DNA of 63,889 nucleotides, filler included, from a bacterium (GTDB taxonomy: Bacteria; JAMOTN01): NCBI GenBank assembly GCA_027062325.1. It is 3 parts of 3 records of this genome, joined end to end, with 100 filler letters (N's around TTAATTAATTAA, not from the genome) between each part and the next. Parts side by side here need not be neighbours in the genome. Positions count along the whole stretch, not along the records: positions 25,383 to 48,669 come from JAMOTN010000064.1; 2 more parts are not named here. The stretch is one strand, 5' to 3'. Positions 1-63,889 of the stretch are shown in pieces (positions within the stretch are counted from its first letter, which is position 1; every line of letters starts with the position of its first letter). Below the pieces are notes generated by a model that saw only the letters and a list, made by a program, of their open reading frames with translations, did not search any database and was not told where the DNA came from. The translations under genes were made by a program, and so were the position numbers.

Positions 1-24
1 GCCGCCCCGATTTTTTATTTGTAC

Positions 25-600
25 TTATTTTTTGCTCAGTGTAAAGGCTTTGATGCCTATTCCGGTTGTAACTGCTTTGAGTATATCGTTTAAGATAAAT
101 GGCCAGAGACCGAGTTCAAGAACATGTTTCCATGAGTCATCCAGAGAATGTACTTCCAGCCAAAGCTTTAACCATATCAAACCTGGTAGGTATATCAAAG
201 TGTGTACAATAATGCTTGTTGTTACAGGTTTATTTTTGAGAAAAGTATTAAATAAGTAAGCTCCTACTACGGCAGCAATAATAAAGCCTATTAGATAACC
301 AAAAGTTGCCCCAAATGCAACCTTAATTCCCCCATTTGCTCCCGCAAACCATGGAATGCCTATTAATCCTAGTCCTACGTATAGACTCATGGAGAGAAGA
401 GCAACTTTTGAGTTGTTTAAAAGGGCTGTCAAGGCAACTCCAACTGTTGATAGAACGATTGGAACAGGTGTCCATGGAAGGGAAATTTTGATTTGAGCAA
501 GAAGGCCTGTTAAGATCGCAAAACCAAGAGCGCGAGTTAGGTTGAATATCCAACTTGTTGATTGTGAGGTTGAAAGAGTTTTCTGCTTCATGTAGATCAA
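25..600 (-). CDS. bioY: BioY biotin transporter (ECF S component)
   Basis: Hydrophobic 191 aa with AQIKISLPWTPVP, YVGLGLIGIPWFAG, GATFGYLIGF and PFILNDILK motifs typical of BioY. Confidence 0.93.
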   Translation of the reverse strand: MIYMKQKTLSTSQSTSWIFNLTRALGFAILTGLLAQIKISLPWTPVPIVLSTVGVALTALLNNSKVALLSMSLYVGLGLIGIPWFAGANGGIKVAFGATFGYLIGFIIAAVVGAYLFNTFLKNKPVTTSIIVHTLIYLPGLIWLKLWLEVHSLDDSWKHVLELGLWPFILNDILKAVTTGIGIKAFTLSKK

Positions 601-747
601 CTCCTTTCAATGGAATTTTGTAATTTGCTAAAACAATAATACCAGATAAATACTAAATAGGTTTTATGGTTTGGAGTGATAGGATATGTGATTAGAATTA
701 GTCAGTTTGCTCTATATCAAAGTGTTTTGTAAGATTTTGAAAAATAC

Positions 748-777
748 TTGACACGGATAAGGAGAAGTGGTTAAAAT
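748..777 (+). promoter_or_regulatory. sigma70-type promoter of the tRNA operon
   Basis: TTGACA-N18-TAAAAT, 25 bp upstream of the first tRNA. Confidence 0.7.
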
Positions 778-802
778 AAAGTTGCGTTTGAGGGGGAGAT
801 GA

Positions 803-876
803 GCGGGAGTAGCTCAGATGGCTAGAGCGCCTCCCTGCCACGGAGGAGGTCGCGGGTTCAAATCCCGTCTCCCGCT
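803..876 (+). tRNA. tRNA-Gly (GCC), CCA not encoded
   Basis: GCGGGAG/CTCCCGC acceptor stem; anticodon arm CCTCC-CTGCCAC-GGAGG; GTTCAAATC T-loop. Confidence 0.97.
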
Positions 877-883
877 CTTATGC

Positions 884-957
<74 letters not shown>

Positions 958-963
958 CTTTGT

Positions 964-1041
964 GGTGGGTGTAGCTCAGTTGGTCAGAGCACTGGGTTGT
1001 GGCCCCAGGGGTCGTGGGTTCAACTCCCACCACCCACCCCA
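964..1041 (+). tRNA. tRNA-His (GTG) with encoded G-1 and CCA
   Basis: G-1:C73; CTGGG-TTGTGGC-CCCAG; ends CCA. Confidence 0.97.
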
Positions 1042-1136
1042 GGACGTCATGGCTTGCTGAGCCAACACCTAATGGCTGCAAGCTTCTAAATAATGGAAAC
1101 AAGGTGAGCCGGACCGGTTGCCGGCTTTTAGCCGGT

Positions 1137-1212
1137 GGGCCGTTAGCTCAGTCGGTAGAGCACCGGACTTTTAATCCGGGTGTCACAGGTTCGAATCCTG
1201 TACGGCTCACCA
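1137..1212 (+). tRNA. tRNA-Lys (TTT), CCA encoded
   Basis: GGGCCGT/ACGGCTC stem; CCGGA-CTTTTAA-TCCGG; ends ACCA. Confidence 0.97.
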
Positions 1213-1230
1213 TAAGATAGGAGAGCGTGA

Positions 1231-1303
1231 GCGGGAGTAGCTCAGTTGGTAGAGCATCAGCCTTCCAAGCTGAGGGCCGCGGGTTCGAGTCCCGTCTCCC
1301 GCT
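1231..1303 (+). tRNA. tRNA-Gly (TCC), CCA not encoded
   Basis: TCAGC-CTTCCAA-GCTGA anticodon arm; GTTCGAGTC T-loop. Confidence 0.97.
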
Positions 1304-1316
1304 CTTTTTATAGTGC

Positions 1317-1389
1317 TCCAGGGTAGCTCAATTGGCAGAGCGTCCGGCTGTTAACCGGATGGTTGCGGGTTCAAGTCCCGCCCCTGGAG
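1317..1389 (+). tRNA. tRNA-Asn (GTT), CCA not encoded
   Basis: TCCAGGG/CCCTGGA stem; TCCGG-CTGTTAA-CCGGA. Confidence 0.97.
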
Positions 1390-1615
1390 CTTTTTTGTTT
1401 TTGGGGAAAATTTTGGAAAAAATGTTTATCTGCTGATGAAATTAGTTGTGAGAGTAATTTGCATAAACTAATAGCTAGTATTATATTTTTTCCAAATTAC
1501 TAGATGGATGCTGCAGGTTTATTAAAATAGTAATGATAATCAGTTGAGGGAATTGCCTTATCATTTGTTGAATTGTTGGAGCATTATGGGAGTGAATTCT
1601 AAAGGGGTGAAATAA

Positions 1616-2709
1616 ATGGATGAGGAGCTGTTTAATTTAATAGAGACTTTCAAAAAGGATGAGCGGCTTTTTTCTTATGATGAGCCTGCAACTAAACAAG
1701 CGGTGGTTTTACCAATTTTAAAAGCGTTGGGATGGAATCCATTTGATGTAAATGAGGTATGGCCTGAATATAAAGTGGGAGATAAAAGGGTGGATTATGC
1801 CCTTAGACATAAAGGTAAAAATAAAGTGTTTATAGAAGTTAAAAAAGTCGGTGAAGATTTGGAAAAACATCAAGAGCAGCTCTTGAATTATTCTTTTCAG
1901 GAAGGGGTAAAACTTGCAGTGTTAACTAATGGAATTAGTTGGTGGTTTTACTTACCTTTGCGAGAGGGAAGTTGGGAGCAAAGAAAATTTTATACGGTAG
2001 AGATATATGAGCAAGATACTAGAGATATTGTGAAAAGATTTGAGGATTTTTTGTCGAAGAATAATGTAATTTTGGATAAAGCTGTGGAGAATGCGGAAAG
2101 TTTATATGAAAGTAAACAAAGGAGGCAGATAATAAAAGAAACCCTTCCCAAGGCTTGGAACAAGTTGATTACAGAGCCTGCTGAACTTTTAGTTAATCTT
2201 TTAGCGGAAACGACGGAAAAATTGTGTGGTTATAAACCAGAGGATAATATAGTAATAAACTTTTTAAGGGAAATAAGTCAGAGAAAAATTGGAAAAAAAG
2301 GACAAAAGGAAAATTCCTTTTCTCAACAAACTTCTTTTGTTTCTCCTCTACCTACTACTACAATTTCTAAAGTGCATTCTCTTAAACAAGATTATACTGG
2401 GAGATCAATTGTATCTTTTACTTTTAAAGGAGTTAGATATGAGGTGCGAGTATGGAAAGAAATGTTGATAAAAATAGCAGAGCTTATGTTCTCAATGCAT
2501 AGACAGCAATTTCATAAGGTTTTTGATTTGAAGGGTAGAAAAAAGTGTATTTTTCAAGGAACTCAAGTGAATTAAGAGAACCAAGGCGAATAGGAAATAC
2601 GGATATTTATGTGGAAACTAACTTAAGTGCTAATGCTATTGTCAAACTTTGTAGAAAAATAGTAGCTCTTTTTGGATATAGGAAGGAAGACTTAATTATT
2701 GAAACCTAA
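1616..2709 (+). CDS. HsdR_N-type PD-(D/E)xK endonuclease with SeqA-like C-terminal domain; -1 frameshift near 2539-2545
   Basis: PILKALGW, RVDYAL, FIEVKK, QLLNYS, LTNG motifs; frame 0 stops at 2575, but the -1 frame continues VYFSRNSSELREPRRIGNTDIYVETNLSANAIVKLCRKIVALFGYRKEDLIIET to TAA at 2709. Confidence 0.75.
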
Positions 2710-2919
2710 ATATGAAGTTATCCCTCATTTTTGTACTAGACTGCTTTTATTTTCAAATTTGAGGTAAAATTGATATATAAGATGGTTTTAATTGAAGTTA
2801 TGAAAGAAAAATTGTGAATAAGTATTGATGATTAGGGAGCAGCTTGGGAGTTAATAATGTTGTGAAGTTCACCCAGCTGTACGAATATGAGCGTTAAAGT
2901 AGTGTAGGGTTGGTGTATT

Positions 2920-3918
2920 ATGGATAGAGTTAGTGAATTTGAATGGTTGATGTTTCTTATTAAAGGTATTGCAAGAAGACCAATTTGGGCTTTGCTTGCC
3001 TTTACATTGATAAGTTTGTTTGTATGGAAGTTTACTTCTGTTAACCTTTATGACCTATATATGGATCTTCAGGAGAAAAAAATTTATAGAGATGTAGAAG
3101 AAACAGGTGGATGTTTTGAGCATAAGATTTACGTTTGGGGTGAGACTCTTGATTCGTTAGATGCTACTTCTGATCTTTGGAAGGTGGAAAGTGTTAATGG
3201 AGATAAAAATGATGAAAAGAAAGGGAAAAGTGAAGGATTTAAAGTAAAACATCTTAAAATAGTTTCTTATCTATTAAGGAAAGTGGTGGATGCTTCTTTT
3301 GAAGTTCATCCCTTTTTAATTTCTGGTGATTTATTCGATTATTTTAATCCCTTGGAAGAAAAATTACTCAATTTTAGAATGTGGGTTTATAAGGTTGAAG
3401 GTGGTTTTGTTTGGGAGCTGAGAATAGAGCCTGTAATGGAAAGATATGTAGCTACTTATACACCGAATTCAAAGATTTTATTGGTGCCTATACTTATTCC
3501 TTCAGCTGTTTTAAAAGATATGAGAAAAATAGATTTATTGAATTTTAAAATAGCGATAAGTTATTTAGAAAGTGTAAAAAGTTTAAAGGGGGAAGTTTTT
3601 AAGAAGAATCCAGTGGATATAAAGAAACTTGAAAAAGTGAAAAGTAGAGTGTTAAGGTTTATAGCTAAGAAGAGAAAGGATTTAAAAAGTTTTTACGATG
3701 ATTTACCTGATATAAAGTGCAGTTTTGAAATTGATGAGCGTGTTTACAGAAAAGAGGATATTGAAATGGATCATTTTATTTATAGTTGGGTTGGTCTTAT
3801 AGGAATTGGAATTTTGGTTGGTTTGGCATTGGTTTATGAGAGGGAGGAAAGAAAAAAGAGAGAAAAAATGGAGACTGAAAGTAAGATGGGAAAGGAAGAA
3901 AACGATACTATTGCTTAA
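2920..3918 (+). CDS. hypothetical membrane protein (N- and C-terminal TM helices)
   Basis: 332 aa ORF with two terminal hydrophobic segments; no family recognised. Confidence 0.75.
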   Translation: MDRVSEFEWLMFLIKGIARRPIWALLAFTLISLFVWKFTSVNLYDLYMDLQEKKIYRDVEETGGCFEHKIYVWGETLDSLDATSDLWKVESVNGDKNDEKKGKSEGFKVKHLKIVSYLLRKVVDASFEVHPFLISGDLFDYFNPLEEKLLNFRMWVYKVEGGFVWELRIEPVMERYVATYTPNSKILLVPILIPSAVLKDMRKIDLLNFKIAISYLESVKSLKGEVFKKNPVDIKKLEKVKSRVLRFIAKKRKDLKSFYDDLPDIKCSFEIDERVYRKEDIEMDHFIYSWVGLIGIGILVGLALVYEREERKKREKMETESKMGKEENDTIA

Positions 3919-3982
3919 TGAATTGTTTAAAAGTGCATAAAGGTGCGCTATTAAGGAATATGCTTACGAGGAATGTTTTGGG

Positions 3983-4885
3983 TTGAGAGTTAGGATAAGT
4001 TGCTTTTTTAAAACCTTGCGAGGCAATTTAGGGTATATCATAGGGGTTGCTGTTTTAACTTTATTTGTAATTGGAATGATGGAATTTTTCAGAATTACAA
4101 TGGTTCTTCCTCTTAATGTCAAAAAAGGAGTAGTTTTTTCGTGGAACGGCACTGTTGTGGAGAAGGTGCCGTTTGAATACTTGAATCAGCCAGAAAGTCT
4201 CTTAAAAGTGCCTTTTTCCAAGTTATACAAGTATACTTACTACGATCTCAAAATTTTTAAGCGTTCTCTTGTGAAAAATGGATTTTCTGATGTTAAAATT
4301 ACAGCTTTGTTTTTACAGAATCCCCAGTTTGCAAGTGTTTGTATTCCTGTTTTGCGATATAAATTAGAGATGAATATTTCGATTATTGATTTGAATAAAA
4401 AATATCCGCCTCTTTTAGATATAGATGTAGAAGATTTAGGAGAATTTTTGAGTTTTGCTGCTAGTAAAGAGTTTGTAGTTCCCATATTTTTATTTGGAGA
4501 ATTTACTGCTATACAGGCAGATTATTTTACTATAAGTTTTTTGGAAGAAAATGCTGAAGTTTTGGTGGAATTGTTTAGGAGTTTGAATCCTGAGTATTCG
4601 AAAAAGAGAAATGTTGAATCGATAAAAAAATATTTGGTTTACGCCTCAAAAAAGGTAAAGAACTATATTCGTAGAAAAAGGTTGCTACATAAGTTGTATA
4701 GAAAAGACATAGACTCAATACGTTACAGGATAAATATAGAAAGAAAAAATTACAGTTGGGTTTTCAAACACAACAAACTTCTAAATTTATTTGAAATGAT
4801 AATTGTTTTAGGAGTTGTTATAGTAATTGTTATATATATTTTAAAATTTTGTAAAAATGGAGAAAATAATAATTATTACTCCTAA
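3983..4885 (+). CDS. hypothetical membrane protein, probable paralog of 2920-3918
   Basis: 300 aa ORF with the same topology and collinear shared motifs. Confidence 0.72.
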   Translation: MRVRISCFFKTLRGNLGYIIGVAVLTLFVIGMMEFFRITMVLPLNVKKGVVFSWNGTVVEKVPFEYLNQPESLLKVPFSKLYKYTYYDLKIFKRSLVKNGFSDVKITALFLQNPQFASVCIPVLRYKLEMNISIIDLNKKYPPLLDIDVEDLGEFLSFAASKEFVVPIFLFGEFTAIQADYFTISFLEENAEVLVELFRSLNPEYSKKRNVESIKKYLVYASKKVKNYIRRKRLLHKLYRKDIDSIRYRINIERKNYSWVFKHNKLLNLFEMIIVLGVVIVIVIYILKFCKNGENNNYYS

Positions 4886-4989
4886 AAGTTTATTTAAAGT
4901 TGAAAAAAATTATTAAGTGTGTTTTAATATTAGTAGAGCTAATTAATTCTATATAGGGTTTAAAAAATTTAAGATGGAGGTGTTTTAAT

Positions 4990-6288
4990 ATGGAGCAGAA
5001 AATGTTTTGTTATCAATGTTCTCAAGCAGCAGGGGGAAAAGGATGTACTTATAGTGGTGTATGCGGAAAAAACTCTACTCTTGCCCGTTTGGAGGATAAT
5101 TTAATTTTTACTCTTAAGGGAATTTCAGCTTATGCTTATCATGCTAGGGAATTAGGATATACGGATCCTGAAATTGATTCTTTTATTGAAGAATCCCTAT
5201 TTGCTACTTTGACAAATGTTAATTTTGATCCTGAATCTTTTGTTGAATATGCTTTAGAAGCAGGACGTATGAATTTAAAGGCTATGGAGATGTTGAAAAA
5301 AGCACACATTGAGTACTTTGGGGAGCCTGAACCAACGGAGGTTAGGACTGGTACTGTAAAAGGAAAAGGAATCGTAGTAACCGGACATGATTTGAAAGCA
5401 CTTGAAGAACTTTTAAAACAAACGGAGGGAACTGGTATAAATGTTTATACTCACTCAGAAATGCTCCCGGCTCATGCTTATCCCAAACTTAAAAAGTATA
5501 AACACTTGGTTGGAAATTTGGGAGTTGCCTGGCATGATCAAAAGCAACTTTTCAAGAAGTATCCGGTAGCTATTCTTGGGACAACAAACTGTGTATTAAT
5601 TCCAGATGAGTCTTATCGGGATCGTATGTTTACCACTGCTATTGCAAGACTTCCGGGGGTAAAGCATATTAAGGGATATGATTACTCTGAAGTTATAGAA
5701 AAGGCGAAAAGTTTACCTGATCTTCCAGAGGAAGAGGGAGAAAAAGTATTGACAACAGGGTTCTCTGCTTCTGTTGTCCTTTCATTGAAGGATAAAATAA
5801 AGGAGCTTGTGGAAGCAGGAAAAATTAGGCATTTCTTTCTTGTAGGAGGATGTGATTCTCCTAATAAGAAGATGAACTATTATCGTGAGTTTGTAAAAAA
5901 TCTTCCGAAGGATACGGTGATTTTGACTTTAGGATGTTTGAAGTATAGGATAAATGATCTTGATCTTGGAGATATTGAAGGAATACCACGTCTTTTGGAT
6001 CTTGGGCAGTGCAATGACTCGATAGTGGCGATTCAAATAGCATCTGCTTTGGCAGAATTGTTTGGTGTTGGAGTGAATGAACTCCCACTTACTTTGGTTT
6101 TAGGGTGGATGGAGCAGAAAGCAGTTTCAATTTTCTGGACGCTTATGCACCTTGGAATTAAAGGAATATACCTTGGTCCGATTCTTCCTCCGTGGGTTGA
6201 TGAGAATATCCTTAAAGTGCTTGTTGATAAATTTGATGTTCATCTTATATCTACTCCAGAGGAGGATATAAAGAAAATTTTGGGATAG
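4990..6288 (+). CDS. hcp: hybrid cluster protein / hydroxylamine reductase (short, class III-like)
   Basis: [51 protein letters not shown]. Confidence 0.96.
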
Positions 6289-6325
6289 GAAAAGTTTTGA
6301 GATTTAAAGATGAAATTATAATGCA

Positions 6326-6343
6326 GGGGGCTTTGCAGCCCCC
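6326..6343. terminator. GC-rich hairpin between convergent hcp and peroxiredoxin genes
   Basis: GGGGGCT-TTGC-AGCCCCC; no strong U tract. Confidence 0.55.
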
Positions 6344-6389
6344 CGTCACATGCACTGTATTGTAGGTATAAGTTGTGTTTATAAATTGT

Positions 6390-7046
6390 TTACAAACTCT
6401 TATAGCAGAACCACCAATCGTAGCATTCGTGTTTACCTGCTTTTGCATCGTCCATGCGCTTTTTAGCGTCTTCCTCACTGGTTGCCGGTGGAACGATTAC
6501 TTTATCACCCATGAGTTCGTTTTCCGGCCAGTTCGCTGGAATAGCGACTCCATTTTCATCCGAAACCTGCAATCCTTTAACTGCTCTTAAAATTTCTTTC
6601 ATATTGCGACCTAACTCCTGCGGATAGTAGATCATTGCGCGAATTATTCCCTTAGGATCAACAATAAATACTGCGCGTACAGTATTAGTGCCTTTTGCTT
6701 GATGGATTAAACCAAGTTGCTTTGAAACATTGCCGAGGTCATCAGCTATTATTGGAAATTTGATCTCTTCTCCAATTTTTTCTTTTATCCATTCTACCCA
6801 TTTTATGTGAGAGAACACCTGGTCAATAGAAAGGCCAATTAATTCACAATTGAGTTTTTTAAAATCTTCATAATGCTTGTTGAATGATACAAATTCTGTG
6901 GTGCAAACTGGTGTAAAATCAGCTGGGTGGCTAAACAGCACAAACCACTTTCCCTTATAATCATCTGGTAATTTTTTAACCCCGTGAGTGGTCAACACTT
7001 CCAATTCAGGAAATTTTTCACCAAGTAAAGGAATTCTCATCTCCAT
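6390..7046 (-). CDS. peroxiredoxin (Prx6/archaeal type)
   Basis: [15 protein letters not shown]-terminal CYDWWFCYK; start moved to MEMRIP after SD AGGAGGGG. Confidence 0.95.
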
Positions 7047-7068
7047 ATAAATCCCCTCCTTTTTGAAG

Positions 7069-7473
7069 TTATTTTTTATTTTCATAAGTATTTTTCCACA
7101 ATCCATGCTTATTACAGTAAGAACGAATAACGGCTTTGTTGGTTTCTACTCTGAATTCTGCGACAGGTTCTTCACCTGGCTTCAGAAAATAACGTGCCTG
7201 CGTCGGAATTCCATCTTCAGCTATGATTTCAATCCACTCTATAAAGTGATCATCAGACATCGGGTGAGACTCTTTTTTACCTACAGAAATTGTAAATTTT
7301 CTACACTTTTTTTCAATTGAGGGGACATGTTTTTCTGTATTTGGATCTGCTGTTTTCGGTTCCAGTTTTTTCATCGGTTGACCACAACAGTGAATTTCAG
7401 ATCCACCACCTTTTATTATTTCAACGATATTACCACACTTCTCGCACAAGTAAACTTCAAAACGCTCTGGCAT
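7069..7473 (-). CDS. dfx: desulfoferrodoxin (2Fe superoxide reductase)
   Basis: [34 protein letters not shown]. Confidence 0.95.
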
Positions 7474-7476
7474 TCC

Positions 7477-8067
7477 TTATCCCTCCTTTTTCCAACCAAA
7501 ATCGTCTCCAGCTTCTTCAAAATAAGCTTGTGGATGCGCACAAGCAGGACACTTTGCTGGGGGCTCAGTTCCTTCATGAACGTATCCGCAGTTTCTGCAT
7601 CTCCATTTTATAGGTTTTTCGCGCTTGAAGATTTCACCTCTCTCCAGCCTTTCAGCAAGTGTTTTGAATCTTATTTCGTGATACTTTTCTGCTACTGCTA
7701 TTGCTCTAAATACAGCAGCTATTTCAGGAAAACCTTCCTCTTCTGCTATCTTGGCAAATTCTGGATACATTTGTTCGTACTCGTAATTCTCTCCCCCAGC
7801 GGACGCCTTAAGATTTTCAAGAGTCGAGCTGATTTTTCCAGCAGGAAAAGCTGCTGAAATCTCTACTTCACCACCTTCTAAAAATTTAAATAATCTTTTA
7901 GCGTGTTCTTTTTCTTGCTCTGCTGTTTCAAGGAAAACCGCAGCTATCTGTTCGTAACCTTCTTTTTTAGCCACAGATGCAAAATAAGTATAGCGATTAC
8001 GTGCCTGCGATTCACCGGCAAAGGCCGTTAGTAAATTTTTTTCTGTTTTTGTTCCTTTTAAATTCAT
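7477..8067 (-). CDS. rbr: rubrerythrin
   Basis: [23 protein letters not shown]-terminal CRNCG..CPAC. Confidence 0.96.
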
Positions 8068-8094
8068 AGCAATTCACTCCTTTGCAATTTATTA

Positions 8095-8253
8095 TTAGTT
8101 CAAAGTTTTAAATACAGATTTGTCTGCTCCGCATATGGAGTAAACCCAATTGTCTGGTATATCTTCAAATTTGATGTTGGGTTCAATTTCGGAGCTGGTG
8201 TCACCTTTTTCAGGGTCATAGATGTATCCACATAAAGGACAATAGTGCTTCAT
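8095..8253 (-). CDS. rubredoxin-like protein (52 aa) with the third Cys replaced; not in the ORF track
   Basis: Manual translation MKHYCPLCGYIYDPEKGDTSSEIEPNIKFEDIPDNWVYSICGADKSVFKTLN; GGTGG SD; first gene of the rbr-dfx-prx run. Confidence 0.85.
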   Translation of the reverse strand: MKHYCPLCGYIYDPEKGDTSSEIEPNIKFEDIPDNWVYSICGADKSVFKTLN

Positions 8254-8301
8254 ACCTAACCACCTTCTGAATTGTATTAGCTATACTAACAGATTGATAA
8301 C

Positions 8302-8316
8302 CTTAAATGATTATAA
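8302..8316 (-). promoter_or_regulatory. putative PerR/Fur-type operator
   Basis: TTATAATCATTTAAG matches 11 of 14 fixed positions of TTATAATnATTATAA; about 50 bp upstream of the oxidative-stress operon; AT-rich background lowers confidence. Confidence 0.45.
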
Positions 8317-8319
8317 AAT

Positions 8320-9537
8320 TTAATTATTATGTTTGTCAATGATGTTTGATAAAGTGTTGTAATTTTTTAAAATGGATTTTAATATTTCTAATTCAAAACG
8401 CCAACCAATTTTAAGAGAGGTATTATCTAAAGAAATTAGCAATACTAACATATCTTCTGGCTTAATATTTAGATCTTGGTCAAAATTGTTCAAGAGAAGG
8501 CTTGTGCTTATAAAGCACATTTTGAGTATATCGATAGGATTTACACTGTAAGCGAAGAAAAGAGAAGCAGCTTTAAGTGTGTTTTTACTTTTGAAGAAAT
8601 TTCCTAGTTCTATGAAGTTTGCTGATTTGAAGTGGCTTATGCTCAAAGGAATGATTGAATATGAAATTTTGCCATCTTCTATGAAAAACTCTCCGTCCAG
8701 GGGTTTTTCGAATGAAATTTTAAGATTTTTGCACAGTTCTTCAATTGAAACCGGAGTTCTTAGAAACTTTTCTTCGTAAAGTTGTAAAGCTTTATTAAGT
8801 TTTGGAATACTTTTATTTAGTGAATCGATTAACTTTGAATTTACGTAGAAGAGAAAAGTTGGCCACTTAATTAAAGGAAATGTAATTTCGGTTGTAGATT
8901 CGGGAATTTTGATTTTAAAATTCTCGGTTATTAGTAGTTCATTTGATGAGTTGTTTATTTTAAAAACTTTAAATGCTTTTTCAAAATTAGTGGTGGATAA
9001 TTTTATGGCGATTGCAGCTATGTTTAGTATTTGATTTTCAACTTTTTCTATTAGACTAGGATGAAATTTTTTTAACAGAAAAAAAAGTTCAAGTTGGTTG
9101 TCATAGTCTATGCAGAGCTTTATAGCTTGTTTTGGTGAGGAGTTTATCAGCCATTTGGGAGGATATTCTTTCAATTTATCCAAAAGAGCTGTTTTGATTT
9201 TCTTCTGGAGAAATGAAAGTTTTTTATTTGGAGGACCCTTGTATTTAGCAATTAGCTTCAAGGCTTTTTCCAACTCTCCGCGTTTTGCATACAGAAGAGA
9301 AAGATTATAAAAGGCTTCCCAATTATAGGGAAAATTTTTTGTGAGAAATAAAAGTTTTTCCTCGGCCTCTCTAGTTTTTCCTATTTTAATAAGGGAAATT
9401 GCTAAATTAAGGTTTGCAGGATAGTTATAAGGATTTTTTTTAACCAGAGCTTGTAGCATTAAAAAATCTAATTCTTTACTAAAGGATTTAGAAGTTAGAA
9501 AAAAGAATGCTGTGATTATTAAAAATTTTTTACTCAT
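8320..9537 (-). CDS. exported TPR-repeat protein
   Basis: Signal-peptide-like N-terminus; TPR-like NPYNYPANLNLAISL and WEAFYNLSLLYAKRGELEKAL. Confidence 0.75.
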   Translation of the reverse strand: MSKKFLIITAFFFLTSKSFSKELDFLMLQALVKKNPYNYPANLNLAISLIKIGKTREAEEKLLFLTKNFPYNWEAFYNLSLLYAKRGELEKALKLIAKYKGPPNKKLSFLQKKIKTALLDKLKEYPPKWLINSSPKQAIKLCIDYDNQLELFFLLKKFHPSLIEKVENQILNIAAIAIKLSTTNFEKAFKVFKINNSSNELLITENFKIKIPESTTEITFPLIKWPTFLFYVNSKLIDSLNKSIPKLNKALQLYEEKFLRTPVSIEELCKNLKISFEKPLDGEFFIEDGKISYSIIPLSISHFKSANFIELGNFFKSKNTLKAASLFFAYSVNPIDILKMCFISTSLLLNNFDQDLNIKPEDMLVLLISLDNTSLKIGWRFELEILKSILKNYNTLSNIIDKHNN

Positions 9538-9544
9538 AATTTAC

Positions 9545-9590
9545 TTCAGGGCTAGATTTGCATACGCATTACTTCCCGATACGCTTCTAA
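9545..9590. repeat. left arm of 46-bp perfect inverted repeat (fliE 3' end including stop); partner 9974-10019
   Basis: TTCAGGGCTAGATTTGCATACGCATTACTTCCCGATACGCTTCTAA is the exact reverse complement of 9974-10019. Confidence 0.97.
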
Positions 9591-9788
9591 AATAGCTTCT
9601 TTCAAACGCGTCACTGTTTCCACAGCAAGAGATGCCTTTTGGGTAGCCACGGTGAGTTCGTGTATGGAGGCTTTTCCCTTTACAAAATCACGTTCAACTT
9701 TAGTAGCTTGTTTTTGGAGTGAATCAGCCCAGTTTATGCTTTTTGAGATGTTAGAAAAAATAAAACGGGAATTGTTAACTACCCCCAT
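9552..9788 (-). CDS. fliE: flagellar hook-basal body protein FliE
   Basis: IHELTVATQKASLA and LEAYREVMRMQI C-terminus; start at MGVVNN after AGGGGG. Confidence 0.9.
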   Translation of the reverse strand: MGVVNNSRFIFSNISKSINWADSLQKQATKVERDFVKGKASIHELTVATQKASLAVETVTRLKEAILEAYREVMRMQI

Positions 9789-9842
9789 TTTTGGCCCCCC
9801 TATGGTGAAACGGTCGATTTGCAAAGAAGTAAATTTTAAAAG

Positions 9843-9916
9843 CGCCCCTGGGAGGACTCGAACCTCCGACACGTGGATTAGGAATCCACTGCTCTATCCG
9901 CCTGAGCTACAGGGGC
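9843..9916 (-). tRNA. tRNA-Arg (CCT), CCA not encoded
   Basis: GCCCCTG/CAGGGGC stem; GTGGA-TTCCTAA-TCCAC; GTTCGAGTC. Confidence 0.96.
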
Positions 9917-9934
9917 GCGTACTTCTCTAATAAA

Positions 9935-9963
9935 ATCTTACATTAAGTTTTTTGGGGCTTCAA
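9935..9963 (-). promoter_or_regulatory. sigma70-type promoter for tRNA-Arg/fliE/TPR gene
   Basis: TTGAAG-N17-TAAGAT (TG in spacer end), 18 bp upstream of the tRNA. Confidence 0.6.
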
Positions 9964-9973
9964 GGGTAAGTTA

Positions 9974-10019
9974 TTAGAAGCGTATCGGGAAGTAATGCGT
10001 ATGCAAATCTAGCCCTGAA
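9974..10019. repeat. right arm of 46-bp inverted repeat (intergenic copy of the fliE 3' end)
   Basis: TTAGAAGCGTATCGGGAAGTAATGCGTATGCAAATCTAGCCCTGAA, which reads LEAYREVMRMQI* on the + strand. Confidence 0.97.
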
Positions 10020-10056
10020 AAATTTCAAAATGAAATATAAGTGAAATGCGGAACGC

Positions 10057-10095
10057 AAAATAAAACTTTTGAAGAGTGGAAAAAAGTTTTATTTT
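10057..10095. repeat. 14-bp perfect inverted repeat (11-bp spacer) upstream of yifB
   Basis: AAAATAAAACTTTT ... AAAAGTTTTATTTT. Confidence 0.8.
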
Positions 10096-10140
10096 AGGCA
10101 TGAATTTTGCCTTTATCCCCTTAAAGGGGGGGAGGCAATT

Positions 10141-11598
10141 ATGAGAGTGTTAGTAAAAACTTTGATGTTGGAAGGCTTGAAGGTTATTGAAGTTGATGTA
10201 GAAATAGCAGTTGTAAGAAGTGCTATACCAGTACATAATATTGTTGGTTTGGCGTCAAAAGAAGTAAAAGAGAGCTTTGAAAGGATAAGGGCTGCGTTTG
10301 AGAGTGCAGGATTGAAGTTACCTGCCGGTAAGATCACTGTTAACTTATCACCTGCTGATATTGTTAAGAGAGATACAGGTTTTGATCTTGCGATAGCTGT
10401 TGGATTAATGATTGCATTGGGGAGTGTTAGGAGGGAAATTATAAAAGATGGGTTTGTTGTTGGGGAAATTGGATTAGATGGAGAGGTAAAAGCTCCCAGG
10501 GGATTAGTGCTTTTTGCAAAGTATGCTTTGTTACAAGGGAAGACTTTGATATGCCGCCCGATAGGACTTTTAGAATTGTTTAAGGGATTAAATATTCAGC
10601 CTGTTTACAGTATTAATAGCTTAATGGATAAAACTAAGGTTATTGAGATGCCGGGGAGCATTTTAGAGGTGAGTGAGAAGAATAATTTTAATATTGACTA
10701 TGTTTTATTGAATGAGGAAGAGAAATTATTGGTTAAATTACTTGCTGCTTGGGATGTAAATGCACTTTTTATAGGACCACCTGGGAGGGGGAAGAGTTTT
10801 ATAGCAAATTTGATTGCATGGTTGAAGGCTCCTCTTACTTATGAAAAGTATTTAGAAGTGATAGGAATATATGAATATGCTGGTGAGAGAAGGGTTAGTA
10901 GAGAAGTGCCGGTGAGGAGTCCTCATTTTACGCTCTCTTACAGTGCAATGTTTGGTGGCGGAGATGGTATGCAGCCTGGAGAAGTGAGTTTGGCTCATAA
11001 TGGTGTATTAATTATGGATGAATTTCCTGAGTTTCCAAGAAGGATTGTTGAAGGATTGAGGCAGCCCCTTGTGGAGGGAAAAGTTCTTGTATCAAGAGCT
11101 TCGAAAAAAGTTGAGTTTCCAGCGAAGTTTCAATTGTTGGCAACTATGAATCCATGTCCGTGTGGTGAATTTGGATATGGATTTTGCAGTTGCAGTTTTA
11201 GAGAGGTGAGAGGTTATTTGAATAGAGTGTCGCGTGCTGTTTTGGATAGAATTCCTGTGGTGTACAATGTAGAAGGGAGGGGGAGAAAGGTTGTTAAAGT
11301 TAGTGACTTTAAAAATGAGGTGGAAGAATTAGCTAAGATTGAAGTACCGGCGTCTATGGAAATATTGAAGAGAAAGTTGAATTTAAAGGATCTACAGTTC
11401 CTTTATGAGTTGTTTGAAAAAAGAGGGATAAGTTTAAGAAAGGCTGTGCAGTATTTCAGGGTAATCTATATGTTGAGAGTTTTAAGAACAGAAGATGAGT
11501 TAATAAAAAGTTTGTTTTTAGAGCATTTTGATTACGTGGATAGATTAAGGTTAATGATGAGAAAAAAAGGGGGGAAAAGAATTGCGTTGTTGGAGTAA
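10141..11598 (+). CDS. YifB/ComM Mg-chelatase-like AAA+ ATPase
   Basis: ITVNLSPAD, GEIGLDG, GPPGRGKS, PGEVSLAHNGVL.MDEFPEF, MNPCPCG; start at MRVLV after GGAGG. Confidence 0.92.
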   Translation: MRVLVKTLMLEGLKVIEVDVEIAVVRSAIPVHNIVGLASKEVKESFERIRAAFESAGLKLPAGKITVNLSPADIVKRDTGFDLAIAVGLMIALGSVRREIIKDGFVVGEIGLDGEVKAPRGLVLFAKYALLQGKTLICRPIGLLELFKGLNIQPVYSINSLMDKTKVIEMPGSILEVSEKNNFNIDYVLLNEEEKLLVKLLAAWDVNALFIGPPGRGKSFIANLIAWLKAPLTYEKYLEVIGIYEYAGERRVSREVPVRSPHFTLSYSAMFGGGDGMQPGEVSLAHNGVLIMDEFPEFPRRIVEGLRQPLVEGKVLVSRASKKVEFPAKFQLLATMNPCPCGEFGYGFCSCSFREVRGYLNRVSRAVLDRIPVVYNVEGRGRKVVKVSDFKNEVEELAKIEVPASMEILKRKLNLKDLQFLYELFEKRGISLRKAVQYFRVIYMLRVLRTEDELIKSLFLEHFDYVDRLRLMMRKKGGKRIALLE

Positions 11599-12022
11599 GC
11601 ACTGTTACGTTTGTGGGGAGGATAATGAGTATGGGTTGCGCCTGAAGTTTTGCTTTAATTCCGGGGTTGCGTTTACTCATGGAAAATTCAGAAAGGAGTG
11701 GGAAGGGTTTCCTGGAGTTGTTCATGGTGGAGTAGTTGCTGCTGTGTTAGATGAAGTTATGTGGTATGCGGCGCTTTCGAATTTTAAAGAGTACAACTTC
11801 TTCACTTATGAGTTGAATGTTATGTACAAGAGAAGTTCTGCTGCTGGTTCTTTTGAAGCTTTCGCTAAAGTGATTGAGGCCTCTAAAAGAAAATGTGTGG
11901 TTGAGGCCAAACTTTATCAAAATGGTCAGCTTAAAGCTCAAGGGAGAGGAGTTTATTTGAAGACTTTGAGAAAAGTTAATTTGGATAGAGAGATGAAGTG
12001 TATTGAAAGTGAGGAGGGGTAG
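11582..12022 (+). CDS. PaaI family hotdog thioesterase
   Basis: CYVCGEDN..GL.L.F, EGFPGVVHGG...VLDE. Confidence 0.88.
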   Translation: MRCWSKHCYVCGEDNEYGLRLKFCFNSGVAFTHGKFRKEWEGFPGVVHGGVVAAVLDEVMWYAALSNFKEYNFFTYELNVMYKRSSAAGSFEAFAKVIEASKRKCVVEAKLYQNGQLKAQGRGVYLKTLRKVNLDREMKCIESEEG

Positions 12023-12024
12023 AT

Positions 12025-13317
12025 GTGGATAATGAGAGGGCTTTTGTAGATGAAGTTGTAATAAAGGTTAAAGCAGGAGATGGTGGAGATGGTGTTATAA
12101 GTTTTAGAAGGGAGAAATTTGTTCCCAAAGGTGGACCTGATGGTGGAGATGGTGGAAAGGGAGGAGATGTTATTTTAGTTGGAAGTTCTGAGATAAATAC
12201 TTTAGTGGATCTTTATTTTCAAAAGGAGTACAGAGCTGGAAGAGGAGAGCATGGTAAGGGAAAAAATATGAAGGGAAAGGATGGAGAAGATATTGAGATA
12301 AAAGTTCCGTTAGGAACAGTAGTTTATGATGATGAGACCGGTGAATTGATTGCTGAGATTTTACAGGAAGGGCAAAAAGTGGTTGTGGCTCGTGGTGGAA
12401 AAGGAGGAAGGGGAAATGCTAGGTTTAAGAGTGCAAAACATCAGGCACCACGTATAGCAGAGTATGGGGAAAAAGGGGAGGAAAAGATATTAAGGTTGGA
12501 ACTAAAGTTGCTAGCGGATGTTGGATTGATAGGATTGCCTAGTGTAGGTAAGTCCTCTATTTTGAGAAAAGTGAGTGCTGCAAAACCTAAAGTTGCTCCC
12601 TGGCCTTTTACTACGAAGAGGCCAATATTGGGAATGGTTAAGCTTGGAGATTTTTCTTATATAGTTGCTGATATACCAGGGATAATAGAAGGTGCGAGTG
12701 CTGGAAAGGGGAAGGGGATTGATTTTTTGAAGCATATTCAGCGTTGTGCTGTTTGGGTTTATGTTTTAGGATATGAGTATTTTGAAGGAAGTCTTGTGGA
12801 TGAGTATGAGACTTTAAAAAGGGAGGTTGAAAGTTTCAAGGAGCGTTTTGATATTGACAGACCTAGAAATGAGTTAATAGTGGTTAATAAGATTGACCTT
12901 CCTGATGTTGAAGAAAAGTTTGAAAGAGAGAAGGGAATGTTGAAGAAAATGGGGGAAGTTATAGCGATTAGTGCTTTAAATGGTGATAATATTGAGTTTT
13001 TAAAAAGGAGATTAGCAGAGCATGTGAAAAGTGTTAAAGAAAGAAGGGAATTTAAGGAAAAGTCAATTGTGGTTATGCAATTAAAACCTGTGGATAGGAG
13101 ATGGAAGATATACAGAAATGAAAATTTAATTGTTATTGAAGGAGAAGATGTAGAGACTCTGGTTGATAGAACGGTATTCAATACTCAAGATTCGCTTGAT
13201 AGGTTTAAAGAGATATTGAAAAGGTGGGGAATTATTGATGAGTTAATTAAGATGGGGGTAAAGGAAGGAGATACTATTGTAATTGGAGGTATGGAGTTTG
13301 AGTGGACGGGGATGTGA
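12025..13317 (+). CDS. obgE: GTPase ObgE with C-terminal OCT domain
   Basis: FVDEV.I.VKAGDGGDG, GLPSVGKSS, DIPG, NKID; C-terminal GVKEGDTIVIG. Confidence 0.97.
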   Translation: MDNERAFVDEVVIKVKAGDGGDGVISFRREKFVPKGGPDGGDGGKGGDVILVGSSEINTLVDLYFQKEYRAGRGEHGKGKNMKGKDGEDIEIKVPLGTVVYDDETGELIAEILQEGQKVVVARGGKGGRGNARFKSAKHQAPRIAEYGEKGEEKILRLELKLLADVGLIGLPSVGKSSILRKVSAAKPKVAPWPFTTKRPILGMVKLGDFSYIVADIPGIIEGASAGKGKGIDFLKHIQRCAVWVYVLGYEYFEGSLVDEYETLKREVESFKERFDIDRPRNELIVVNKIDLPDVEEKFEREKGMLKKMGEVIAISALNGDNIEFLKRRLAEHVKSVKERREFKEKSIVVMQLKPVDRRWKIYRNENLIVIEGEDVETLVDRTVFNTQDSLDRFKEILKRWGIIDELIKMGVKEGDTIVIGGMEFEWTGM

Positions 13318-13323
13318 TAAATT

Positions 13324-13843
13324 TTGGAGAAAGTAGCAAAGGAGATATTTTATGAGATTAAAAGAAAGTTAAAATGTTTGGATAGAAATAGACTGATTCA
13401 TACGTATGGTGTTTTATGGGCAGCTCTGAATCTTGCTGAAAAATATAAGCAAAATTTAAATGAAGTGTTTTTAGTAGCAGTTTTACATGATTTGTTGAGA
13501 GAGGAAGCAAGAAAAAAAGGAGATATTTTGAAACATGGAGAGTATGCTGCAAGGTGGTTTAATAATTTAGTAAATAAAAAAGGGGTAGTTGAAAAAGTAT
13601 TGAAAAGCTGGGGAATTAAGGTGGATGAGGTTTGTGAGGCTGTATCGTGTCATGTATTGGGGGAAGGATGCAATTTTATAGGAAAAATATTGTTCATTGC
13701 AGATTATTCAGAGCCAATGAGAAAACACAAGGAAGCTTATATAGTGTGGCGGATAGCTTTAAAAAATATTGATGAAGCTTTTTTAAAGAGCAAGGTTTTG
13801 AAAAGAGTATACTTTGAGTCGCGCAGTAGATTGCAAAGACTGA

Positions 13844-13854
<11 letters not shown>
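13324..13854 (+). CDS. YqeK-like HD-domain hydrolase
   Basis: RLIHTYGV, LHD, HG, FIADYSEP; obg-yqeK-LCP gene order. Confidence 0.8.
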
Positions 13855-16073
<2,219 letters not shown>

Positions 16074-16116
16074 TTTGAAAGCAAGAGTTTAAAGTTCAAG
16101 TGATAGGTGATGAAAA

Positions 16117-16794
16117 GTGTTTGGAGGTTTGGAAAATATAAAAAAGATGCCTAGGAAAAGGGCTGTGGTTCTTTTATCTGGAGGACTTGATTCTACGGCC
16201 TCTTTTTTGTGGGCTTTAAAAGAGTTTGATGAAATAAAAGTTGTATTTTTTGATTATTCTCAAATTGCTTATGAAGCGGAGAAAAGAAGTGTTTATAGAA
16301 TTGCCCAAAAATACAAGATTGAAGTTTTCGAGGATAAAGTAGATGTTTTGAAAAAAATTGCTCATCCTCTTAAAGATGAGAATGCGATAAAAGCTAGAAA
16401 AAGTATGTGGGTTCCAGCAAGAAATGTGGTTTTTCTATCACATGCAATAGCTTTTGCTGAGTTTTATGGATTTAATGCAGTGGTAATAGGATTTAATGCT
16501 GATGAAGGTGCTGATTTTCCGGATAATACGTTGGAATTTCTTGATGCTTTTAATGAGCTTTTAAAAATGACTTCTCCTGTAAGAGTAGTTTCGCCTTTTG
16601 TGCAAAAGAGTAAGGCCGAGATAGTTAAATATATTTACAATTATGATAGAGAGTTACTTTACCTTGTACATCCTTGCTATCTCAATGAAAAACTTAATTG
16701 TGGGAGGTGTGAGAGTTGTTTGAGATTCAAAAAGGCCCTGGAGAGCTTGAAAGAATTGAAGCTGGATTATACACGAATTTTCTTGGAGAATTGA
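16117..16794 (+). CDS. queC: 7-cyano-7-deazaguanine synthase
   Basis: LLSGGLDS, WVPARN, FPDN, CY..CGRCESC; start may be 16147. Confidence 0.92.
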   Translation: MFGGLENIKKMPRKRAVVLLSGGLDSTASFLWALKEFDEIKVVFFDYSQIAYEAEKRSVYRIAQKYKIEVFEDKVDVLKKIAHPLKDENAIKARKSMWVPARNVVFLSHAIAFAEFYGFNAVVIGFNADEGADFPDNTLEFLDAFNELLKMTSPVRVVSPFVQKSKAEIVKYIYNYDRELLYLVHPCYLNEKLNCGRCESCLRFKKALESLKELKLDYTRIFLEN

Positions 16795-17303
16795 ATTATA
16801 CGGGGGCTGAGCTTAGAAGTGGTTGGGTGTTTAGTATGGCTCCTAAAGCTGTGGGGTATGATTGGTTAGTTGCTTTTGTGGGGGAAGCAAAGGTTGAGGA
16901 TCAATTAGTAGATTTTGAAGATAGAGTAGCGGGGGATAAAATATACTCCCCAAGAATGTGGCAGTTGCTGGGAGAATTTTACCGCATGGATCTTTTGCAT
17001 GGAGTTTTGTTGCAGCGTCTGATAGTGGTGCAAGTAGCAGAGATTTTAAAAGATTTACTAGATGTGGATGTTTCTAGAGGTGGAGATGATTTATACATTG
17101 ATGGTAAAAAGTTATCGGTTAGTATAGCGACGCGGACTAGTGGTTCTGTCTTAATACATTTTGGTTTTAACATAGTTGAGGTAGATAAATGGGGATGGAT
17201 AAAGTTAAAAGATGTTAATGGATTTTCTAAGTGCTTTTTTGATAAATTCATTGGTGAATGGAAGAGTATAAATAGAGCTTACAGAAAGGTTGCTTGGAGG
17301 TGA
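16716..17303 (+). CDS. DUF366 family protein
   Basis: YTGAEL, LVDFED, QRL, GDDLY..GKKLSVSIAT, IHFGFNI; start uncertain, overlaps queC. Confidence 0.8.
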   Translation: MFEIQKGPGELERIEAGLYTNFLGELNYTGAELRSGWVFSMAPKAVGYDWLVAFVGEAKVEDQLVDFEDRVAGDKIYSPRMWQLLGEFYRMDLLHGVLLQRLIVVQVAEILKDLLDVDVSRGGDDLYIDGKKLSVSIATRTSGSVLIHFGFNIVEVDKWGWIKLKDVNGFSKCFFDKFIGEWKSINRAYRKVAWR

Positions 17304-18820
17304 AGATATTGCTTAGAAGAGATAAGTTTGTGTTTATCTTGTTGTTATGTTTATTAGTTGGAAATTGGGTGGGAGTGAATCCATTAGCGGCCGATTTTCT
17401 CACTGCTTCTTTAAGGGAGCTTCTTCCGTTCCCAAATGTTGGTACAGGTGAGGTTTGTGGGAATTGCAAGGAATTAAAGATGCATTATCCTGCTTGTATA
17501 TGGATAAGTAAGTTCGGAGATATTTATATAACGGATTCCAAAAACGATAGGGTACTGCTTTTGAAAGAGATAGATGGTAAATACACGCTTGTTGAAGAGT
17601 ATAAGTTTTCTCCTATGAGGGAGCCAGTGGGTATATGGGCATATTCGAATAAAATAGTTGTAGCTTCTAAACGAGGAAATAAAGTTGTAGTTTTTACCCA
17701 AGGAGGTAAATTGTTGGGCCAGTGTAAATTTAAGAGAAAAATTAAAAGGCCACGTGGAGTTGTTTATTACAAAGGAAGATTTTACGTTGCTGATACCCCC
17801 TCTAATCGTGTTTGGATTTTGGATGAAGACTTTAATTTGATAGGAGCCCTGCAGAAAGATGTGTATGGACCTAGAGGAGTGGCTGTTAAAAATAATGTTG
17901 TGTACGTAGCAAACAGTTTGAATTCAACGATTACGGGTTACAGTGTTGAGACAGGGGCTAAAGTTTTTTCATATAAGATTAAAGGTGCGAAAAATATACG
18001 CTATTTGGCATTTGATAAAATAGGAAGGATTTACGTTACTGATCAGAATGGAAAGAGGGGAGAAAATGGAATTCTGTGGTGTATTGATCCTGTGTTGGGA
18101 AAAAATGTTAAGTTAGCTGAGGGACTTAGGAGGCCTGAGGGAATATTTATAACTAACGATACCAGAATATTTGTGGTGGAAGGAGATGCGGATACTTTTA
18201 GAATGTTTAGGACAGACTCTTCCTATCAACAGGTGTGTTGGGCTGCTAGTTATTTAAATGTTGGTATGTACGATGAATTTTTGGAAAGTTTGAAAAATGC
18301 CTATGAGGACTCACAGTATAAGAAGTTTTGTGAAAAAGTGATTTTGCAATTAAAGGGAAATATTGGTGAAAAAGTTATAGCAAAGTATTTTCCAGAATTT
18401 GTTTCTTCGCAGTCGGGAAAGGGGAACTTCCAAATTGCTAGTAAGGATTTGGAAACAAAAGGTGAAAATAAAGATAAGAATTTGGTAAAGCAGACGGGAA
18501 AGAGGTTGGTGGAAAATATTGTGTCTAAATCTAAGGATAGTGCTGAGGTCCAAAATTCAAGTAAAAGTTCGAATATGGATAAGAAAAGTATTGCTGAGAG
18601 TAAGGATACTTCTATGGCGAGAAAAGATGGTTCTCATAAGAGTAAGGGAGATTCTACTTCAGAAATTAGTGAAGCAAAGGAAAAATCAAAGGGACAAATT
18701 AGTGTGGCTGCTATTATAACTGTAATTGGGGTGCTATTTGCAATAGGATTGATTTTGCTTATATTTTTGAAGAAAAAAGGGGTGAGAATGCGTGGAGGAA
18801 AGTGGGATAAATATAAGTAA
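17294..18820 (+). CDS. membrane-anchored NHL-repeat beta-propeller protein
   Basis: Repeated P.GV/I...YVAD...RV units; Ser/Lys-rich linker; C-terminal TM plus basic tail. Confidence 0.85.
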   Translation: MEVKILLRRDKFVFILLLCLLVGNWVGVNPLAADFLTASLRELLPFPNVGTGEVCGNCKELKMHYPACIWISKFGDIYITDSKNDRVLLLKEIDGKYTLVEEYKFSPMREPVGIWAYSNKIVVASKRGNKVVVFTQGGKLLGQCKFKRKIKRPRGVVYYKGRFYVADTPSNRVWILDEDFNLIGALQKDVYGPRGVAVKNNVVYVANSLNSTITGYSVETGAKVFSYKIKGAKNIRYLAFDKIGRIYVTDQNGKRGENGILWCIDPVLGKNVKLAEGLRRPEGIFITNDTRIFVVEGDADTFRMFRTDSSYQQVCWAASYLNVGMYDEFLESLKNAYEDSQYKKFCEKVILQLKGNIGEKVIAKYFPEFVSSQSGKGNFQIASKDLETKGENKDKNLVKQTGKRLVENIVSKSKDSAEVQNSSKSSNMDKKSIAESKDTSMARKDGSHKSKGDSTSEISEAKEKSKGQISVAAIITVIGVLFAIGLILLIFLKKKGVRMRGGKWDKYK

Positions 18821-19352
18821 TGACACTCCTGATGATGGGGTAATAAAGACAAGGACAGCTTCTCCAGAAGCTCTGGGAAAGATAGAGATAACGTGTGTTA
18901 TGGACATACCGAGTAAAGTTGAATACATAGATATAGTGCGTGATAGAATCGTGCAAGCCATTAATAATGTGTTTGATACTTTTTCAGCCGACATTCCGGT
19001 GGAAGGGGGATTTGTAGGAAGTTTTTCTTTTGGTTATGGAACACTGCTTGCTGTTGATGAAGCTTTGCAGAATGCGATAATTCATGGTAACAAAGAGGAT
19101 CCCTCTAAGAAGGTCCAGATAATTTACTACCTTTGCCCTGATTATTTAGAGATAACTATTAGAGATGAAGGGGAAGGGTTTGATTGGAGAGCAGTTGTGG
19201 AGGAGTATAATTTGTTGAAAGATTCTAAAGATCCAGATGTTTTTATGAAGTTCAGTAGAGGTTTATTTTTGATTTTAAAAACGATGGATGAGGTCACGTT
19301 TAATGATCAGGGTAATGAGATTACGATATTAAAATATAGAAAGCAGGAGTGA
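18792..19352 (+). CDS. anti-sigma factor kinase, RsbW-like (HATPase_c_2)
   Basis: EALQNAIIHGN, IRDEGEGF, RGLFLI, GNEITI. Confidence 0.9.
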   Translation: MEESGINISNDTPDDGVIKTRTASPEALGKIEITCVMDIPSKVEYIDIVRDRIVQAINNVFDTFSADIPVEGGFVGSFSFGYGTLLAVDEALQNAIIHGNKEDPSKKVQIIYYLCPDYLEITIRDEGEGFDWRAVVEEYNLLKDSKDPDVFMKFSRGLFLILKTMDEVTFNDQGNEITILKYRKQE

Positions 19353-19419
19353 AGTTTTGGGAGTTCAATATTAGAAGGAAAGTTTTAAAATTTGTATTAA
19401 TAAAATAGGGGTGATTTGA

Positions 19420-19764
19420 ATGAGTTTGGATATTACTAAAGAAGTGAAGGATGGAGTTTTAGTAATAACGCTTAAGGGAAGAGCAGCTCATAGTGCTAAT
19501 CAAGAGTTGAATGCTGTATTGAATGATATAAAAATGACAGATGCGACTGGAGTGGTTTTTTACATGAAGGAATTGAGTTATTTGAACAGTATGGCAATAG
19601 GAAGTATTATTGAAGCTTTTAAATTGTGCACGGCGTTGGGGAAAAAGTTTTGTTTGGCTTCTTTGAGGCCTGAAATTGAGGAGTTGTTTAGATTAACAGG
19701 ATTGCTAAGTGTTATTCCAGTTGCTTCAACGTTGGAAGAAGCTTTGTCTAAAGTGAGTGCTTAA
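19420..19764 (+). CDS. STAS-domain anti-sigma factor antagonist
   Basis: YLNSMAIG phosphorylation loop; LFRLTGL; adjacent to the RsbW-like gene. Confidence 0.9.
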   Translation: MSLDITKEVKDGVLVITLKGRAAHSANQELNAVLNDIKMTDATGVVFYMKELSYLNSMAIGSIIEAFKLCTALGKKFCLASLRPEIEELFRLTGLLSVIPVASTLEEALSKVSA

Positions 19765-19862
19765 GGTTTGGATAATCTGTTATGAGGCTGTAGTGCCTTT
19801 GGGAGCTTTGGAAAAAATGATTTAAAATTTTCATTATTGGATTGAATAATAGGATTTAGTTT

Positions 19863-21266
19863 ATGAGATTGGGAGCACGTCTAGGTTTTTTTGTAGGGGT
19901 TTTGATTTCGCGAATTCTTGGTTATTTGAGAGATCTCCTTCTTGCCAGCTATTTCGGAGCTTCAAGCTTTACAGATTTAGTGGTCAATCTTGTTTTTAGA
20001 GTTCCCAATTTTTTAAGAAAATTTTTAGCAGAGGCGACTTTGCTGCCTTCTGTTGTTGCTTTGTTGAAAAAAATTTCGAAGATAAATAATTCTGCTTCTA
20101 AAAAGTTGGGAAAAAAGGTTTCTGATAGTGCTCCCGTTCATTCAAATGTTTGGGCTGTGCTGTGGGGAATTTTTTATCACACTCTTGTGTTGCTGTTGTT
20201 GGTTGAAGTTGTGGTTTTTATCTTTCCAAAAGTTCTGTTTTATGTTTTCTTTTTTAAAAGTCCTGAGAATTGGAGGGATTTTGAGTTCATAAAATATGCC
20301 CCTATTTCTTTTGCTTATGCTTTATTTATTATTACAAGCTGTGTCTGGTGGGCTAAGTTGGTATTGGATGGAAATACCTTTCCAATGGTGTTTAATCAAG
20401 CACTGTTTAACCTTGTTATGATAGGGGCTGTATTTAGTGCTGATTTTCACATTGTTATATGGGCAGCTCTCGTAGGGGGGGCGTTGCAGCTTGGGTATAC
20501 CCTTTACTCCCTTAAAAAAAGTGGCTTGAGTTTCTATACTCCAAGTGTAGAACTTTTGAGAAAAACGTGGAAATACTGGGTAGAAGTTGTGAATAAAATG
20601 TTTTTTGCAGCGGCTTCTGTTGGGGTTTGGCAGATAGCAAGTCTTGTGGATTCGGCTATAAGTTGGAGGTTGACTTCTGGTAGTCCAACGATGCTTTACT
20701 TGGCTCAGCGTTTGGTTCAGGCACCAATTGGTCTTGTGGGATATGCAATATCCACCGCAGATATGAGTGAAGAGAGTGAATCTAAGGGTAGCAGTGAAGT
20801 TAAAGTAGGTGTTGCTCAAGGTATGAACTTTATGTTAAGGAGAGATTTTTGGTTGCTGATTTTTTTATCAATGGCTACAGCTCTTCTTTCTAGGCATTTA
20901 GTGAGTGTTCTGTTTTTTTCGTTAGATGAAGCAGTGAAGTCAACTACAGCTACTGTTTTGTTGGCTTACTCACCAATTGTGCTACTGCAGCCAGTATCCA
21001 GGATGATTACCCAACGCTTGTTGTTTCTGGAGAGGGAAAAAGATCTAATATTTTACGCTGTTGTGGCTTCTGGTATCAATATAGTACTGGATATTGTTTT
21101 AGCTGAATTTTTAGGGGTTGCTGGTATAGCTTTGGCAAGTTCGGTAGCTTTATTTATTGGTTTGTTGGTGTTGAGAATAGTAAGAGGTTACAGTGTATTG
21201 TCGTTTTCGCAGTGGGCTTTAGTAACAGTATGGATGGGAGTTGTGGTGTTTAGCGTGGTAAAATAG
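19863..21266 (+). CDS. murJ: lipid II flippase MurJ (divergent)
   Basis: SRILGYLRD, FRVPNFLR..LAE, LYLAQRLVQAPIG, GIALASS. Confidence 0.88.
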   Translation: MRLGARLGFFVGVLISRILGYLRDLLLASYFGASSFTDLVVNLVFRVPNFLRKFLAEATLLPSVVALLKKISKINNSASKKLGKKVSDSAPVHSNVWAVLWGIFYHTLVLLLLVEVVVFIFPKVLFYVFFFKSPENWRDFEFIKYAPISFAYALFIITSCVWWAKLVLDGNTFPMVFNQALFNLVMIGAVFSADFHIVIWAALVGGALQLGYTLYSLKKSGLSFYTPSVELLRKTWKYWVEVVNKMFFAAASVGVWQIASLVDSAISWRLTSGSPTMLYLAQRLVQAPIGLVGYAISTADMSEESESKGSSEVKVGVAQGMNFMLRRDFWLLIFLSMATALLSRHLVSVLFFSLDEAVKSTTATVLLAYSPIVLLQPVSRMITQRLLFLEREKDLIFYAVVASGINIVLDIVLAEFLGVAGIALASSVALFIGLLVLRIVRGYSVLSFSQWALVTVWMGVVVFSVVK

Positions 21267-21364
21267 AGTTGCTGATTTTTGTTGATCATGGTAAGGTTGG
21301 ATTTTTTAGTTTTGATTGCATGCTGGATACTTAGATATTGTTTGGAAGGGGTGTTGGGTTTATC

Positions 21365-23173
21365 ATGGCAGGAGGAGATAAGCGTATCACAGATAACTAC
21401 GACGTTTCTAAAATTAGAAATTTTTGCATTATAGCCCACATAGATCATGGCAAATCGACTCTTGCAGATAGGATGTTGGAGATAACGGGAACTATAGATA
21501 AGCGTCAAATGAGAGAGCAATTTTTGGATATGATGGATCTCGAGAGAGAGCGTGGAATTACAATTAAAGCTCAACCTGTAAGAATGGAGTGGAAAAGTCA
21601 TGTTTTGAACTTGATAGATACGCCGGGGCATGTGGATTTTTCTTACGAGGTTTCTCGTGCACTTAAAGCGTGTGAAGGAGCTGTGCTTCTTGTTGATGCA
21701 ACTCAAGGAGTGCAAGCTCAAACGGTTGCAAACCTTTTTTTGGCACTTGAGGAGGATTTGGAGATAATACCTGTTATAAATAAAATTGATTTGCCGAATG
21801 CACGGCCAGATGAAGTTGAAGATGAGATAAAGCAGCTGATAGGGGATGTTGAAGTATTGCGTGTCAGCGCTAAGACTGGTGAAGGGGTGGAGAGACTTTT
21901 GGATGAGATAATTGCGAAAATTCCTGCTCCTGCTAAATTTAAAGATGATAAGTTGCGTATTCTTATATTCGATTCCAAGTTTGACAGTTACAGAGGAGTT
22001 GTCTCATATATTCGTGTTTTTTCAGGAGAAGTTAAAGAAGGAGATGTTATAAAGATATGCTCCACTGGTTCTGAATATGAGGTTCAAGAAGTGGGAGTTT
22101 TTACTCCGAATTTTAAGAAAACAGCTTCTTTGAGAAGAGGAGAAGTTGGTTATATCATGGCGAATATTAAAAATGTGAGTGAGGTGCGTGTTGGAGATAC
22201 TATAACTCTTGCTGTCGATCCTGTGAATGAGCCTTTGGAAGGTTTTAGGATTCTACCGCCGGTTGTGTTTGCCGGAATTTACCCCATATATTCTGATGAT
22301 TACGAAAAATTACGCGAGGCTTTGGCAAAATTAAAGCTTAACGATGCCTCTTTGGTGTATGAGCCGGAAACTTCTGTGGCTTTGGGATTCGGATTCAGGT
22401 GTGGTTTTCTAGGATTACTTCACATGGATATTGTGAAAGAACGTTTAGAAAGAGAGTTTGATCTGGAGTTGATAGTTACTGTTCCATCTGTTAAGTACAG
22501 AGTAGTTGTTGCTGGAAGAGAGATAGAGGTGAAAAATCCAGCTGAGTTTCCTGAGAATGTCAAAATTGATGCGGTGTACGAACCGTATATAAGAGCTCAA
22601 ATTTTCGTCCCATCAGAGTTTGTTGGAGCTGTGATGGAACTTTGTCAGCAGAAAAGAGGAAATATGATTACCATGGACTACATAACTCCAGAAAGGGTGC
22701 AGCTTATATATGAACTACCTTTAGCAGAGATACTTGTTGATTTTTATGACAAATTGAAAGCTAAGACTAGAGGATATGCTTCATTTGAGTATGAGCCAGT
22801 AGGTTATAAGGAGTCAGATCTTGTAAAAGTGAATATCCTTGTTAATGGTGATGAGGTTGATGCACTTTCATTCATTGTGCATCGTGACACAGCTTATTAT
22901 CGTGCAAGAGCCATGGTAACTAAATTAAAAGAGGTGATACCACGGCAGTTGTTTGAAGTTGCAATACAGGCAGCTATCGGCAAAAAAGTTATTGCTAGAG
23001 CTACGGTAAAGGCTTTGAGAAAAGATGTGTTGGCTAAGTGTTACGGTGGAGATGTTACGCGTAAGAAAAAACTTTTGGAAAAGCAGAAAGAAGGGAAGAA
23101 AAGGATGAAAGAGATTGGTAAGGTGAGTATTCCTCAGGAAGCATTTTTAAGTGTTTTGAAAATAGAAGACTAA
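21365..23173 (+). CDS. lepA: elongation factor 4
   Basis: [41 protein letters not shown]. Confidence 0.98.
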
Positions 23174-23195
23174 AGGTGTTAGAGGTGAGGATTAA

Positions 23196-23930
23196 GTGGT
23201 AAAAAACGATGCCGGTTTTGATTCTGGTTTCTACGTATTTCCATATGGAGTATTTGATGGGGATTTGAATATGGCGATAGATTGGGTTATATTCACTAAC
23301 CGTTTAAGAGGTTGGAGATTTTATAGGTGGAGTAAGCCTACACTTTCGTTTGGGAAGTTACAGAAAGTTGAAAATAGTAAGACATTGTGGAAAAAGTTGA
23401 AGGAGAATGGTATAGATTTGGTGAGACGACCCACCGGAGGACGTGCAGTTCTTCATCATAATGAGTTGACGTACTTGGTTGTAGATGAGGTTGGTAAGAG
23501 TTTAATGGCAGATTACTTTAAGGTTGCAGAAATTTTAATTGAAGTTTTGAAAAGAAAAAATCCGGCAGTGGAGGTGGAGAGAAGGAGTCGAGGAACTGAT
23601 AAATTTTGCTGCTTTGATGCACCGAGTTGGGGAGAGATAAAAGTTAATGGTAAGAAAGTAGTGGGAAGCGCTCAATACAGAAAAAGTGGGTACTTTCTGC
23701 AGCACGGAAGCATTGTTATAAAGCCTTCAGAATTTGAAGAACTTGTATTTGGGAAAAAGTCTCAAGGTATGGATGGGTGGTTAAATGGAACTCCGGAAGG
23801 TTTAGCAAAAGAATTTGAGGAATATCTTATATCAATTGGGGGAGTTGTGATTGAAGAAGATGATCCCTTGTGGCAAGAAGTTTTAGAAAAGGCTTTTGAG
23901 GTACGGGAGAAATTTGCAGTTCATATTTGA
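23196..23930 (+). CDS. lipoate-protein ligase / LipM-type octanoyltransferase
   Basis: NMAID, RRPTGGRAVLH, GKKVVGSAQ, LQHGSI. Confidence 0.9.
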   Translation: MVKNDAGFDSGFYVFPYGVFDGDLNMAIDWVIFTNRLRGWRFYRWSKPTLSFGKLQKVENSKTLWKKLKENGIDLVRRPTGGRAVLHHNELTYLVVDEVGKSLMADYFKVAEILIEVLKRKNPAVEVERRSRGTDKFCCFDAPSWGEIKVNGKKVVGSAQYRKSGYFLQHGSIVIKPSEFEELVFGKKSQGMDGWLNGTPEGLAKEFEEYLISIGGVVIEEDDPLWQEVLEKAFEVREKFAVHI

Positions 23931-24059
23931 CATGATGTTTTATTTTAAAGGACTTTAAATTTAGTTTTGTTTTTAAAAAAAACGTCTTGGTACATTTCAA
24001 CTTATTACCTGATTTGTCGATTGAATAAGTGGAAAGTAACTAAGCGAGAGGTGGAGTTT

Positions 24060-25031
24060 ATGCCTTTGTATAAGTTTTTTGATATTTTAAAGCTTGCTGT
24101 GGCTTTAGTGATTATTGTGGTTGCTTCGGGATTGAGTTCAACGTCTGTTCCGCATGTGGATGAAGAAAAGATTGATGTTGATGAACTCAGTACGGTTGAC
24201 GTAGTAAAAAATAAGGAATTAGCACGACAGATGAAAGAGCTTGATCTTATAGAAAGTTATAGAGTTTTAAAAAATGGTGGGACTTTTGGGAAAACCACAA
24301 AAAAAACAAAGGAAAATAGTAGATTCATAAACTTCAGGAGTAAAAAGGCTTCTGAAGAGTTGAATTTAAGTCTTGGCAGTACGATACTTGGAGGGAATGG
24401 TTTGTGTGTTGTAGAAACACCAGATGTTGTGGACAGTGGAACTTTTTTAGTTAATTTGAGTTTTATTTATCGTTATGTGAAATTACCACCTTTGGACAGT
24501 GAGACTGAAGAGATAAAGTTAACGGATAGAGCAGTAAATCACTCGGTTATTTTTTCTTTACGACCGTGGTTGCAGTTTGATCTAGGGTCGTTTGGAGATT
24601 ACCATTATTCCTCTCCTGCTACTTATGCAGGTGTAAAAGTAAAGCTTTTGGATTTTAGAAAGATGGCTTTTAGTTTAGGAGCTAGGAGGTTTGACTTTGA
24701 AAATACCCAAATGAGTGATTTGTGGCAATACTATGGTTATTTGAAATTTAAAATGCAAAACAGTAATTTTTATCTGAATGTTGTTTATGATGATAATACG
24801 GAAAGTGTTCTTTTGAAAGGAGGTTTAGCTTATACTTTCAATGCAGAAGGAGGACGAGTAAACATTTTAACATTTGAAAGTTCTCAGAATGAAGATGCAA
24901 TATTTAGCAAATATTTGGTTGGGTTTAGGACAGTTTCCCAAAAGGGGTACTCTATTACATTAGGAGTGCAACGCGATAGTAGTAGGTCGGAGTGGCTTTA
25001 CATGTTAAGTAGCGGTTTTGTATTTAGATAA
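24060..25031 (+). CDS. exported protein with probable C-terminal beta-barrel
   Basis: Signal-like segment after MPLYK (SD GAGGTGGAG); alternating beta-strand pattern; ends GFVFR. Confidence 0.6.
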   Translation: MPLYKFFDILKLAVALVIIVVASGLSSTSVPHVDEEKIDVDELSTVDVVKNKELARQMKELDLIESYRVLKNGGTFGKTTKKTKENSRFINFRSKKASEELNLSLGSTILGGNGLCVVETPDVVDSGTFLVNLSFIYRYVKLPPLDSETEEIKLTDRAVNHSVIFSLRPWLQFDLGSFGDYHYSSPATYAGVKVKLLDFRKMAFSLGARRFDFENTQMSDLWQYYGYLKFKMQNSNFYLNVVYDDNTESVLLKGGLAYTFNAEGGRVNILTFESSQNEDAIFSKYLVGFRTVSQKGYSITLGVQRDSSRSEWLYMLSSGFVFR

Positions 25032-25282
25032 GTGTGATCTTGGAGGAGCAATTCGATTTCTGTATAACGTGTGATATTCTGGTATAATTCTTTAAAGTCT
25101 TACTATTGCTCTATTTCAAAATTTTGTTATAAATTTATTACGGTGTTGGTTTGGGTGAGTGGTAGATAGTGTATTTTTGGTTTTAGGAGATGGGGGGATC
25201 AGCTATTAATAGGAAGTTGTTAAAGTTTTGGTTGTTCTTGCTTTCTACGGCTTCTCTCATATTTTTGATTCACAACTGTTCT

Positions 25283-25382
25283 NNNNNNNNNNNNNNNNNN
25301 NNNNNNNNNNNNNNNNNNNNNNNNNNTTAATTAATTAANNNNNNNNNNNNNNNNNNNNNNNNNNNNNNNNNNNNNNNNNNNN
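25283..25382. other. assembly linker (contig junction)
   Basis: N runs flanking TTAATTAATTAA (25327-25338). Confidence 0.99.
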
Positions 25383-25853
25383 TAACCTACTCTTTCCAAT
25401 TACCAAAACATGTTTTCCCGAAAATTCAAAGTTGTAAAAGTCTAAAATTTCAAACACTGCTTCTACAGGTGCTGGTAAATACAACGCGTTTTCATCAATA
25501 ATTCTACAAAAATTCGCAAATAAAACTGCATCAAAATCAAGATCGGGATTGAGCTTACTCTCCAGCAGCTTTATACTTTTATCACTCAATGGCTTCAATA
25601 TTAATGTAGGGATACGATTAAGGTTCAACTTTTTTACAGCTGTGTCAGCAAGCTGCTCCTCTTCAATTAGGAGAATTTCTATCCCCAACTTTATAGCTCT
25701 TTTTTTTATAACTTCAAGATAAGCAAGGCTATCTTCAGCAACTGAGTAAACAACAGCCATTTTCAAAGATTCAACATTAGCACGTAGTTTTTCCAATTTT
25801 CTCTTTATTTTATCAAGTATATTCTTAGCTACTATCCTACCCTCAAGCTTCAT
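25383..25853 (-). CDS. folD: FolD, N-terminal part truncated by the contig end
   Basis: LEGRIVAKNI, GIEI, LNPDLDFD, LPAPVEAV, GKHVLVIGKS. Confidence 0.8.
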
Positions 25854-25889
25854 AAACGCTATGGAGCACCACCTTTCCTACCATGCAAC

Positions 25890-27203
25890 TTAGTTCTCCA
25901 CTATATCAAGTATCATCTTTTCTCTCTCTATCTTTTCAGGGAATATAACAACAGACGCAGCAAGCTCTTCCAAAGCTTTTTTCAACTTATTTTCATCGTT
26001 ATAGTACAATTTAAAAATCACATCTCCCTTTTTAACCTCATCTCCAACCTTTCTCTCGAACCACGCTCCAACACCGTAATCTATCTCATCCTCTTTCTTT
26101 TGACGTCCAGCTCCCAAGAGCATAACTGCACGTCCAACTTTTAACGCATCTATAGCACTAATGTAACCATCCCGAGAAGCTTTAAACTCATAAACCTTCT
26201 CTCCTTTTGGAAGAAGTGAGTAATCCTCAACAACTCGTGGATCTCCTCCCTGACGCTCTATCATCTCACGCAACTTATCCAATGCCTCTCCACTTTCCAG
26301 TTTCTCACGCGCTTTTTCCCTTGCCTCATCTATGCTTTCCGCTTCATTAGCAAGGTATATCATCCAGCTGGCAAGTTCTAAACATTTATCTGTAAAATGA
26401 GGCTCTCCTTTTCCTTTTAAAGTATCTATTGCATCCATAACCTCAAGCGAGTTTCCAACAGCCCACCCCAGAGGCTCATCCATATTAGTCAAAAGAGCAA
26501 CAGCCTTTTTACCTTCCATATCTGCAATTTTCACCATGTAGTAAGCAAGTTCTCTTGCATCCTCAATATCCTGCATGAAAGCTCCTCTACCAACCTTAAC
26601 ATCAAACACAAATCTGTCAGCTCCAGAAGCCAACTTTTTGCTCATAATACTGGAAGCGATTAAGGGAATACTTTCAATTGTGGCAGTAACATCACGCAGA
26701 GCATAAATTTTCTTATCCGCTGGGGCAATGTTTGCAGTCTGTCCAATCACTGCAATACCAACTTCTTCCACCTGTTCTACAAACTCTTCACGAGACAGCT
26801 CTACTCTAAAGCCAGGAATTGATTCAAGTTTATCAAGAGTTCCTCCGGTGTGCCCTAGTGCTCTACCAGACATCTTTGCAACTATTGCCCCTGCAGCTGC
26901 TGCAATTGGACCTACTATCAATGTCGTTTTATCTCCTACTCCACCAGTAGAATGCTTATCCACTTTTATTCCTACAATATCAGAGAGATCTACTATATCT
27001 CCAGAGTCACGCATTACTCGAGTTAACCACAATATTTCATCCTCATTCATCCCATTAAGAAAAACAGCCATTAGAAATGCTGCCATCTGATAATCTGCAA
27101 CTTCTCCACTCACATATCCATTTACTAAGAATCTTATTTCTTCCTCAGTAAGAGGAAGTGAATCTCTCTTTTTCTTAATCACATCATAAGCTGTTAATAC
27201 CAT
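25890..27203 (-). CDS. pdp: pyrimidine-nucleoside phosphorylase
   Basis: DKHSTGGVGDKT, KMSGRALGHTGGTLDKLESIPG, SIMSKK. Confidence 0.96.
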   Translation of the reverse strand: MVLTAYDVIKKKRDSLPLTEEEIRFLVNGYVSGEVADYQMAAFLMAVFLNGMNEDEILWLTRVMRDSGDIVDLSDIVGIKVDKHSTGGVGDKTTLIVGPIAAAAGAIVAKMSGRALGHTGGTLDKLESIPGFRVELSREEFVEQVEEVGIAVIGQTANIAPADKKIYALRDVTATIESIPLIASSIMSKKLASGADRFVFDVKVGRGAFMQDIEDARELAYYMVKIADMEGKKAVALLTNMDEPLGWAVGNSLEVMDAIDTLKGKGEPHFTDKCLELASWMIYLANEAESIDEAREKAREKLESGEALDKLREMIERQGGDPRVVEDYSLLPKGEKVYEFKASRDGYISAIDALKVGRAVMLLGAGRQKKEDEIDYGVGAWFERKVGDEVKKGDVIFKLYYNDENKLKKALEELAASVVIFPEKIEREKMILDIVEN

Positions 27204-27225
27204 CTTTACCGCCTCCCAAAAGTTT

Positions 27226-27969
27226 TTATACAAAAAATGCCGTAAGTTTGAGAACCACCATAAATATAAGCTTGTACAAAATGTGAATTACAGGATTTAA
27301 TATTCCCAAACTCAACAGCAATATAATTATAAAAAAGCCTGCAAAATCCATTTCAAATACATCCTCTTCCCAATTAAAAATAGCTGCAAGCATCCTGGAT
27401 CCATCAAGTGGTGGAATCGGTATAAGATTAAAAGCTGCCAACATAACATTTATCTGCATTGCCATCATTCCCAAATAAAAGAGTATCATTCTCCCCAATC
27501 CCATCTTATACTTAAACATAAATCCATAAGCAATCGAGTACTCCACTCCTCCCTTTGCAACCAATACCATAAATACTCCCCAAAATATGGCTTGAATAAT
27601 ATTTGCTAATGGCCCTGCAGCAGCTACCCAAAATATTCCCCAACGTCTAGGTTTTAATCTGTAAAAGTTTACAGGTACCGGCTTCGCCCAACCAAAGTGA
27701 AAAAATATTAAGCTCAGAAGTCCAAGCACATCTATGTGATCCAGTGGATTTAAAGTGAGTCTTCCAGCCCTATAAGCTGTATCATCTCCGAACAAGTAAG
27801 CGACCCAACCATGTGCAACTTCGTGGAGAACCACAGCCATTATGTAAGCAGGAAGTGCTACAAGTAGTGCTACCATCTTTGCCATATTAAAAACCAAACC
27901 ACCAGATAATAACTTTGAAATTATCCAAAGTACCACTATAAGTATAATTAGTTTTTGCAACTTACCCAC
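27226..27969 (-). CDS. site-2 protease (M50)
   Basis: HEVAH, GWAKPVP, NLIPIPPLDG. Confidence 0.93.
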   Translation of the reverse strand: MGKLQKLIILIVVLWIISKLLSGGLVFNMAKMVALLVALPAYIMAVVLHEVAHGWVAYLFGDDTAYRAGRLTLNPLDHIDVLGLLSLIFFHFGWAKPVPVNFYRLKPRRWGIFWVAAAGPLANIIQAIFWGVFMVLVAKGGVEYSIAYGFMFKYKMGLGRMILFYLGMMAMQINVMLAAFNLIPIPPLDGSRMLAAIFNWEEDVFEMDFAGFFIIILLLSLGILNPVIHILYKLIFMVVLKLTAFFV

Positions 27970-29162
27970 TTTTCTACCAACTCCCTTTGTTTCATCTCAG
28001 ACAATCCATTTTCAGAAGAAACAACTTCAGCAATCAAGCGCTTCTTCAATACACCTACCTCTTTTCCAAGAAGTCTTACTCCCTTCTTAGCTGCAATGTT
28101 TATTATATCGTTACCCGACAATTTTACTTGTTCAACTCTCTCTTCAATAACCTCAACCATATCAGTAAACAACCTTGAAATTTTCTTACCCATAGGACTC
28201 AAAATAATATACAATTTGTAAGCTTCTTTTAAATTGTCGATTAAAGCTAACTCTTTCAAAACTTCAATTTCTTCTAAAACCCTCATCTCCTTCTTTGTAA
28301 AAGCAAAACGCTTTGCCAATAGTTCAATGTCATCTTGATCCAATCGTGAGTCAAGAATCATGGACAAAATCGTTATCAAAAAAGCTTCATTATTAAATTC
28401 TTTTCTGCTCCGCAAAAAATTTTCAATCAAATCTCTATTCGGCTTTTTCAAAAAATGAACCACTTCATTCGGAACAAGATTGTACTCATATATAAATTCT
28501 AAGCAATTTATAAGCTTATCCTCATCCGCAATCCGCTCAAACTCTGATCTAATCCTAGCGGGGGTAAGTCTAGATATGTAGTTTTTATCAAGTAAAATTC
28601 GATTAAAAGTTTCTTCTTCAAACTCAAATTCAAAACGCTCTTTATAGCGAACAGCCCTGTAAATCCTGGTTGGATCCTCAACAAATGAATCTCTTTTCAA
28701 AAAACGTATCAATCTCTTTTTTAGATCCTCTCTACCCCCAAAGGGATCAATTAGCTCCTCAGGCTCTGGCCATAAGCGATAAGCCATCGCATTTATTGTA
28801 AAATCTCTGCGTTTCAAATCATCAACAATTGTCTCTGCTTCACTCACCTTTGGCAAAACTGAAGGTTCAGGATAATACTCTCGTCTGAATGAAGCTACAT
28901 CTATCAACTTACCAATCTTTACTACAAAATACTCATCCCAAAATTCCATATCCTCAAGGGGAATATTCAACTCTTCCGCCAGAAGAATAGCAAAGTGCTT
29001 TCTCGAACTTGAAACAACTAAATCGACATCCTTAAACTCCTCTTCTCCTCCTTTTAAAAGCCAGTCTCTTACAACTCCTCCAACAAGGTAAAGCTCTACA
29101 CCCAACTGTTCAGCAATCTTCTTAGCCTTCTTCTTCAATATTGGTAGATTTACCTTCTCCAC
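27948..29162 (-). CDS. tRNA nucleotidyltransferase (class II CCA/A-adding)
   Basis: VGGVVRD, DVD, RREYYP..LP.V, RRDFTINAMA, EDPTRI.RA.RY. Confidence 0.9.
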   Translation of the reverse strand: MEKVNLPILKKKAKKIAEQLGVELYLVGGVVRDWLLKGGEEEFKDVDLVVSSSRKHFAILLAEELNIPLEDMEFWDEYFVVKIGKLIDVASFRREYYPEPSVLPKVSEAETIVDDLKRRDFTINAMAYRLWPEPEELIDPFGGREDLKKRLIRFLKRDSFVEDPTRIYRAVRYKERFEFEFEEETFNRILLDKNYISRLTPARIRSEFERIADEDKLINCLEFIYEYNLVPNEVVHFLKKPNRDLIENFLRSRKEFNNEAFLITILSMILDSRLDQDDIELLAKRFAFTKKEMRVLEEIEVLKELALIDNLKEAYKLYIILSPMGKKISRLFTDMVEVIEERVEQVKLSGNDIINIAAKKGVRLLGKEVGVLKKRLIAEVVSSENGLSEMKQRELVEKWVSCKN

Positions 29163-29511
29163 CTTTTAATCCACTACTCCCCTTCTTTCCAAGAGAAGAA
29201 AGCACTCTTTCTATCTTAGAGGGAATATCACTTTCTGAAATCAAATCTATCCAACTTTTAGCTTCTTTAACCCTTATGAATCGAACATCATTGCCACTAA
29301 CTACCAGAAAACCAACCGGTTCCACACTAACAACTCCTCCACTTCCTCCCACCTCTGGATCCCCTTTGCCGCCAACAGCATAGCTAAAACTCACCTTACT
29401 CACGGGGATCACAGACACACTTCCTATCACAATCTCTTCCCCTATAACCAGATTTGCTTTTGCCGTTTCTGTAAGCTGCTCAAACAAAGCTATTAGTGTT
29501 TTTTCTATCAT
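29122..29511 (-). CDS. YtfJ/GerW family protein
   Basis: VIGEEI, IPVSKVSF, GGSGG.VSVEPVGFLVV. Confidence 0.88.
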   Translation of the reverse strand: MIEKTLIALFEQLTETAKANLVIGEEIVIGSVSVIPVSKVSFSYAVGGKGDPEVGGSGGVVSVEPVGFLVVSGNDVRFIRVKEAKSWIDLISESDIPSKIERVLSSLGKKGSSGLKGGEGKSTNIEEEG

Positions 29512-29529
29512 GCATAACCACCATCCGGG

Positions 29530-29955
29530 TTATTTATCTTCTGAAGAATTATTTTTTTCATCCTCCTTAGGAGTCTCAGAAGAGTCCTGCTCTGAAACTA
29601 CTTTTTCAACAACAGGTTCTCCTTTCTCCGTATTCTCTACACTTTGAGAAAGAGCCTCCATTTTCCTCTTCAAATCTTCTATCATTCTCTCTATATCATC
29701 TAGGTCTTTCACATACAATTGAGCTTTCTCTTCAAAGTCTGCTCTTTTATTCTTGCTGTATTCATAATACAACTGTCCCAACATAGCAAACTTTGCTTCC
29801 CTCTCTTTCTCCAATTCAGCAATTCTAAGCTTAATCTTTCCTATTTCCGTCAAACGCTTGGCCTCCTCTGTAGCCTTCTCTGTAAACTTAACTGTTGCGT
29901 CTTTTGCTTTATTTGCAAAATCTTTCACTTTTTCAAATACGTTTTTAAAATCCAT
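29530..29955 (-). CDS. helical/coiled-coil hypothetical protein
   Basis: 141 aa ORF with good SD; amphipathic N-terminus, LGQLYYE, acidic tail. Confidence 0.75.
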   Translation of the reverse strand: MDFKNVFEKVKDFANKAKDATVKFTEKATEEAKRLTEIGKIKLRIAELEKEREAKFAMLGQLYYEYSKNKRADFEEKAQLYVKDLDDIERMIEDLKRKMEALSQSVENTEKGEPVVEKVVSEQDSSETPKEDEKNNSSEDK

Positions 29956-30016
29956 AAATTATCCCCCCTTTTTACATACAGTAATATATTAACCTAAAAA
30001 ATTACATTAGTAAATT

Positions 30017-30045
30017 AAAAGGGCAAGCTCTAACGAGCTTGCCCT
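30017..30045 (-). terminator. intrinsic terminator after flgMN
   Basis: 11-bp stem AGGGCAAGCTC/GAGCTTGCCCT followed by TTTAATTT on the - strand. Confidence 0.85.
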
Positions 30046-30056
30046 ATATTTTCATA

Positions 30057-30101
30057 GTGGATGGGAATCCTGCGAAACTCGTAGGAATCAACAGTGTCAA
30101 A
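30057..30101. repeat. left arm of 45-bp perfect inverted repeat (copy of internal lpxA sequence, overlapping the flgN stop); partner 31244-31288
   Basis: GTGGATGGGAATCCTGCGAAACTCGTAGGAATCAACAGTGTCAAA is the reverse complement of 31244-31288; extends 7 more bp past one mismatch. Confidence 0.97.
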
Positions 30102-30546
30102 GTGATAATTCTAAACGTCCATAATTTCCCAACAACTCCTTCATTCTCTCAAGACGCGCAATCTTTCCTCTCAAAACTCTTTTGAATATCCTAATTTTTT
30201 CCACTACCTCAACGCTAACCCTGCTGAGCTCTTCCTCAAACTCAAAAAAACCACTCTCTTTCAAAACACTTTCTTTATCCAAAGTACTGCCTTCAATACG
30301 CTCCTTCATCGCTTGAATTGAATTTCTCAAATAGATATAGTAGTTTCCCCACAATTTTTCAAACTGCATCAACCTCTCGGCATAACTTTCCCAATTTCCC
30401 TCTTCTACAGCCTTTTCTACATCAGCAAAAGCAGCCTTCAACTCACCCAAAGCCTCTCTTAAATCATTCACCTGTTTTCTTACTTCAAGAAGCACCTCAC
30501 TCATACTATACACCTCTACGAACCTCCACAAGGCTTTCATGAGCAA
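30097..30546 (-). CDS. putative FlgN-like flagellar chaperone
   Basis: All-helical 149 aa immediately downstream of flgM; assignment mainly by synteny. Confidence 0.55.
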   Translation of the reverse strand: MLMKALWRFVEVYSMSEVLLEVRKQVNDLREALGELKAAFADVEKAVEEGNWESYAERLMQFEKLWGNYYIYLRNSIQAMKERIEGSTLDKESVLKESGFFEFEEELSRVSVEVVEKIRIFKRVLRGKIARLERMKELLGNYGRLELSL

Positions 30547-30551
30547 CTAAC

Positions 30552-30926
30552 TTAGAAGGACATCAATCTGTCAATCACTCCATCCTCTATCAATTTATCC
30601 GCCAACTTATCAAGATCTATTTTGTACTCTCCACTTTCCAACATTTTCTTAATTTTTTCCACTTTTTGCTCATTTATATCCATGGTATTTTTTACAACAT
30701 CAGCTGCTCTTCTCATCAAACGTATTTTTCTGACAGAATCAGCATTCTGCCCCATTAACCCTCGAGCACTTATCAAATCTGAAACGGATGCCTTCTTCCC
30801 TAAGCCTTCAGCCTTGGAAGTATCTACATCCTTACCTTTCCTCTCCAACCTCTTCTTTTCATCAATTTTGGTGTCAACGCGCCTGTATCCTCCACCTGAT
30901 CCAACTCTTCCTATTCCCCCCATCAT
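30552..30926 (-). CDS. flgM: anti-sigma28 factor FlgM
   Basis: C-terminal EQKVEKIKKMLESGEYKIDLDKLADKLI. Confidence 0.88.
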   Translation of the reverse strand: MMGGIGRVGSGGGYRRVDTKIDEKKRLERKGKDVDTSKAEGLGKKASVSDLISARGLMGQNADSVRKIRLMRRAADVVKNTMDINEQKVEKIKKMLESGEYKIDLDKLADKLIEDGVIDRLMSF

Positions 30927-31066
30927 AGCAACCACCCTCTTTTTTCATCGGGTTCTCTCCTGAATCTCATTTCTCTCCCCCCTTATTTTTTCGTAATATT
31001 TCATCAGTTTTTTAATAGGGGCCAGCTGCCTTTTAAAAATTAGACAACATCTTCAACATTACTTTC

Positions 31067-31843
31067 TCACCTCATAGGCTTTACATCATCCCACTTCTCA
31101 AAAAACTCTACAAAAATCTCCCCTATTCTACCCCAACTTTTTACCTCCTTAAGAACCTCAGCCAACTTAGGTTTTTCTCTGTATAGCTTATATACTTTTT
31201 TCGCCAGATCTATCTCTTCTTTTAAGAATCCACACCGATTGAGTTTGACACTGTTGATTCCTACGAGTTTCGCAGGATTCCCATCCACCATGAAAAAAGG
31301 AGGAACATCCATAGTAATTTTGCTCATTCCACCAACCATGGCATATTTCCCAATTTTTCTAAACTGATGTACTCCAGCCTTTCCAGCTATAACTGCATAA
31401 TCATCCACAATAACATGTCCTGCTAACATGGCTGCCTGAGACATTATAACTTCATTTCCTATAATGCAGTTGTGGGCTATATGAACATGTCCCATTAATA
31501 GATTTCTATTCCCAATTATTGTTTTTTCTCCTTCACCAGTCGCAACATGAATGGTTACAAACTCTCTTATTACATTTTCATCTCCTATTACAACGCAGCT
31601 TTCTTCTCCTTTATACTTTAAATCTTGGGAATCTTCTCCAATAATTGCATAGGGGTATATCTTGTTGCTTTTCCCTATAACTGTGTTTTTTCTAATGATG
31701 ACTCCTTGCATAATTTCTGTATCTTTCCCTACTTTAACCTCTGGACCTATGTAAGCAAACCTTCCAACTTTAACTCCGTCGTCTAATTCAGCCCTCTTAT
31801 CTACATAAGCAGTTTTATCAATATAAACTGCCATTCCTACCAC
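31067..31843 (-). CDS. lpxA: UDP-GlcNAc acyltransferase
   Basis: Hexapeptide repeats, QDLKYKGE, IREFVTIH, HIAHNC, VHQF, DVPPF. Confidence 0.95.
   Translation of the reverse strand: MVGMAVYIDKTAYVDKRAELDDGVKVGRFAYIGPEVKVGKDTEIMQGVIIRKNTVIGKSNKIYPYAIIGEDSQDLKYKGEESCVVIGDENVIREFVTIHVATGEGEKTIIGNRNLLMGHVHIAHNCIIGNEVIMSQAAMLAGHVIVDDYAVIAGKAGVHQFRKIGKYAMVGGMSKITMDVPPFFMVDGNPAKLVGINSVKLNRCGFLKEEIDLAKKVYKLYREKPKLAEVLKEVKSWGRIGEIFVEFFEKWDDVKPMR
31244..31288. repeat. right arm of 45-bp inverted repeat (inside lpxA, codons VDGNPAKLVGINSVK)
   Basis: Exact reverse complement of 30057-30101. Confidence 0.97.
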
Positions 31844-31849
31844 CTCATA

Positions 31850-33193
31850 TTAGTTGCAGACCTGCAGTTTTTTGAACTCATCTGCTAAAAGGGAGAATGT
31901 AAACTCTCCTTCTGTAACAACTTCTGCATTGACATAGGCCGTTCCCTTAACTTTGCAAATTCTTGCCTTTTTCATCAACAATTCAACTTCCATAATCAAA
32001 GTATCCCCCGGTTTTACAGGCTTCTTAAAACGAACTTTATCGATTGCTGCAAAAAATGGGGTAATATTCTTCAAATTAAAACTCTTCAAAACAAGCACAC
32101 CAGCACTTTGAGCCAATGCTTCCACTATCAAAACCCCAGGCATTACAGCCCTATGTGGAAAATGTCCTGTAAAAAACGCTTCGTTGCCTGTAACATTCTT
32201 TAGTGTGACAATCTTCTTACCTTCTTCAAAGTCAAGAACTCGATCCACAAGCAAAAATGGATAACGATGTGGCAGCAACTCTTTTATCTCCTCAAAATTC
32301 ATACGCCTCACACACCTCTTTGCCAACCATTTTACTTTTTTAGCAAGAGCAACGTTATACTTATGACCACTTCTTTCCAACAGCCATTTTCCATCTAATT
32401 TGACACCTGCTAAAGATATATCCCCTAAAAAGTCCAAAATTTTGTGACGTACAAACTCATTTTCCCATCGCAGAGAATCTTTAACAACTATCCCGTCCTC
32501 CTTAACAAGGATAGCATTATCTAAACTTGCTCCTTTTATTAACCCCTTCTTCTTCAAAAAACCCAGCTCTTTTTCAAATCCAAAAGTCCTGGCTGGGGCT
32601 ATATCTCTCTTGAAATTCTGCCAGGTTAAATTAAATTTAAAGGTTTGAATTCCTATAGGTGTTCCCCTATAATCCAGCAAAAAACTCACTTCAAAACCAG
32701 GAGAAGGGACATAAGTTGCTTTTACTCTTTTTGATTCATCTTCCACTGATAATGGTGTCAGAAAATACCCTTCACCCTCCACCTTCTCCGCGATAAATTC
32801 TTCTATTCCAACATTGTCAATAGCTTCAGCCATTACTCTAGCACTTCCATCAAAAATCGGAAACTCTTCACCGCGCACAAACTCAATTACAGCACTATTA
32901 ATTCCTGCTGCAAACAGAACAGCCATCAAATGCTCAACGGTATCTATCCTCTCTCCCTCCGAATGCAATGAAGTACCTCTAAAAACGTCAACTACATTAT
33001 CTACATCAGCTTTTATATAAACTCCATTTTTGAGAAACCTTATTTCACCACTTTCATCAGGGTGAATTATCACCCGTGCCTCTTCTCCAGTGTGCATTCC
33101 AATTCCTTCAAATTCAATTTTATCCTTTACAGTTCTAAAAATGCCCTTCCAAAACCTTTTCTTTACATCAAATGGCATATCTTTCACAAGCAT
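31850..33193 (-). CDS. lpxC-fabZ: fused LpxC deacetylase / FabZ dehydratase
   Basis: [29 protein letters not shown], then [27 protein letters not shown] in one frame. Confidence 0.94.
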
Positions 33194-33206
33194 CTCCTCC
33201 AATGAC

Positions 33207-33821
33207 CTAATCAAAGTAAAAGATAAATCCAAAACGCAAGTAGTCCTTATCGTAGTAATCATCTATCTTTACATACTCTAGCTTAATATCCAAACCGTAA
33301 ACAGCTGAAAAATCCAAACCATAATACTTTGTTCCACCTTTACCAAAGTTGACATAAAATTTAACAGTCGGAAAAGGCTCCCATTCAAGTCCACCCATTA
33401 CTCCATAGTCAATCTTATAAACTCGTGAATCCCCAAAGTCAAAGTACTGTTTTCCAACTCCTAACAACATATTAAAAGACTGATCAGTATAAAATTTAAT
33501 AAAAGCTCTGGAAGATTTGTCAGAAAACTGACCTAGTAAATCGAAACTATCAGAGAGAAAATACCTGAAGTTAAAACCAGCGTTCCCTTTATCTTTAGAT
33601 ACAACAAATGCTCTGAGAGTAAAAGTGTCCGTTGACTTTAAAAGAATAGACATTCCCTTCTCGTAGTTTTCTTCATTCTCTGCATCAAATCCCAAGTAAA
33701 AATCCACCCTAGATTCTCCAACCTGGGGAACAACACCATATACATAAGATAAATTGTGAGAATAAACTACAAAATTAGTAAAAAAACACAATAATGCTAA
33801 CACAATTCCCCATTTAAACAC
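33207..33821 (-). CDS. small putative outer-membrane beta-barrel protein
   Basis: Signal peptide; aromatic/Gly alternating strands; ends [10 protein letters not shown]; sits between lpxD and lpxC. Confidence 0.65.
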
Positions 33822-33862
33822 TAAATTGCCCCCCTTTTCAAACCTCCTCTTATAAATCCCTT

Positions 33863-34951
33863 TTATAAATAATCAGCTTGAGCCAATTCTTTTAAAATTT
33901 TAAACAACTCTGGAAGCTTTTCTAGGACTTTCTGAATTCTCAAAAATTTCATATGAGGAATCGCAGGATACCCAGAAACCGTCTGACCTGCTGGAACATT
34001 ATTTATAACTCCACCTTTAGCTGTAACTGTAACATCATCCCCAATTTCAATATGCCCAGAAACACCACTTTGCCCTGCTAACTTAACTCTGTTTCCAATC
34101 TTAGTACTCCCTGCTATCCCAACTTGAGCCACAATTAAGCACTCATGACCAATTTTTACATTATGGCCAACGTGTACCAAATTATCTATTTTGGTCCCCT
34201 TCCCAATAACAGTATCGCCAAAAGTTCCTCTATCTACCGTGACATTTGCCCCAATTTCTACATCATCTTCTATTACAACTCTACCCCGTTGTGGTATTTT
34301 GTAAAAGCCATCCTCTGCTCTTGTATAACCGTATCCATCAGAGCCTATAACTGTTCCTGAATGAATGATCACTCGATTTCCTATTTTTGAAAATTCGCGA
34401 AGAGTTACATTAGGATAAATTACACAATCTTCTCCGATCTCTACTCCAACTCCTATATAAACATGTGGATATATAATTGTTCCCCTTCCAATCTTTACTC
34501 CACTTTCAATAACTGCAAAATCCCCAATTCGGACATCTTCTCCGATCTCTACATTAGAAGCTATCTTGGCATTTGAGGAAATATCTTTAACTGGATGCTC
34601 AAAAGGATAGAAATGCTCTAACAACTTAGCAAAAGCCAAATCTGCATTCTTGACAACTACGAAAGCACGGGCAACATCTTTTAATGAACCATTGTTTTTT
34701 TCTATATCTGACCACGTTCGTTCCGAAACTATCAAAGCCCCGACTTTTCTACCGTTATCCTTAATTTTTCTCACAACAGAAAGGTCTCTTGCAAAAATCA
34801 CACTCTCCTCATCTGCATTTTCGATAACATCAACTTTAGATAAAACAACATCTTTTTCGCCTACCAAATTTAAAGCTTCAACAATCTCCTGCACTTTAGA
34901 TAAAGTGATAACTTCTCTTGGTTTCCCCTTCAAATCAAACACTTCACACAC
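33863..34951 (-). CDS. lpxD: UDP-3-O-acylglucosamine N-acyltransferase
   Basis: [38 protein letters not shown]. Confidence 0.96.
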
Positions 34952-35018
34952 CCCTTAAAGCAAATGTATGCCACATCTTTTATTTCAACTATTATTTTCG
35001 GAAGTTTACAACATCATA

Positions 35019-35546
35019 TTACTTCATTACTTTTCCAACATATTTACTGTTCAAAAGTTTTATCAAATCATCAGTAACATCAATTCCACCAAATACCACA
35101 ACTCTTCTATCGAATATGGCAGCCAATCCCTTTTGCTTGGCAAGCTCTTCTGCAGCTTTTATTATTACATCTTCAAGTTTCTTTTCATAATTTCTTCTCA
35201 TTTGATCAAGCTGGGCATACATGCTGTCCCTCATCTGCTGAAGCTGCATTAATCTCTGATATAACTCATCCTCCTTCTTCTTCTTCTCATCCTTACTGAG
35301 CTTTTTATCATTTGCCCAACTATCTCTCCACTTCATAATTTTATCCTGCTCTTGTTTTAGTTGATCTTTAATAGCATTTTCCTTATCTTTCAAATAACTT
35401 ATTACCTTCTGAGTATCCGTATAACTCTGGAAAACTTTGTTAAGCTCAGCATACCCAAACTTAAAACCACCTTTCTTCCCAGCAAATGAAACAAAAGCAA
35501 ACAACACAGCCACTAACAAAACCATCGTCTTCTTCATACTAACCAA
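35019..35546 (-). CDS. skp: OmpH/Skp chaperone
   Basis: Signal peptide, coiled coil, VFGGIDVTDDLIK; lies between bamA and lpxD. Confidence 0.88.
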   Translation of the reverse strand: MVSMKKTMVLLVAVLFAFVSFAGKKGGFKFGYAELNKVFQSYTDTQKVISYLKDKENAIKDQLKQEQDKIMKWRDSWANDKKLSKDEKKKKEDELYQRLMQLQQMRDSMYAQLDQMRRNYEKKLEDVIIKAAEELAKQKGLAAIFDRRVVVFGGIDVTDDLIKLLNSKYVGKVMK

Positions 35547-35552
35547 CCTCCT

Positions 35553-37247
35553 TTAAAACGCATTTCCAAGATTAAAATATGTTCTTGTTTCCCCTTGAGC
35601 CCTTCCTACCTCAAAACGCACCATCCCAATAGGCGTCTTTACTCTTAATCCAAATCCACGCCCTGCCTTAATATCACTATCAGTATCCCACGCATCAGCC
35701 AAATCGTAGAATAGCACAAATTCAAAATTTTTGGCAAACCTCCACCTCAATTCTGAATTGTAAACTAAAGTTCTCTTTCCATTATAAGAGTATTCTTTAT
35801 AACCTCTCAACGTATTAGCACCACCAACATAGAACTTTTCATAAACTGGTATCTCCCCTTCAACCAGAGATATGAATCCATATCGCAATCTCTGGGCTAA
35901 AATGACCTTACTCTTATAGACATCTCGATAGTACTTAAAATCCCAGAAAAATTTTCTGAAACCGTTATCACCTTTCAAAAAATCTCCAGTAAACGTAACG
36001 GTAAATCCCAAACTATATCCCTTTGAAGGCAAAAGCACACTATTAACTGTTCTTCTCAAGAAATCAAGCGACAATCTTTGAACTTCTTCATTATTTGTTG
36101 CCTTATCTCCAAGTTGAGCTATCAACTCATCTGCATCTTCAAGTTCAACCTTTTCATCCGTAAACCTCCATCCAAAATTCCAAGCTCCTTTAAATATTGG
36201 CTTACCAAAATATATGCTGTACCCCCTCCTTTTCTCATCATACTCCAACTTTTCATTCGCATCCGTATAGTAGTCCTTCTTAACTTTGGTGTTATAAAGC
36301 GAAAAGTCAAGTGTTCTCTTTTTCCCCATAAACCAATTATCCGTATAGGAAAACTCATAAGATTTATACCCACCAAATTCAGCTTGAACATAAACACGTT
36401 TCCCCAAACCTCTAAAATTAGTGTCCTCCACCTTGACATAACCTGAAACACCAGTAGCAGAAGAATAACCAACACCAAAAATGGTCACTCCTGTTTTCTC
36501 TTCCTTCACCCTTATCTTTAGCTTAACTTTATTTCCATAAGTAGGTAATATCTGTGGCTCAACCTCTGAAAAATAGCCCAAATCGTAAATCCTCCATAAA
36601 TCTTTTCTAAGCTGTTTCAAATCACAAACGGATCCAGGTCTAAGCTTCATTTCTCTGAGTAAGACAGTTTTCTTGGTTTTTTTCAATCCCTCAAACTCTA
36701 TGCTATCTATGATTATCGGATCAATTAAAACTGCAATCACATCTTTCTCTAAAGGCTTCATTTCAACATTGACCAAAACTCCCTTCTTCTCTTTATACCA
36801 TGAAGCAATAGAGTTAAAAACGCGTTTTAACTCAGCCACATTCAATACTTTTCCCTCAAACCCTTTTATCTTTTTTCTCAAGTCATCTGGTAACTTTCCT
36901 AATTTATCCTTTATAACTACTTTCGCAATTCGGGGATTTTCCCTAACCTCTATTATCAATTTAGATTTTATCTTGCTAACCTTCTTCACACTAACTTCAA
37001 CATAGGAGAACAAACCACTCTGCACTAACTTCTTCTTCACATCTTGAACCGTCAAATAAGTAAGCATATCTCCCTTTTTCAAACCAAGCAGGGACAGAAG
37101 CTTTTCCTTGGGCATAGATTTTAAACCTTTAACTTCAACTGAATCTATTATGCTAACAAAACCCGCAGCCCAAACTCTAGAAGTAAGAAGAAAGGTCACT
37201 AACAACACCAACACCAAATTTGCTCTCCATATTCTCCTCATTTTCAT
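35553..37247 (-). CDS. bamA: compact BamA/Omp85 outer-membrane assembly factor
   Basis: About three POTRA-like units, DTNFRGLG, GGANTLRGY, TPIGMVRFE, C-terminal FNLGNAF. Confidence 0.9.
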   Translation of the reverse strand: MKMRRIWRANLVLVLLVTFLLTSRVWAAGFVSIIDSVEVKGLKSMPKEKLLSLLGLKKGDMLTYLTVQDVKKKLVQSGLFSYVEVSVKKVSKIKSKLIIEVRENPRIAKVVIKDKLGKLPDDLRKKIKGFEGKVLNVAELKRVFNSIASWYKEKKGVLVNVEMKPLEKDVIAVLIDPIIIDSIEFEGLKKTKKTVLLREMKLRPGSVCDLKQLRKDLWRIYDLGYFSEVEPQILPTYGNKVKLKIRVKEEKTGVTIFGVGYSSATGVSGYVKVEDTNFRGLGKRVYVQAEFGGYKSYEFSYTDNWFMGKKRTLDFSLYNTKVKKDYYTDANEKLEYDEKRRGYSIYFGKPIFKGAWNFGWRFTDEKVELEDADELIAQLGDKATNNEEVQRLSLDFLRRTVNSVLLPSKGYSLGFTVTFTGDFLKGDNGFRKFFWDFKYYRDVYKSKVILAQRLRYGFISLVEGEIPVYEKFYVGGANTLRGYKEYSYNGKRTLVYNSELRWRFAKNFEFVLFYDLADAWDTDSDIKAGRGFGLRVKTPIGMVRFEVGRAQGETRTYFNLGNAF

Positions 37248-38493
37248 AGAATACCCTCACACTCCACCTCTTATATGCTTTTACGTCAAACTCTCCTCTC
37301 ATCCATTTCTTATCCTCGTCTTCACTGTAAAACAAACGTAATCTGAATTTCCCAAACCGCCTGCTGAATACCCCACTGAATCTATCTGCAAACTGCCCAA
37401 CTCCAAATCCATTATACGTCATAAAACCATATCCGTCTTCGAATCTTAAAAACTCACCGTAACCAGCAGCAAATTGAACAGGTCCAAGTGCAAACCTACC
37501 CTCTACCTGCCAGGTATTCTCTGAACCACTGAAACTCTCTAGCGAAAAGATTGAATCACTCTCTCCAAAACCTGCTGCAAAATCAGCCATCTTTTCTACA
37601 CCTTTTTTAATATGTTGGACTTCCTCCGTTGAATATTTTAAATTGTATTTCGCCAATAACTCCCTCAACTCATTTCCCGCTCCCTGCCAACTCTTCAATG
37701 CTCCGTTCAAACTTTTCCTCGTAGAAGATAACGTAACTTTCAGTTCCTTCCTAACAGTTTTTAAAGTAACATTTAAATTTTGGGAAACTGAAGAGATATT
37801 TTTTGTCAAGTTAGAACGAAGTATTACCACTTCTCGGCTAACATTCTCCAAAGTTTCCTTTAAAGTCTGTGCTACCTTTTCCAATTTAGAGACAACCCTC
37901 TCCTTTGCCTCAGCTAAGTTCAAGTTTTTCAGATCTTCGCTGAATTTCTTTATATTAGCAGATGTGTCTTCAAAGTTGACTATCATTCCTTTGATTTTTC
38001 CCTTATCAAAGCTAACTACCAGATCCTCAATATGAGAGGATATCTTATTAAGAGATTGCAAAAGATTTTTGCCCTTCTCCATCAATTCGGTAAAATCAAC
38101 CACTTTTGAAGCCTTAATAAGCCTTTTTCCATTCACTTCCAAAACTTTCTCAGCAGTAGCCTCTTCAATGGCCACTCCTTTCTCTCCCATCAAACCTATC
38201 TGAATAAGATAAATTCTCTTCTTTTCTGGGAGCAGAACATCTTTTCTAACTTGCAGTTTTAAGTCAACATAAATTTTACCATCATGCTGTACAAATCCCA
38301 CATTACTTACATAACCAATATTTATTCCCTTTAAATAAACCGGAGTACCTTCCTGAATCCCCGTTGCATCCTCAAAAGCCACTTCCATCGAAGTATATTC
38401 ACCAGCTGGATTAGCCACATATTTAGTACCAATCCACAATGCCAGAACAACTGCTAACGTAACAAATATTCCCAACAGTAAATCCCCTTTCAA
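37177..38493 (-). CDS. mlaD: long MlaD/MCE protein (TM-MCE-helical stalk-beta-rich C-terminus)
   Basis: FEDATGIQEGTPVYLKGINIGYV, GLMGEK. Confidence 0.85.
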   Translation of the reverse strand: MKGDLLLGIFVTLAVVLALWIGTKYVANPAGEYTSMEVAFEDATGIQEGTPVYLKGINIGYVSNVGFVQHDGKIYVDLKLQVRKDVLLPEKKRIYLIQIGLMGEKGVAIEEATAEKVLEVNGKRLIKASKVVDFTELMEKGKNLLQSLNKISSHIEDLVVSFDKGKIKGMIVNFEDTSANIKKFSEDLKNLNLAEAKERVVSKLEKVAQTLKETLENVSREVVILRSNLTKNISSVSQNLNVTLKTVRKELKVTLSSTRKSLNGALKSWQGAGNELRELLAKYNLKYSTEEVQHIKKGVEKMADFAAGFGESDSIFSLESFSGSENTWQVEGRFALGPVQFAAGYGEFLRFEDGYGFMTYNGFGVGQFADRFSGVFSRRFGKFRLRLFYSEDEDKKWMRGEFDVKAYKRWSVRVFYENEENMESKFGVGVVSDLSSYF

Positions 38494-38519
38494 TCTTTAT
38501 CCCTCCTAATTTTATATTT

Positions 38520-39278
38520 CTACACCTCAATTTTCATAGGTCCTTCTGCTTTCCCCTCAACAAACTGGCGAACATAGGGATTATCTGATCTTTTCATTTC
38601 ATCAACTGTCCCATCAAATACAATATTACCACCAAATAAAAGCACTATTCTATCAGCTATTCTAAAAGCACTTTTAACATCATGAGTGATAACCGCAAAC
38701 GTCGTATCAAATTCTTTTTTTAAGAAAAGAATTAATTTGTCAATATTAGCAGTTGTCACAGGATCCAAACCTGTAGTTGGCTCATCCAAAAACGTCAGCA
38801 AAGGATTCGCCACCAAAGTTCTGGCAAGGGCAACACGCCTTCTCATACCACCGGATAACTCATTTGGCATGAGATTTTCAGTTCCTTCCAATCCTAATTT
38901 CTTGAGTATCCAATGAACTTTTTCCTTTATAGCATTAAATCTTTCACCTCTTCTCTCCAACGGAAAAGCAACATTTTCAAATACTGTCATATAGTCAAAT
39001 AACGCCCCTCCCTGAAACAACATTCCTAATTTGGGCCTTACTTTAAACCACTCCTTTTCCGTGTAATTTGTTACCTCCTCATTTTCAAAAAATATGCGCC
39101 CCCTATCAGGCTTCATAAGACCTATCAAATTTTTTATTAAAACGCTCTTTCCACAACCAGATGGTCCCATTATCACTAACAATTCACTTTTCCTGATATC
39201 AATTGTTATTCCCTTCAAAACTTCCTTTTGTCCAAAACTCTTATGGATATCTTCACCTCTTAAAATCACATTCTCCAT
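38520..39278 (-). CDS. mlaF: MlaF ABC ATPase
   Basis: GPSGCGKS, LFQGGALFD, LSGGMRRRVALAR, DEPTTGLDP. Confidence 0.93.
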   Translation of the reverse strand: MENVILRGEDIHKSFGQKEVLKGITIDIRKSELLVIMGPSGCGKSVLIKNLIGLMKPDRGRIFFENEEVTNYTEKEWFKVRPKLGMLFQGGALFDYMTVFENVAFPLERRGERFNAIKEKVHWILKKLGLEGTENLMPNELSGGMRRRVALARTLVANPLLTFLDEPTTGLDPVTTANIDKLILFLKKEFDTTFAVITHDVKSAFRIADRIVLLFGGNIVFDGTVDEMKRSDNPYVRQFVEGKAEGPMKIEV

Positions 39279-39299
39279 CTAAACCTTTCTCACCCTCCA

Positions 39300-40055
39300 T
39301 CAATAGAAAACGAGAGAAAACAACGTAAGCAAATAATTGGCTACAAGGATGGATATAATAGCAGCAACAACCGAAACTGTGGTCCTCTTTCCAACACCCA
39401 TAGCACCACCTTCTGTTTCAAGTCCATTGTAAGAACTAACAACTCCTATCAAAATCCCAAAAACCGCTCCTTTAACCAACGACAAAATTATATCCTTTTG
39501 CATTAAGAGTCTTTTTATACTCTCTGTGTAAGTCACTAGCTCTAACCCAAGCGACTTAACTGCAACAAATGCTCCGCCAATTAAACCAGCAGTAAATGAG
39601 TAAAAAGTCAATATTGGCAGCATGAACATGAGAGCAAGAGTACGGGGAACCGCAAGGTAACTTTCTGGATCAACAGCCATGACCCTTAAAGCATCAACCT
39701 GTTCTGTAATCTTCATACTACCAATCTCAGCAGTAAAAGCACTTCCTATCCTTCCTGCTATAACCATTGCAGTCAAAACAGGAGCCAACTCTCTTGCCAA
39801 AGCAAGAGCTACAACTCCGCCAATGTAACCTGAAGCTCCAACTTTCTGAAACTCATGGCCTGTTTGAACTACCAAAACCATTCCTGCGAAAGTTCCCGTA
39901 ATAAGAACAACTAACCACGATTCAACCCCAACTCTTATCAAGTTGCGCCAGAATTCTTTATACTCCCAGCGCAATGTAAAAAAGTCCCACATTACTTTAA
40001 GAAAAATCCTCGTTGTCCTACCAATTGCACTAATCATATTATCAAGTATAATCAA
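39300..40055 (-). CDS. mlaE: MlaE permease
   Basis: RELAPVLTA, AGRIGS, EIGSMKITEQVDAL, GGAMGVG; start uncertain (40055 or 40037). Confidence 0.93.
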   Translation of the reverse strand: MIILDNMISAIGRTTRIFLKVMWDFFTLRWEYKEFWRNLIRVGVESWLVVLITGTFAGMVLVVQTGHEFQKVGASGYIGGVVALALARELAPVLTAMVIAGRIGSAFTAEIGSMKITEQVDALRVMAVDPESYLAVPRTLALMFMLPILTFYSFTAGLIGGAFVAVKSLGLELVTYTESIKRLLMQKDIILSLVKGAVFGILIGVVSSYNGLETEGGAMGVGKRTTVSVVAAIISILVANYLLTLFSLVFY

Positions 40056-40057
40056 TT

Positions 40058-40486
40058 TTGATGGATATGCAAATGAGAACAGAGTTATTTCTCAAACCAA
40101 AGTTGGAAGAAGTTTCAACTGCTTTGGAGAAGGTAGAAGCAACCATTAGAAGCTTTGTAAAATCATCTGAAAATTTAGGAGAATTTATCATTGCATTGGA
40201 AGAGATACTAGTTAACATAGTAAAATACTCCAAAGCAAGTTATATAAAGTTGGAGTTTGAGTTGAGAGAGGAGAATCGTAAGTGGACAGTATTTTCCATT
40301 TTAATTGATGATGGGGAAGAGGTTCCCAAACATATTTTAGACACTTCTCCTGATCTTTCCCTTCCGCTCAGCAAAAGAAAAATAGGGGGATTAGGATTGT
40401 ACTTTGTAAAGAAATTGATAGATGAGTTCAAGTATGAGCACATAAACGGAGAAAACTTTTGGTTTATGAAGAAATATTTTAGTTAA
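40058..40486 (+). CDS. RsbW-like HATPase_c_2 protein
   Basis: EEILVNIVKYS, DDG, IGGLGLYFV, GEN. Confidence 0.87.
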   Translation: MMDMQMRTELFLKPKLEEVSTALEKVEATIRSFVKSSENLGEFIIALEEILVNIVKYSKASYIKLEFELREENRKWTVFSILIDDGEEVPKHILDTSPDLSLPLSKRKIGGLGLYFVKKLIDEFKYEHINGENFWFMKKYFS

Positions 40487-40487
40487 A

Positions 40488-41720
40488 ATGAGGAGGTTTA
40501 TAACTGTGTATTCTAAACTACCGCTTTTGGCTGTATTCACAACTCTTACTCTACTGATAACAGCCTGTGGTTCTCCCGAAGTTAAAGTAAATCTGGCAAA
40601 CCTAGAAAAAAAGGGTAATCCTCAAGAAAAACAAAAACCTAAAGCTATTGCCAAAACTCACAAAACTTCCACTCACTCCTCCAAGAAATATACGACTGAA
40701 AAGCAGCAAGTAAAAAAAACAACTAAAAAAAATGAAACCGATTATCGTCCCCAAAATTCCAATGACCAAAAGACTAATATTAAAAGTTCAATCTCTTTTA
40801 TCCAATTTTTACTTACAAATTCGTCTCTTGAAAAACTAAAAAATGCGAAAACTTCAACTGAGTCCCAAAAGGCTCTAAAGTACTACTTGATTGCCAAACT
40901 TTCCAAAGCAGAACGAAAACTTTATAAGAAAAAACTTCTAAAACTTGCTAAAAAATCAAAATTTGCTCTCTTTTTAGCCTATCGCTTAGTTCAGAAAAAC
41001 TCAAAAGCTTTCTTGAATGCAATTTCACTGCTTTCCTCCAACCCAACAGATGAGATAGAACAATTTGCTCTATTTATCTTTTTCAAAAGGATAGGAGACG
41101 TAGAACTTGCAAATAAAATATTTAAACTTTGGCCTGAAAAGTTGACAAAAGTAGTTCCCAGTTCCTATCTCCTTTCAAAAAGTGACTCGGTACTTCTTAC
41201 TCCTCGTGTAATAAAAGTTGCTGACATTCCTTATCAAATCCCAAATAGACTCTGGACTTTTTCAATTGATCCAGTCTCTCAAGAGGTCGTCCTTGTCAGA
41301 AAAAATTCCCTGTATCAGGCAGTGGTTTCTATTGAAGATGGAATGTTTATCCCTCAACCAAGTTTTGTCAAAATTTCAGAAGTAGTAAAATACATTACTC
41401 CAACAACAGAAGTTCAAGAATGCGATTTACTAGCAACTGGTTGTATTTTAAAAGGAAATTGGAAATCCAGTAAAGAAGTGTGGATATTAGACTCCTCTAC
41501 GGAAGTTGCAATGCTGAAAATTTCACAAAAAGATAAGACTTTTTTTCAAAACCAAGCTTTCAATCAAATTACTTCTAAGTTTGGAGACACATGGCTAGTT
41601 TCAAAAGATATGAAACTTGCCATAACTAAAAATTCGCTTTATACATTTTCTGTCATACTTAAAAAAGGCAATATGGAAAACGTGATAAACAAAATTCAGA
41701 TAATATCAACCGAACGCTAA
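40488..41720 (+). CDS. hypothetical lipoprotein
   Basis: Lipobox LITAC; Lys/Thr-rich linker. Confidence 0.7.
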   Translation: MRRFITVYSKLPLLAVFTTLTLLITACGSPEVKVNLANLEKKGNPQEKQKPKAIAKTHKTSTHSSKKYTTEKQQVKKTTKKNETDYRPQNSNDQKTNIKSSISFIQFLLTNSSLEKLKNAKTSTESQKALKYYLIAKLSKAERKLYKKKLLKLAKKSKFALFLAYRLVQKNSKAFLNAISLLSSNPTDEIEQFALFIFFKRIGDVELANKIFKLWPEKLTKVVPSSYLLSKSDSVLLTPRVIKVADIPYQIPNRLWTFSIDPVSQEVVLVRKNSLYQAVVSIEDGMFIPQPSFVKISEVVKYITPTTEVQECDLLATGCILKGNWKSSKEVWILDSSTEVAMLKISQKDKTFFQNQAFNQITSKFGDTWLVSKDMKLAITKNSLYTFSVILKKGNMENVINKIQIISTER

Positions 41721-41740
41721 TGCCAAACTTAAAATTTCTT

Positions 41741-42544
41741 CTAATTAAAATAATACAGGTAAACTCCCCAAATCCCTAAATAAGGTTCACAGGAAATAAA
41801 AGAGTCCTCTTCATTGCATTTGCTTAAATAAAATTTTTTATAAAAATTGTACAATTTAGCTCCATCTCCACCTGTAAAAATCACATTCATCACTTTGAAT
41901 TTTTTCATCAAAAAATTAATGTAAGCACAAATAGAGGCAATATATCCCCAATTAACCTGCCACTCCGTAGTCATTCCCAATAAAGCATTTTTATCAGAAA
42001 TACCGAGTTGATCGCTTAAAAAATTAGCCAACAGTCGATGTCCTTTGAAAAAATTACTCACGTAAGCTAAACCCGGTAGAATATTTCCACCTTTGTAAGA
42101 AAAAAATCCACTTTTCTCTCGCACGGCAACTACTACATCCACAGTTATAGCTGTCCCTGCATCAACTATAATGAAAGATTCCTCAAGCTTCATTTTCAGC
42201 ACAGCCCCTAAAATATCGCATACTCTATCTCCCCCCATAGTTTCGTACACACCGTTTATTCCCATTTTTTCTAAAATGCTAGATGGGAATTCTTGAACAA
42301 GTTTCATCTCCACATTTGATAACTCCAGATCTAATTTTCCTTCCAAAAACTTCTTTAATCTGGAGATTCCCAAGCTCTTCTCACTTTTAGAATCTTCTTC
42401 CTCCGTACTAAACCCAGCATCTGTGACCGGGATCATCTTAATCCATTCAAGATTCCCAGCAGCAAAGTAAGCAACCTTCAAATAACTTCCACCTTTATCG
42501 AATACAAGCAAGTCTTTCACCGTTCTGCTCCATCCTCCACACAA
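41741..42544 (-). CDS. coaX: type III pantothenate kinase
   Basis: DKGGS, GGDR, DAGTAITVD, GGNILPG, TGGDG. Confidence 0.88.
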   Translation of the reverse strand: MCGGWSRTVKDLLVFDKGGSYLKVAYFAAGNLEWIKMIPVTDAGFSTEEEDSKSEKSLGISRLKKFLEGKLDLELSNVEMKLVQEFPSSILEKMGINGVYETMGGDRVCDILGAVLKMKLEESFIIVDAGTAITVDVVVAVREKSGFFSYKGGNILPGLAYVSNFFKGHRLLANFLSDQLGISDKNALLGMTTEWQVNWGYIASICAYINFLMKKFKVMNVIFTGGDGAKLYNFYKKFYLSKCNEEDSFISCEPYLGIWGVYLYYFN

Positions 42545-42738
42545 TTAAGAGCTTTTAAAACATCTAAGTGGTCATCTAAGTATTCAACCAGTTTTCCTTT
42601 TACAACTCGAACCCATCCCCCCAAACTGAGTTTTTGGGAAGAAGTAAACTCAAAAGTTCCATCTTCTGTCTCTACATAGTAAAACCAAACTCCGGCTCTT
42701 TTTTTTCTAAAAACAATTTGCCCTGAAAAATTCCTCAT
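42517..42738 (-). CDS. small hypothetical protein
   Basis: 73 aa ORF with GGAGGTG SD, overlapping the coaX start. Confidence 0.65.
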   Translation of the reverse strand: MRNFSGQIVFRKKRAGVWFYYVETEDGTFEFTSSQKLSLGGWVRVVKGKLVEYLDDHLDVLKALNCVEDGAER

Positions 42739-42871
42739 TTATACACCTCCCAAGTATACACCCCCATCTTCAACTATTATATCCCACTCTTCTAAAACCA
42801 TATTCAAAACTATTCATTTAAAATTTACTCTTTTCAAAAGTTACCCATTCTGTTAAAATATATTATGGTTA

Positions 42872-42898
42872 TTAGCATTTACTTTTAGTGGCTGCTAA
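42872..42898. promoter_or_regulatory. CIRCE (HrcA operator), degenerate
   Basis: TTAGCATTT-N9-GGCTGCTAA versus TTAGCACTC-N9-GAGTGCTAA; directly upstream of dnaJ, downstream of TGTTAAAAT. Confidence 0.8.
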
Positions 42899-42906
42899 TT
42901 TTAAAA

Positions 42907-44010
42907 TTGGAGGTGTTGGACTTGAATCTTGGAAATATTAAAGATTATTACAAGATACTAGGCGTATCTGAAAATGCAACTCAAGATGAAATCAAAAAAG
43001 CATTCAGACGCTTGGCTAAAAAATATCATCCAGATATGAATAAATCAAAGGAAGCGGAAGAAAAATTCAAAGAGATAAATGAAGCTTATCAAGTCTTGTC
43101 AGATCCAGAAAAGCGAAAGCAGTACGATGCCATGAGAAAAGGGCAATTTTGGAACTTTGGAGGTTTTGGTTCTGGTTCTGCTGGAACCCAAGGTTTTTCA
43201 GGGTTTGGTGCATCACAATCAGCAAATTTCGACTTCAATTTTGATAACTTTGGATTTGACTTTGGCGATATATTCTCAAGTTTCTTTGATTTCTCTGACT
43301 TTGGCAAAAAACAGAGGACGCGATCTTCTAAACGCACTCAAACCCCTGTATATCAAGTTGAAGTTCCATTTGAAGTTGCTGTAAAGGGCGGAGTTATCGA
43401 AGTTCCAATAACCCATGAAACGATATGCCCGGTATGTCACGGAACAGGCTCAGAACCTGGTGGTAAAGATATCAAGTGCCCTGTCTGTAATGGAACCGGA
43501 TTTATCTCTAAAAATACAGGAAATTTTTTTATGCAATCAACTTGTCCTCGTTGTGGAGGTCGAGGGCTTATAAATACCAATCCATGCAAAACTTGTGGGG
43601 GGAGAGGAGTAGTTACACAAACAAAAAGAGTAAAGGTTAGAATTCCTGCAGGAGTACGTGAAGGTCAGATCTTGAGACTGCCAAAACTTGGTGTGCGACT
43701 TCAAGTATTTGTTAAGAAAGATTCCCGTTTCAGAAGAGTCGGAAACGACATATATACAACATATAAAATCAACGCATTGAAAGCAATTGTTGGCACTGTA
43801 ATAGAAGTTGAAACTCCTCACGGAAAAACAGTCAAAGTTAAGGTTCCTGCAGGTATTCAACCGGGGCAAAAGTTGCGTCTAGCCGGCCTTGGAATAAATG
43901 GCGGTGATATGTTTGTAGTTGTGGAAATAGAAATTCCTAAAAATTTAAAAGAGAAACATCGTGAGATGATAAAAGAAATAATAAAAGATATTGAAAAACA
44001 AGGAGGATAG
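42907..44010 (+). CDS. dnaJ: chaperone DnaJ
   Basis: J domain with HPD, G/F-rich region, four CxxCxGxG motifs; start probably the TTG after GGAGGTG. Confidence 0.96.
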
Positions 44011-44061
44011 GACGCGTAGTTATTGCAAAATCACCCACTTTCACAAAAGATACAATATCTT

Positions 44062-45168
44062 TTACTTCTTCTCATTCTCTTTCTTTGTCTCTTCTGTGGC
44101 AGTAGAAATTATGGTTACATCTTGACGTTTTATTTCTACCCTCTCCTCCTGAACTTTTATTGGCTTTAGCCTTGCTATCTTTATCTTCAGAATTCCAGAC
44201 TTACTTTTCAAAACTATCTCATCAGGCGTTAAATCAACAACTTTGTAACTAACATACACCCCGTTCTTAACTTCAATATTGATTGAATCACCTTTTCCTA
44301 CCACATCGGTACTCTTAAGTTTTCCCGCTGCATCTTTTATGCCGATAAAAGCTCTCATTCCACCCTTAGCGTAATAATAACCATAATAGATAAAATTTTT
44401 ACTAGCAATTAAACCTGCTGTAGTAAAACCTGAACTGCTACTACCTTGAGTAGCCCCCCCAACACTAGTAGAAGTAGTTGTAATTCCTAGTTCTGCCCTG
44501 TATTCCAAAGCTACAGATTGCTCTGCCAATTGTTTGGATTCCTTTAGCAAAGCTATTGCTTTTAAATAATTTAGATTTTCATAAGCCTTCTTAGCCTCCT
44601 CAAATTTTTTCTTCGCTTTCTTATAGGTTGTTTTTTGATATTTATCTTCTCCAAGTTTATTTATATCTTCTAATAACGTAGAAACTTCCTCTATTATCTT
44701 CTCTGCTTCTTCCCTGAGCTTAAGATTCTTTTTAACATCTCTAAAAACGTTCCTTACACCACTCAAATTTGGAGGAGTCACATACCCCTGTTTAAAAAGT
44801 AGTTCAAAATACACGGGGTTAACATTTAACCTTTCTAATTTCTTATCTGAAACACTCTTCAATCTCATCAACAAACTAAATCCCTGCGTTCCCTTATCTT
44901 GTAAAGATGTAGTTCCACTGGAAGCAGGAGTTTTTCCCTTTCTTTTTACAACCTTTTTCCTACGAGAAGGAGCTGTTCTTTTTTTTGAATGCGCAGTTGC
45001 CTTTTTAGCTCCACCACCCGACCTCTTTTTAAAAAGATTGGCATAAGCTGAAGATACAGGTTTCTCCTCCTTCTTTTTACCACAACCTGTTATAGCTAAA
45101 AGTAACAACACTAATAAAAAGCATACTAAACTACGCATTTTCATAAACTCACCACAACACCCCTTCAA
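44062..45168 (-). CDS. lipoprotein in the pilP position of the pil operon
   Basis: Lipobox ITGC; C-terminal beta domain (AFI..VVGKGD..YKVVDLTPDEIVL) resembling PilP/GspC. Confidence 0.6.
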   Translation of the reverse strand: MKGCCGEFMKMRSLVCFLLVLLLLAITGCGKKKEEKPVSSAYANLFKKRSGGGAKKATAHSKKRTAPSRRKKVVKRKGKTPASSGTTSLQDKGTQGFSLLMRLKSVSDKKLERLNVNPVYFELLFKQGYVTPPNLSGVRNVFRDVKKNLKLREEAEKIIEEVSTLLEDINKLGEDKYQKTTYKKAKKKFEEAKKAYENLNYLKAIALLKESKQLAEQSVALEYRAELGITTTSTSVGGATQGSSSSGFTTAGLIASKNFIYYGYYYAKGGMRAFIGIKDAAGKLKSTDVVGKGDSINIEVKNGVYVSYKVVDLTPDEIVLKSKSGILKIKIARLKPIKVQEERVEIKRQDVTIISTATEETKKENEKK

Positions 45169-45175
45169 ACAATTC

Positions 45176-45850
45176 CTATCTGTTAATCCTTCGGAAGAAA
45201 CTAAGGAGTTGCAAGGTAATCGTTATTGTATCACTATCTGGATCTAGCTTGTCTATTGTCAAGGAATTTGAATCCATCTTTATTATAGCTTTCCAAACTT
45301 TACCAGTTATAGGATCTTTCAAATTTATCATGTTCTCCAAAAACCACAAGAATTCGATGACTTTTATATAGTCTCCCTTAACCGTTATTTTAAATTTCCA
45401 AACCTGATATAACTTTGCCAAAGTTGCAAATTCATCTTTTTGAAAACCACTTTCCGTAACAACTTTAGAAACATTTAGTCCTAACTTCAAAGCCCATACT
45501 TGAATCTTTTTTATCAAATCCGGCCATACTGTCTCTGGTGGGAGATAGGCTAAGTATTTACTAAGCTCTTTCATTCTTCTCTCATATTCTTTACTTTTCA
45601 ACTCTTCCTCTCTCTTCTTTTTTTCTAGTTGTATCTTTAATTTTTTTACTTCTTCTTCCAAAACTGCAAGCTGCTGCTGCTTTTGAGCCATTTCCTTTTC
45701 AAAAGCTCTTTTTTGTTCAAGAAACTCCGCATATTTCTTCTGATAGTGACTCCACTTTACATAAAACCACCAAGCATCAGCTCCAAGAGCTGCCAAAATA
45801 ATCGATATAAAAGCAATTCTCTCTATCAAACTAACAACTCTGGTTCTCAA
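45176..45850 (-). CDS. PilO-like protein
   Basis: TM, coiled coil, LP..WPDLI, VKGDY.KV.EFL..LE. Confidence 0.75.
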   Translation of the reverse strand: MRTRVVSLIERIAFISIILAALGADAWWFYVKWSHYQKKYAEFLEQKRAFEKEMAQKQQQLAVLEEEVKKLKIQLEKKKREEELKSKEYERRMKELSKYLAYLPPETVWPDLIKKIQVWALKLGLNVSKVVTESGFQKDEFATLAKLYQVWKFKITVKGDYIKVIEFLWFLENMINLKDPITGKVWKAIIKMDSNSLTIDKLDPDSDTITITLQLLSFFRRINR

Positions 45851-45852
45851 TT

Positions 45853-46794
45853 CTATCTTCCACCTCTTTTAATTGTTTTTTTCCTCATCAATCTTCTACT
45901 TCTCCTCGCAGCTTTTGTAGCATTTTTCAATTTTTTGCTATCAGCATTCTTCTTTTTATCCTTAACAGTTACAACCGCTTCACCAAACACACGACCATAC
46001 ATACAACTTGCGATAACAAATGCTTCTCCAGTTGCAACAGCCTTCACCTTTCCATCACCTATGAGCTTTACAGCATTACCACGAACTTGCCAGCTGACAT
46101 CAACTTTAACCTCATTTATTATTTCCTTCTCAAAGTTTATAGCCTTTACATTAAATTCCACTATCTCCCCTGGTTTCAAAGTAACATCATCAGGCTCTAA
46201 TATTAAAGCTTGGAAGGGAACAAAATCAAAGGAAATTGTAAAAACACTCCCATAGGTTTTCTCATCTACAGTAACACTTGAAAGGAAAGGATCCTTTATT
46301 TGAGAAAGTTGCAGTAAATTTTTTAAAAATTGAGGAGCTAAAAAGCTTTCCAAAGCTTCACAGTCTAACGTTACGTGTAGTCCCCCTGTCCTTTTTGCCT
46401 CAAACTTGACATTTCTTATCCAAACTCCCCTAGGAACAGCCTTCTCCAATATGGTAAAAAATTCAAACCACGAAAATCCCCTCTCAAATATCAAGTTAAA
46501 AAATACTATCTGTTGATTAAGCTCTTTTATCCTCTTTCTATCAAGTAGTGAAAACTTCAAACGATTTTTTAACGAGGCAATTTCATTTTGCTTTGCTGCA
46601 ATTCTATCATCTAATTCCTGCAATTTATTCTTCTGAACCTGCTTTATACTCGCCAACTTTTTCTTAAAAATCTCACCTATTCCCCAAAAATACACTCCTG
46701 AAAGTATGAGTATCAGTATAGCTCCTACTATCAGTCTCCAATCCCTCTTTAGTGGTTTGTATTTTTCATCCAGAAAATCTAATCTCAACTTCAT
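45853..46794 (-). CDS. PilN-like protein with C-terminal Ig-like domain
   Basis: LDFL N-terminal motif, TM, coiled coil, W.EFF..LEKAVPRGVWI. Confidence 0.75.
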   Translation of the reverse strand: MKLRLDFLDEKYKPLKRDWRLIVGAILILILSGVYFWGIGEIFKKKLASIKQVQKNKLQELDDRIAAKQNEIASLKNRLKFSLLDRKRIKELNQQIVFFNLIFERGFSWFEFFTILEKAVPRGVWIRNVKFEAKRTGGLHVTLDCEALESFLAPQFLKNLLQLSQIKDPFLSSVTVDEKTYGSVFTISFDFVPFQALILEPDDVTLKPGEIVEFNVKAINFEKEIINEVKVDVSWQVRGNAVKLIGDGKVKAVATGEAFVIASCMYGRVFGEAVVTVKDKKKNADSKKLKNATKAARRSRRLMRKKTIKRGGR

Positions 46795-47870
46795 CTGAGA
46801 AGCACCCCCAAAGCAGGGGCAAGTATAGCAACATCATCATCCGGTACTTTTTCCCCACTTTCCTTTACTACTTCCCAAATTTCTGAAAGCTCTACAGGTT
46901 TAAAGTACCAATTCTTTTTTACAAACTCTTTAAAATTCTTTAAAATAGAACCTCCACCTGTCATAATGAGATATCCTTTGCTTACATCCAAACGTAAAGA
47001 AGCAAGCTTTCTATCTATCATGTTGTTAAGAGAAGTCAAAAAACCATATAGAACTCCTCTTATCATCTCAAAATTTGGATTGGTTTTAGATAAATCATCT
47101 GGAATAATATTCGCTTCTTTTTTAAACTTCTCCGCTTCCTGATAATTCAACTTTCTTCCATCCATAAGAAGCTTGGTAACAGTGTAACCTGCAGGAGAAG
47201 CTTGCTGCTTATCCCCCAAAGTAATTGTTATCTGATCAGAAGATTTTAAAGAATTGTTGTGATAAATTTGAATTATAGCATCTGAAGCTCCAACATGAAC
47301 TACCAACGTTAAATCCTGCTTATAGTCATCTTTCACAGTAAAAATATCTACAAAATTGGTTAAATTAAAAGTATCAAAATCAACCCCTGTTAAACAAACA
47401 CCAGCCTCTGCCCACGGTTTGACTAAATCATAAAAATTATCGGTTAGAATAGAGGCCATAAAAACTCTAAAAATTTTTCCGCGTTCAGTTATCTGCCACT
47501 TTACTATCTGTTTTTCAGGTCCCACCGGAATAAGCGGCAATTCCCTCAACTGATCTTCAACCATTTGATCAACCATATCCTCTACTTTAGCAGGTACAAC
47601 CCTTACAGCATAACGAGAAAAATAAGACGGAAGTAGAAGGAATGTATAGCTATTGCTTATTCCAAAATTTTTAACACAATCCTTAACATATTGAGCATAA
47701 GTATCAGGCTGCATCAATGCCTTCTCGCTATAACTTTTTCCAAATATTCCCTCCCCAACAGGATATATCTTGTAATCCTTTAAAATTATCTTCTTATTTG
47801 CCCAATCAATCTCCTTGAGCCATACAACCTTAAAAGCCCAACTTCCAACATCCACCACAACTTCTGTCAT
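46791..47870 (-). CDS. PilM-like actin-fold protein
   Basis: VDVGSWAFKV, VHVGAS, EAEKFK, MTGGGS, APALGV. Confidence 0.82.
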   Translation of the reverse strand: MTEVVVDVGSWAFKVVWLKEIDWANKKIILKDYKIYPVGEGIFGKSYSEKALMQPDTYAQYVKDCVKNFGISNSYTFLLLPSYFSRYAVRVVPAKVEDMVDQMVEDQLRELPLIPVGPEKQIVKWQITERGKIFRVFMASILTDNFYDLVKPWAEAGVCLTGVDFDTFNLTNFVDIFTVKDDYKQDLTLVVHVGASDAIIQIYHNNSLKSSDQITITLGDKQQASPAGYTVTKLLMDGRKLNYQEAEKFKKEANIIPDDLSKTNPNFEMIRGVLYGFLTSLNNMIDRKLASLRLDVSKGYLIMTGGGSILKNFKEFVKKNWYFKPVELSEIWEVVKESGEKVPDDDVAILAPALGVLLR

Positions 47871-47894
47871 TAAATTACCAATCCCTCCAATAAA

Positions 47895-48669
47895 TTAATC
47901 AAGCGTAACTCTTATAAGCTCTTCCATTGTTGTTATTCCTTTAGTAACTTTAACAAAAGCTGACATTTTCAAAGTTTTCATACCTTTCTCAACAGCCCTC
48001 TTTTTAACCTCATATAAAGAAGCATCAGCTGCTATCATCTCTCTAATCTCTTCGTCAACTTCTAAGACTTCATGAACTGCAGCTCTCCCTTTGTAACCAG
48101 TTCCACCACATTTATCGCAACCTTTTCCCTTATAAAACTTATGGCCTTCCCAGAGATTTCTGGGAATATCTGCAAATTCTAGCAGATCAATTGGAGGATC
48201 TATCTCCTCTTTACAATTTTCACAAATTCTTCTAACAAGACGTTGAGCCATCAAAAGGTTATAAGCACTCGCTGCAAGATAAGGCTCTATTCCAAGGTTT
48301 GCCATACGTCCAATAACATCAACAGCATTATTTGCGTGAACAGTAGAAAAAACTAAGTGTCCCGTCAAAGCAGCTTTCACCGCAATTTCTGCAGTTTCTG
48401 GATCTCTTATCTCTCCAAGCATAACAACATCCGGGTCCTGACGCAAAATAGAACGCAAAGCCGAAGCAAACGTCAAACTTCTTGATGGATCATTTTTGTT
48501 TATGTGCACTTGAACCTGCTGTATACCTTCAAATTGATACTCAACCGGATCTTCAACTGTGATAACCTTAACCTCAGGAGATGCAATAGTGTTAAGAGCA
48601 GAATAAAGAGTGGTGGTCTTTCCAGATCCTGTTGGTCCCGATACCAAAATCATTCCATACGGTCTCTTT
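47895..48669 (-). CDS. pilB: PilB/GspE assembly ATPase, 5'-truncated by the contig end
   Basis: [40 protein letters not shown]. Confidence 0.9.
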
Positions 48670-48769
48670 NNNNNNNNNNNNNNNNNNNNNNNNNNNNNNN
48701 NNNNNNNNNNNNNTTAATTAATTAANNNNNNNNNNNNNNNNNNNNNNNNNNNNNNNNNNNNNNNNNNNN
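48670..48769. other. assembly linker (contig junction)
   Basis: N runs flanking TTAATTAATTAA (48714-48725). Confidence 0.99.
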
Positions 48770-48920
48770 CAGGTGTAACATCAATCACTCTCTTAACAAT
48801 CTCTCCGTTCACAGAAACCAAGCCTTCTTTAATAAGCTCTTTTACCTGTCTGCGAGTTCCATATCCTGCCAAAGCCAAAGCCTTATCAAGGCGCATTTTT
48901 CGAGAAGTTTTTCCCTTCAT
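48770..48920 (-). CDS. RsuA-family pseudouridine synthase, S4 fragment truncated by the contig end
   Basis: MRLDKALALAGYGTRRQVKELIKEGLVSVNG. Confidence 0.8.
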
Positions 48921-49033
48921 CCCATCACCCTCTTTAATTTGAAAGCAAACATTCAAAATCCCGATAATACTTTTTACTGTTAGCTTGTTTTAATGTTATC
49001 ATATTACGAGATACACTCTATCAGCAAAGGAGT

Positions 49034-50578
49034 GTGAATAAAATGCAGGATTTGTACAAATTTGAAAACTACGTTCATCCCGAATTTTACAAGAAATTGC
49101 TTGATCTAAAAGAGTTAGGAGAAAATCCTTACGACATTAAAAGTTTTGAAAAAACCGACATAATTCAAATCCGCCAAGAGGCTGAGGTTGAACTTGGAAA
49201 AAGTTACAAAACAGCCGGTAGAGTTAAAGCGATAAGACGTCATGGAAAAGCAATGTTTTTCGACATAGAAGATTCAACCGGAAAAATTCAAATTTATCTC
49301 AAGGCAGATGTTGTGGGAAAAGATAAGTACAAATTCATAGCTGACCACATGAAAGTTGGTGATATAGTCGGCGTTGAAGGAGAAACTTTCATAACTAGGA
49401 CAGGAGAGTTATCAATTCAAACAAAATACATAATGTTTCTATCTAAAGTCTTACGTCCCTTACCAGAAAAGTGGCATGGTCTAAAAGATGCTGAAATCCG
49501 CTATCGTCAACGCTATTTAGATCTACTCGTTAACAAAGAGGTGTTCAACAACTTCAAAAAAAGATTTGAAATGCAATGGGAAACTCGTTCTTTTATGGCA
49601 GAATGGGGATTTATAGAAGTGGAAACCCCTATACTTCAACCTATTGCTGGAGGAGCAGCCGCAAAACCTTTTGTTACATATCACAACTTTCTGGAACTTG
49701 AACTATTCTTAAGAATTGCCCCTGAGCTCTACCTAAAGCGTTTGTTAGTTGGAGGATTCGAAAAAGTTTTCGAAATGGGAAGAGTTTTTAGAAACGAAAA
49801 CATTTCAAATAGACACAACCCAGAATTCACAATGCTTGAAGCATATGCTGCATATAAAGATTACACGTACATGATGCAACTCACCGAAACCTTAATCGCA
49901 ACACTTGCTGAAAAAATTCGTGGCAGCTTCAAGATTCCATTTGTAAAAGAGGAAAACGGCAAAAGAATTGAATATGAAGTGGATTTAACACCTCCTTTCC
50001 AGGTAAAAACCTACCTTGAAGTAGCCTCTGAAGCTGCAGGTGAGGAGATTACTGAAGAAACTCCAAATGATAAGTTGATAGATATTGCAAAGCAAATGGA
50101 AATTGAATTAACAGGAAACGAAAGCTGGGGAGAACTCGTGGAGTTGATTTATTCGGAGGGTGAGAAAGGAATTACACAACCCACATTCATAATAGACTAT
50201 CCCATTGATATATCACCTCTGGCAAAACGCAAAACTGAAAAATTAACAGAGCGTTTTGAACTTATAATAAATGGTTGGGAATTGGCAAATGCATTTTCGG
50301 AACTCAACGATCCAGAAGATCAATTTAATCGCTTCATGCAACAGCTAGAGAGAGCAGGTGTAGACAAAGATCGTGATTTTCACAGATTTGATGCCGACTA
50401 CGTGCTAGCACTTTGCTATGCTATGCCACCTGCAGCAGGATTAGGAATAGGAATCGATAGACTTGCTGCTTTAATAAATGGCCTTAGCTCTATCAAAGAA
50501 GTAATTCTCTTCCCAACTATCAAACCTCAAATTAATCTCAAACTCGAAGAGGATAAAGAGGTGGATGCAGGTGCGTGA
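49034..50578 (+). CDS. lysS: lysyl-tRNA synthetase (class II)
   Basis: PLPEKWHGL, YRQRYLDL, LRIAPELYLKRL, FRNE..HNPEF, GIGIDRL. Confidence 0.98.
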   Translation: MNKMQDLYKFENYVHPEFYKKLLDLKELGENPYDIKSFEKTDIIQIRQEAEVELGKSYKTAGRVKAIRRHGKAMFFDIEDSTGKIQIYLKADVVGKDKYKFIADHMKVGDIVGVEGETFITRTGELSIQTKYIMFLSKVLRPLPEKWHGLKDAEIRYRQRYLDLLVNKEVFNNFKKRFEMQWETRSFMAEWGFIEVETPILQPIAGGAAAKPFVTYHNFLELELFLRIAPELYLKRLLVGGFEKVFEMGRVFRNENISNRHNPEFTMLEAYAAYKDYTYMMQLTETLIATLAEKIRGSFKIPFVKEENGKRIEYEVDLTPPFQVKTYLEVASEAAGEEITEETPNDKLIDIAKQMEIELTGNESWGELVELIYSEGEKGITQPTFIIDYPIDISPLAKRKTEKLTERFELIINGWELANAFSELNDPEDQFNRFMQQLERAGVDKDRDFHRFDADYVLALCYAMPPAAGLGIGIDRLAALINGLSSIKEVILFPTIKPQINLKLEEDKEVDAGA

Positions 50579-52382
50579 TAAGATGGGGAATAATCTAAAC
50601 AAAACATGTCCAGAATGCGGTTTTTCAAATCCAGCTGAGGCTGTATTTTGTCAAAATTGTGGCAAGAGATTAGATGGTTCATGTCCAAATTGCGGTCACT
50701 TAAATTCCACAGATGCCAACTTTTGTATTAAATGTGGTACCCGTCTCTCAATGACATCAAAAGGATTCGTAGTTAGAATTTCCGATTACATTGCACGCAT
50801 TATTCCTGAAAAAAATAGAATTCTCATGCAGTTTGATACTCCTGCTCCAACAAAGCATACCAAAGGAACTCAACTTCAACAACAGCATATACAAATTGAC
50901 GAGACAATAATTGAAGGTCTTTTTAATAAACTGACAGCTGTCGTCGCCACACAAATTGAAAAACAGCTTAATGAAATCTTTTCTGAACTTACAAAACAAA
51001 TCAAAGAAAATGCTGAAAGTTTAAACCAAATCACTAAAAAAATAATTGAGCGAGAAGAAAAACTCCTAAATATGGAAGATAAACTCAACAACTTAGCTGC
51101 TCAACTCAACCAACTAAAGTCCATCTTACCTCCAGTATCGTCCACAGATGATACAATGCTTGAAAAATCTGAAAAAAAAGATCAAGAGGAATCCTCAAAA
51201 GAGTCTCAAAAAGCAGCAGAGGTAAGTGAGAAAACTTATACACCTGAAAAAACTCTAGAACCATCTTCTGAACAAACGGATATAAAAGAGGTTTCTATTT
51301 CTTCAGAAGACAGCGACGTTATAGAACCTGAATTAGTCAAAGAACAATCTACCACATCCATAGAAGAGGATTCTTCAACTGAGGATCCTTGGAAAGACAT
51401 TTTCATATCAGAACCCTCTGAAACAAAAGAATCACCCAAAACTATGGGAGTAGGAGAAAACACCAAATCATATCAAAACAGGTCTCTCGAAAAATCAGTA
51501 CCTCAAGAAACTTCCCAAGAAATTTCTACTCTTCTCATCACCGTTGACAGCAATGACTGTACCATGAAAATAATTGACACCAATGGTGACATAATAAAGT
51601 TTGCAGGAAGTCGCGGGGATGGTCCGGGTGAATTTAGAAACCCAAAAAAAGTTGCTGTATATCCAGACTCAAACTTAGTAGCCGTATCAGATTTTGCTAA
51701 TAAAAGAGTTCAAATTTTCTCTCTCCCTAATCTTGAATTAATTGGCTCAATAGACAACTTAGAATTTCCAACAGGATTAGCCTTTTTTGATAAGCAATTA
51801 TTCGTCATAGAGAGCTGGCTCGGCTCAATCGCTGTATTCGATTTTTCAAGCTCCTCTATTCCAACTTCTCCAGTTGTAAACCTAGGTGGCAAAGGAATAG
51901 AACCTGCTCAATTCGAAACTCCTGAAGATTTGCATATCACCAAAGACGGATCAATAATTATTGCTGACAGTGGTAATAATAGAGTCCAAAAACTCTCAAA
52001 AGATTTTACTCCAATTTGGCTAGTTACATCAGATCAAATTCCCGAAGGTTTTGATCACCCCAAAGGAGTATTCGAATACAACGGAGAAGTATTTGTTGTC
52101 GATACTGGAAACAGTCGCATTGTCGTTCTGGATTCAAAAGACGGTATGCTGAAAAGAATTATCGGTAAATTTGGAAAAGATGAAGGTGGTTTAAATTCTC
52201 CATCAGCCGTGTGCGTTGCCAACAATAAAATTTTCGTAGCAGATACATGGAATAACCGCATAACAACGTTTACAATCGATGGAATTCCTCAGCAGCCAAT
52301 TGGAGAACTACAAAGCATATTCGAAGGCATAAGTGATGTGGAAGCTGTATCTTCAAATTTGATCTTTACGGAGGTGGCGTAA
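50565..52382 (+). CDS. double zinc ribbon / coiled-coil / NHL-repeat protein
   Basis: CPECG..CQNCG..CPNCG..CIKCG; heptad region; acidic linker; about five NHL units (IADSGNNRVQ, VVDTGNSRI, VADTWNNRI). Confidence 0.85.
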   Translation: MQVRDKMGNNLNKTCPECGFSNPAEAVFCQNCGKRLDGSCPNCGHLNSTDANFCIKCGTRLSMTSKGFVVRISDYIARIIPEKNRILMQFDTPAPTKHTKGTQLQQQHIQIDETIIEGLFNKLTAVVATQIEKQLNEIFSELTKQIKENAESLNQITKKIIEREEKLLNMEDKLNNLAAQLNQLKSILPPVSSTDDTMLEKSEKKDQEESSKESQKAAEVSEKTYTPEKTLEPSSEQTDIKEVSISSEDSDVIEPELVKEQSTTSIEEDSSTEDPWKDIFISEPSETKESPKTMGVGENTKSYQNRSLEKSVPQETSQEISTLLITVDSNDCTMKIIDTNGDIIKFAGSRGDGPGEFRNPKKVAVYPDSNLVAVSDFANKRVQIFSLPNLELIGSIDNLEFPTGLAFFDKQLFVIESWLGSIAVFDFSSSSIPTSPVVNLGGKGIEPAQFETPEDLHITKDGSIIIADSGNNRVQKLSKDFTPIWLVTSDQIPEGFDHPKGVFEYNGEVFVVDTGNSRIVVLDSKDGMLKRIIGKFGKDEGGLNSPSAVCVANNKIFVADTWNNRITTFTIDGIPQQPIGELQSIFEGISDVEAVSSNLIFTEVA

Positions 52383-52654
52383 TGAAGCGCCTCAATATCA
52401 TAGTCTCAGGTCGAGTTCAGGGAGTAGGTTTCAGATACTTTACTCAAAGTATTGCATCTTCTCTGGGATTAACAGGATGGGTTAAAAATCTGCCAAACGG
52501 CCAAGTAGAAATTGAAGTTCAAGGTGATAAAGAGTTACTCAATGAGTTTAAAAAAAGGATTTCAAAAGGTCCTTCTCTAGCAAGAGTTGACAACATAGTT
52601 GAGAAAGAAATACCGGTTCAAGGAGGTGAGAGTACCTTTTCAATAAGGTACTGA
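52382..52654 (+). CDS. acyP: acylphosphatase
   Basis: VSGRVQGVGFR, GWVKN. Confidence 0.95.
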   Translation: MKRLNIIVSGRVQGVGFRYFTQSIASSLGLTGWVKNLPNGQVEIEVQGDKELLNEFKKRISKGPSLARVDNIVEKEIPVQGGESTFSIRY

Positions 52655-52659
52655 AGATC

Positions 52660-53556
52660 ATGAGGAAAAGATGTGGATTCGTTTCAATTGTTGGCCCTAC
52701 AAACGCAGGAAAAAGTACTATTATTAATGCACTATTGGGAACTGAGCTGTTGATAACCTCTTCTAAGCCACAAACAACTAGAAAACGCGTAAGAGCAATA
52801 GTCACACGTGAAGATTACCAAATCATATTTGTGGACACGCCAGGTCTCCATAAACCGCTTCATCTACTGGGTGAATTTCTGATAGACGAAGCAAAAAAAT
52901 CTTTAAAAAACATAGATTGTATTGTCTACGTAAAAGCAGCAGATGAACCTGAAGTCAAACCGTTTGAAAGAGAAGTTCTCAGCTTTCTTAAAACGCTAAA
53001 CATGCCAAAGCTTTTTGTTCTTAATAAGATGGATGTTGTAAAAAAAGACAGGGCAAAAGAAATTCTCGAAGACTTAAAAGAAGAATTAGATTTCTTTGAC
53101 TCATACCTAATGGTCAGCGCAAAGCGCCGTGAAAATATAGACGTTTTGGAACAATGGATTGCAGCTCATCTTCCAGAGGGAGAATTTCTATTTCCAGCTG
53201 ACATAACCAGTGATATCACTGTGAGAGAATTAGCAGAGGAGTATATAAGAGAAGCTATAATAAAACACGTACATCAAGAGGTCCCTCACTCCGTGGCTGT
53301 TGTAATTGAGGAGTTCAAAGAACGCGGTGACACCACTTATATAAGCGCCAATATATACGTCGAACGCGATGGTCAAAAGGCTATAATAATAGGCAAAGGC
53401 GGACAGATGATAAAAAAGATTGGTAAAGTTGCGAGGGAGAGGATCGAGATGCTACTGGGCACAAAAGTATACCTTGAGTTGTGGGTCAAGGTGAGAGAAG
53501 ACTGGCGTTATAAAAAAGGTGCGTTGGCTGAGTTTGGCTATAAAAGAAGAGACTAA
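52660..53556 (+). CDS. era: GTPase Era
   Basis: GPTNAGKST, QTTR, DTPG, EVPHS, IIGKGG (KH domain). Confidence 0.97.
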   Translation: MRKRCGFVSIVGPTNAGKSTIINALLGTELLITSSKPQTTRKRVRAIVTREDYQIIFVDTPGLHKPLHLLGEFLIDEAKKSLKNIDCIVYVKAADEPEVKPFEREVLSFLKTLNMPKLFVLNKMDVVKKDRAKEILEDLKEELDFFDSYLMVSAKRRENIDVLEQWIAAHLPEGEFLFPADITSDITVRELAEEYIREAIIKHVHQEVPHSVAVVIEEFKERGDTTYISANIYVERDGQKAIIIGKGGQMIKKIGKVARERIEMLLGTKVYLELWVKVREDWRYKKGALAEFGYKRRD

Positions 53557-53582
53557 CCAAAAGCAGTACAAGGAGGTTTCTT

Positions 53583-54920
53583 ATGTCTTTTGCACAAACT
53601 CAAACAGAAAATCTGGCAGCACTCCTTAAAAAGTACTCTGATAACCCAGAGAAAATAAGAGAAATTGCAGAGGAGTATAGAATTGAAGACATAGCAGAAG
53701 CTTTGGAAGAACTTGATGAGGATACTCAAATAAAAGTTGCATCTGCACTTCCAACAGAAGATATTGCAGAGTTACTTTCCGAGATTGACGAAGAAGAAAG
53801 TGAAGATTTGATAAAAAATCTTGATGCCATGCTTCTTGTTGATGCAGTTCATGAAATGAGTCCCGACGAGATTGCAGAACTGGTCAGAGAACTGGATCCA
53901 GAAACTGCTTCCCTTCTTCTAAGCAAAGTTGAAAACGATAAACGCGAAGACGTATGTAAACTTCTAAATTTCCCACCAGATTCAGCAGGATCATTGATGA
54001 CTCCTGAAATTGTTGTAATACCAGATCACCTAACTGTGGCAGAAGCTTTACCTATTGTTAAAAAACAGCTTGAGCATGCAAAAATCGAAGACAGAATCTT
54101 CATTGTTGACAAAGCTGGACGCCCTGTTGGTGTAATATCTCTTGCTGAGTTAATACTTGCCGATCTAACTGAGAAAGTTTCAAAGTTAGTAGAAGACAAA
54201 CCTATTGTAGTAAAAGCCACAGATGACAGAGAAGTTGCCGCTAACCTTGCCCTAAAATACGAGCTTCGAGTTGTTCCCGTAGTTGACGATACTGGAAAGC
54301 TAATAGGGGCCATTCCTTTTGATGAAATTCTATACACCGTTGAGGAAGAGACAGAAGAAGACATGTTAAAGATGGTGGGAGCGAGTGATCCAGAAGAAGA
54401 AAGCCCCATAAAAGCTTCATTGGCACGCCTTCCATGGTTAATTGTAAATCTCTTTGGTGGACTCCTGGCAGGCAATGTCATCAAGTTATTTCAAAACGTT
54501 CTTTCAAAATCCATTGCTCTTGCTTTTTTCGTTCCAGTAATAACAGGAATGGGTGGTAACGCTGCTTTGCAAACTGCAACGACAGTTGTTCGGGGTCTCG
54601 CAACGGGTGAGGTTAAGTTATCAGAAATTTGGGAGACGCTATTCAAAGAGGTTGTGGTAGCCTTTTTTGTTGGAGCAGGATGCGCTTTAATCGCGGGGAG
54701 CGCCGCTTTAATAATGCAGGGAGAGATAAAAATTACTCTGATCGTTGGAACAGCAATGTTTACGGCAATTTCAATAGCAGCAATTGTTGGGACAGTACTC
54801 CCAATGTTTTTCGAAAAAGTCGGAGTAGACCCTGCTATTGCAACAGGACCGTTTGTAACAACCTCAAACGATATAATAGGAATATTCATATATTTCACTG
54901 TCGCAAAAATTTTACTTTGA
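53583..54920 (+). CDS. mgtE: magnesium transporter MgtE
   Basis: Acidic N-domain, CBS pair, RLPWL, GMGGN, DPA.ATGPFVTT.ND. Confidence 0.96.
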   Translation: MSFAQTQTENLAALLKKYSDNPEKIREIAEEYRIEDIAEALEELDEDTQIKVASALPTEDIAELLSEIDEEESEDLIKNLDAMLLVDAVHEMSPDEIAELVRELDPETASLLLSKVENDKREDVCKLLNFPPDSAGSLMTPEIVVIPDHLTVAEALPIVKKQLEHAKIEDRIFIVDKAGRPVGVISLAELILADLTEKVSKLVEDKPIVVKATDDREVAANLALKYELRVVPVVDDTGKLIGAIPFDEILYTVEEETEEDMLKMVGASDPEEESPIKASLARLPWLIVNLFGGLLAGNVIKLFQNVLSKSIALAFFVPVITGMGGNAALQTATTVVRGLATGEVKLSEIWETLFKEVVVAFFVGAGCALIAGSAALIMQGEIKITLIVGTAMFTAISIAAIVGTVLPMFFEKVGVDPAIATGPFVTTSNDIIGIFIYFTVAKILL

Positions 54921-54946
54921 TAAGGCATGGGGGAGGTCGCACTTCA

Positions 54947-55135
54947 GTGTTTTCCTCTGTTATTTTCACTACTTTAGCTATATTGCTCGTTTGTATAATA
55001 GTTATTCTATTTATTCCCATTAAACTCGAACTGTTTGTTGACACCAACTCAAATTTTCCATTTAATGTTAGAGTAAAAGTAGCAGGTTTAGAGATATATG
55101 CATATCCGAAATCTCAATCTCAAAAGGACAGGTGA
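54947..55135 (+). CDS. small membrane protein (62 aa)
   Basis: GGGGAGG SD and GTG start; hydrophobic N-terminus ..ILFIPIKLEL; fills the gap between mgtE and the next gene. Confidence 0.55.
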   Translation: MFSSVIFTTLAILLVCIIVILFIPIKLELFVDTNSNFPFNVRVKVAGLEIYAYPKSQSQKDR

Positions 55136-55139
55136 TAAT

Positions 55140-56174
55140 ATGAAAGTACTCTGGAACAATGACGGAGTGGAATTCCTTAAAAAATTCAAACCGAGACTCG
55201 TTGTTGCTCCACTCGCTGTACAAAAAATGGATTTGTTCTGGGATATAGTAGAATACATCGGATACCCTGAAGTTTTCTTAGTATCTGAGTGCACAGAAGA
55301 CAACTTTTCTAAAGTTTATAACTTTAAAGAAAAAGTAGCTGCTTTTGGCGGTGGCAAAGCAATCGATACTGGAAAAGCCGCTCTTTATGCAGGATTTGAT
55401 TTTGTATCAATCCCAACAACACTCACTTGCTGTGCAGCAGCCAGTAATCACACAGTCATAAATAATCCAGATGGATCATACAAACGCACTCTTCCCAAGA
55501 CTCACTACCCAAACGCAGTAATAATAATAAAGGAATTTTTTGAAAATCTCCCCCGTCAACAGATAACCGCAGGAGTTGCAGACGCAGTAGCAAAGTACTT
55601 TGAGATGAAAATTGGAGTAACTTGGCTAAATTCAATCTCCCTTTATAAAAAAGACGCAAAGAAACTTGAATCAAATTATTCCTCTATGGTTGCCAAAGCT
55701 CAAAACATATTATCATACTTTGCTCGCAAAAAAGGACCTCTACACATAACAGATAATATGATAAAAAAATGCGTAATAGAACCAGCCTTTGGTTTTGTAA
55801 CGGTAGCTCATGCAATAGCGGATGCACTCGCCCACTTTTATCCCCTCTCCCTTCACGGCAACAGAGTAAGTCTTGGTATAGAAATTATGATAGATTGGGC
55901 AATAAAAAATAAACTTGCAAATGTTCAACTTAAAAGAAGGTGGGAAACTATCGCACAAAAGTATTCTCTTCCTCGCCTTCTCAGAGAAATCGCTTTTGAG
56001 CATGTTCACAATACCAATTCAAGTTACGTATCAGTCCATCCTCTGGCAAAAAAGCAAAAGAATTTTTCATTTGAAGAATTCGTAAACAAATTGTTTGATC
56101 CAAATTCCACGTTTCCTCAGATTAAGGAACTCAAAACCTCTTTTAAACAATTCGTATTTTTCAAAGAAAATTGA
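55140..56174 (+). CDS. glycerol dehydrogenase-like metal-dependent alcohol dehydrogenase (divergent)
   Basis: GGGKAIDTGK, IPTT, AGVADA.AKYFE, VAHA, LHG.RV. Confidence 0.85.
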   Translation: MKVLWNNDGVEFLKKFKPRLVVAPLAVQKMDLFWDIVEYIGYPEVFLVSECTEDNFSKVYNFKEKVAAFGGGKAIDTGKAALYAGFDFVSIPTTLTCCAAASNHTVINNPDGSYKRTLPKTHYPNAVIIIKEFFENLPRQQITAGVADAVAKYFEMKIGVTWLNSISLYKKDAKKLESNYSSMVAKAQNILSYFARKKGPLHITDNMIKKCVIEPAFGFVTVAHAIADALAHFYPLSLHGNRVSLGIEIMIDWAIKNKLANVQLKRRWETIAQKYSLPRLLREIAFEHVHNTNSSYVSVHPLAKKQKNFSFEEFVNKLFDPNSTFPQIKELKTSFKQFVFFKEN

Positions 56175-56187
56175 TCAGGACTTTAAA

Positions 56188-56631
56188 TCAAAACTGCCTG
56201 TCCAACCATATTGTAACAGGTCCATTATTAACAAGCTCTATCTCCATGTGAGCCCCAAATTCACCAAACACACATTCAACCTCTTGCGAAATCTTTAATT
56301 TGAACTCATCCCACATCTTTCTCGCTTCATCAGGATTCATAGCATTAGAAAAGCTAGGACGTGTTCCTTTCTTAACATCTGCTGCCAAGGTAAACTGGGA
56401 AACTGCAAGAATTTTTCCTCCAACATCCTTAACCGAAAGATTCATCTTTCCCTGCTCATCTTCAAAAATCCTTAAATTTAAAATTTTAGAAACAAGCCAA
56501 TCCAACTCCTTCGTTCCATCTCCCCTCACAAAACATATCAACGCCACAATCCCTCTTTCTATCTTACCTACAAATTTTCCATCAACTTTTAAACTTGCTC
56601 TATCAACACGTTGCAATACCGCTCTTACCAT
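56188..56631 (-). CDS. dtd: D-aminoacyl-tRNA deacylase
   Basis: RAVLQRV, SQFTL, N.GPVT. Confidence 0.96.
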   Translation of the reverse strand: MVRAVLQRVDRASLKVDGKFVGKIERGIVALICFVRGDGTKELDWLVSKILNLRIFEDEQGKMNLSVKDVGGKILAVSQFTLAADVKKGTRPSFSNAMNPDEARKMWDEFKLKISQEVECVFGEFGAHMEIELVNNGPVTIWLDRQF

Positions 56632-56661
56632 TTGCTTCCCCTCTCTGCATAGTGATTAGCC

Positions 56662-57780
56662 CTATACTTCTTTCTCTTCACTACCAAACATCTTACCAGT
56701 CTTTGCCCAATGAAGATACGCATATATGAAATCATCTATATCCCCATCCATAACAGCCTCAACATTTCCAACAGTATATAAAGTCCGGTGATCTTTTACC
56801 ATTCTGTACGGTTGAAACACGTAAGAGCGAATTTGATGTCCCCAGCCAATCTCTGTCTTTTCTCCTTCAAGCTTCTTTTTTTCTTCCTCTGCCTTCTTAC
56901 GGTAATATTCATAAAGACGGGCTTTCAATATCTTCATAGCATTCTTCTTATTCGCAAACTGACTCCTCTCCTTCTGGCAAGTTACAACAATCCCCGTAGG
57001 AATATGGGTAATCCTAACAGCTGTCTCAACCTTATTAACATTTTGACCTCCATGCCCACTTGCTCTAAAAGTCTCAACCTTCAAATCCTCTTCGCGTATC
57101 TCAACATCAACTTCGTCATCCAACTCGGGCATAACATTTACCGAAGCAAAGCTTGTATGACGTCTAGCAGCAGAATCAAAAGGAGAAATTCTAACCAAAC
57201 GATGCACTCCTCTTTCACCTTTTAAGTAACCATAAGCATATTCACCCTTAACTAAAAAAGTAACACTCTTTATTCCAGCAACATCCCCTTCCAACCAATC
57301 GAGTATCTCAACAGAAAATCCCTTTCTCTCAGCCCACCTCGTGTACATTCTAAAGAGCATCTGTGCCCAATCCTGAGATTCAGTTCCACCTGCTCCAGGA
57401 TGTATGGAAACTATAGCATTATTTTGATCATACTTGTCATCCAAAAGTAATCTCAATTCAAGATCTCTATAAAGTTTCTTCACTTCTTTGAGTAAATCAG
57501 TTGCCTCTTTTGCCATTTCTTCATCCTCAAGTGCAAGTTCTGAGGCAACTTTTAAATCCTCAAGAGATGAAGCCAAGCGCCTATACATTTCATGTACCTC
57601 TTTGGCAGCTTTAAATTCTCTTTGAAGACGCGCAGCTTTCTTAGGATTAGACCAAACTGCCGGATCAGAAAGCCTTTTTTCTAATTCTGCCAAATCTATT
57701 CTTTCCACAAATCCCCTTATCCCTTTTACTCCCTTTTCAAGCTCTGCTATTTCAATTGCGTAATCCATAGCCCACCTCAC
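56662..57780 (-). CDS. prfB: peptide chain release factor 2, no internal frameshift
   Basis: SPF and GGQ motifs, WGHQIRSY; continuous ORF. Confidence 0.96.
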
Positions 57781-57795
57781 CTTTCAAAATCAAAC

Positions 57796-58347
57796 CTAAT
57801 TCTCAACATACGCTACAAAAGGTAAATTTCTCCATACCTCATCCAAATCCAAACCGTAACCGTAAACAAACTTATCTTCAATATCAAAACAACAGAACTT
57901 AACATCCACATCGTATTTTAATGAAGCTGGCTTTCTAAGTAACGTAAACACCTCGCATGAAGCGGGCGACATTACTTCAAAATAATCCTTCAAAAACTTC
58001 ACTGTAAGACCTGTATCAACAATATCCTCCACTATTAAGACATGACGATTTTTCATATTCTCATCCACACCAAATATGAGATTAACCTCCCCCGTACTCT
58101 TTCTCCCAGAGTAACTTTTCAACCTTATAAAATGCATAGTTAACGGCAAATTTAACCTCTTAGCAAGCTCTGTTGCCACAAAGTAAGCTCCTTTTAGCAC
58201 CACTACAAAAGCAAGAGGATTATTTTCTGTAACAAGGGTAGAGTAATACTTTTCAACCTCCCCTGCAACTTCATCTAAACGTCTCTCAATCTCTTCCTTC
58301 GTAAGCAAAATCTTTTTATGCTTCATTTCCTTCACTCTCAACTTCAC
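57796..58347 (-). CDS. hpt: hypoxanthine phosphoribosyltransferase
   Basis: VLKG, VEDIVDTGLT, FVYGYGLD. Confidence 0.94.
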   Translation of the reverse strand: MKLRVKEMKHKKILLTKEEIERRLDEVAGEVEKYYSTLVTENNPLAFVVVLKGAYFVATELAKRLNLPLTMHFIRLKSYSGRKSTGEVNLIFGVDENMKNRHVLIVEDIVDTGLTVKFLKDYFEVMSPASCEVFTLLRKPASLKYDVDVKFCCFDIEDKFVYGYGLDLDEVWRNLPFVAYVEN

Positions 58348-58349
58348 CT

Positions 58350-58568
58350 CTAAAGATTTAATTCAAGCCCCTCTTCTTCAATCATTCTCTTGAAAGCATC
58401 CACACTTCTATCCCACGTTCTCTCCCACTTGTCAGTAAAAAAACACCCCGGGAACTCCCCCATTGAAAGATGATAGTGTAAGCATTCACAACACGTTCCT
58501 TTTTTAGAACAAGGAGTATAAGAACAATTGCAGTACTTCATATTGTCATCTATATGTTTACATTTCAT
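58350..58568 (-). CDS. Cys-rich small protein, DUF6485-like
   Basis: CNCSY.PCSKKG.CCECL.YH....PGCFF..ERTWDRS. Confidence 0.8.
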
Positions 58569-58585
58569 AGCAATCCCTCCTCAAC

Positions 58586-58750
58586 TTATTTAAGCAATCT
58601 TTTAGCACAAGGTGGGAGACTTTTTTGATTTTTAAAATGTCTTATACAAAGGCAACACACACCACGATAGGGAGTTTCATCTTCAGTTGCTGGACACCTC
58701 TTCAAATTTTTCTCGTACATGACGCAATCTCTACCGAAAACTTTCGCCAT
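58586..58750 (-). CDS. 54 aa Cys-rich paralog of the adjacent DUF6485-like gene; not in the ORF track
   Basis: Manual translation MAKVFGRDCVMYEKNLKRCPATEDETPYRGVCCLCIRHFKNQKSLPPCAKRLLK; AAGGAGGGG SD. Confidence 0.75.
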   Translation of the reverse strand: MAKVFGRDCVMYEKNLKRCPATEDETPYRGVCCLCIRHFKNQKSLPPCAKRLLK

Positions 58751-58776
58751 TTTTACCCCTCCTTACTATCAGTTTC

Positions 58777-60471
58777 TTACTTCAACTCAATATTTATCTC
58801 CACTCCATCACTCTTCTTGAGCAAAATTTTAGCAGGCTTCTTCAAATTCTTCCACATATCAATTGTAGGCTTTTTCCCATTTATCTTCTCTATAACATCT
58901 CCAATTTCAAACACATCATTGTCGCTTGCAACTACTTTAAGTCCATTCTTTTCCGGAATTACAGACACCTTTAAATCTTTATTGTAATTTGTATACCTCT
59001 TTAGAATTTTCCTCACATAATTTTCATCAACAGTCGACATGTTGTATATAAACATACCCGGCGATATGTTAAACTCCAATTCAAATAACATTCCACTCCT
59101 CTCAAATATTATCTTTCCCTTTCCATTCTTTACCACTTTCTTAACATCATTAACCGTAGATGGAACCTTTCCATTAACTGCAATTATCTTATCTCCAACT
59201 TGTAAGCCAATCCTACTTAACGCCGAGTTTACATCCTTTAAAACTACTCCGGGGAATTTATAAGAAGCCGTCCCTACAACACTACCTACCTGACCAGAGT
59301 TTGAAGGCTTACTACCTCCCAATACTCCAAATCTCTTCTTAATCTTGTCTATCAAAGTATGCAAAGGCAACTTGCTCCCTACACTCTGAGGAGTATTATC
59401 CTCATCTCCAAACTCCGAACCAAGCTTCACATTTGCTGTGTAAAAACGTCCTTCTCTCCAATACCTAATTTTTACAACATCTCCCGGCCTATACATTCTT
59501 ATGACCTTTCTCAAATCAGCAGGTGAAGATATATCCGCATCATCTACCTTTACAATTACATCCCCTTCTCGCAATCCAGCCTCATCAGCAGGACTTCCTG
59601 AAACCACATCTGCAATCACAGCTCCACCCTCTGCAGGATAACCTAACTTTTGAGCAATTCGAGCAGTAATTGGATAAGTGTACACCCCAAGGAATGCAAA
59701 CCGTGCATGCCCATAGTTTAAGAAATCCTCCACAAAACGTTTAGCTACATTTATTGGAATAAGAAAACCAATTCCATGAGCAGGCGCAAGAATAGCCGTT
59801 GCAATTCCAATTACTTTTCCATCCAAATCAACTACTGGTCCACCGCTGTTTCCCACATTTATGGCAGCATCTGTCTGGAACAAATCAACCATAACATTTC
59901 CCTGAACATTCAACCTTCTTCCTTTTGCACTTATAACTCCAAACGTCACCGTTCTTTCCAAACCAAACGGATTACCAATTACCAACACAAACTGCCCAAC
60001 CTCTACATTATCCGAATCTCCAAGCTCTACAACAGGTGGTTCAAAATTTCCAAGATTTTTTAATTTAAGAAGGGCTATATCGTATTCTTTACTTAAACCT
60101 ACAACTTCTGCTTCAAAACGATGAAACCTATCAAATGTAGCGTATATCTTATCTGCCCCCTCAACAACATGAGCGTTTGTAACAACTAGTCCACTCTTAT
60201 CTATGACAAATCCACTACCCGTTCCTATCTTTTGTTTATAAACACGAGGTTTCGGATTGAAAAACATATCATCATTGAAAAATTGTTCAAACAACTCATC
60301 AAGCGATGGATAAGAATATGCATAGCTGTATTTTTCCGTTTCGATCAAAACCACTGCGTCTTTAACTTTTTTTACAATTTGGGGTAAATCCTTAAGATCA
60401 ACTGCATAAGCCGAGCAAAAGCTACACACAGCAAGTAGAAATATTATAAACAACTTCCCCCCTCTTAACAT
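58777..60471 (-). CDS. HtrA/DegP serine protease with extended PDZ region
   Basis: Signal peptide; TNAHVV, YDIALL, GNSGGP; PDZ GSPADEAGL.EGD. Confidence 0.93.
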   Translation of the reverse strand: MLRGGKLFIIFLLAVCSFCSAYAVDLKDLPQIVKKVKDAVVLIETEKYSYAYSYPSLDELFEQFFNDDMFFNPKPRVYKQKIGTGSGFVIDKSGLVVTNAHVVEGADKIYATFDRFHRFEAEVVGLSKEYDIALLKLKNLGNFEPPVVELGDSDNVEVGQFVLVIGNPFGLERTVTFGVISAKGRRLNVQGNVMVDLFQTDAAINVGNSGGPVVDLDGKVIGIATAILAPAHGIGFLIPINVAKRFVEDFLNYGHARFAFLGVYTYPITARIAQKLGYPAEGGAVIADVVSGSPADEAGLREGDVIVKVDDADISSPADLRKVIRMYRPGDVVKIRYWREGRFYTANVKLGSEFGDEDNTPQSVGSKLPLHTLIDKIKKRFGVLGGSKPSNSGQVGSVVGTASYKFPGVVLKDVNSALSRIGLQVGDKIIAVNGKVPSTVNDVKKVVKNGKGKIIFERSGMLFELEFNISPGMFIYNMSTVDENYVRKILKRYTNYNKDLKVSVIPEKNGLKVVASDNDVFEIGDVIEKINGKKPTIDMWKNLKKPAKILLKKSDGVEINIELK

Positions 60472-60499
60472 AGCTCTACGCCTCCCTTCATTAGATAAG

Positions 60500-61996
60500 T
60501 TAATTCTTACTACCTCTTCTTGCTGCCCTCTTGGTAGCCCCAGAAGGCATCCAAAGTATCAAAGCAAACACAAGTGTCATCAAAGTAACAGTAATTCCAA
60601 CAGCCAGAGCTGAGGTTGGATAACCACCGTAACCGTGTATCAAATTTTTCAATATATCATTGACAATCAAGTAACCTACAAAGCCTGGAACAACAAACAT
60701 CATAATTTTCCAAAATGTCCCAACCTTTACAAATTTAGCATTCTGATCAACAAAATCTTTTATCTTATCAAGCCCAACTTCTGCTAAAAGGAACATGACC
60801 TCTAAGTAAACTACAAACATTACAGCCATCATCATGTAGTTGTCAACAATGTCTAACCAATACAATCCTGCTCCTGTTGAGAATATCAAACTCCCAACGA
60901 TCCCTGCTAACATCAATATACTAGCTGCAAATTTTCTACTCACTCCAAACTTATCAACAAATGCAGAAACAAAATTTTCAAACAGGGAAATAGCACTTGT
61001 TATACCAGCCGCCAAAAGCAAGAAGAAAAATACGGCACCAAATAAAACTTTTCCCTTTGGTATGAGATTTATAGCTTGAGGATAAACTACAAATGCCAAC
61101 CCTGGCCCTCCCTTGATAACAGTTGCAGGATCTTTACCAAGGGTTCCTGCCATGTAGCCAATGGTTGCAAAAATTGCAATACTTGCAAACATAGAGTAGA
61201 AACCATCAGCCAAAGCAGTAATAAGAGCATTTGTAGTTGTATCACTATCTTTAGGAAGATAACTAGCATACGTAACCATTATTCCAAAACCAACCCCAAC
61301 AGAGAAGAAAACCTGTTTTAATGCATCAATCCAAACGTGAGGATCCTTGAGTTTGGTAAAATCCGGAGTAAAGTAAAGTTTTAACCCTGCAGAAGCGTTG
61401 GGAAGAGTAACAGACCAAACAACAAACAACACTGTCATTATGAAAAGAGCTGGCATCAATACTTTGTTTGCCTTTTCAATACCATCTTTAATTCCTCTTA
61501 CAACTATGAACCATACAAATACCCAGAAAAATGCTGCTCCTATAAATATTGGCCACTTTATTCCTCCTATATTCCACGCACCCGAAGTCAAACCTAAAAA
61601 CACCTTGTGGAAGAAAGAATCTGTCTCAGCTCCCCAACTTAGTTTGAATGAGTAAAGAAAATAATTCAAACACCAAGATAAAACTACCATATAATAAAAA
61701 CCAACTCCGAATGAGGTTAAAATAACAGGCCACCATCCGAGCCACTCCCACTTTTTAGATACAGAGCCAAAAGCAAGTGGGGTAGCTTTCCCAGTCTTTT
61801 GTCCCAATGCCATCTCAAATATCAAAAGAGGAACACCTATTGTTAAAAGTGCAAAAATATAAGGAATCAAAAAAGCCCCTCCACCATTTCGATAAGCCAT
61901 ATATGGAAACTTCCACAAATTTCCCAATCCTATAGCACTACCTATAGCTGCAAATAAAAATCCCAAGCGCGAACCCCAATTAGCACGTACCTGCAC
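60500..61996 (-). CDS. NSS-family sodium-dependent transporter
   Basis: GSAIGLGNLWKFPY, NGGGAF, QVFFS, GPGLAF; GTG start after AGGAGGGG. Confidence 0.94.
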   Translation of the reverse strand: MQVRANWGSRLGFLFAAIGSAIGLGNLWKFPYMAYRNGGGAFLIPYIFALLTIGVPLLIFEMALGQKTGKATPLAFGSVSKKWEWLGWWPVILTSFGVGFYYMVVLSWCLNYFLYSFKLSWGAETDSFFHKVFLGLTSGAWNIGGIKWPIFIGAAFFWVFVWFIVVRGIKDGIEKANKVLMPALFIMTVLFVVWSVTLPNASAGLKLYFTPDFTKLKDPHVWIDALKQVFFSVGVGFGIMVTYASYLPKDSDTTTNALITALADGFYSMFASIAIFATIGYMAGTLGKDPATVIKGGPGLAFVVYPQAINLIPKGKVLFGAVFFFLLLAAGITSAISLFENFVSAFVDKFGVSRKFAASILMLAGIVGSLIFSTGAGLYWLDIVDNYMMMAVMFVVYLEVMFLLAEVGLDKIKDFVDQNAKFVKVGTFWKIMMFVVPGFVGYLIVNDILKNLIHGYGGYPTSALAVGITVTLMTLVFALILWMPSGATKRAARRGSKN

Positions 61997-62118
61997 TTCA
62001 ATCCCCTCCTGATACTGAAAATATACTAAATTAGCCATTACAGCACACCATCACACATTTACACAATTAAATATAAAACACATCATTTTAAAATCCAAGC
62101 AAAAATTTTTCAAAAAAT

Positions 62119-62145
62119 AAAAAAGGGCGCCCTTTGAGGACGCCC
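62119..62145 (-). terminator. intrinsic terminator after flagellin
   Basis: GGGCGTCCT-CAA-AGGGCGCCC followed by TTTTT. Confidence 0.85.
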
Positions 62146-62187
62146 ACAAATTCACCTCCTGTTATTTCAAGGAATATCTTTTTAGGT

Positions 62188-63889
62188 TTATCCTCCTCCA
62201 AGAAGCTGAAGAACCATCTGTGGCCTTTGATTAGCCTGGGCAAGAATTGCCGTCCCCGCCTGTGATAGGATTTGTTCCTTAGTCATCTCTGCAGTTGCCT
62301 CAACGAAGTCTGTATCTCTAATACGGCTTTCTGCTGCTTGTAAGTTCTCATAAGCGTTCCTTAAGTAGTCAATTCTCTTTTGCAATCGGTTCATTAATGC
62401 ACCCAACTTACTTCTCTCTTCCGACACTGTAGCTATAGCTTTATCAAGCTTTCCTATTACTTCTTCAGCAGAAGCAGAGGACAATACATTCAAATCATCT
62501 ATCCCAAGAGCTTTAGCCCTCATATCACCTATCGACAACTCCAACACCTGATCCTGATTAGGTCCAACGTGCAACTGGAAGCGTGACTTACTACCTACGT
62601 AAAGCTCACCCTTTTCGGTATCAATTATTATCTTTCCATCTTGTCCTGTTGCATTCGCATTATTTATACTGAACACCAAATCGTCAAACGGCACACCATC
62701 GGCGTTTACTCTGACCATTACACCATCTGCTGTTACCTGAAGAGCATTTGTAGGATCGGATTCATCCCATATACTTACCACAGCATTTGAACCGTAATCT
62801 GTTGCATTAGCTGTAGAACCACTGGTATCCGACATATAAAGTTTTAAATACTGAGCAGATCCATAATCAGTTCTTCTTACAACAACACTGTTAGCATGGT
62901 AACTTGCCTCAATCCCAAGAGAACCGTACATGGACGTTACGTATTGGGCCACACTCTGCGCTGTCATTCCACTAAGTACAAATACAGCCGAGCCTTTATT
63001 GGTAATAAGACTTAGCTTTACTCCTTCTGTATTTGTAACTTCAATTCCAACAACTGAAGCCCTTCCAGCACTATGCAAGAGTGCCCAACCATAACTTCCT
63101 TCTTGCGTTCCTACACCAACACTCTTAAGATCAAAGCTTACACCTGTTGCTCCACTTTTTACCCATTTTACAATACTTGTTGTCGCATCTAACTCAAGTC
63201 TTATTCCATCAAACGGTTGATTTGGAGAGTCTACTACTAAGTAATTCCCATCAGCCTCAAATATTCCATTTACCCCAGCACTTGTAAGCGAGGAGAGTTT
63301 AACCAGTGCATCGGCCCCATAAGCTGATAAAGTATCTCCCACCTGCGACACAGCAAAACCAAAAGCCTTACTATCATTATCAGTAGCAGAAATCACTATT
63401 CTCGCATCCTCTCCATACTCATCGCCATATAGATATAATCTGTTGTTACTTGCCTTTGCAATAACTCCAACATCCAACGCATTTATCTTCTCTGCCAAAT
63501 CATGAGCACTCTCTCCACTTTCCTTATGTATCAAGTAACCATTTATTTTTATGCTAGCCTCAACACTTATGTTTACTGAACTGTCAGCCCCTATAAATGC
63601 TTTTTCTGCCGCTCTCATTATCTCAACGTGGTAACGCCCAGCCTGAGTATTATCGCTCTTTCCTATAAACTTAATCAACTCATTTGTACTCGTAAGTTTT
63701 GCTCCACCAAGAGAACCATCCAAAAGTTTCTTTGTATTAAACTCAGTAGTATTGGCAATTTTATCAACTTCATCTATCAACTGATTAATTTCGTCTTGAA
63801 TAGCTTTTCTGTCATCTAGAGTGTTTGTGTCATTAGCTGCTTGAATGGATAGCTCTCTTATACGCCTTAAAATCTCATGAAGCTGCCCC
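62188..63889 (-). CDS. fliC: large flagellin, 5' end outside the window
   Basis: TEFNTKKLLDG, HVGPNQDQ, RSKLGALMNRL, AESRIRDTD, ILAQANQ.PQ.VLQLL. Confidence 0.95.
   Translation of the reverse strand, partial: GQLHEILRRIRELSIQAANDTNTLDDRKAIQDEINQLIDEVDKIANTTEFNTKKLLDGSLGGAKLTSTNELIKFIGKSDNTQAGRYHVEIMRAAEKAFIGADSSVNISVEASIKINGYLIHKESGESAHDLAEKINALDVGVIAKASNNRLYLYGDEYGEDARIVISATDNDSKAFGFAVSQVGDTLSAYGADALVKLSSLTSAGVNGIFEADGNYLVVDSPNQPFDGIRLELDATTSIVKWVKSGATGVSFDLKSVGVGTQEGSYGWALLHSAGRASVVGIEVTNTEGVKLSLITNKGSAVFVLSGMTAQSVAQYVTSMYGSLGIEASYHANSVVVRRTDYGSAQYLKLYMSDTSGSTANATDYGSNAVVSIWDESDPTNALQVTADGVMVRVNADGVPFDDLVFSINNANATGQDGKIIIDTEKGELYVGSKSRFQLHVGPNQDQVLELSIGDMRAKALGIDDLNVLSSASAEEVIGKLDKAIATVSEERSKLGALMNRLQKRIDYLRNAYENLQAAESRIRDTDFVEATAEMTKEQILSQAGTAILAQANQRPQMVLQLLGGG

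Follow-up and report, generated by a model that had tools for sequence, protein, structure and literature searches.

A genome-wide search of the bacterial assembly GCA_027062325.1 revealed four local inverted repeats, hereafter denoted IR1–IR4, all in inverted orientation, 44–53 bp long and with arms 383–1142 bp apart. These repeats are, on balance, probably natural duplications that arose by template switching in replication or repair. Taken as a whole, the best explanation, which we favour with modest confidence, is that the flagellar neighbourhood of two of the repeats is coincidental and that the repeats are not programmed inversion sites.

Two inverted repeats in the window

IR1 and IR2 lie in the window, i.e. 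the whole stretch of 63,889 nucleotides analysed here, on contigs C61 (window positions 1–25282) and C64 (25383–48669), respectively; the joints at the N spacers aside, they are its sole long inverted repeats. The IR1 arms (9545–9590 and 9974–10019) are complementary at 46 of 46 positions and enclose 383 nt; in a self-comparison the gapped match extends to 53 nt with one gap. The IR2 arms (30049–30101 and 31244–31296) are complementary at 52 of 53 positions, with 1142 nt between them and a perfect core of 45 bp (30057–30101 and 31244–31288). A gapped search scored the two repeats at 89 and 97 bits, with mirror and complement controls reaching at most 45 bits, and self-comparison gave no match between the IR1 and IR2 sequences. 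Gapped, imperfect similarity runs a few nucleotides past the arms of both repeats; placement of the switch points needs the ancestral sequence.

An earlier note on this DNA had described two near-equal, long, perfect inverted repeats of unrelated sequence on different contigs, each with one coding and one mostly intergenic arm. The coordinates and identity were reproduced, and the arms in fliE and lpxA are indeed coding, with partners that are mainly intergenic. Profile matches bear out its gene calls for fliE and flgM, but not that for flgN. Both stop codons that it had placed within the repeats do lie inside an arm, although their positions are not equivalent, being in the source arm for IR1 and in the copy arm for IR2.

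The IR1 locus

The following features were assigned around IR1.

9545..9590, minus strand: IR1 source arm; last 12 fliE codons, stop codon at 9552–9554 and 7 nt of spacer
9552..9788, minus strand: fliE; 78 aa, ATG at 9788 after a G-run ribosome-binding site
9842..9916, minus strand: tRNA-Arg (anticodon CCU), inside IR1; ARAGORN; Rfam RF00005, 65.7 bits
9935..9963, minus strand: candidate tRNA-Arg promoter; TTGAAG, 17 nt, TAAGAT; 8 of 12; identified by eye
9974..10019, minus strand: IR1 copy arm; intergenic reverse complement of the fliE 3′ end, 46/46 identical

The identity of FliE is supported by Pfam (1.2e-16) and NCBIfam (4.2e-16) matches. The source arm encodes the conserved FliE C-terminus (the Pfam FliE match spans residues 14–78 of 78), and its gapped homology reaches 9538, adjoining the ATG (9537) of the next gene, a TPR gene. 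The copy arm is located 57 nt upstream of the 5′ end of tRNA-Arg, in the intergenic region from which tRNA-Arg and the comM-like gene diverge. With the candidate promoter at 9935..9963, the copy arm would lie outside the tRNA transcript; a consensus promoter scan listed no minus-strand promoter at IR1, the site found by eye falling below its threshold. The IR1 region is predicted to fold with the full stem of 46 bp or more (−191 kcal/mol, z −9.5) and, in this model, an RNA duplex between the arms is physically possible.

The IR2 locus

The features around IR2 are as follows.

30020..30045, minus strand: terminator-like hairpin; 11 pairs, 7 of them G-C; T-runs on both strands
30049..30101, minus strand: IR2 copy arm; reverse complement of the lpxA piece, 52/53; perfect at 30057–30101
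30097..30546, minus strand: flgN-like ORF; 149 aa, directly downstream of flgM; FlgN identity putative
30552..30935, minus strand: flgM, anti-sigma-28 factor; Pfam PF04316, 5.5e-12; TIGR03824, 5.4e-11
31067..31843, minus strand: lpxA; 258 aa; single copy in the assembly
31244..31296, minus strand: IR2 source arm; lpxA codons 183–200 (FFMVDGNPAKLVGINSVK), start of the C-terminal domain

The coding arm of IR2 is inside lpxA and not in a flagellar gene; it falls within the Pfam-covered domain (Hexapep plus Acetyltransf_11, residues 179–248). The copy arm overlaps the stop codon of the flgN-like ORF (30097–30099), sharing only 5 nt with the end of this ORF, and ends 3 nt before the terminator-like hairpin, which puts it within the flgM/flgN-like 3′ UTR. 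The flgN-like ORF matches neither a FlgN model nor any NCBIfam model, and gives only a weak match to DUF4363.

A class of four repeats in the genome

In an exact-seed search (seeds of at least 14, maximum distance 3 kb), the background of inverted pairs spans 14–17 bp; clearly set off from it are blocks of 21, 30, 45 and 46 bp, which without exception come from IR1–IR4; the longest control pairs were 19 bp (mirror) and 15 bp (complement only). Gapped self-comparison of the genome scored the four repeats at 66–97 bits, the best control (mirror) reaching 45 bits. The only other local inverted pair above background is a 23S rRNA stem (29 bp, 3011 nt apart, contig C25; 50.7 bits), the remainder being at or below 33 bits. 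Genome self-comparison revealed no copies of this kind in direct orientation, at a distance on the same contig or between contigs, and no similarity among the arms of the four repeats; the genome-wide gapped search gave no decayed older copies.

IR3 pairs rplJ with a PP-loop gene (contig C5), and IR4 pairs the RNase P RNA with pfk (contig C79). IR4 encloses the RNase P RNA, and its copy covers positions −17 to −62 before the TATAAT box of rnpB, whilst the pfk arm comprises codons 28–43, at the Pfk N-terminus and within the PFK domain. By sequence, the native arm is that encoding part of FliE, LpxA or Pfk; the rplJ arm, which aligns without insertion to solved L10 chains, is probably native as well. 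Three of the four repeats have an intergenic partner arm, and a stable-RNA gene (tRNA-Arg or RNase P RNA) begins within 60 nt downstream of two of these three copies, for which the probability, calculated post hoc and assuming uniform intergenic landing, is ~1e-3. The spacings of three repeats fall between 958 and 1142 nt.

The arms of IR1 do not differ over 46 bp, those of IR2 differ by one substitution and those of IR4 by two; IR3 contains two 1-nt indels, 10 nt apart, and both reading frames are kept. Read on the mRNA-like strand of the copy, all three substitutions are C-to-T changes. This divergence suggests that the copies have some age.

The absolute GC skew of the contigs is ~0.31–0.39, i.e. 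the genome is strongly purine-loaded.

Presence of IR2 in sequencing reads

When the probable source run was assembled independently at k=31, the 45-nt core of IR2 formed its own repeat node at a depth of 12, with flanks at 7.2–8.8; from this node four neighbours are expected, and both arms and all four junction contigs were reproduced. A run from another study and year yielded a 151-nt contig corresponding to 30079–30229 with one mismatch, which covers 23 nt of the IR2 copy arm and crosses its junction with the flgN-like ORF. The read check concerns IR2 among the four repeats.

Origin of the repeats

In the proposed mechanism, a 44–53 bp piece of nearby DNA would be copied once, as its reverse complement, to a position 0.4–1.1 kb away on the same chromosome. 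This would occur by a transient strand switch in replication or break repair, in which the nascent 3′ end dissociates from the template, is re-primed just behind on the complementary or nascent strand, copies ~50 nt and returns, the range of the switch being that of a fork or Okazaki fragment. Copies would persist where the harm is small, as in intergenic DNA, 3′ UTRs or tolerant regions of genes, which would explain why one arm is coding and the other intergenic; such copies are presumably neutral, with RNA pairing between the arms as a by-product. Template switching that yields reverse-complement copies is an established mechanism, as described in PMC8794818, PMC7202029 and PMC5941160. Our reading is based on comparison within the genome, with outgroups related at the domain level only (the 30 nearest genomes), the best metagenomic LpxA being 51% identical.

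Three features are not accounted for by template switching: the lengths are uniform, decayed copies are lacking and two copies are sited just upstream of stable-RNA genes. Near-equal lengths (44–53 bp), three spacings of 958–1142 nt and no decayed copies are unlike a steady neutral process, and are not predicted by it; they hint at maintenance, rapid loss, a burst of events or a length ruler.

The earlier note had proposed a flagella-linked switch and had set a genome-wide inverted-repeat search as its test; similar repeats do occur elsewhere in the assembly, with two of the four at non-flagellar loci (C5 and C79), and the proposal is not upheld. Invertible segments could, in general, act as phase or expression switches by homologous recombination or through an unrecognised recombinase; at IR1, for example, inversion would flip the tRNA-Arg promoter and fliE, giving read-through toward the TPR or comM-like gene. 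The geometry of IR1 suits this, since the flip spares fliE and tRNA-Arg and alters the downstream neighbour, and arms of at least 45 bp are long enough for rare RecA-dependent exchange. The k=31 contig graph is also compatible with a second orientation, because a flip between 45-bp perfect arms yields identical 31-mers. However, the homology-driven inversion put forward earlier, which leaves fliE intact at IR1, would truncate housekeeping genes at the other three sites: single-copy lpxA would be cut after residue 200 with its last 58 residues (201–258) replaced (IR2), pfk would be cut after codon 43 (IR4), and inversion at IR3 would interrupt both rplJ and the PP-loop gene. The assembly (contig-end overlaps of 126 nt) resolves each of the four sites in a single orientation and with the contig unbroken, and the arms have no core site in common. 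A profile search of this genome, which is 84% complete, gave no match to the serine recombinase family PF00239, and two matches to the tyrosine recombinase family PF00589, on contigs C28 and C29 and away from all the repeats. We regard inversion, and with it the scheme outlined for IR1 as a whole, as very unlikely. Template-switch scars, also considered earlier, are favoured in their natural form, but an origin in whole-genome amplification is unlikely in view of the reads and the divergence. A technical artefact, in the form of strand-displacement amplification chimeras or assembler errors fixed in the consensus, would be in keeping with the small size of the probable source run (336 million letters), with the few events of similar size and young look, and with the dominance of inverted chimeras in such amplification described in PMC9484634. 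Nonetheless, the independent assembly of the source run holds the IR2 arms and junctions at an even depth of 7.2–8.8, and a ~50 nt patch between native flanks requires two precise switches. Because one copy junction is also spanned in the run from another study, and because three of the four pairs have diverged by substitutions or frame-keeping indels, which is not what a high-fidelity switch would produce, we consider an artefact very unlikely.

A diversity-generating retroelement, which calls for a reverse transcriptase and for adenine-specific differences between template and variable repeats, was considered as a candidate and rejected, with no match to the reverse transcriptase family PF00078 (genome 84% complete), 0–2 differences per pair and housekeeping genes as targets.

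It is fairly unlikely that the copy arms are antisense modules in same-strand transcripts, forming functional long-range RNA duplexes, and a similar judgement applies to the full scheme, in which the flgM/flgN-like 3′ UTR would pair with lpxA, the 3′ end of the 371-aa gene with pfk, and an upstream leader with the fliE 3′ end and the start of the next gene. Pairing would be in cis or in trans, and cleavage of the 45–53 bp duplex by RNase III would couple the expression of neighbouring genes or, in the manner of rRNA operons, process the precursors of tRNA-Arg and the RNase P RNA; such arms could have originated by template switching and then been co-opted. The genes at all four sites are co-oriented, such that, in this shared direction of transcription, each copy reads antisense to its source; the IR2 copy, between a stop codon and a terminator-like hairpin, is probably transcribed, and the interval from the 371-aa gene to the IR4 copy showed no terminator-like site. 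RNase III is encoded (PF14622, 52.8 bits, contig C75), the predicted IR1 fold contains the full stem, the sole other long local inverted repeat of the genome is an rRNA stem, and antisense islands stand out in so purine-loaded a genome. All three arm substitutions would be retained as G-U wobbles on the mRNA strand were both arms in one RNA, which would fit selection for pairing, but C-to-T deamination explains the pattern equally well. The near-perfect identity and abrupt ends give the repeats a young rather than a selected look, the IR3 indels would bulge the helix, and cleavage of the duplexes would destroy essential-gene mRNAs (lpxA, pfk and rplJ) and strip fliE of its stop codon. Moreover, the IR1 copy is upstream of the sole plausible promoter for the tRNA and is preceded by no gene on the same strand, and the IR4 copy is ahead of the rnpB TATAAT box, so that two of the four copies may fall outside the relevant RNA. 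A dedicated process, so far unrecognised, in which a ruler sets lengths of ~45–53 nt and inverted local copies are made preferentially by stable-RNA genes, would accommodate the uniform lengths (44–53 bp), the three spacings of 958–1142 nt, the lack of a continuum of sizes or ages, and the siting of the intergenic copies, two of which are at most 60 nt upstream of tRNA-Arg or the RNase P RNA whilst the third abuts a strong hairpin. However, the sample is four repeats with categories picked post hoc, no candidate enzyme was identified and no reverse transcriptase (PF00078) was found, and ordinary fork stalling fits the same facts. Such a process is unlikely, as is, taken whole, its attribution to patches made by a repair polymerase or primase-polymerase or to insertions tied to transcription–replication conflict at strong promoters or terminators. 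We consider it quite unlikely that, in this deep-branching vent bacterium, ruler-like copying writes ~45–53 nt antisense patches from a gene 0.4–1.1 kb away into UTRs and promoter-proximal DNA, preferentially by stable-RNA genes and terminators, and that at least some are kept since RNase III cuts the long duplexes that they form with lpxA, with pfk or with the fliE/TPR junction. Were this so, it would amount to a home-made layer of antisense regulation in a transcriptome strongly loaded with purines. Uniform size and siting beside tRNA-Arg and the RNase P RNA are the sole features that could point beyond template-switch scars.

Template switching remains our preferred explanation, and the idea of a recombinase-free flagellar switch gives way to a few young, inverted, templated copies in a genome without sequenced relatives. 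If correct, these are unusually clean switches of kilobase range, each of which, in a single step, inserts an antisense fragment of an essential gene into the transcript of a neighbour. Such copies would be raw material for RNA stems and antisense control, as in the origin of RNA hairpins proposed in PMC8794818.

Comparison with known systems

As in invertons of the Hin/Gin/Fim type, including intragenic ones, inverted repeats here bracket a promoter-bearing or coding segment, and the genes at IR1 would survive a flip; the differences are that no invertase was found, that the arms have no common core and that three of the four flips would destroy housekeeping genes. Typical invertase sites are, furthermore, shorter than the arms seen here. 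Strand-displacement amplification chimeras share the strand-switch chemistry and the inverted joining of nearby sequences, as described in PMC9484634, but are junctions in single molecules, whereas the present repeats are short, embedded, diverged patches, with IR2 in two independent runs. The RNase III stems that flank rRNAs likewise consist of distant complementary segments around a stable RNA, IR1 enclosing a tRNA and IR4 the RNase P RNA; those stems, however, are evolved helices, whilst here the arms are near-perfect copies, one arm is the protein-coding sequence of a neighbour and co-transcription is putative.

The defining proof of a template-switch event is the ancestral state without the copy. 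Classical bacterial template-switch mutations have much shorter spacers and perfect a pre-existing imperfect hairpin with close arms, whereas the arms here are 383–1142 nt apart; the 44–53 bp copies are alike in size, and any prior imperfect repeat would be hypothetical. The repeats nonetheless resemble template-switch mutations as treated in the Ripley quasipalindrome model, the E. coli reporters of Lovett and the four-point model of Monttinen and Loytynoja, in that a perfect local reverse-complement copy is made in one event, with abrupt ends, no element-encoded enzyme and a long RNA stem as a possible product, in so far as these are described in PMC8794818, PMC7202029 and PMC5941160.

Inverted repeats in the window and their genes

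The assembly comprises 1.65 Mb in 81 contigs and is 84% complete; the window joins three of these contigs through N spacers (C61 at 1–25282, C64 at 25383–48669, C78 at 48770–63889). The two repeats of the earlier note, denoted IR1 and IR2, lie where it had placed them, with IR1 perfect over 46 bp and IR2 over a 45 bp core; with one gap allowed in a whole-assembly self-comparison, IR1 extends to 53 nt.

Features in the window
9545–9590 / 9974–10019: IR1, 46 of 46 positions complementary, arms 383 nt apart
9788 (ATG), minus strand: start of fliE, 78 aa
9842–9916, minus strand: tRNA-Arg(CCU), absent from the description in the earlier note
30020–30045: strong terminator-like hairpin, 3 nt beyond the end of the IR2 copy arm
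30049–30101 / 31244–31296: IR2, 52 of 53 positions complementary, arms 1142 nt apart
30057–30101 / 31244–31288: perfect core of IR2, 45 bp

Exact matches of at least 14 nt were sought in pairs within 3 kb, with mirror and complement-only sequences as controls. Above a background of 14–17 bp, the next inverted pairs are blocks of 21, 30, 45 and 46 bp, each a part of IR1, IR2 or two further repeats outside the window (IR3 and IR4); the control maxima are 19 bp (mirror) and 15 bp (complement-only). By whole-genome gapped BLAST with reversed-sequence controls, the four repeats score 66–97 bits versus 45 bits for the best control pair. IR1 and IR2 far exceed chance.

The left arm of IR1 consists of the last 12 fliE codons, the stop codon and 7 nt of spacer, and is native since it encodes the conserved C-terminus of the FliE family; the gene's identity is borne out by profile matches (Pfam, 1.2e-16; NCBIfam, 4.2e-16). 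The copy, which forms the right arm, is intergenic and lies 57 nt upstream of tRNA-Arg(CCU). fliE itself is short and solitary (9552–9916, minus strand, including the tRNA), without adjoining flgB or flgC, and sits directly downstream of the tRNA and 14 nt upstream of a gene for a 405-aa TPR protein. Six tightly spaced tRNA genes (Gly-GCC, Arg-TCT, His, Lys, Gly-TCC and Asn) occupy 803–1390 on the plus strand.

At IR2, the right arm comprises lpxA codons 183–200 and, being inside a Pfam-covered domain, is native, whilst the left arm is the copy, whose first 5 nt overlap the 3′ end of the ORF that follows flgM. Pfam and NCBIfam profile searches confirmed flgM, as the earlier note had it, but matched no FlgN model to the ORF that it had called flgN. 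Its statement that each repeat holds the stop codon of the last flagellar ORF is literally true at both, although the two cases are not equivalent: the IR1 stop is part of the source arm, whereas that of IR2 sits at the copy arm's edge. Directly upstream of lpxA, a 470-aa ORF (31850–33262, minus strand) fuses LpxC (residues 43–310) to a FabZ/FabA-like domain (330–452).

Repeats elsewhere in the assembly

Only five local inverted pairs rise above background in the whole-assembly self-comparison, namely IR1–IR4 and a pair flanking the 23S rRNA. The latter pair, presumably a stem for RNase III processing, acted as the search's internal positive control.

Features outside the window (contigs C5, C79 and C25)
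C5 18546–18589 / 19548–19591: IR3, arms in rplJ and a PP-loop gene
C5 19260–20297, minus strand (3260–4297 in extracted locus L091): PP-loop (SGGLDS) protein
C79 29197–29242 / 30247–30292: IR4, one arm being pfk codons 28–43
C79 29891–30230, minus strand (2891–3230 in extracted locus L092): RNase P RNA, bacterial class A (RF00010, 266.8 bits)
C25 156–184 / 3196–3224: 23S rRNA-flanking pair, 29 bp, 1 mismatch, 3011 nt apart

The IR3 arms correspond to rplJ codons 155–169 and residues 236–250 of the PP-loop (ThiI/MnmA-like) protein. At an E-value cut-off of 0.01, neither Pfam nor NCBIfam models matched this protein, although its homologues have ThiI, tRNA_Me_trans or PF18297 domains. The C-terminal third of the protein diverges strongly, with an 8-residue insertion just after the IR3 arm. 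The other arm of IR4 overlaps the stop codon of a 371-aa gene that matches no known family, and 16 nt separate the end of this arm from the RNase P RNA. That RNA has the 371-aa gene on one side and, on the other, a 149-aa ORF located upstream of pfk; 7–12 nt ahead of the 5′ end of the RNA is a TATAAT box, and a −35 element is not recognisable. Two of the four non-rRNA repeats are thus unrelated to flagella, an outcome that by the earlier note's own criterion refutes its proposal, and n = 4 is too few for any claim of enrichment.

Features shared by the four repeats

All four repeats are inverted, 44–53 bp long and spaced by 383, 958, 1004 or 1142 nt, and the neighbouring genes are co-oriented at each. 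The whole-assembly self-comparison found no such copy in direct orientation, at a greater distance within the contig or on a different contig. In three repeats the native arm is evident and its partner is intergenic. At IR3, the rplJ arm aligns without insertion to solved L10 chains, and the partner falls in a weakly conserved part of the PP-loop protein's C-terminus whose length is unchanged relative to 13 homologues; a stretch about as long appears to have been replaced there. The arms differ by one substitution at IR2, two at IR4 and two 1-nt indels, 10 nt apart, at IR3, where both genes stay in frame. Read in gene sense, all three substitutions have G in the coding arm versus A in the copy, that is, C-to-T on the copy's mRNA-like strand.

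A core motif common to the arms was discarded, as a single 7-mer seen by eye in two arms is at about chance level. Origin from a diversity-generating element (DGR) was rejected, no reverse transcriptase being found in the assembly, as was a CRISPR link, since the repeats (28–38 bp) of an array on contig C29 do not match the arms. This CRISPR-like array (43224–43893, repeats ~70–73 bp apart) reaches the end of its contig, and a lone copy resembling its repeat lies at 16560–16593 of contig C76.

Relatives and strand asymmetry

A search of the 30 nearest genomes, all related at domain level only, matched the tRNA alone, and a metagenome scan with LpxA returned 80 loci at no more than 51% identity, 51% being also the best among 596 metagenomic LpxA relatives; the genome is without close kin in either set. 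Exact look-ups found 4 of 10 and 2 of 6 proteins in the protein collection, some on far longer contigs (297 and 376 kb; also 57 kb), so better assemblies of the organism exist. The small ORFs spanning the copy arms were absent from the collection by exact look-up.

Strand asymmetry is extreme, with an absolute whole-contig GC skew of about 0.26–0.39 across the five contigs examined and the eight extremes per side among those >15 kb. Its size, and a sign that follows gene strand, indicate a very G-rich, C-poor coding strand. Inferring replication direction (source before copy) from the skew was dropped, as coding-strand purine loading dominates it. Genes lie in long co-oriented blocks across the assembly; the IR1 contig carries a small opposite-strand island at ~7.4–10 kb, ending at IR1.

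Evidence from sequencing runs

One hydrothermal vent metagenome run (2018) contains 98% of sampled words, compared with 6–10% for five others, and may be the source of the assembly. Logan k=31 contigs from four runs were aligned to 29500–31900, the k=31 graph being blind to orientation. The independent assembly of the probable source run breaks exactly at the IR2 core, which forms its own 45-nt node (depth 12) with the four expected neighbours at even depth (7.2–8.8). In a 2025 run from a different study, a 151-nt contig spans 30079–30229 with one mismatch, linking the interior of the IR2 copy arm to the flgN-like ORF. Two runs of small share (X3 and X4) gave only same-species pieces elsewhere in the stretch and lpxA of other organisms. 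An amplification or assembly artefact at IR2 is unlikely, because the copy junction recurs in a second study, both arms are present in the source-run graph and the arms of the pair have already diverged. Template-switch scars were among the options of the earlier note; their amplification form is unlikely on these same grounds, and their natural form is the best-supported reading.

In the flgM–lpxA spacer, the contig graph of the probable source run branches at 30914–30943; a 186-nt alternative sequence follows 30943, and depth climbs to 12.7. The sample may therefore contain a second strain or haplotype.

Inversion, RNA pairing or strand switch

The earlier note had proposed a flagella-linked switch. 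Inversion at IR1 would keep both fliE and tRNA-Arg intact, but at the other three repeats it would break genes: LpxA residues 201–258, from a gene present as a single copy in the assembly, would become 27 unrelated residues, pfk would be cut after codon 43, and rplJ and the PP-loop gene would both be split. The arms have no sequence in common, no serine recombinase was found in the 84%-complete assembly, and there are two tyrosine recombinases (contigs C28 and C29). As a class, these repeats are very unlikely to be programmed inversion sites, and with two of them non-flagellar the switch interpretation is unsupported. Pairing of the arms as a long RNA duplex, a possible target for RNase III, is an improbable though not negligible alternative. 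Along the transcribed direction each copy is antisense to its source, the genome has a gene for RNase III, a 3′ UTR probably contains the IR2 copy, and 9530–10030, folded as one minus-strand RNA, is predicted to form the full stem (−191 kcal/mol, z −9.5). However, the IR1 copy lies upstream of the sole plausible tRNA promoter (a candidate picked by eye that matches at 8 of 12 positions, too few for the threshold of a scan that itself found none), with no same-strand gene above it, and the IR4 copy occupies −17 to −62 before the rnpB TATAAT box. Furthermore, mRNAs of essential genes would be cleaved, and cytosine deamination explains the three G-U-compatible substitutions equally well.

IR1–IR4 are best explained, we infer from their sequences, as reverse-complement duplications, each arising in a single event by strand switch. 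A nascent DNA end would transiently switch strand during replication or repair, over a range (here 0.4–1.1 kb) matching fork or Okazaki-fragment distances, and purifying selection would account for surviving copies being intergenic or in a tolerant coding stretch. A strand switch does not account for the near-uniform lengths or for three spacings close to 1 kb, nor for the lack of progressively decayed, older copies in a whole-genome gapped search. Placement is likewise unexplained: of the three intergenic copies, two have a stable-RNA gene starting within 60 nt downstream of them (probability ~1e-3, a rough post hoc estimate), and the third, at IR2, abuts the strong hairpin. These features may stem from the stalling of forks where DNA is heavily transcribed or structured, from a burst of events, or from a length-ruler process. 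Template switching is an established mechanism (PMC8794818, PMC7202029, PMC5941160); the residual novelty lies in the uniformity of length, the ~1-kb spacings, the lack of decayed copies and the placement beside stable-RNA genes and a hairpin.

Follow-up and report, generated by a model that had tools for sequence, protein, structure and literature searches.

The window analysed here, a stretch of 63,889 nucleotides, consists of three metagenome contigs of one bin of an uncultured hydrothermal-vent bacterium, with linkers made up of N and TTAATTAATTAA between them. Well inside the middle contig (25383-48669), an intact lpxA is followed on the minus strand by flgM, by an orphan ORF and by an intrinsic terminator (Table 1). 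The start of flgM lies 131 nt past the lpxA stop codon; the terminator scan predicted no terminator between the two genes, and the promoter scan found no sigma-70-like promoter upstream of flgM on the minus strand. Visual inspection shows, ahead of flgM, a stretch with the letters CCGAT that is reminiscent of a -10 element for sigma-28, though with no convincing -35. The gene behind flgM had been labelled flgN in the first-pass annotation, and its position is indeed that of flgN, but the name is positional only, with no Pfam or NCBIfam family, FlgN (PF05130) included, matched above the cut-off. Searches of protein sets of 5.8 billion and 1.84 billion sequences (the latter by phmmer against representatives) returned only the protein itself, and its resemblance to FlgN/FliT-type clusters in Atlas features (0.84) is no more than a lead; we call it FlgN-like below.

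Table 1. Features of the lpxA–flgM locus and of the second repeat at fliE, numbered along the window.
Feature	Positions	Strand	Description
lpxA (acyl-ACP--UDP-GlcNAc O-acyltransferase)	31067..31843	-	258 aa, intact in the present orientation; Pfam Hexapep and Acetyltransf_11; NCBIfam PRK05289, 313.9 bits (cut-off 226)
Native arm within lpxA, source of the copy	31244..31296	-	Codons of residues 186-200 plus 8 nt upstream
flgM (anti-sigma-28 factor)	30552..30935	-	127 aa; PF04316, E 5.5e-12; TIGR03824, 43.1 bits (cut-off 40.75)
FlgN-like orphan ORF	30097..30546	-	135-149 aa by choice of start; helical; stop codon provided by the inserted arm
Derived arm	30049..30101	.	53-nt reverse-complement copy of the lpxA coding segment, between the last FlgN-like sense codon and the terminator
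Intrinsic terminator	30020..30045	-	11-bp stem with 7 G-C pairs, loop of 4, U-rich tail; 3 nt past the arm
Second repeat, native arm	9545..9590	-	Last 12 fliE codons, stop and 7 nt; FliE PF02049, E 1.2e-16, match reaching the profile end
Second repeat, derived arm	9974..10019	+	Reverse complement of the fliE 3' end, 46 nt without a mismatch; intergenic, upstream of a divergent Mg-chelatase-like gene and of the promoter region of tRNA-Arg
Segment enclosed by the second repeat	9591..9973	-	383 nt: tRNA-Arg(CCT), 9842-9916, and the body of fliE (9552-9788)

The 3' end of the flgMN unit and the coding sequence of lpxA form an inverted repeat of 53 nt, with 98% complementarity (52/53) and a spacing of 1142 nt. 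Its exact core measures 45 nt, positions 30057-30101 being the reverse complement of 31244-31288, and the single mismatch falls at 30056. The core has two matches in the window, whereas any match at all occurred in 0 of 100 dinucleotide shuffles, and about 3e-17 exact inverted pairs of 45 nt are expected given the size and composition of the window. The repeat is thus far above chance, and the complementarity of 45 exact nucleotides, or 52 of 53, that had first been noticed between the flgMN 3' end and lpxA codons is confirmed by repeat search, shuffles and translation. On the plus strand, the copy translates as VDGNPAKLVGINSVK followed by VIILNVHNFPTTPSFSQDAQSFLSKLF and a stop, again as originally noted. 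The arm had also been placed between the FlgN-like stop codon and the terminator; this holds for 48 of its 53 bases, which form 3' UTR, but the stop codon itself (30097-30099) and two bases of the last sense codon lie inside the arm. The flgMN mRNA accordingly carries, near its 3' end, 48 nt that are antisense to the lpxA mRNA.

Because the arm within lpxA encodes conserved LpxA residues, with 58 further residues on the C-terminal side of this peptide, it can be taken as the native copy. A scan of genome contigs for LpxA gave at least 600 pattern matches, with 590 confirmed and 80 loci kept among the matches listed; all 80 of these loci have a conserved part of LpxA aligned to the arm segment, as does the closest relative in the protein database (P0005). 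Judged on sequence grounds, the lpxA arm is shown to be native, and the arm behind the FlgN-like gene derived. All these relatives are distant. The best LpxA identity among the matches listed in the genome contigs is 50-51%, and the protein database, with 2139 LpxA matches at E<=1e-40 among 2593 candidates, has its best non-self match at 57% (P0005). LpxC or FabZ was matched in 74 of the 80 lpxA loci kept among the matches listed, none of which stands out as close, and FlgM, the FlgN-like protein, a 141-aa protein or YtfJ was matched in none of the 80 (tblastn, E<=1e-3). A search with FlgM found the window's own protein only, and a metagenome scan with the FlgN-like protein gave 335 pattern matches and a single confirmed locus, namely the middle contig of the window itself.

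When 30049-30101 is removed in silico, the C-terminus of the FlgN-like protein is unchanged (...YGRLELSL), and a stop codon at 30046-30044 overlaps the first bases of the terminator stem. Since the protein keeps its end and the stop abuts the terminator stem once the 53 nt are taken out, the arm reads as a clean templated reverse-complement insertion. As far as one sequence can tell, the 53 nt behave as an insertion into a previously complete, compact gene end, although a stop codon might stand directly past the junction by coincidence, the odds of this being roughly 1 in 20. At the junctions, the only ambiguity is of 1 nt at the inner one, and reading the sequence revealed no convincing microhomology; the 7 nt beyond the single mismatch (TTTTCAT) may be either part of the copy or pre-existing. 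Two other origins were rejected. An IS- or MITE-like mobile element with terminal repeats does not fit, one arm being conserved lpxA coding sequence, the bases flanking the arms being different, and no transposase family having been found. A single inversion between staggered cuts would fit the fliE repeat described below, but by reasoning it fails at lpxA because the lpxA of the ancestor would have been broken.

We therefore favour, at a probability of roughly 0.55, a recent templated reverse-complement insertion whose consequences are incidental, neutral or mildly costly, and which has produced neither an evolved regulator nor a switch. A template-switch or fold-back repair event would have copied 53 nt of the lpxA coding sequence (31244-31296) and set the copy down, inverted and 1.2 kb away, in the exact gap that separates the terminator from the last FlgN-like sense codon. 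Template switching can create perfect reverse-complement repeats in a single event (PMC8794818), and templated inverted insertions at breaks have been described in yeast (PMC11724301).

The second repeat of the bin, seen in the window sequence at fliE (Table 1), has a bearing on this origin. Its derived copy lies upstream of two divergent promoter regions, and an antisense or RNA-based logic is not evident from its layout, so that the two repeats point to a common factor at the level of DNA. Together with the clean insertion behind the FlgN-like gene, this repeat favours a mutational origin, and we infer both the mechanism of origin and a shared process behind the 46-nt fliE repeat. The window is enriched for such repeats: self-BLAST returned these two inverted pairs only, with no decayed pairs and no cross match that would indicate a motif common to them; an exact inverted repeat of at least 40 nt was present in just one of the 80 lpxA loci kept among the matches listed (613,474 nt). 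Certain features do speak against a mere scar. Two perfect repeats and no decayed ones would also fit selective maintenance or recurrent recombination; flagellar genes occur in both enclosed segments (fliE in one, flgM and the FlgN-like gene in the other), which a purely random process does not predict; and the lpxA-derived insert is fixed in the population and occupies a slot typical of 3'-UTR-derived small RNAs.

That slot brings in the likeliest alternative, which we nevertheless consider unlikely: the insertion would have been co-opted, or would be kept, for its action as RNA. Either the flgMN 3' UTR would pair with the lpxA mRNA, by itself or once processed into a small RNA that has the same terminator, or the 53-bp stem in read-through mRNA would direct cleavage by a double-strand RNase, and late flagellar control would thereby be linked to lipid A synthesis. 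The antisense tract does lie between a stop codon and the strong intrinsic terminator of its mRNA, the position in which 3'-UTR small RNAs are found. In the predicted fold of the flgMN 3' UTR alone (z -4.5), the antisense tract is largely unpaired, and hence accessible, and the terminator is intact. A predicted fold of the 1316-nt lpxA-flgMN read-through RNA contains a 53-bp long-range stem in both the minimum free energy and the centroid structures, so that the proposal of a stem looping out flgMN in read-through mRNA is borne out as a prediction. The duplex has a computed energy of about -98 kcal/mol at 37 C and -40 at 80 C, and the gap between lpxA and flgM, free of predicted terminators, would let such a transcript form; read-through would close the duplex just before the terminator and create a substrate for a double-strand RNase. 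Moreover, the insert is fixed in one sequencing run (X1) and recurs in that of a separate study, and both E. coli and C. jejuni have small RNAs that derive from the UTRs of flagellar operons (PMC10578931, PMC11187230). On the other hand, a perfect match over the 53 nt marks a recent copy rather than an evolved seed, the second repeat of the bin lacks a comparable RNA geometry, and the Rfam matches in the window are tRNAs only (7). Support for the proposed link between motility control and lipid A synthesis goes no further than the geometry of the repeat.

A broader version of this idea, to which we give little credence, would see in this vent bacterium an antisense regulator in the making, produced when a small part of its target was duplicated in inverted orientation. 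A templated insertion would have given the 3' UTR of the anti-sigma-28 operon a ready 53-nt antisense to lpxA, coupling a flagellar checkpoint to lipid A synthesis through cleavage of double-stranded RNA, within a lineage in which an active process writes reverse-complement copies of about 50 nt around flagellar genes. If this were true, the copying process, with fliE as its second case, would supply raw material for antisense regulators or for inversion switches.

Recombination between the arms, whether homologous or carried out by an enzyme, could also invert the 1142-nt segment with the 3' end of lpxA, flgM and the FlgN-like gene again and again; a subpopulation would then carry a truncated LpxA and send flgMN antisense into the lpx operon, and the fliE/tRNA-Arg segment would be a second cassette. 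We find this distinctly improbable. Identity over 45-46 bp suffices for homologous recombination at low frequency, and the 45-bp identity between the arms would permit a rare inversion that truncates LpxA. The expectation that recombination between the arms would exchange the last 58 residues of LpxA for unrelated ones was reproduced in silico, the alternative C-terminus being 27 residues antisense to the FlgN-like gene. One arm lies in a gene and the other does not, a layout shared with gene-altering and partial intergenic inversions (10.1101/2023.03.11.532203, PMC9881135), some invertible regions are described there as having no recombinase nearby (PMC9881135), and the two repeat pairs are both perfect, with none decayed, and both enclose flagellar genes. 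Yet the 27-residue tail gave no BLASTP alignment to the 58-residue native tail at E<=100, whereas shufflon-type systems exchange homologous modules, and the inverted LpxA, deprived of most of Acetyltransf_11 (residues 179-248), would probably be inactive. A Pfam scan of the 61 ORFs of the window identified no recombinase family, and the two repeat pairs share no motif. The window and the Logan contigs are compatible with a single orientation, although the 45-nt exact repeat gives both orientations the same k=31 graph.

Those same contigs bear on whether the derived arm exists at all, and the early concern that it might be a chimera was not borne out. In run X1, Logan k=31 contigs span the derived arm's two junctions with a depth equal to that of the flanks (8.77 and 8.71), and the unitig of the 45-mer has a depth of 12; because the left unitig extends 30 nt into the repeat, the assembly holds no insert-less allele. 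Run X2, from another study (2025), has a 151-nt contig that covers 30079-30229 with one difference and includes the junction between the arm and the FlgN-like gene, and since this run comes from a different study the arm is not a chimera. The insertion is thus fixed in the sampled population. An assembly or library artefact, in which the arm would be a chimeric join absent from the organism, is accordingly a negligible prospect: the window does come from binned metagenome contigs, and L081, the one further assembly that turned up, proved to be the same contig (100% over 15,122 nt), not independent and possibly derived from X1, but long unitigs cross both junctions at the full depth of the region and do not branch, one junction recurs in a run of a different study and year, and chimeric reads would be rare and non-clonal.

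Taken together, the inverted copy most probably represents a recent scar of repair or replication and not a proven regulatory switch. Even if it is only a scar, it would represent a clean, unusually long and long-range templated reverse-complement insertion in a bacterium, and two such copies in 64 kb hint at a lineage-specific habit of repair or replication. If, alternatively, the antisense tract is used, the one-step origin of a trans- or cis-acting antisense RNA from its own target would have been caught in the act, and the operon of a flagellar anti-sigma factor would be unexpectedly tied to the first lipid A step.

Several known systems invite comparison. In gene-altering programmed inversions and partial intergenic invertons (Milman et al. 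2023; Chanin et al. 2023), as at lpxA, one arm is coding and the other lies outside, and inversion recodes a C-terminus; unlike in those systems, the window offers no homologous alternative module and no recombinase among the 61 ORFs scanned in its 64 kb, no second orientation was seen, and the flip would probably inactivate LpxA. The 3'-UTR small RNAs of flagellar operons (UhpU, MotR, FliX and FlgO of E. coli; CJnc230 of C. jejuni) likewise come from the last part of a flagellar mRNA, whose terminator they share, as the candidate RNA here would (PMC10578931, PMC11187230). Those RNAs act through short imperfect seeds that were shown experimentally, whereas the present case is a 53-nt pairing with one mismatch, known from sequence alone, and its target would be a lipid A gene of the same operon.

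Plant microRNA genes can be born by inverted duplication of fragments of their target genes, and show extended perfect complementarity at birth. The derived arm is similarly an inverted copy of part of its would-be target, but the analogy is conceptual only, plants being another domain of life with other machinery, and here a single arm would face its target in trans or in cis rather than fold back as a precursor.

Closest to our preferred reading, a recent templated insertion, are the template-switch and fold-back insertions, which likewise consist of a reverse-complement copy of nearby sequence able to form a stem, with one native and one derived copy, as found at lpxA. The template switches described mostly involve a few to some tens of bases over short ranges, whereas the two copies of this bin comprise 46-53 nt drawn from 0.4-1.2 kb away, with no clear microhomology at the junctions. 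The setting differs from the described cases as well: the host is an uncultured bacterium, and one of the copies has come to lie antisense to a gene of an essential pathway.

An inverted pair found by repeat search links lpxA to the end of the flagellar genes behind it: 52 of 53 nt are complementary, 1142 nt lie between the arms, and the exact core of 45 nt, which occurs twice in the window, was matched in none of 100 shuffles (computed expectation for such exact inverted pairs, ~3e-17). The first-pass annotation had reported this match between the flgMN 3' end and lpxA, and its geometry stands, with two details corrected. The arm had been placed behind the flgN-like stop, but the stop codon of the FlgN-like ORF sits within it. 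The name FlgN is by position only, as the ORF matches no FlgN profile and has no detectable homologues in either of two protein collections (5.8 billion and 1.84 billion sequences); protein-language-model leads (0.84) to FlgN/FliT-type clusters are the only hint.

All genes around the repeat lie on the minus strand. flgM and the orphan ORF close a string of outer-membrane and lipid A genes, and the stretch separating lpxA from flgM contains no predicted terminator. FlgM was found downstream of lpxA in 0 of 80 distant lpxA loci (tblastn), and protein searches for FlgM relatives returned the window's own protein alone. Flagellar genes (fliE, flgM and flagellin) are scattered over the window, and the host organism appears to be flagellated. 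Because the window joins three bin contigs (G+C 36.8%, 36.9% and 38.5%), genes across the linkers are not physically linked.

Coordinates of the two inverted repeats and of the genes and elements around them
Feature	Position	Strand	Description
six-tRNA cluster	803-1390	plus	Gly, Arg, His, Lys, Gly, Asn
fliE native arm	9545-9590		last 12 codons, stop and 7 nt of fliE
fliE	9552-9788		
tRNA-Arg(CCT)	9842-9916		within fliE repeat
fliE derived arm	9974-10019		orphan copy, LEAYREVMRMQI and stop, in intergenic DNA
linkers	25283-25382; 48670-48769		100 nt each, N with central TTAATTAATTAA
intrinsic terminator	30020-30045	minus	follows FlgN-like ORF
lpxA derived arm	30049-30101		
gene order	30097-37247	minus	bamA-like, ompH-like, lpxD, 204-aa ORF without assignment, fused lpxC-fabZ, lpxA, flgM, FlgN-like ORF
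FlgN-like ORF	30097-30546	minus	helical, 135-149 aa
flgM	30552-30935	minus	
lpxA	31067-31843	minus	
lpxA native arm	31244-31296		
flagellin	62188-63780		third contig; Flagellin_C, E 1e-26

The arm inside lpxA encodes a conserved LpxA stretch, which aligns in 80 of 80 related loci (consensus ADGNPAKLRGLNLVG) and in P0005, the nearest relative by protein search (57% identity); among the matches listed, LpxA relatives from genome contigs reach 50-51% at best. Of the two copies, the one following the FlgN-like gene is derived. Its plus strand translates as VDGNPAKLVGINSVK, corresponding to LpxA residues 186-200, and then as 27 unrelated residues, whereas LpxA itself continues for 58. Without exactly these 53 nt, the ORF on the minus strand keeps its end residues ...YGRLELSL (read and computed) and stops at 30046-30044, overlapping the terminator stem at its first bases, a gene end that is complete and compact. 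The 53 nt thus look like a clean insertion that happened to bring its own stop codon, two bases from its edge; this reading is supported rather than proved, since a stop at that site would arise about 1 in 20 times by chance. The final codon of the arm in lpxA (31244-31246, residue 200) encodes Lys, while Gly is commonest there over the 80 related loci (97%) and is also present in P0005; this marks either a change specific to the lineage or a possible two-way exchange of sequence between the arms.

The only other strong inverted pair in the window, perfect over 46 nt with 383 nt between its arms, involves fliE (PF02049, E 1.2e-16, aligned through the profile end) and encloses tRNA-Arg(CCT) together with the fliE body. 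Self-BLAST of the window revealed no further or decayed pairs. The fliE derived arm lies beyond the likely tRNA-Arg(CCT) promoter and precedes a divergent Mg-chelatase-like gene, and nothing points to its antisense co-transcription with fliE. This repeat is on another contig than that of lpxA and is known from the assembled contig alone. Counted from its first internal Met, the fliE product is only 78 aa long, and no other flagellar gene adjoins fliE. Across 80 unrelated lpxA loci (613,474 nt), exact inverted repeats of at least 40 nt were present in one locus only, so that two such pairs in 64 kb would point to a lineage-specific DNA-level process. That locus, L074 from a Geobacteraceae MAG, carries a 252-nt intergenic inverted repeat (94%; 3047-3298 and 6929-7180) bracketing a 3.6-kb segment with lpxA (match 4001-4750) and neighbouring ORFs; it is of a different kind, not a gene fragment, but brackets lpxA likewise.

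In our preferred reading (probability about 0.55), the lpxA repeat is real and arose recently by templated insertion of a reverse-complement copy, its consequences for RNA and DNA being incidental. Among these consequences, the predicted fold of 1316 nt (31320-30005, minus strand) contains, in both MFE and centroid, a 53-bp long-range stem directly before the terminator hairpin, with computed duplex energies of about -98, -67 and -40 kcal/mol at 37, 60 and 80 C, while in a fold of the 3' UTR by itself the terminator persists and most of the antisense tract is unpaired (z -4.5). Given this stem and open tract, it is physically plausible that the tract pairs with lpxA mRNA, whether in cis or in trans. 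The functional antisense coupling of motility and lipid A proposed in the first-pass annotation nevertheless seems unlikely, because the near-perfect 53-nt match has the look of a recent copy rather than of an evolved antisense RNA, and its sister case at fliE follows no RNA logic. Some observations do favour more than a scar: in the sampled population the insert is fixed, and it occupies a slot typical, in the available text of PMC10578931 and PMC11187230, of small RNAs from the 3' UTRs of flagellar operons; flagellar genes lie inside both repeat-bounded segments, and decayed repeats are absent.

Recombination between the arms would, as had been predicted and as translation bears out, exchange the last 58 LpxA residues, most of the Acetyltransf_11 domain (residues 179-248), for 27 showing no similarity to them, and the recombined form would probably be inactive. 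An inversion switch is more doubtful still, and several findings speak against an enzyme-driven one: no recombinase family was found among 61 ORFs scanned, the two repeat pairs share no motif, and the lpxA segment lacks the homologous alternative module that, as far as the available text of PMC9881135 and 10.1101/2023.03.11.532203 goes, usually marks gene-altering inversions.

For the metagenome run X1, which may be the source sample, independent Logan k=31 contigs are interrupted only where the 45-mer begins and ends, with unitigs of 4666 nt (29500-30086, depth 8.77) and 872 nt (30072-30943, depth 8.71), a depth of 12 for the 45-mer and no assembled branch for an allele without the derived arm. 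Run X2, from another study and another year, yielded a 151-nt contig that matches 30079-30229 apart from one difference and thus contains the junction of arm and FlgN-like gene. A chimeric arm, the artefact that had been raised, is therefore very unlikely. Since the k=31 graph looks alike whichever way the enclosed 1142 nt face, these contigs are silent on inversion, and the one related metagenome locus (L081; 100% identity over 15,122 nt) is the middle contig itself and adds no evidence. Around the flgM 5' end (window 30898-30973), contigs of X1 and of a further run, X6, match 30898-30943 with two differences before continuing into related but different upstream sequence, so that the vent samples also contain a diverged relative or strain.

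As to how the templated insertion preferred here would have arisen, one inversion at a staggered break could account for the fliE repeat, but at lpxA it was rejected, as it would require a split lpxA in the ancestor. Template switching or fold-back templated synthesis, copying ~50 nt from the opposite strand, would account for both. For events of this class, source-copy distances of 0.4 and 1.2 kb are long, which, together with the lack of convincing microhomology at the repeat junctions, counts against such an origin. In the available text of the respective sources, template switching is described as a one-step route to perfect reverse-complement repeats (PMC8794818), and templated insertions in inverted orientation have been described at breaks in yeast (PMC11724301).
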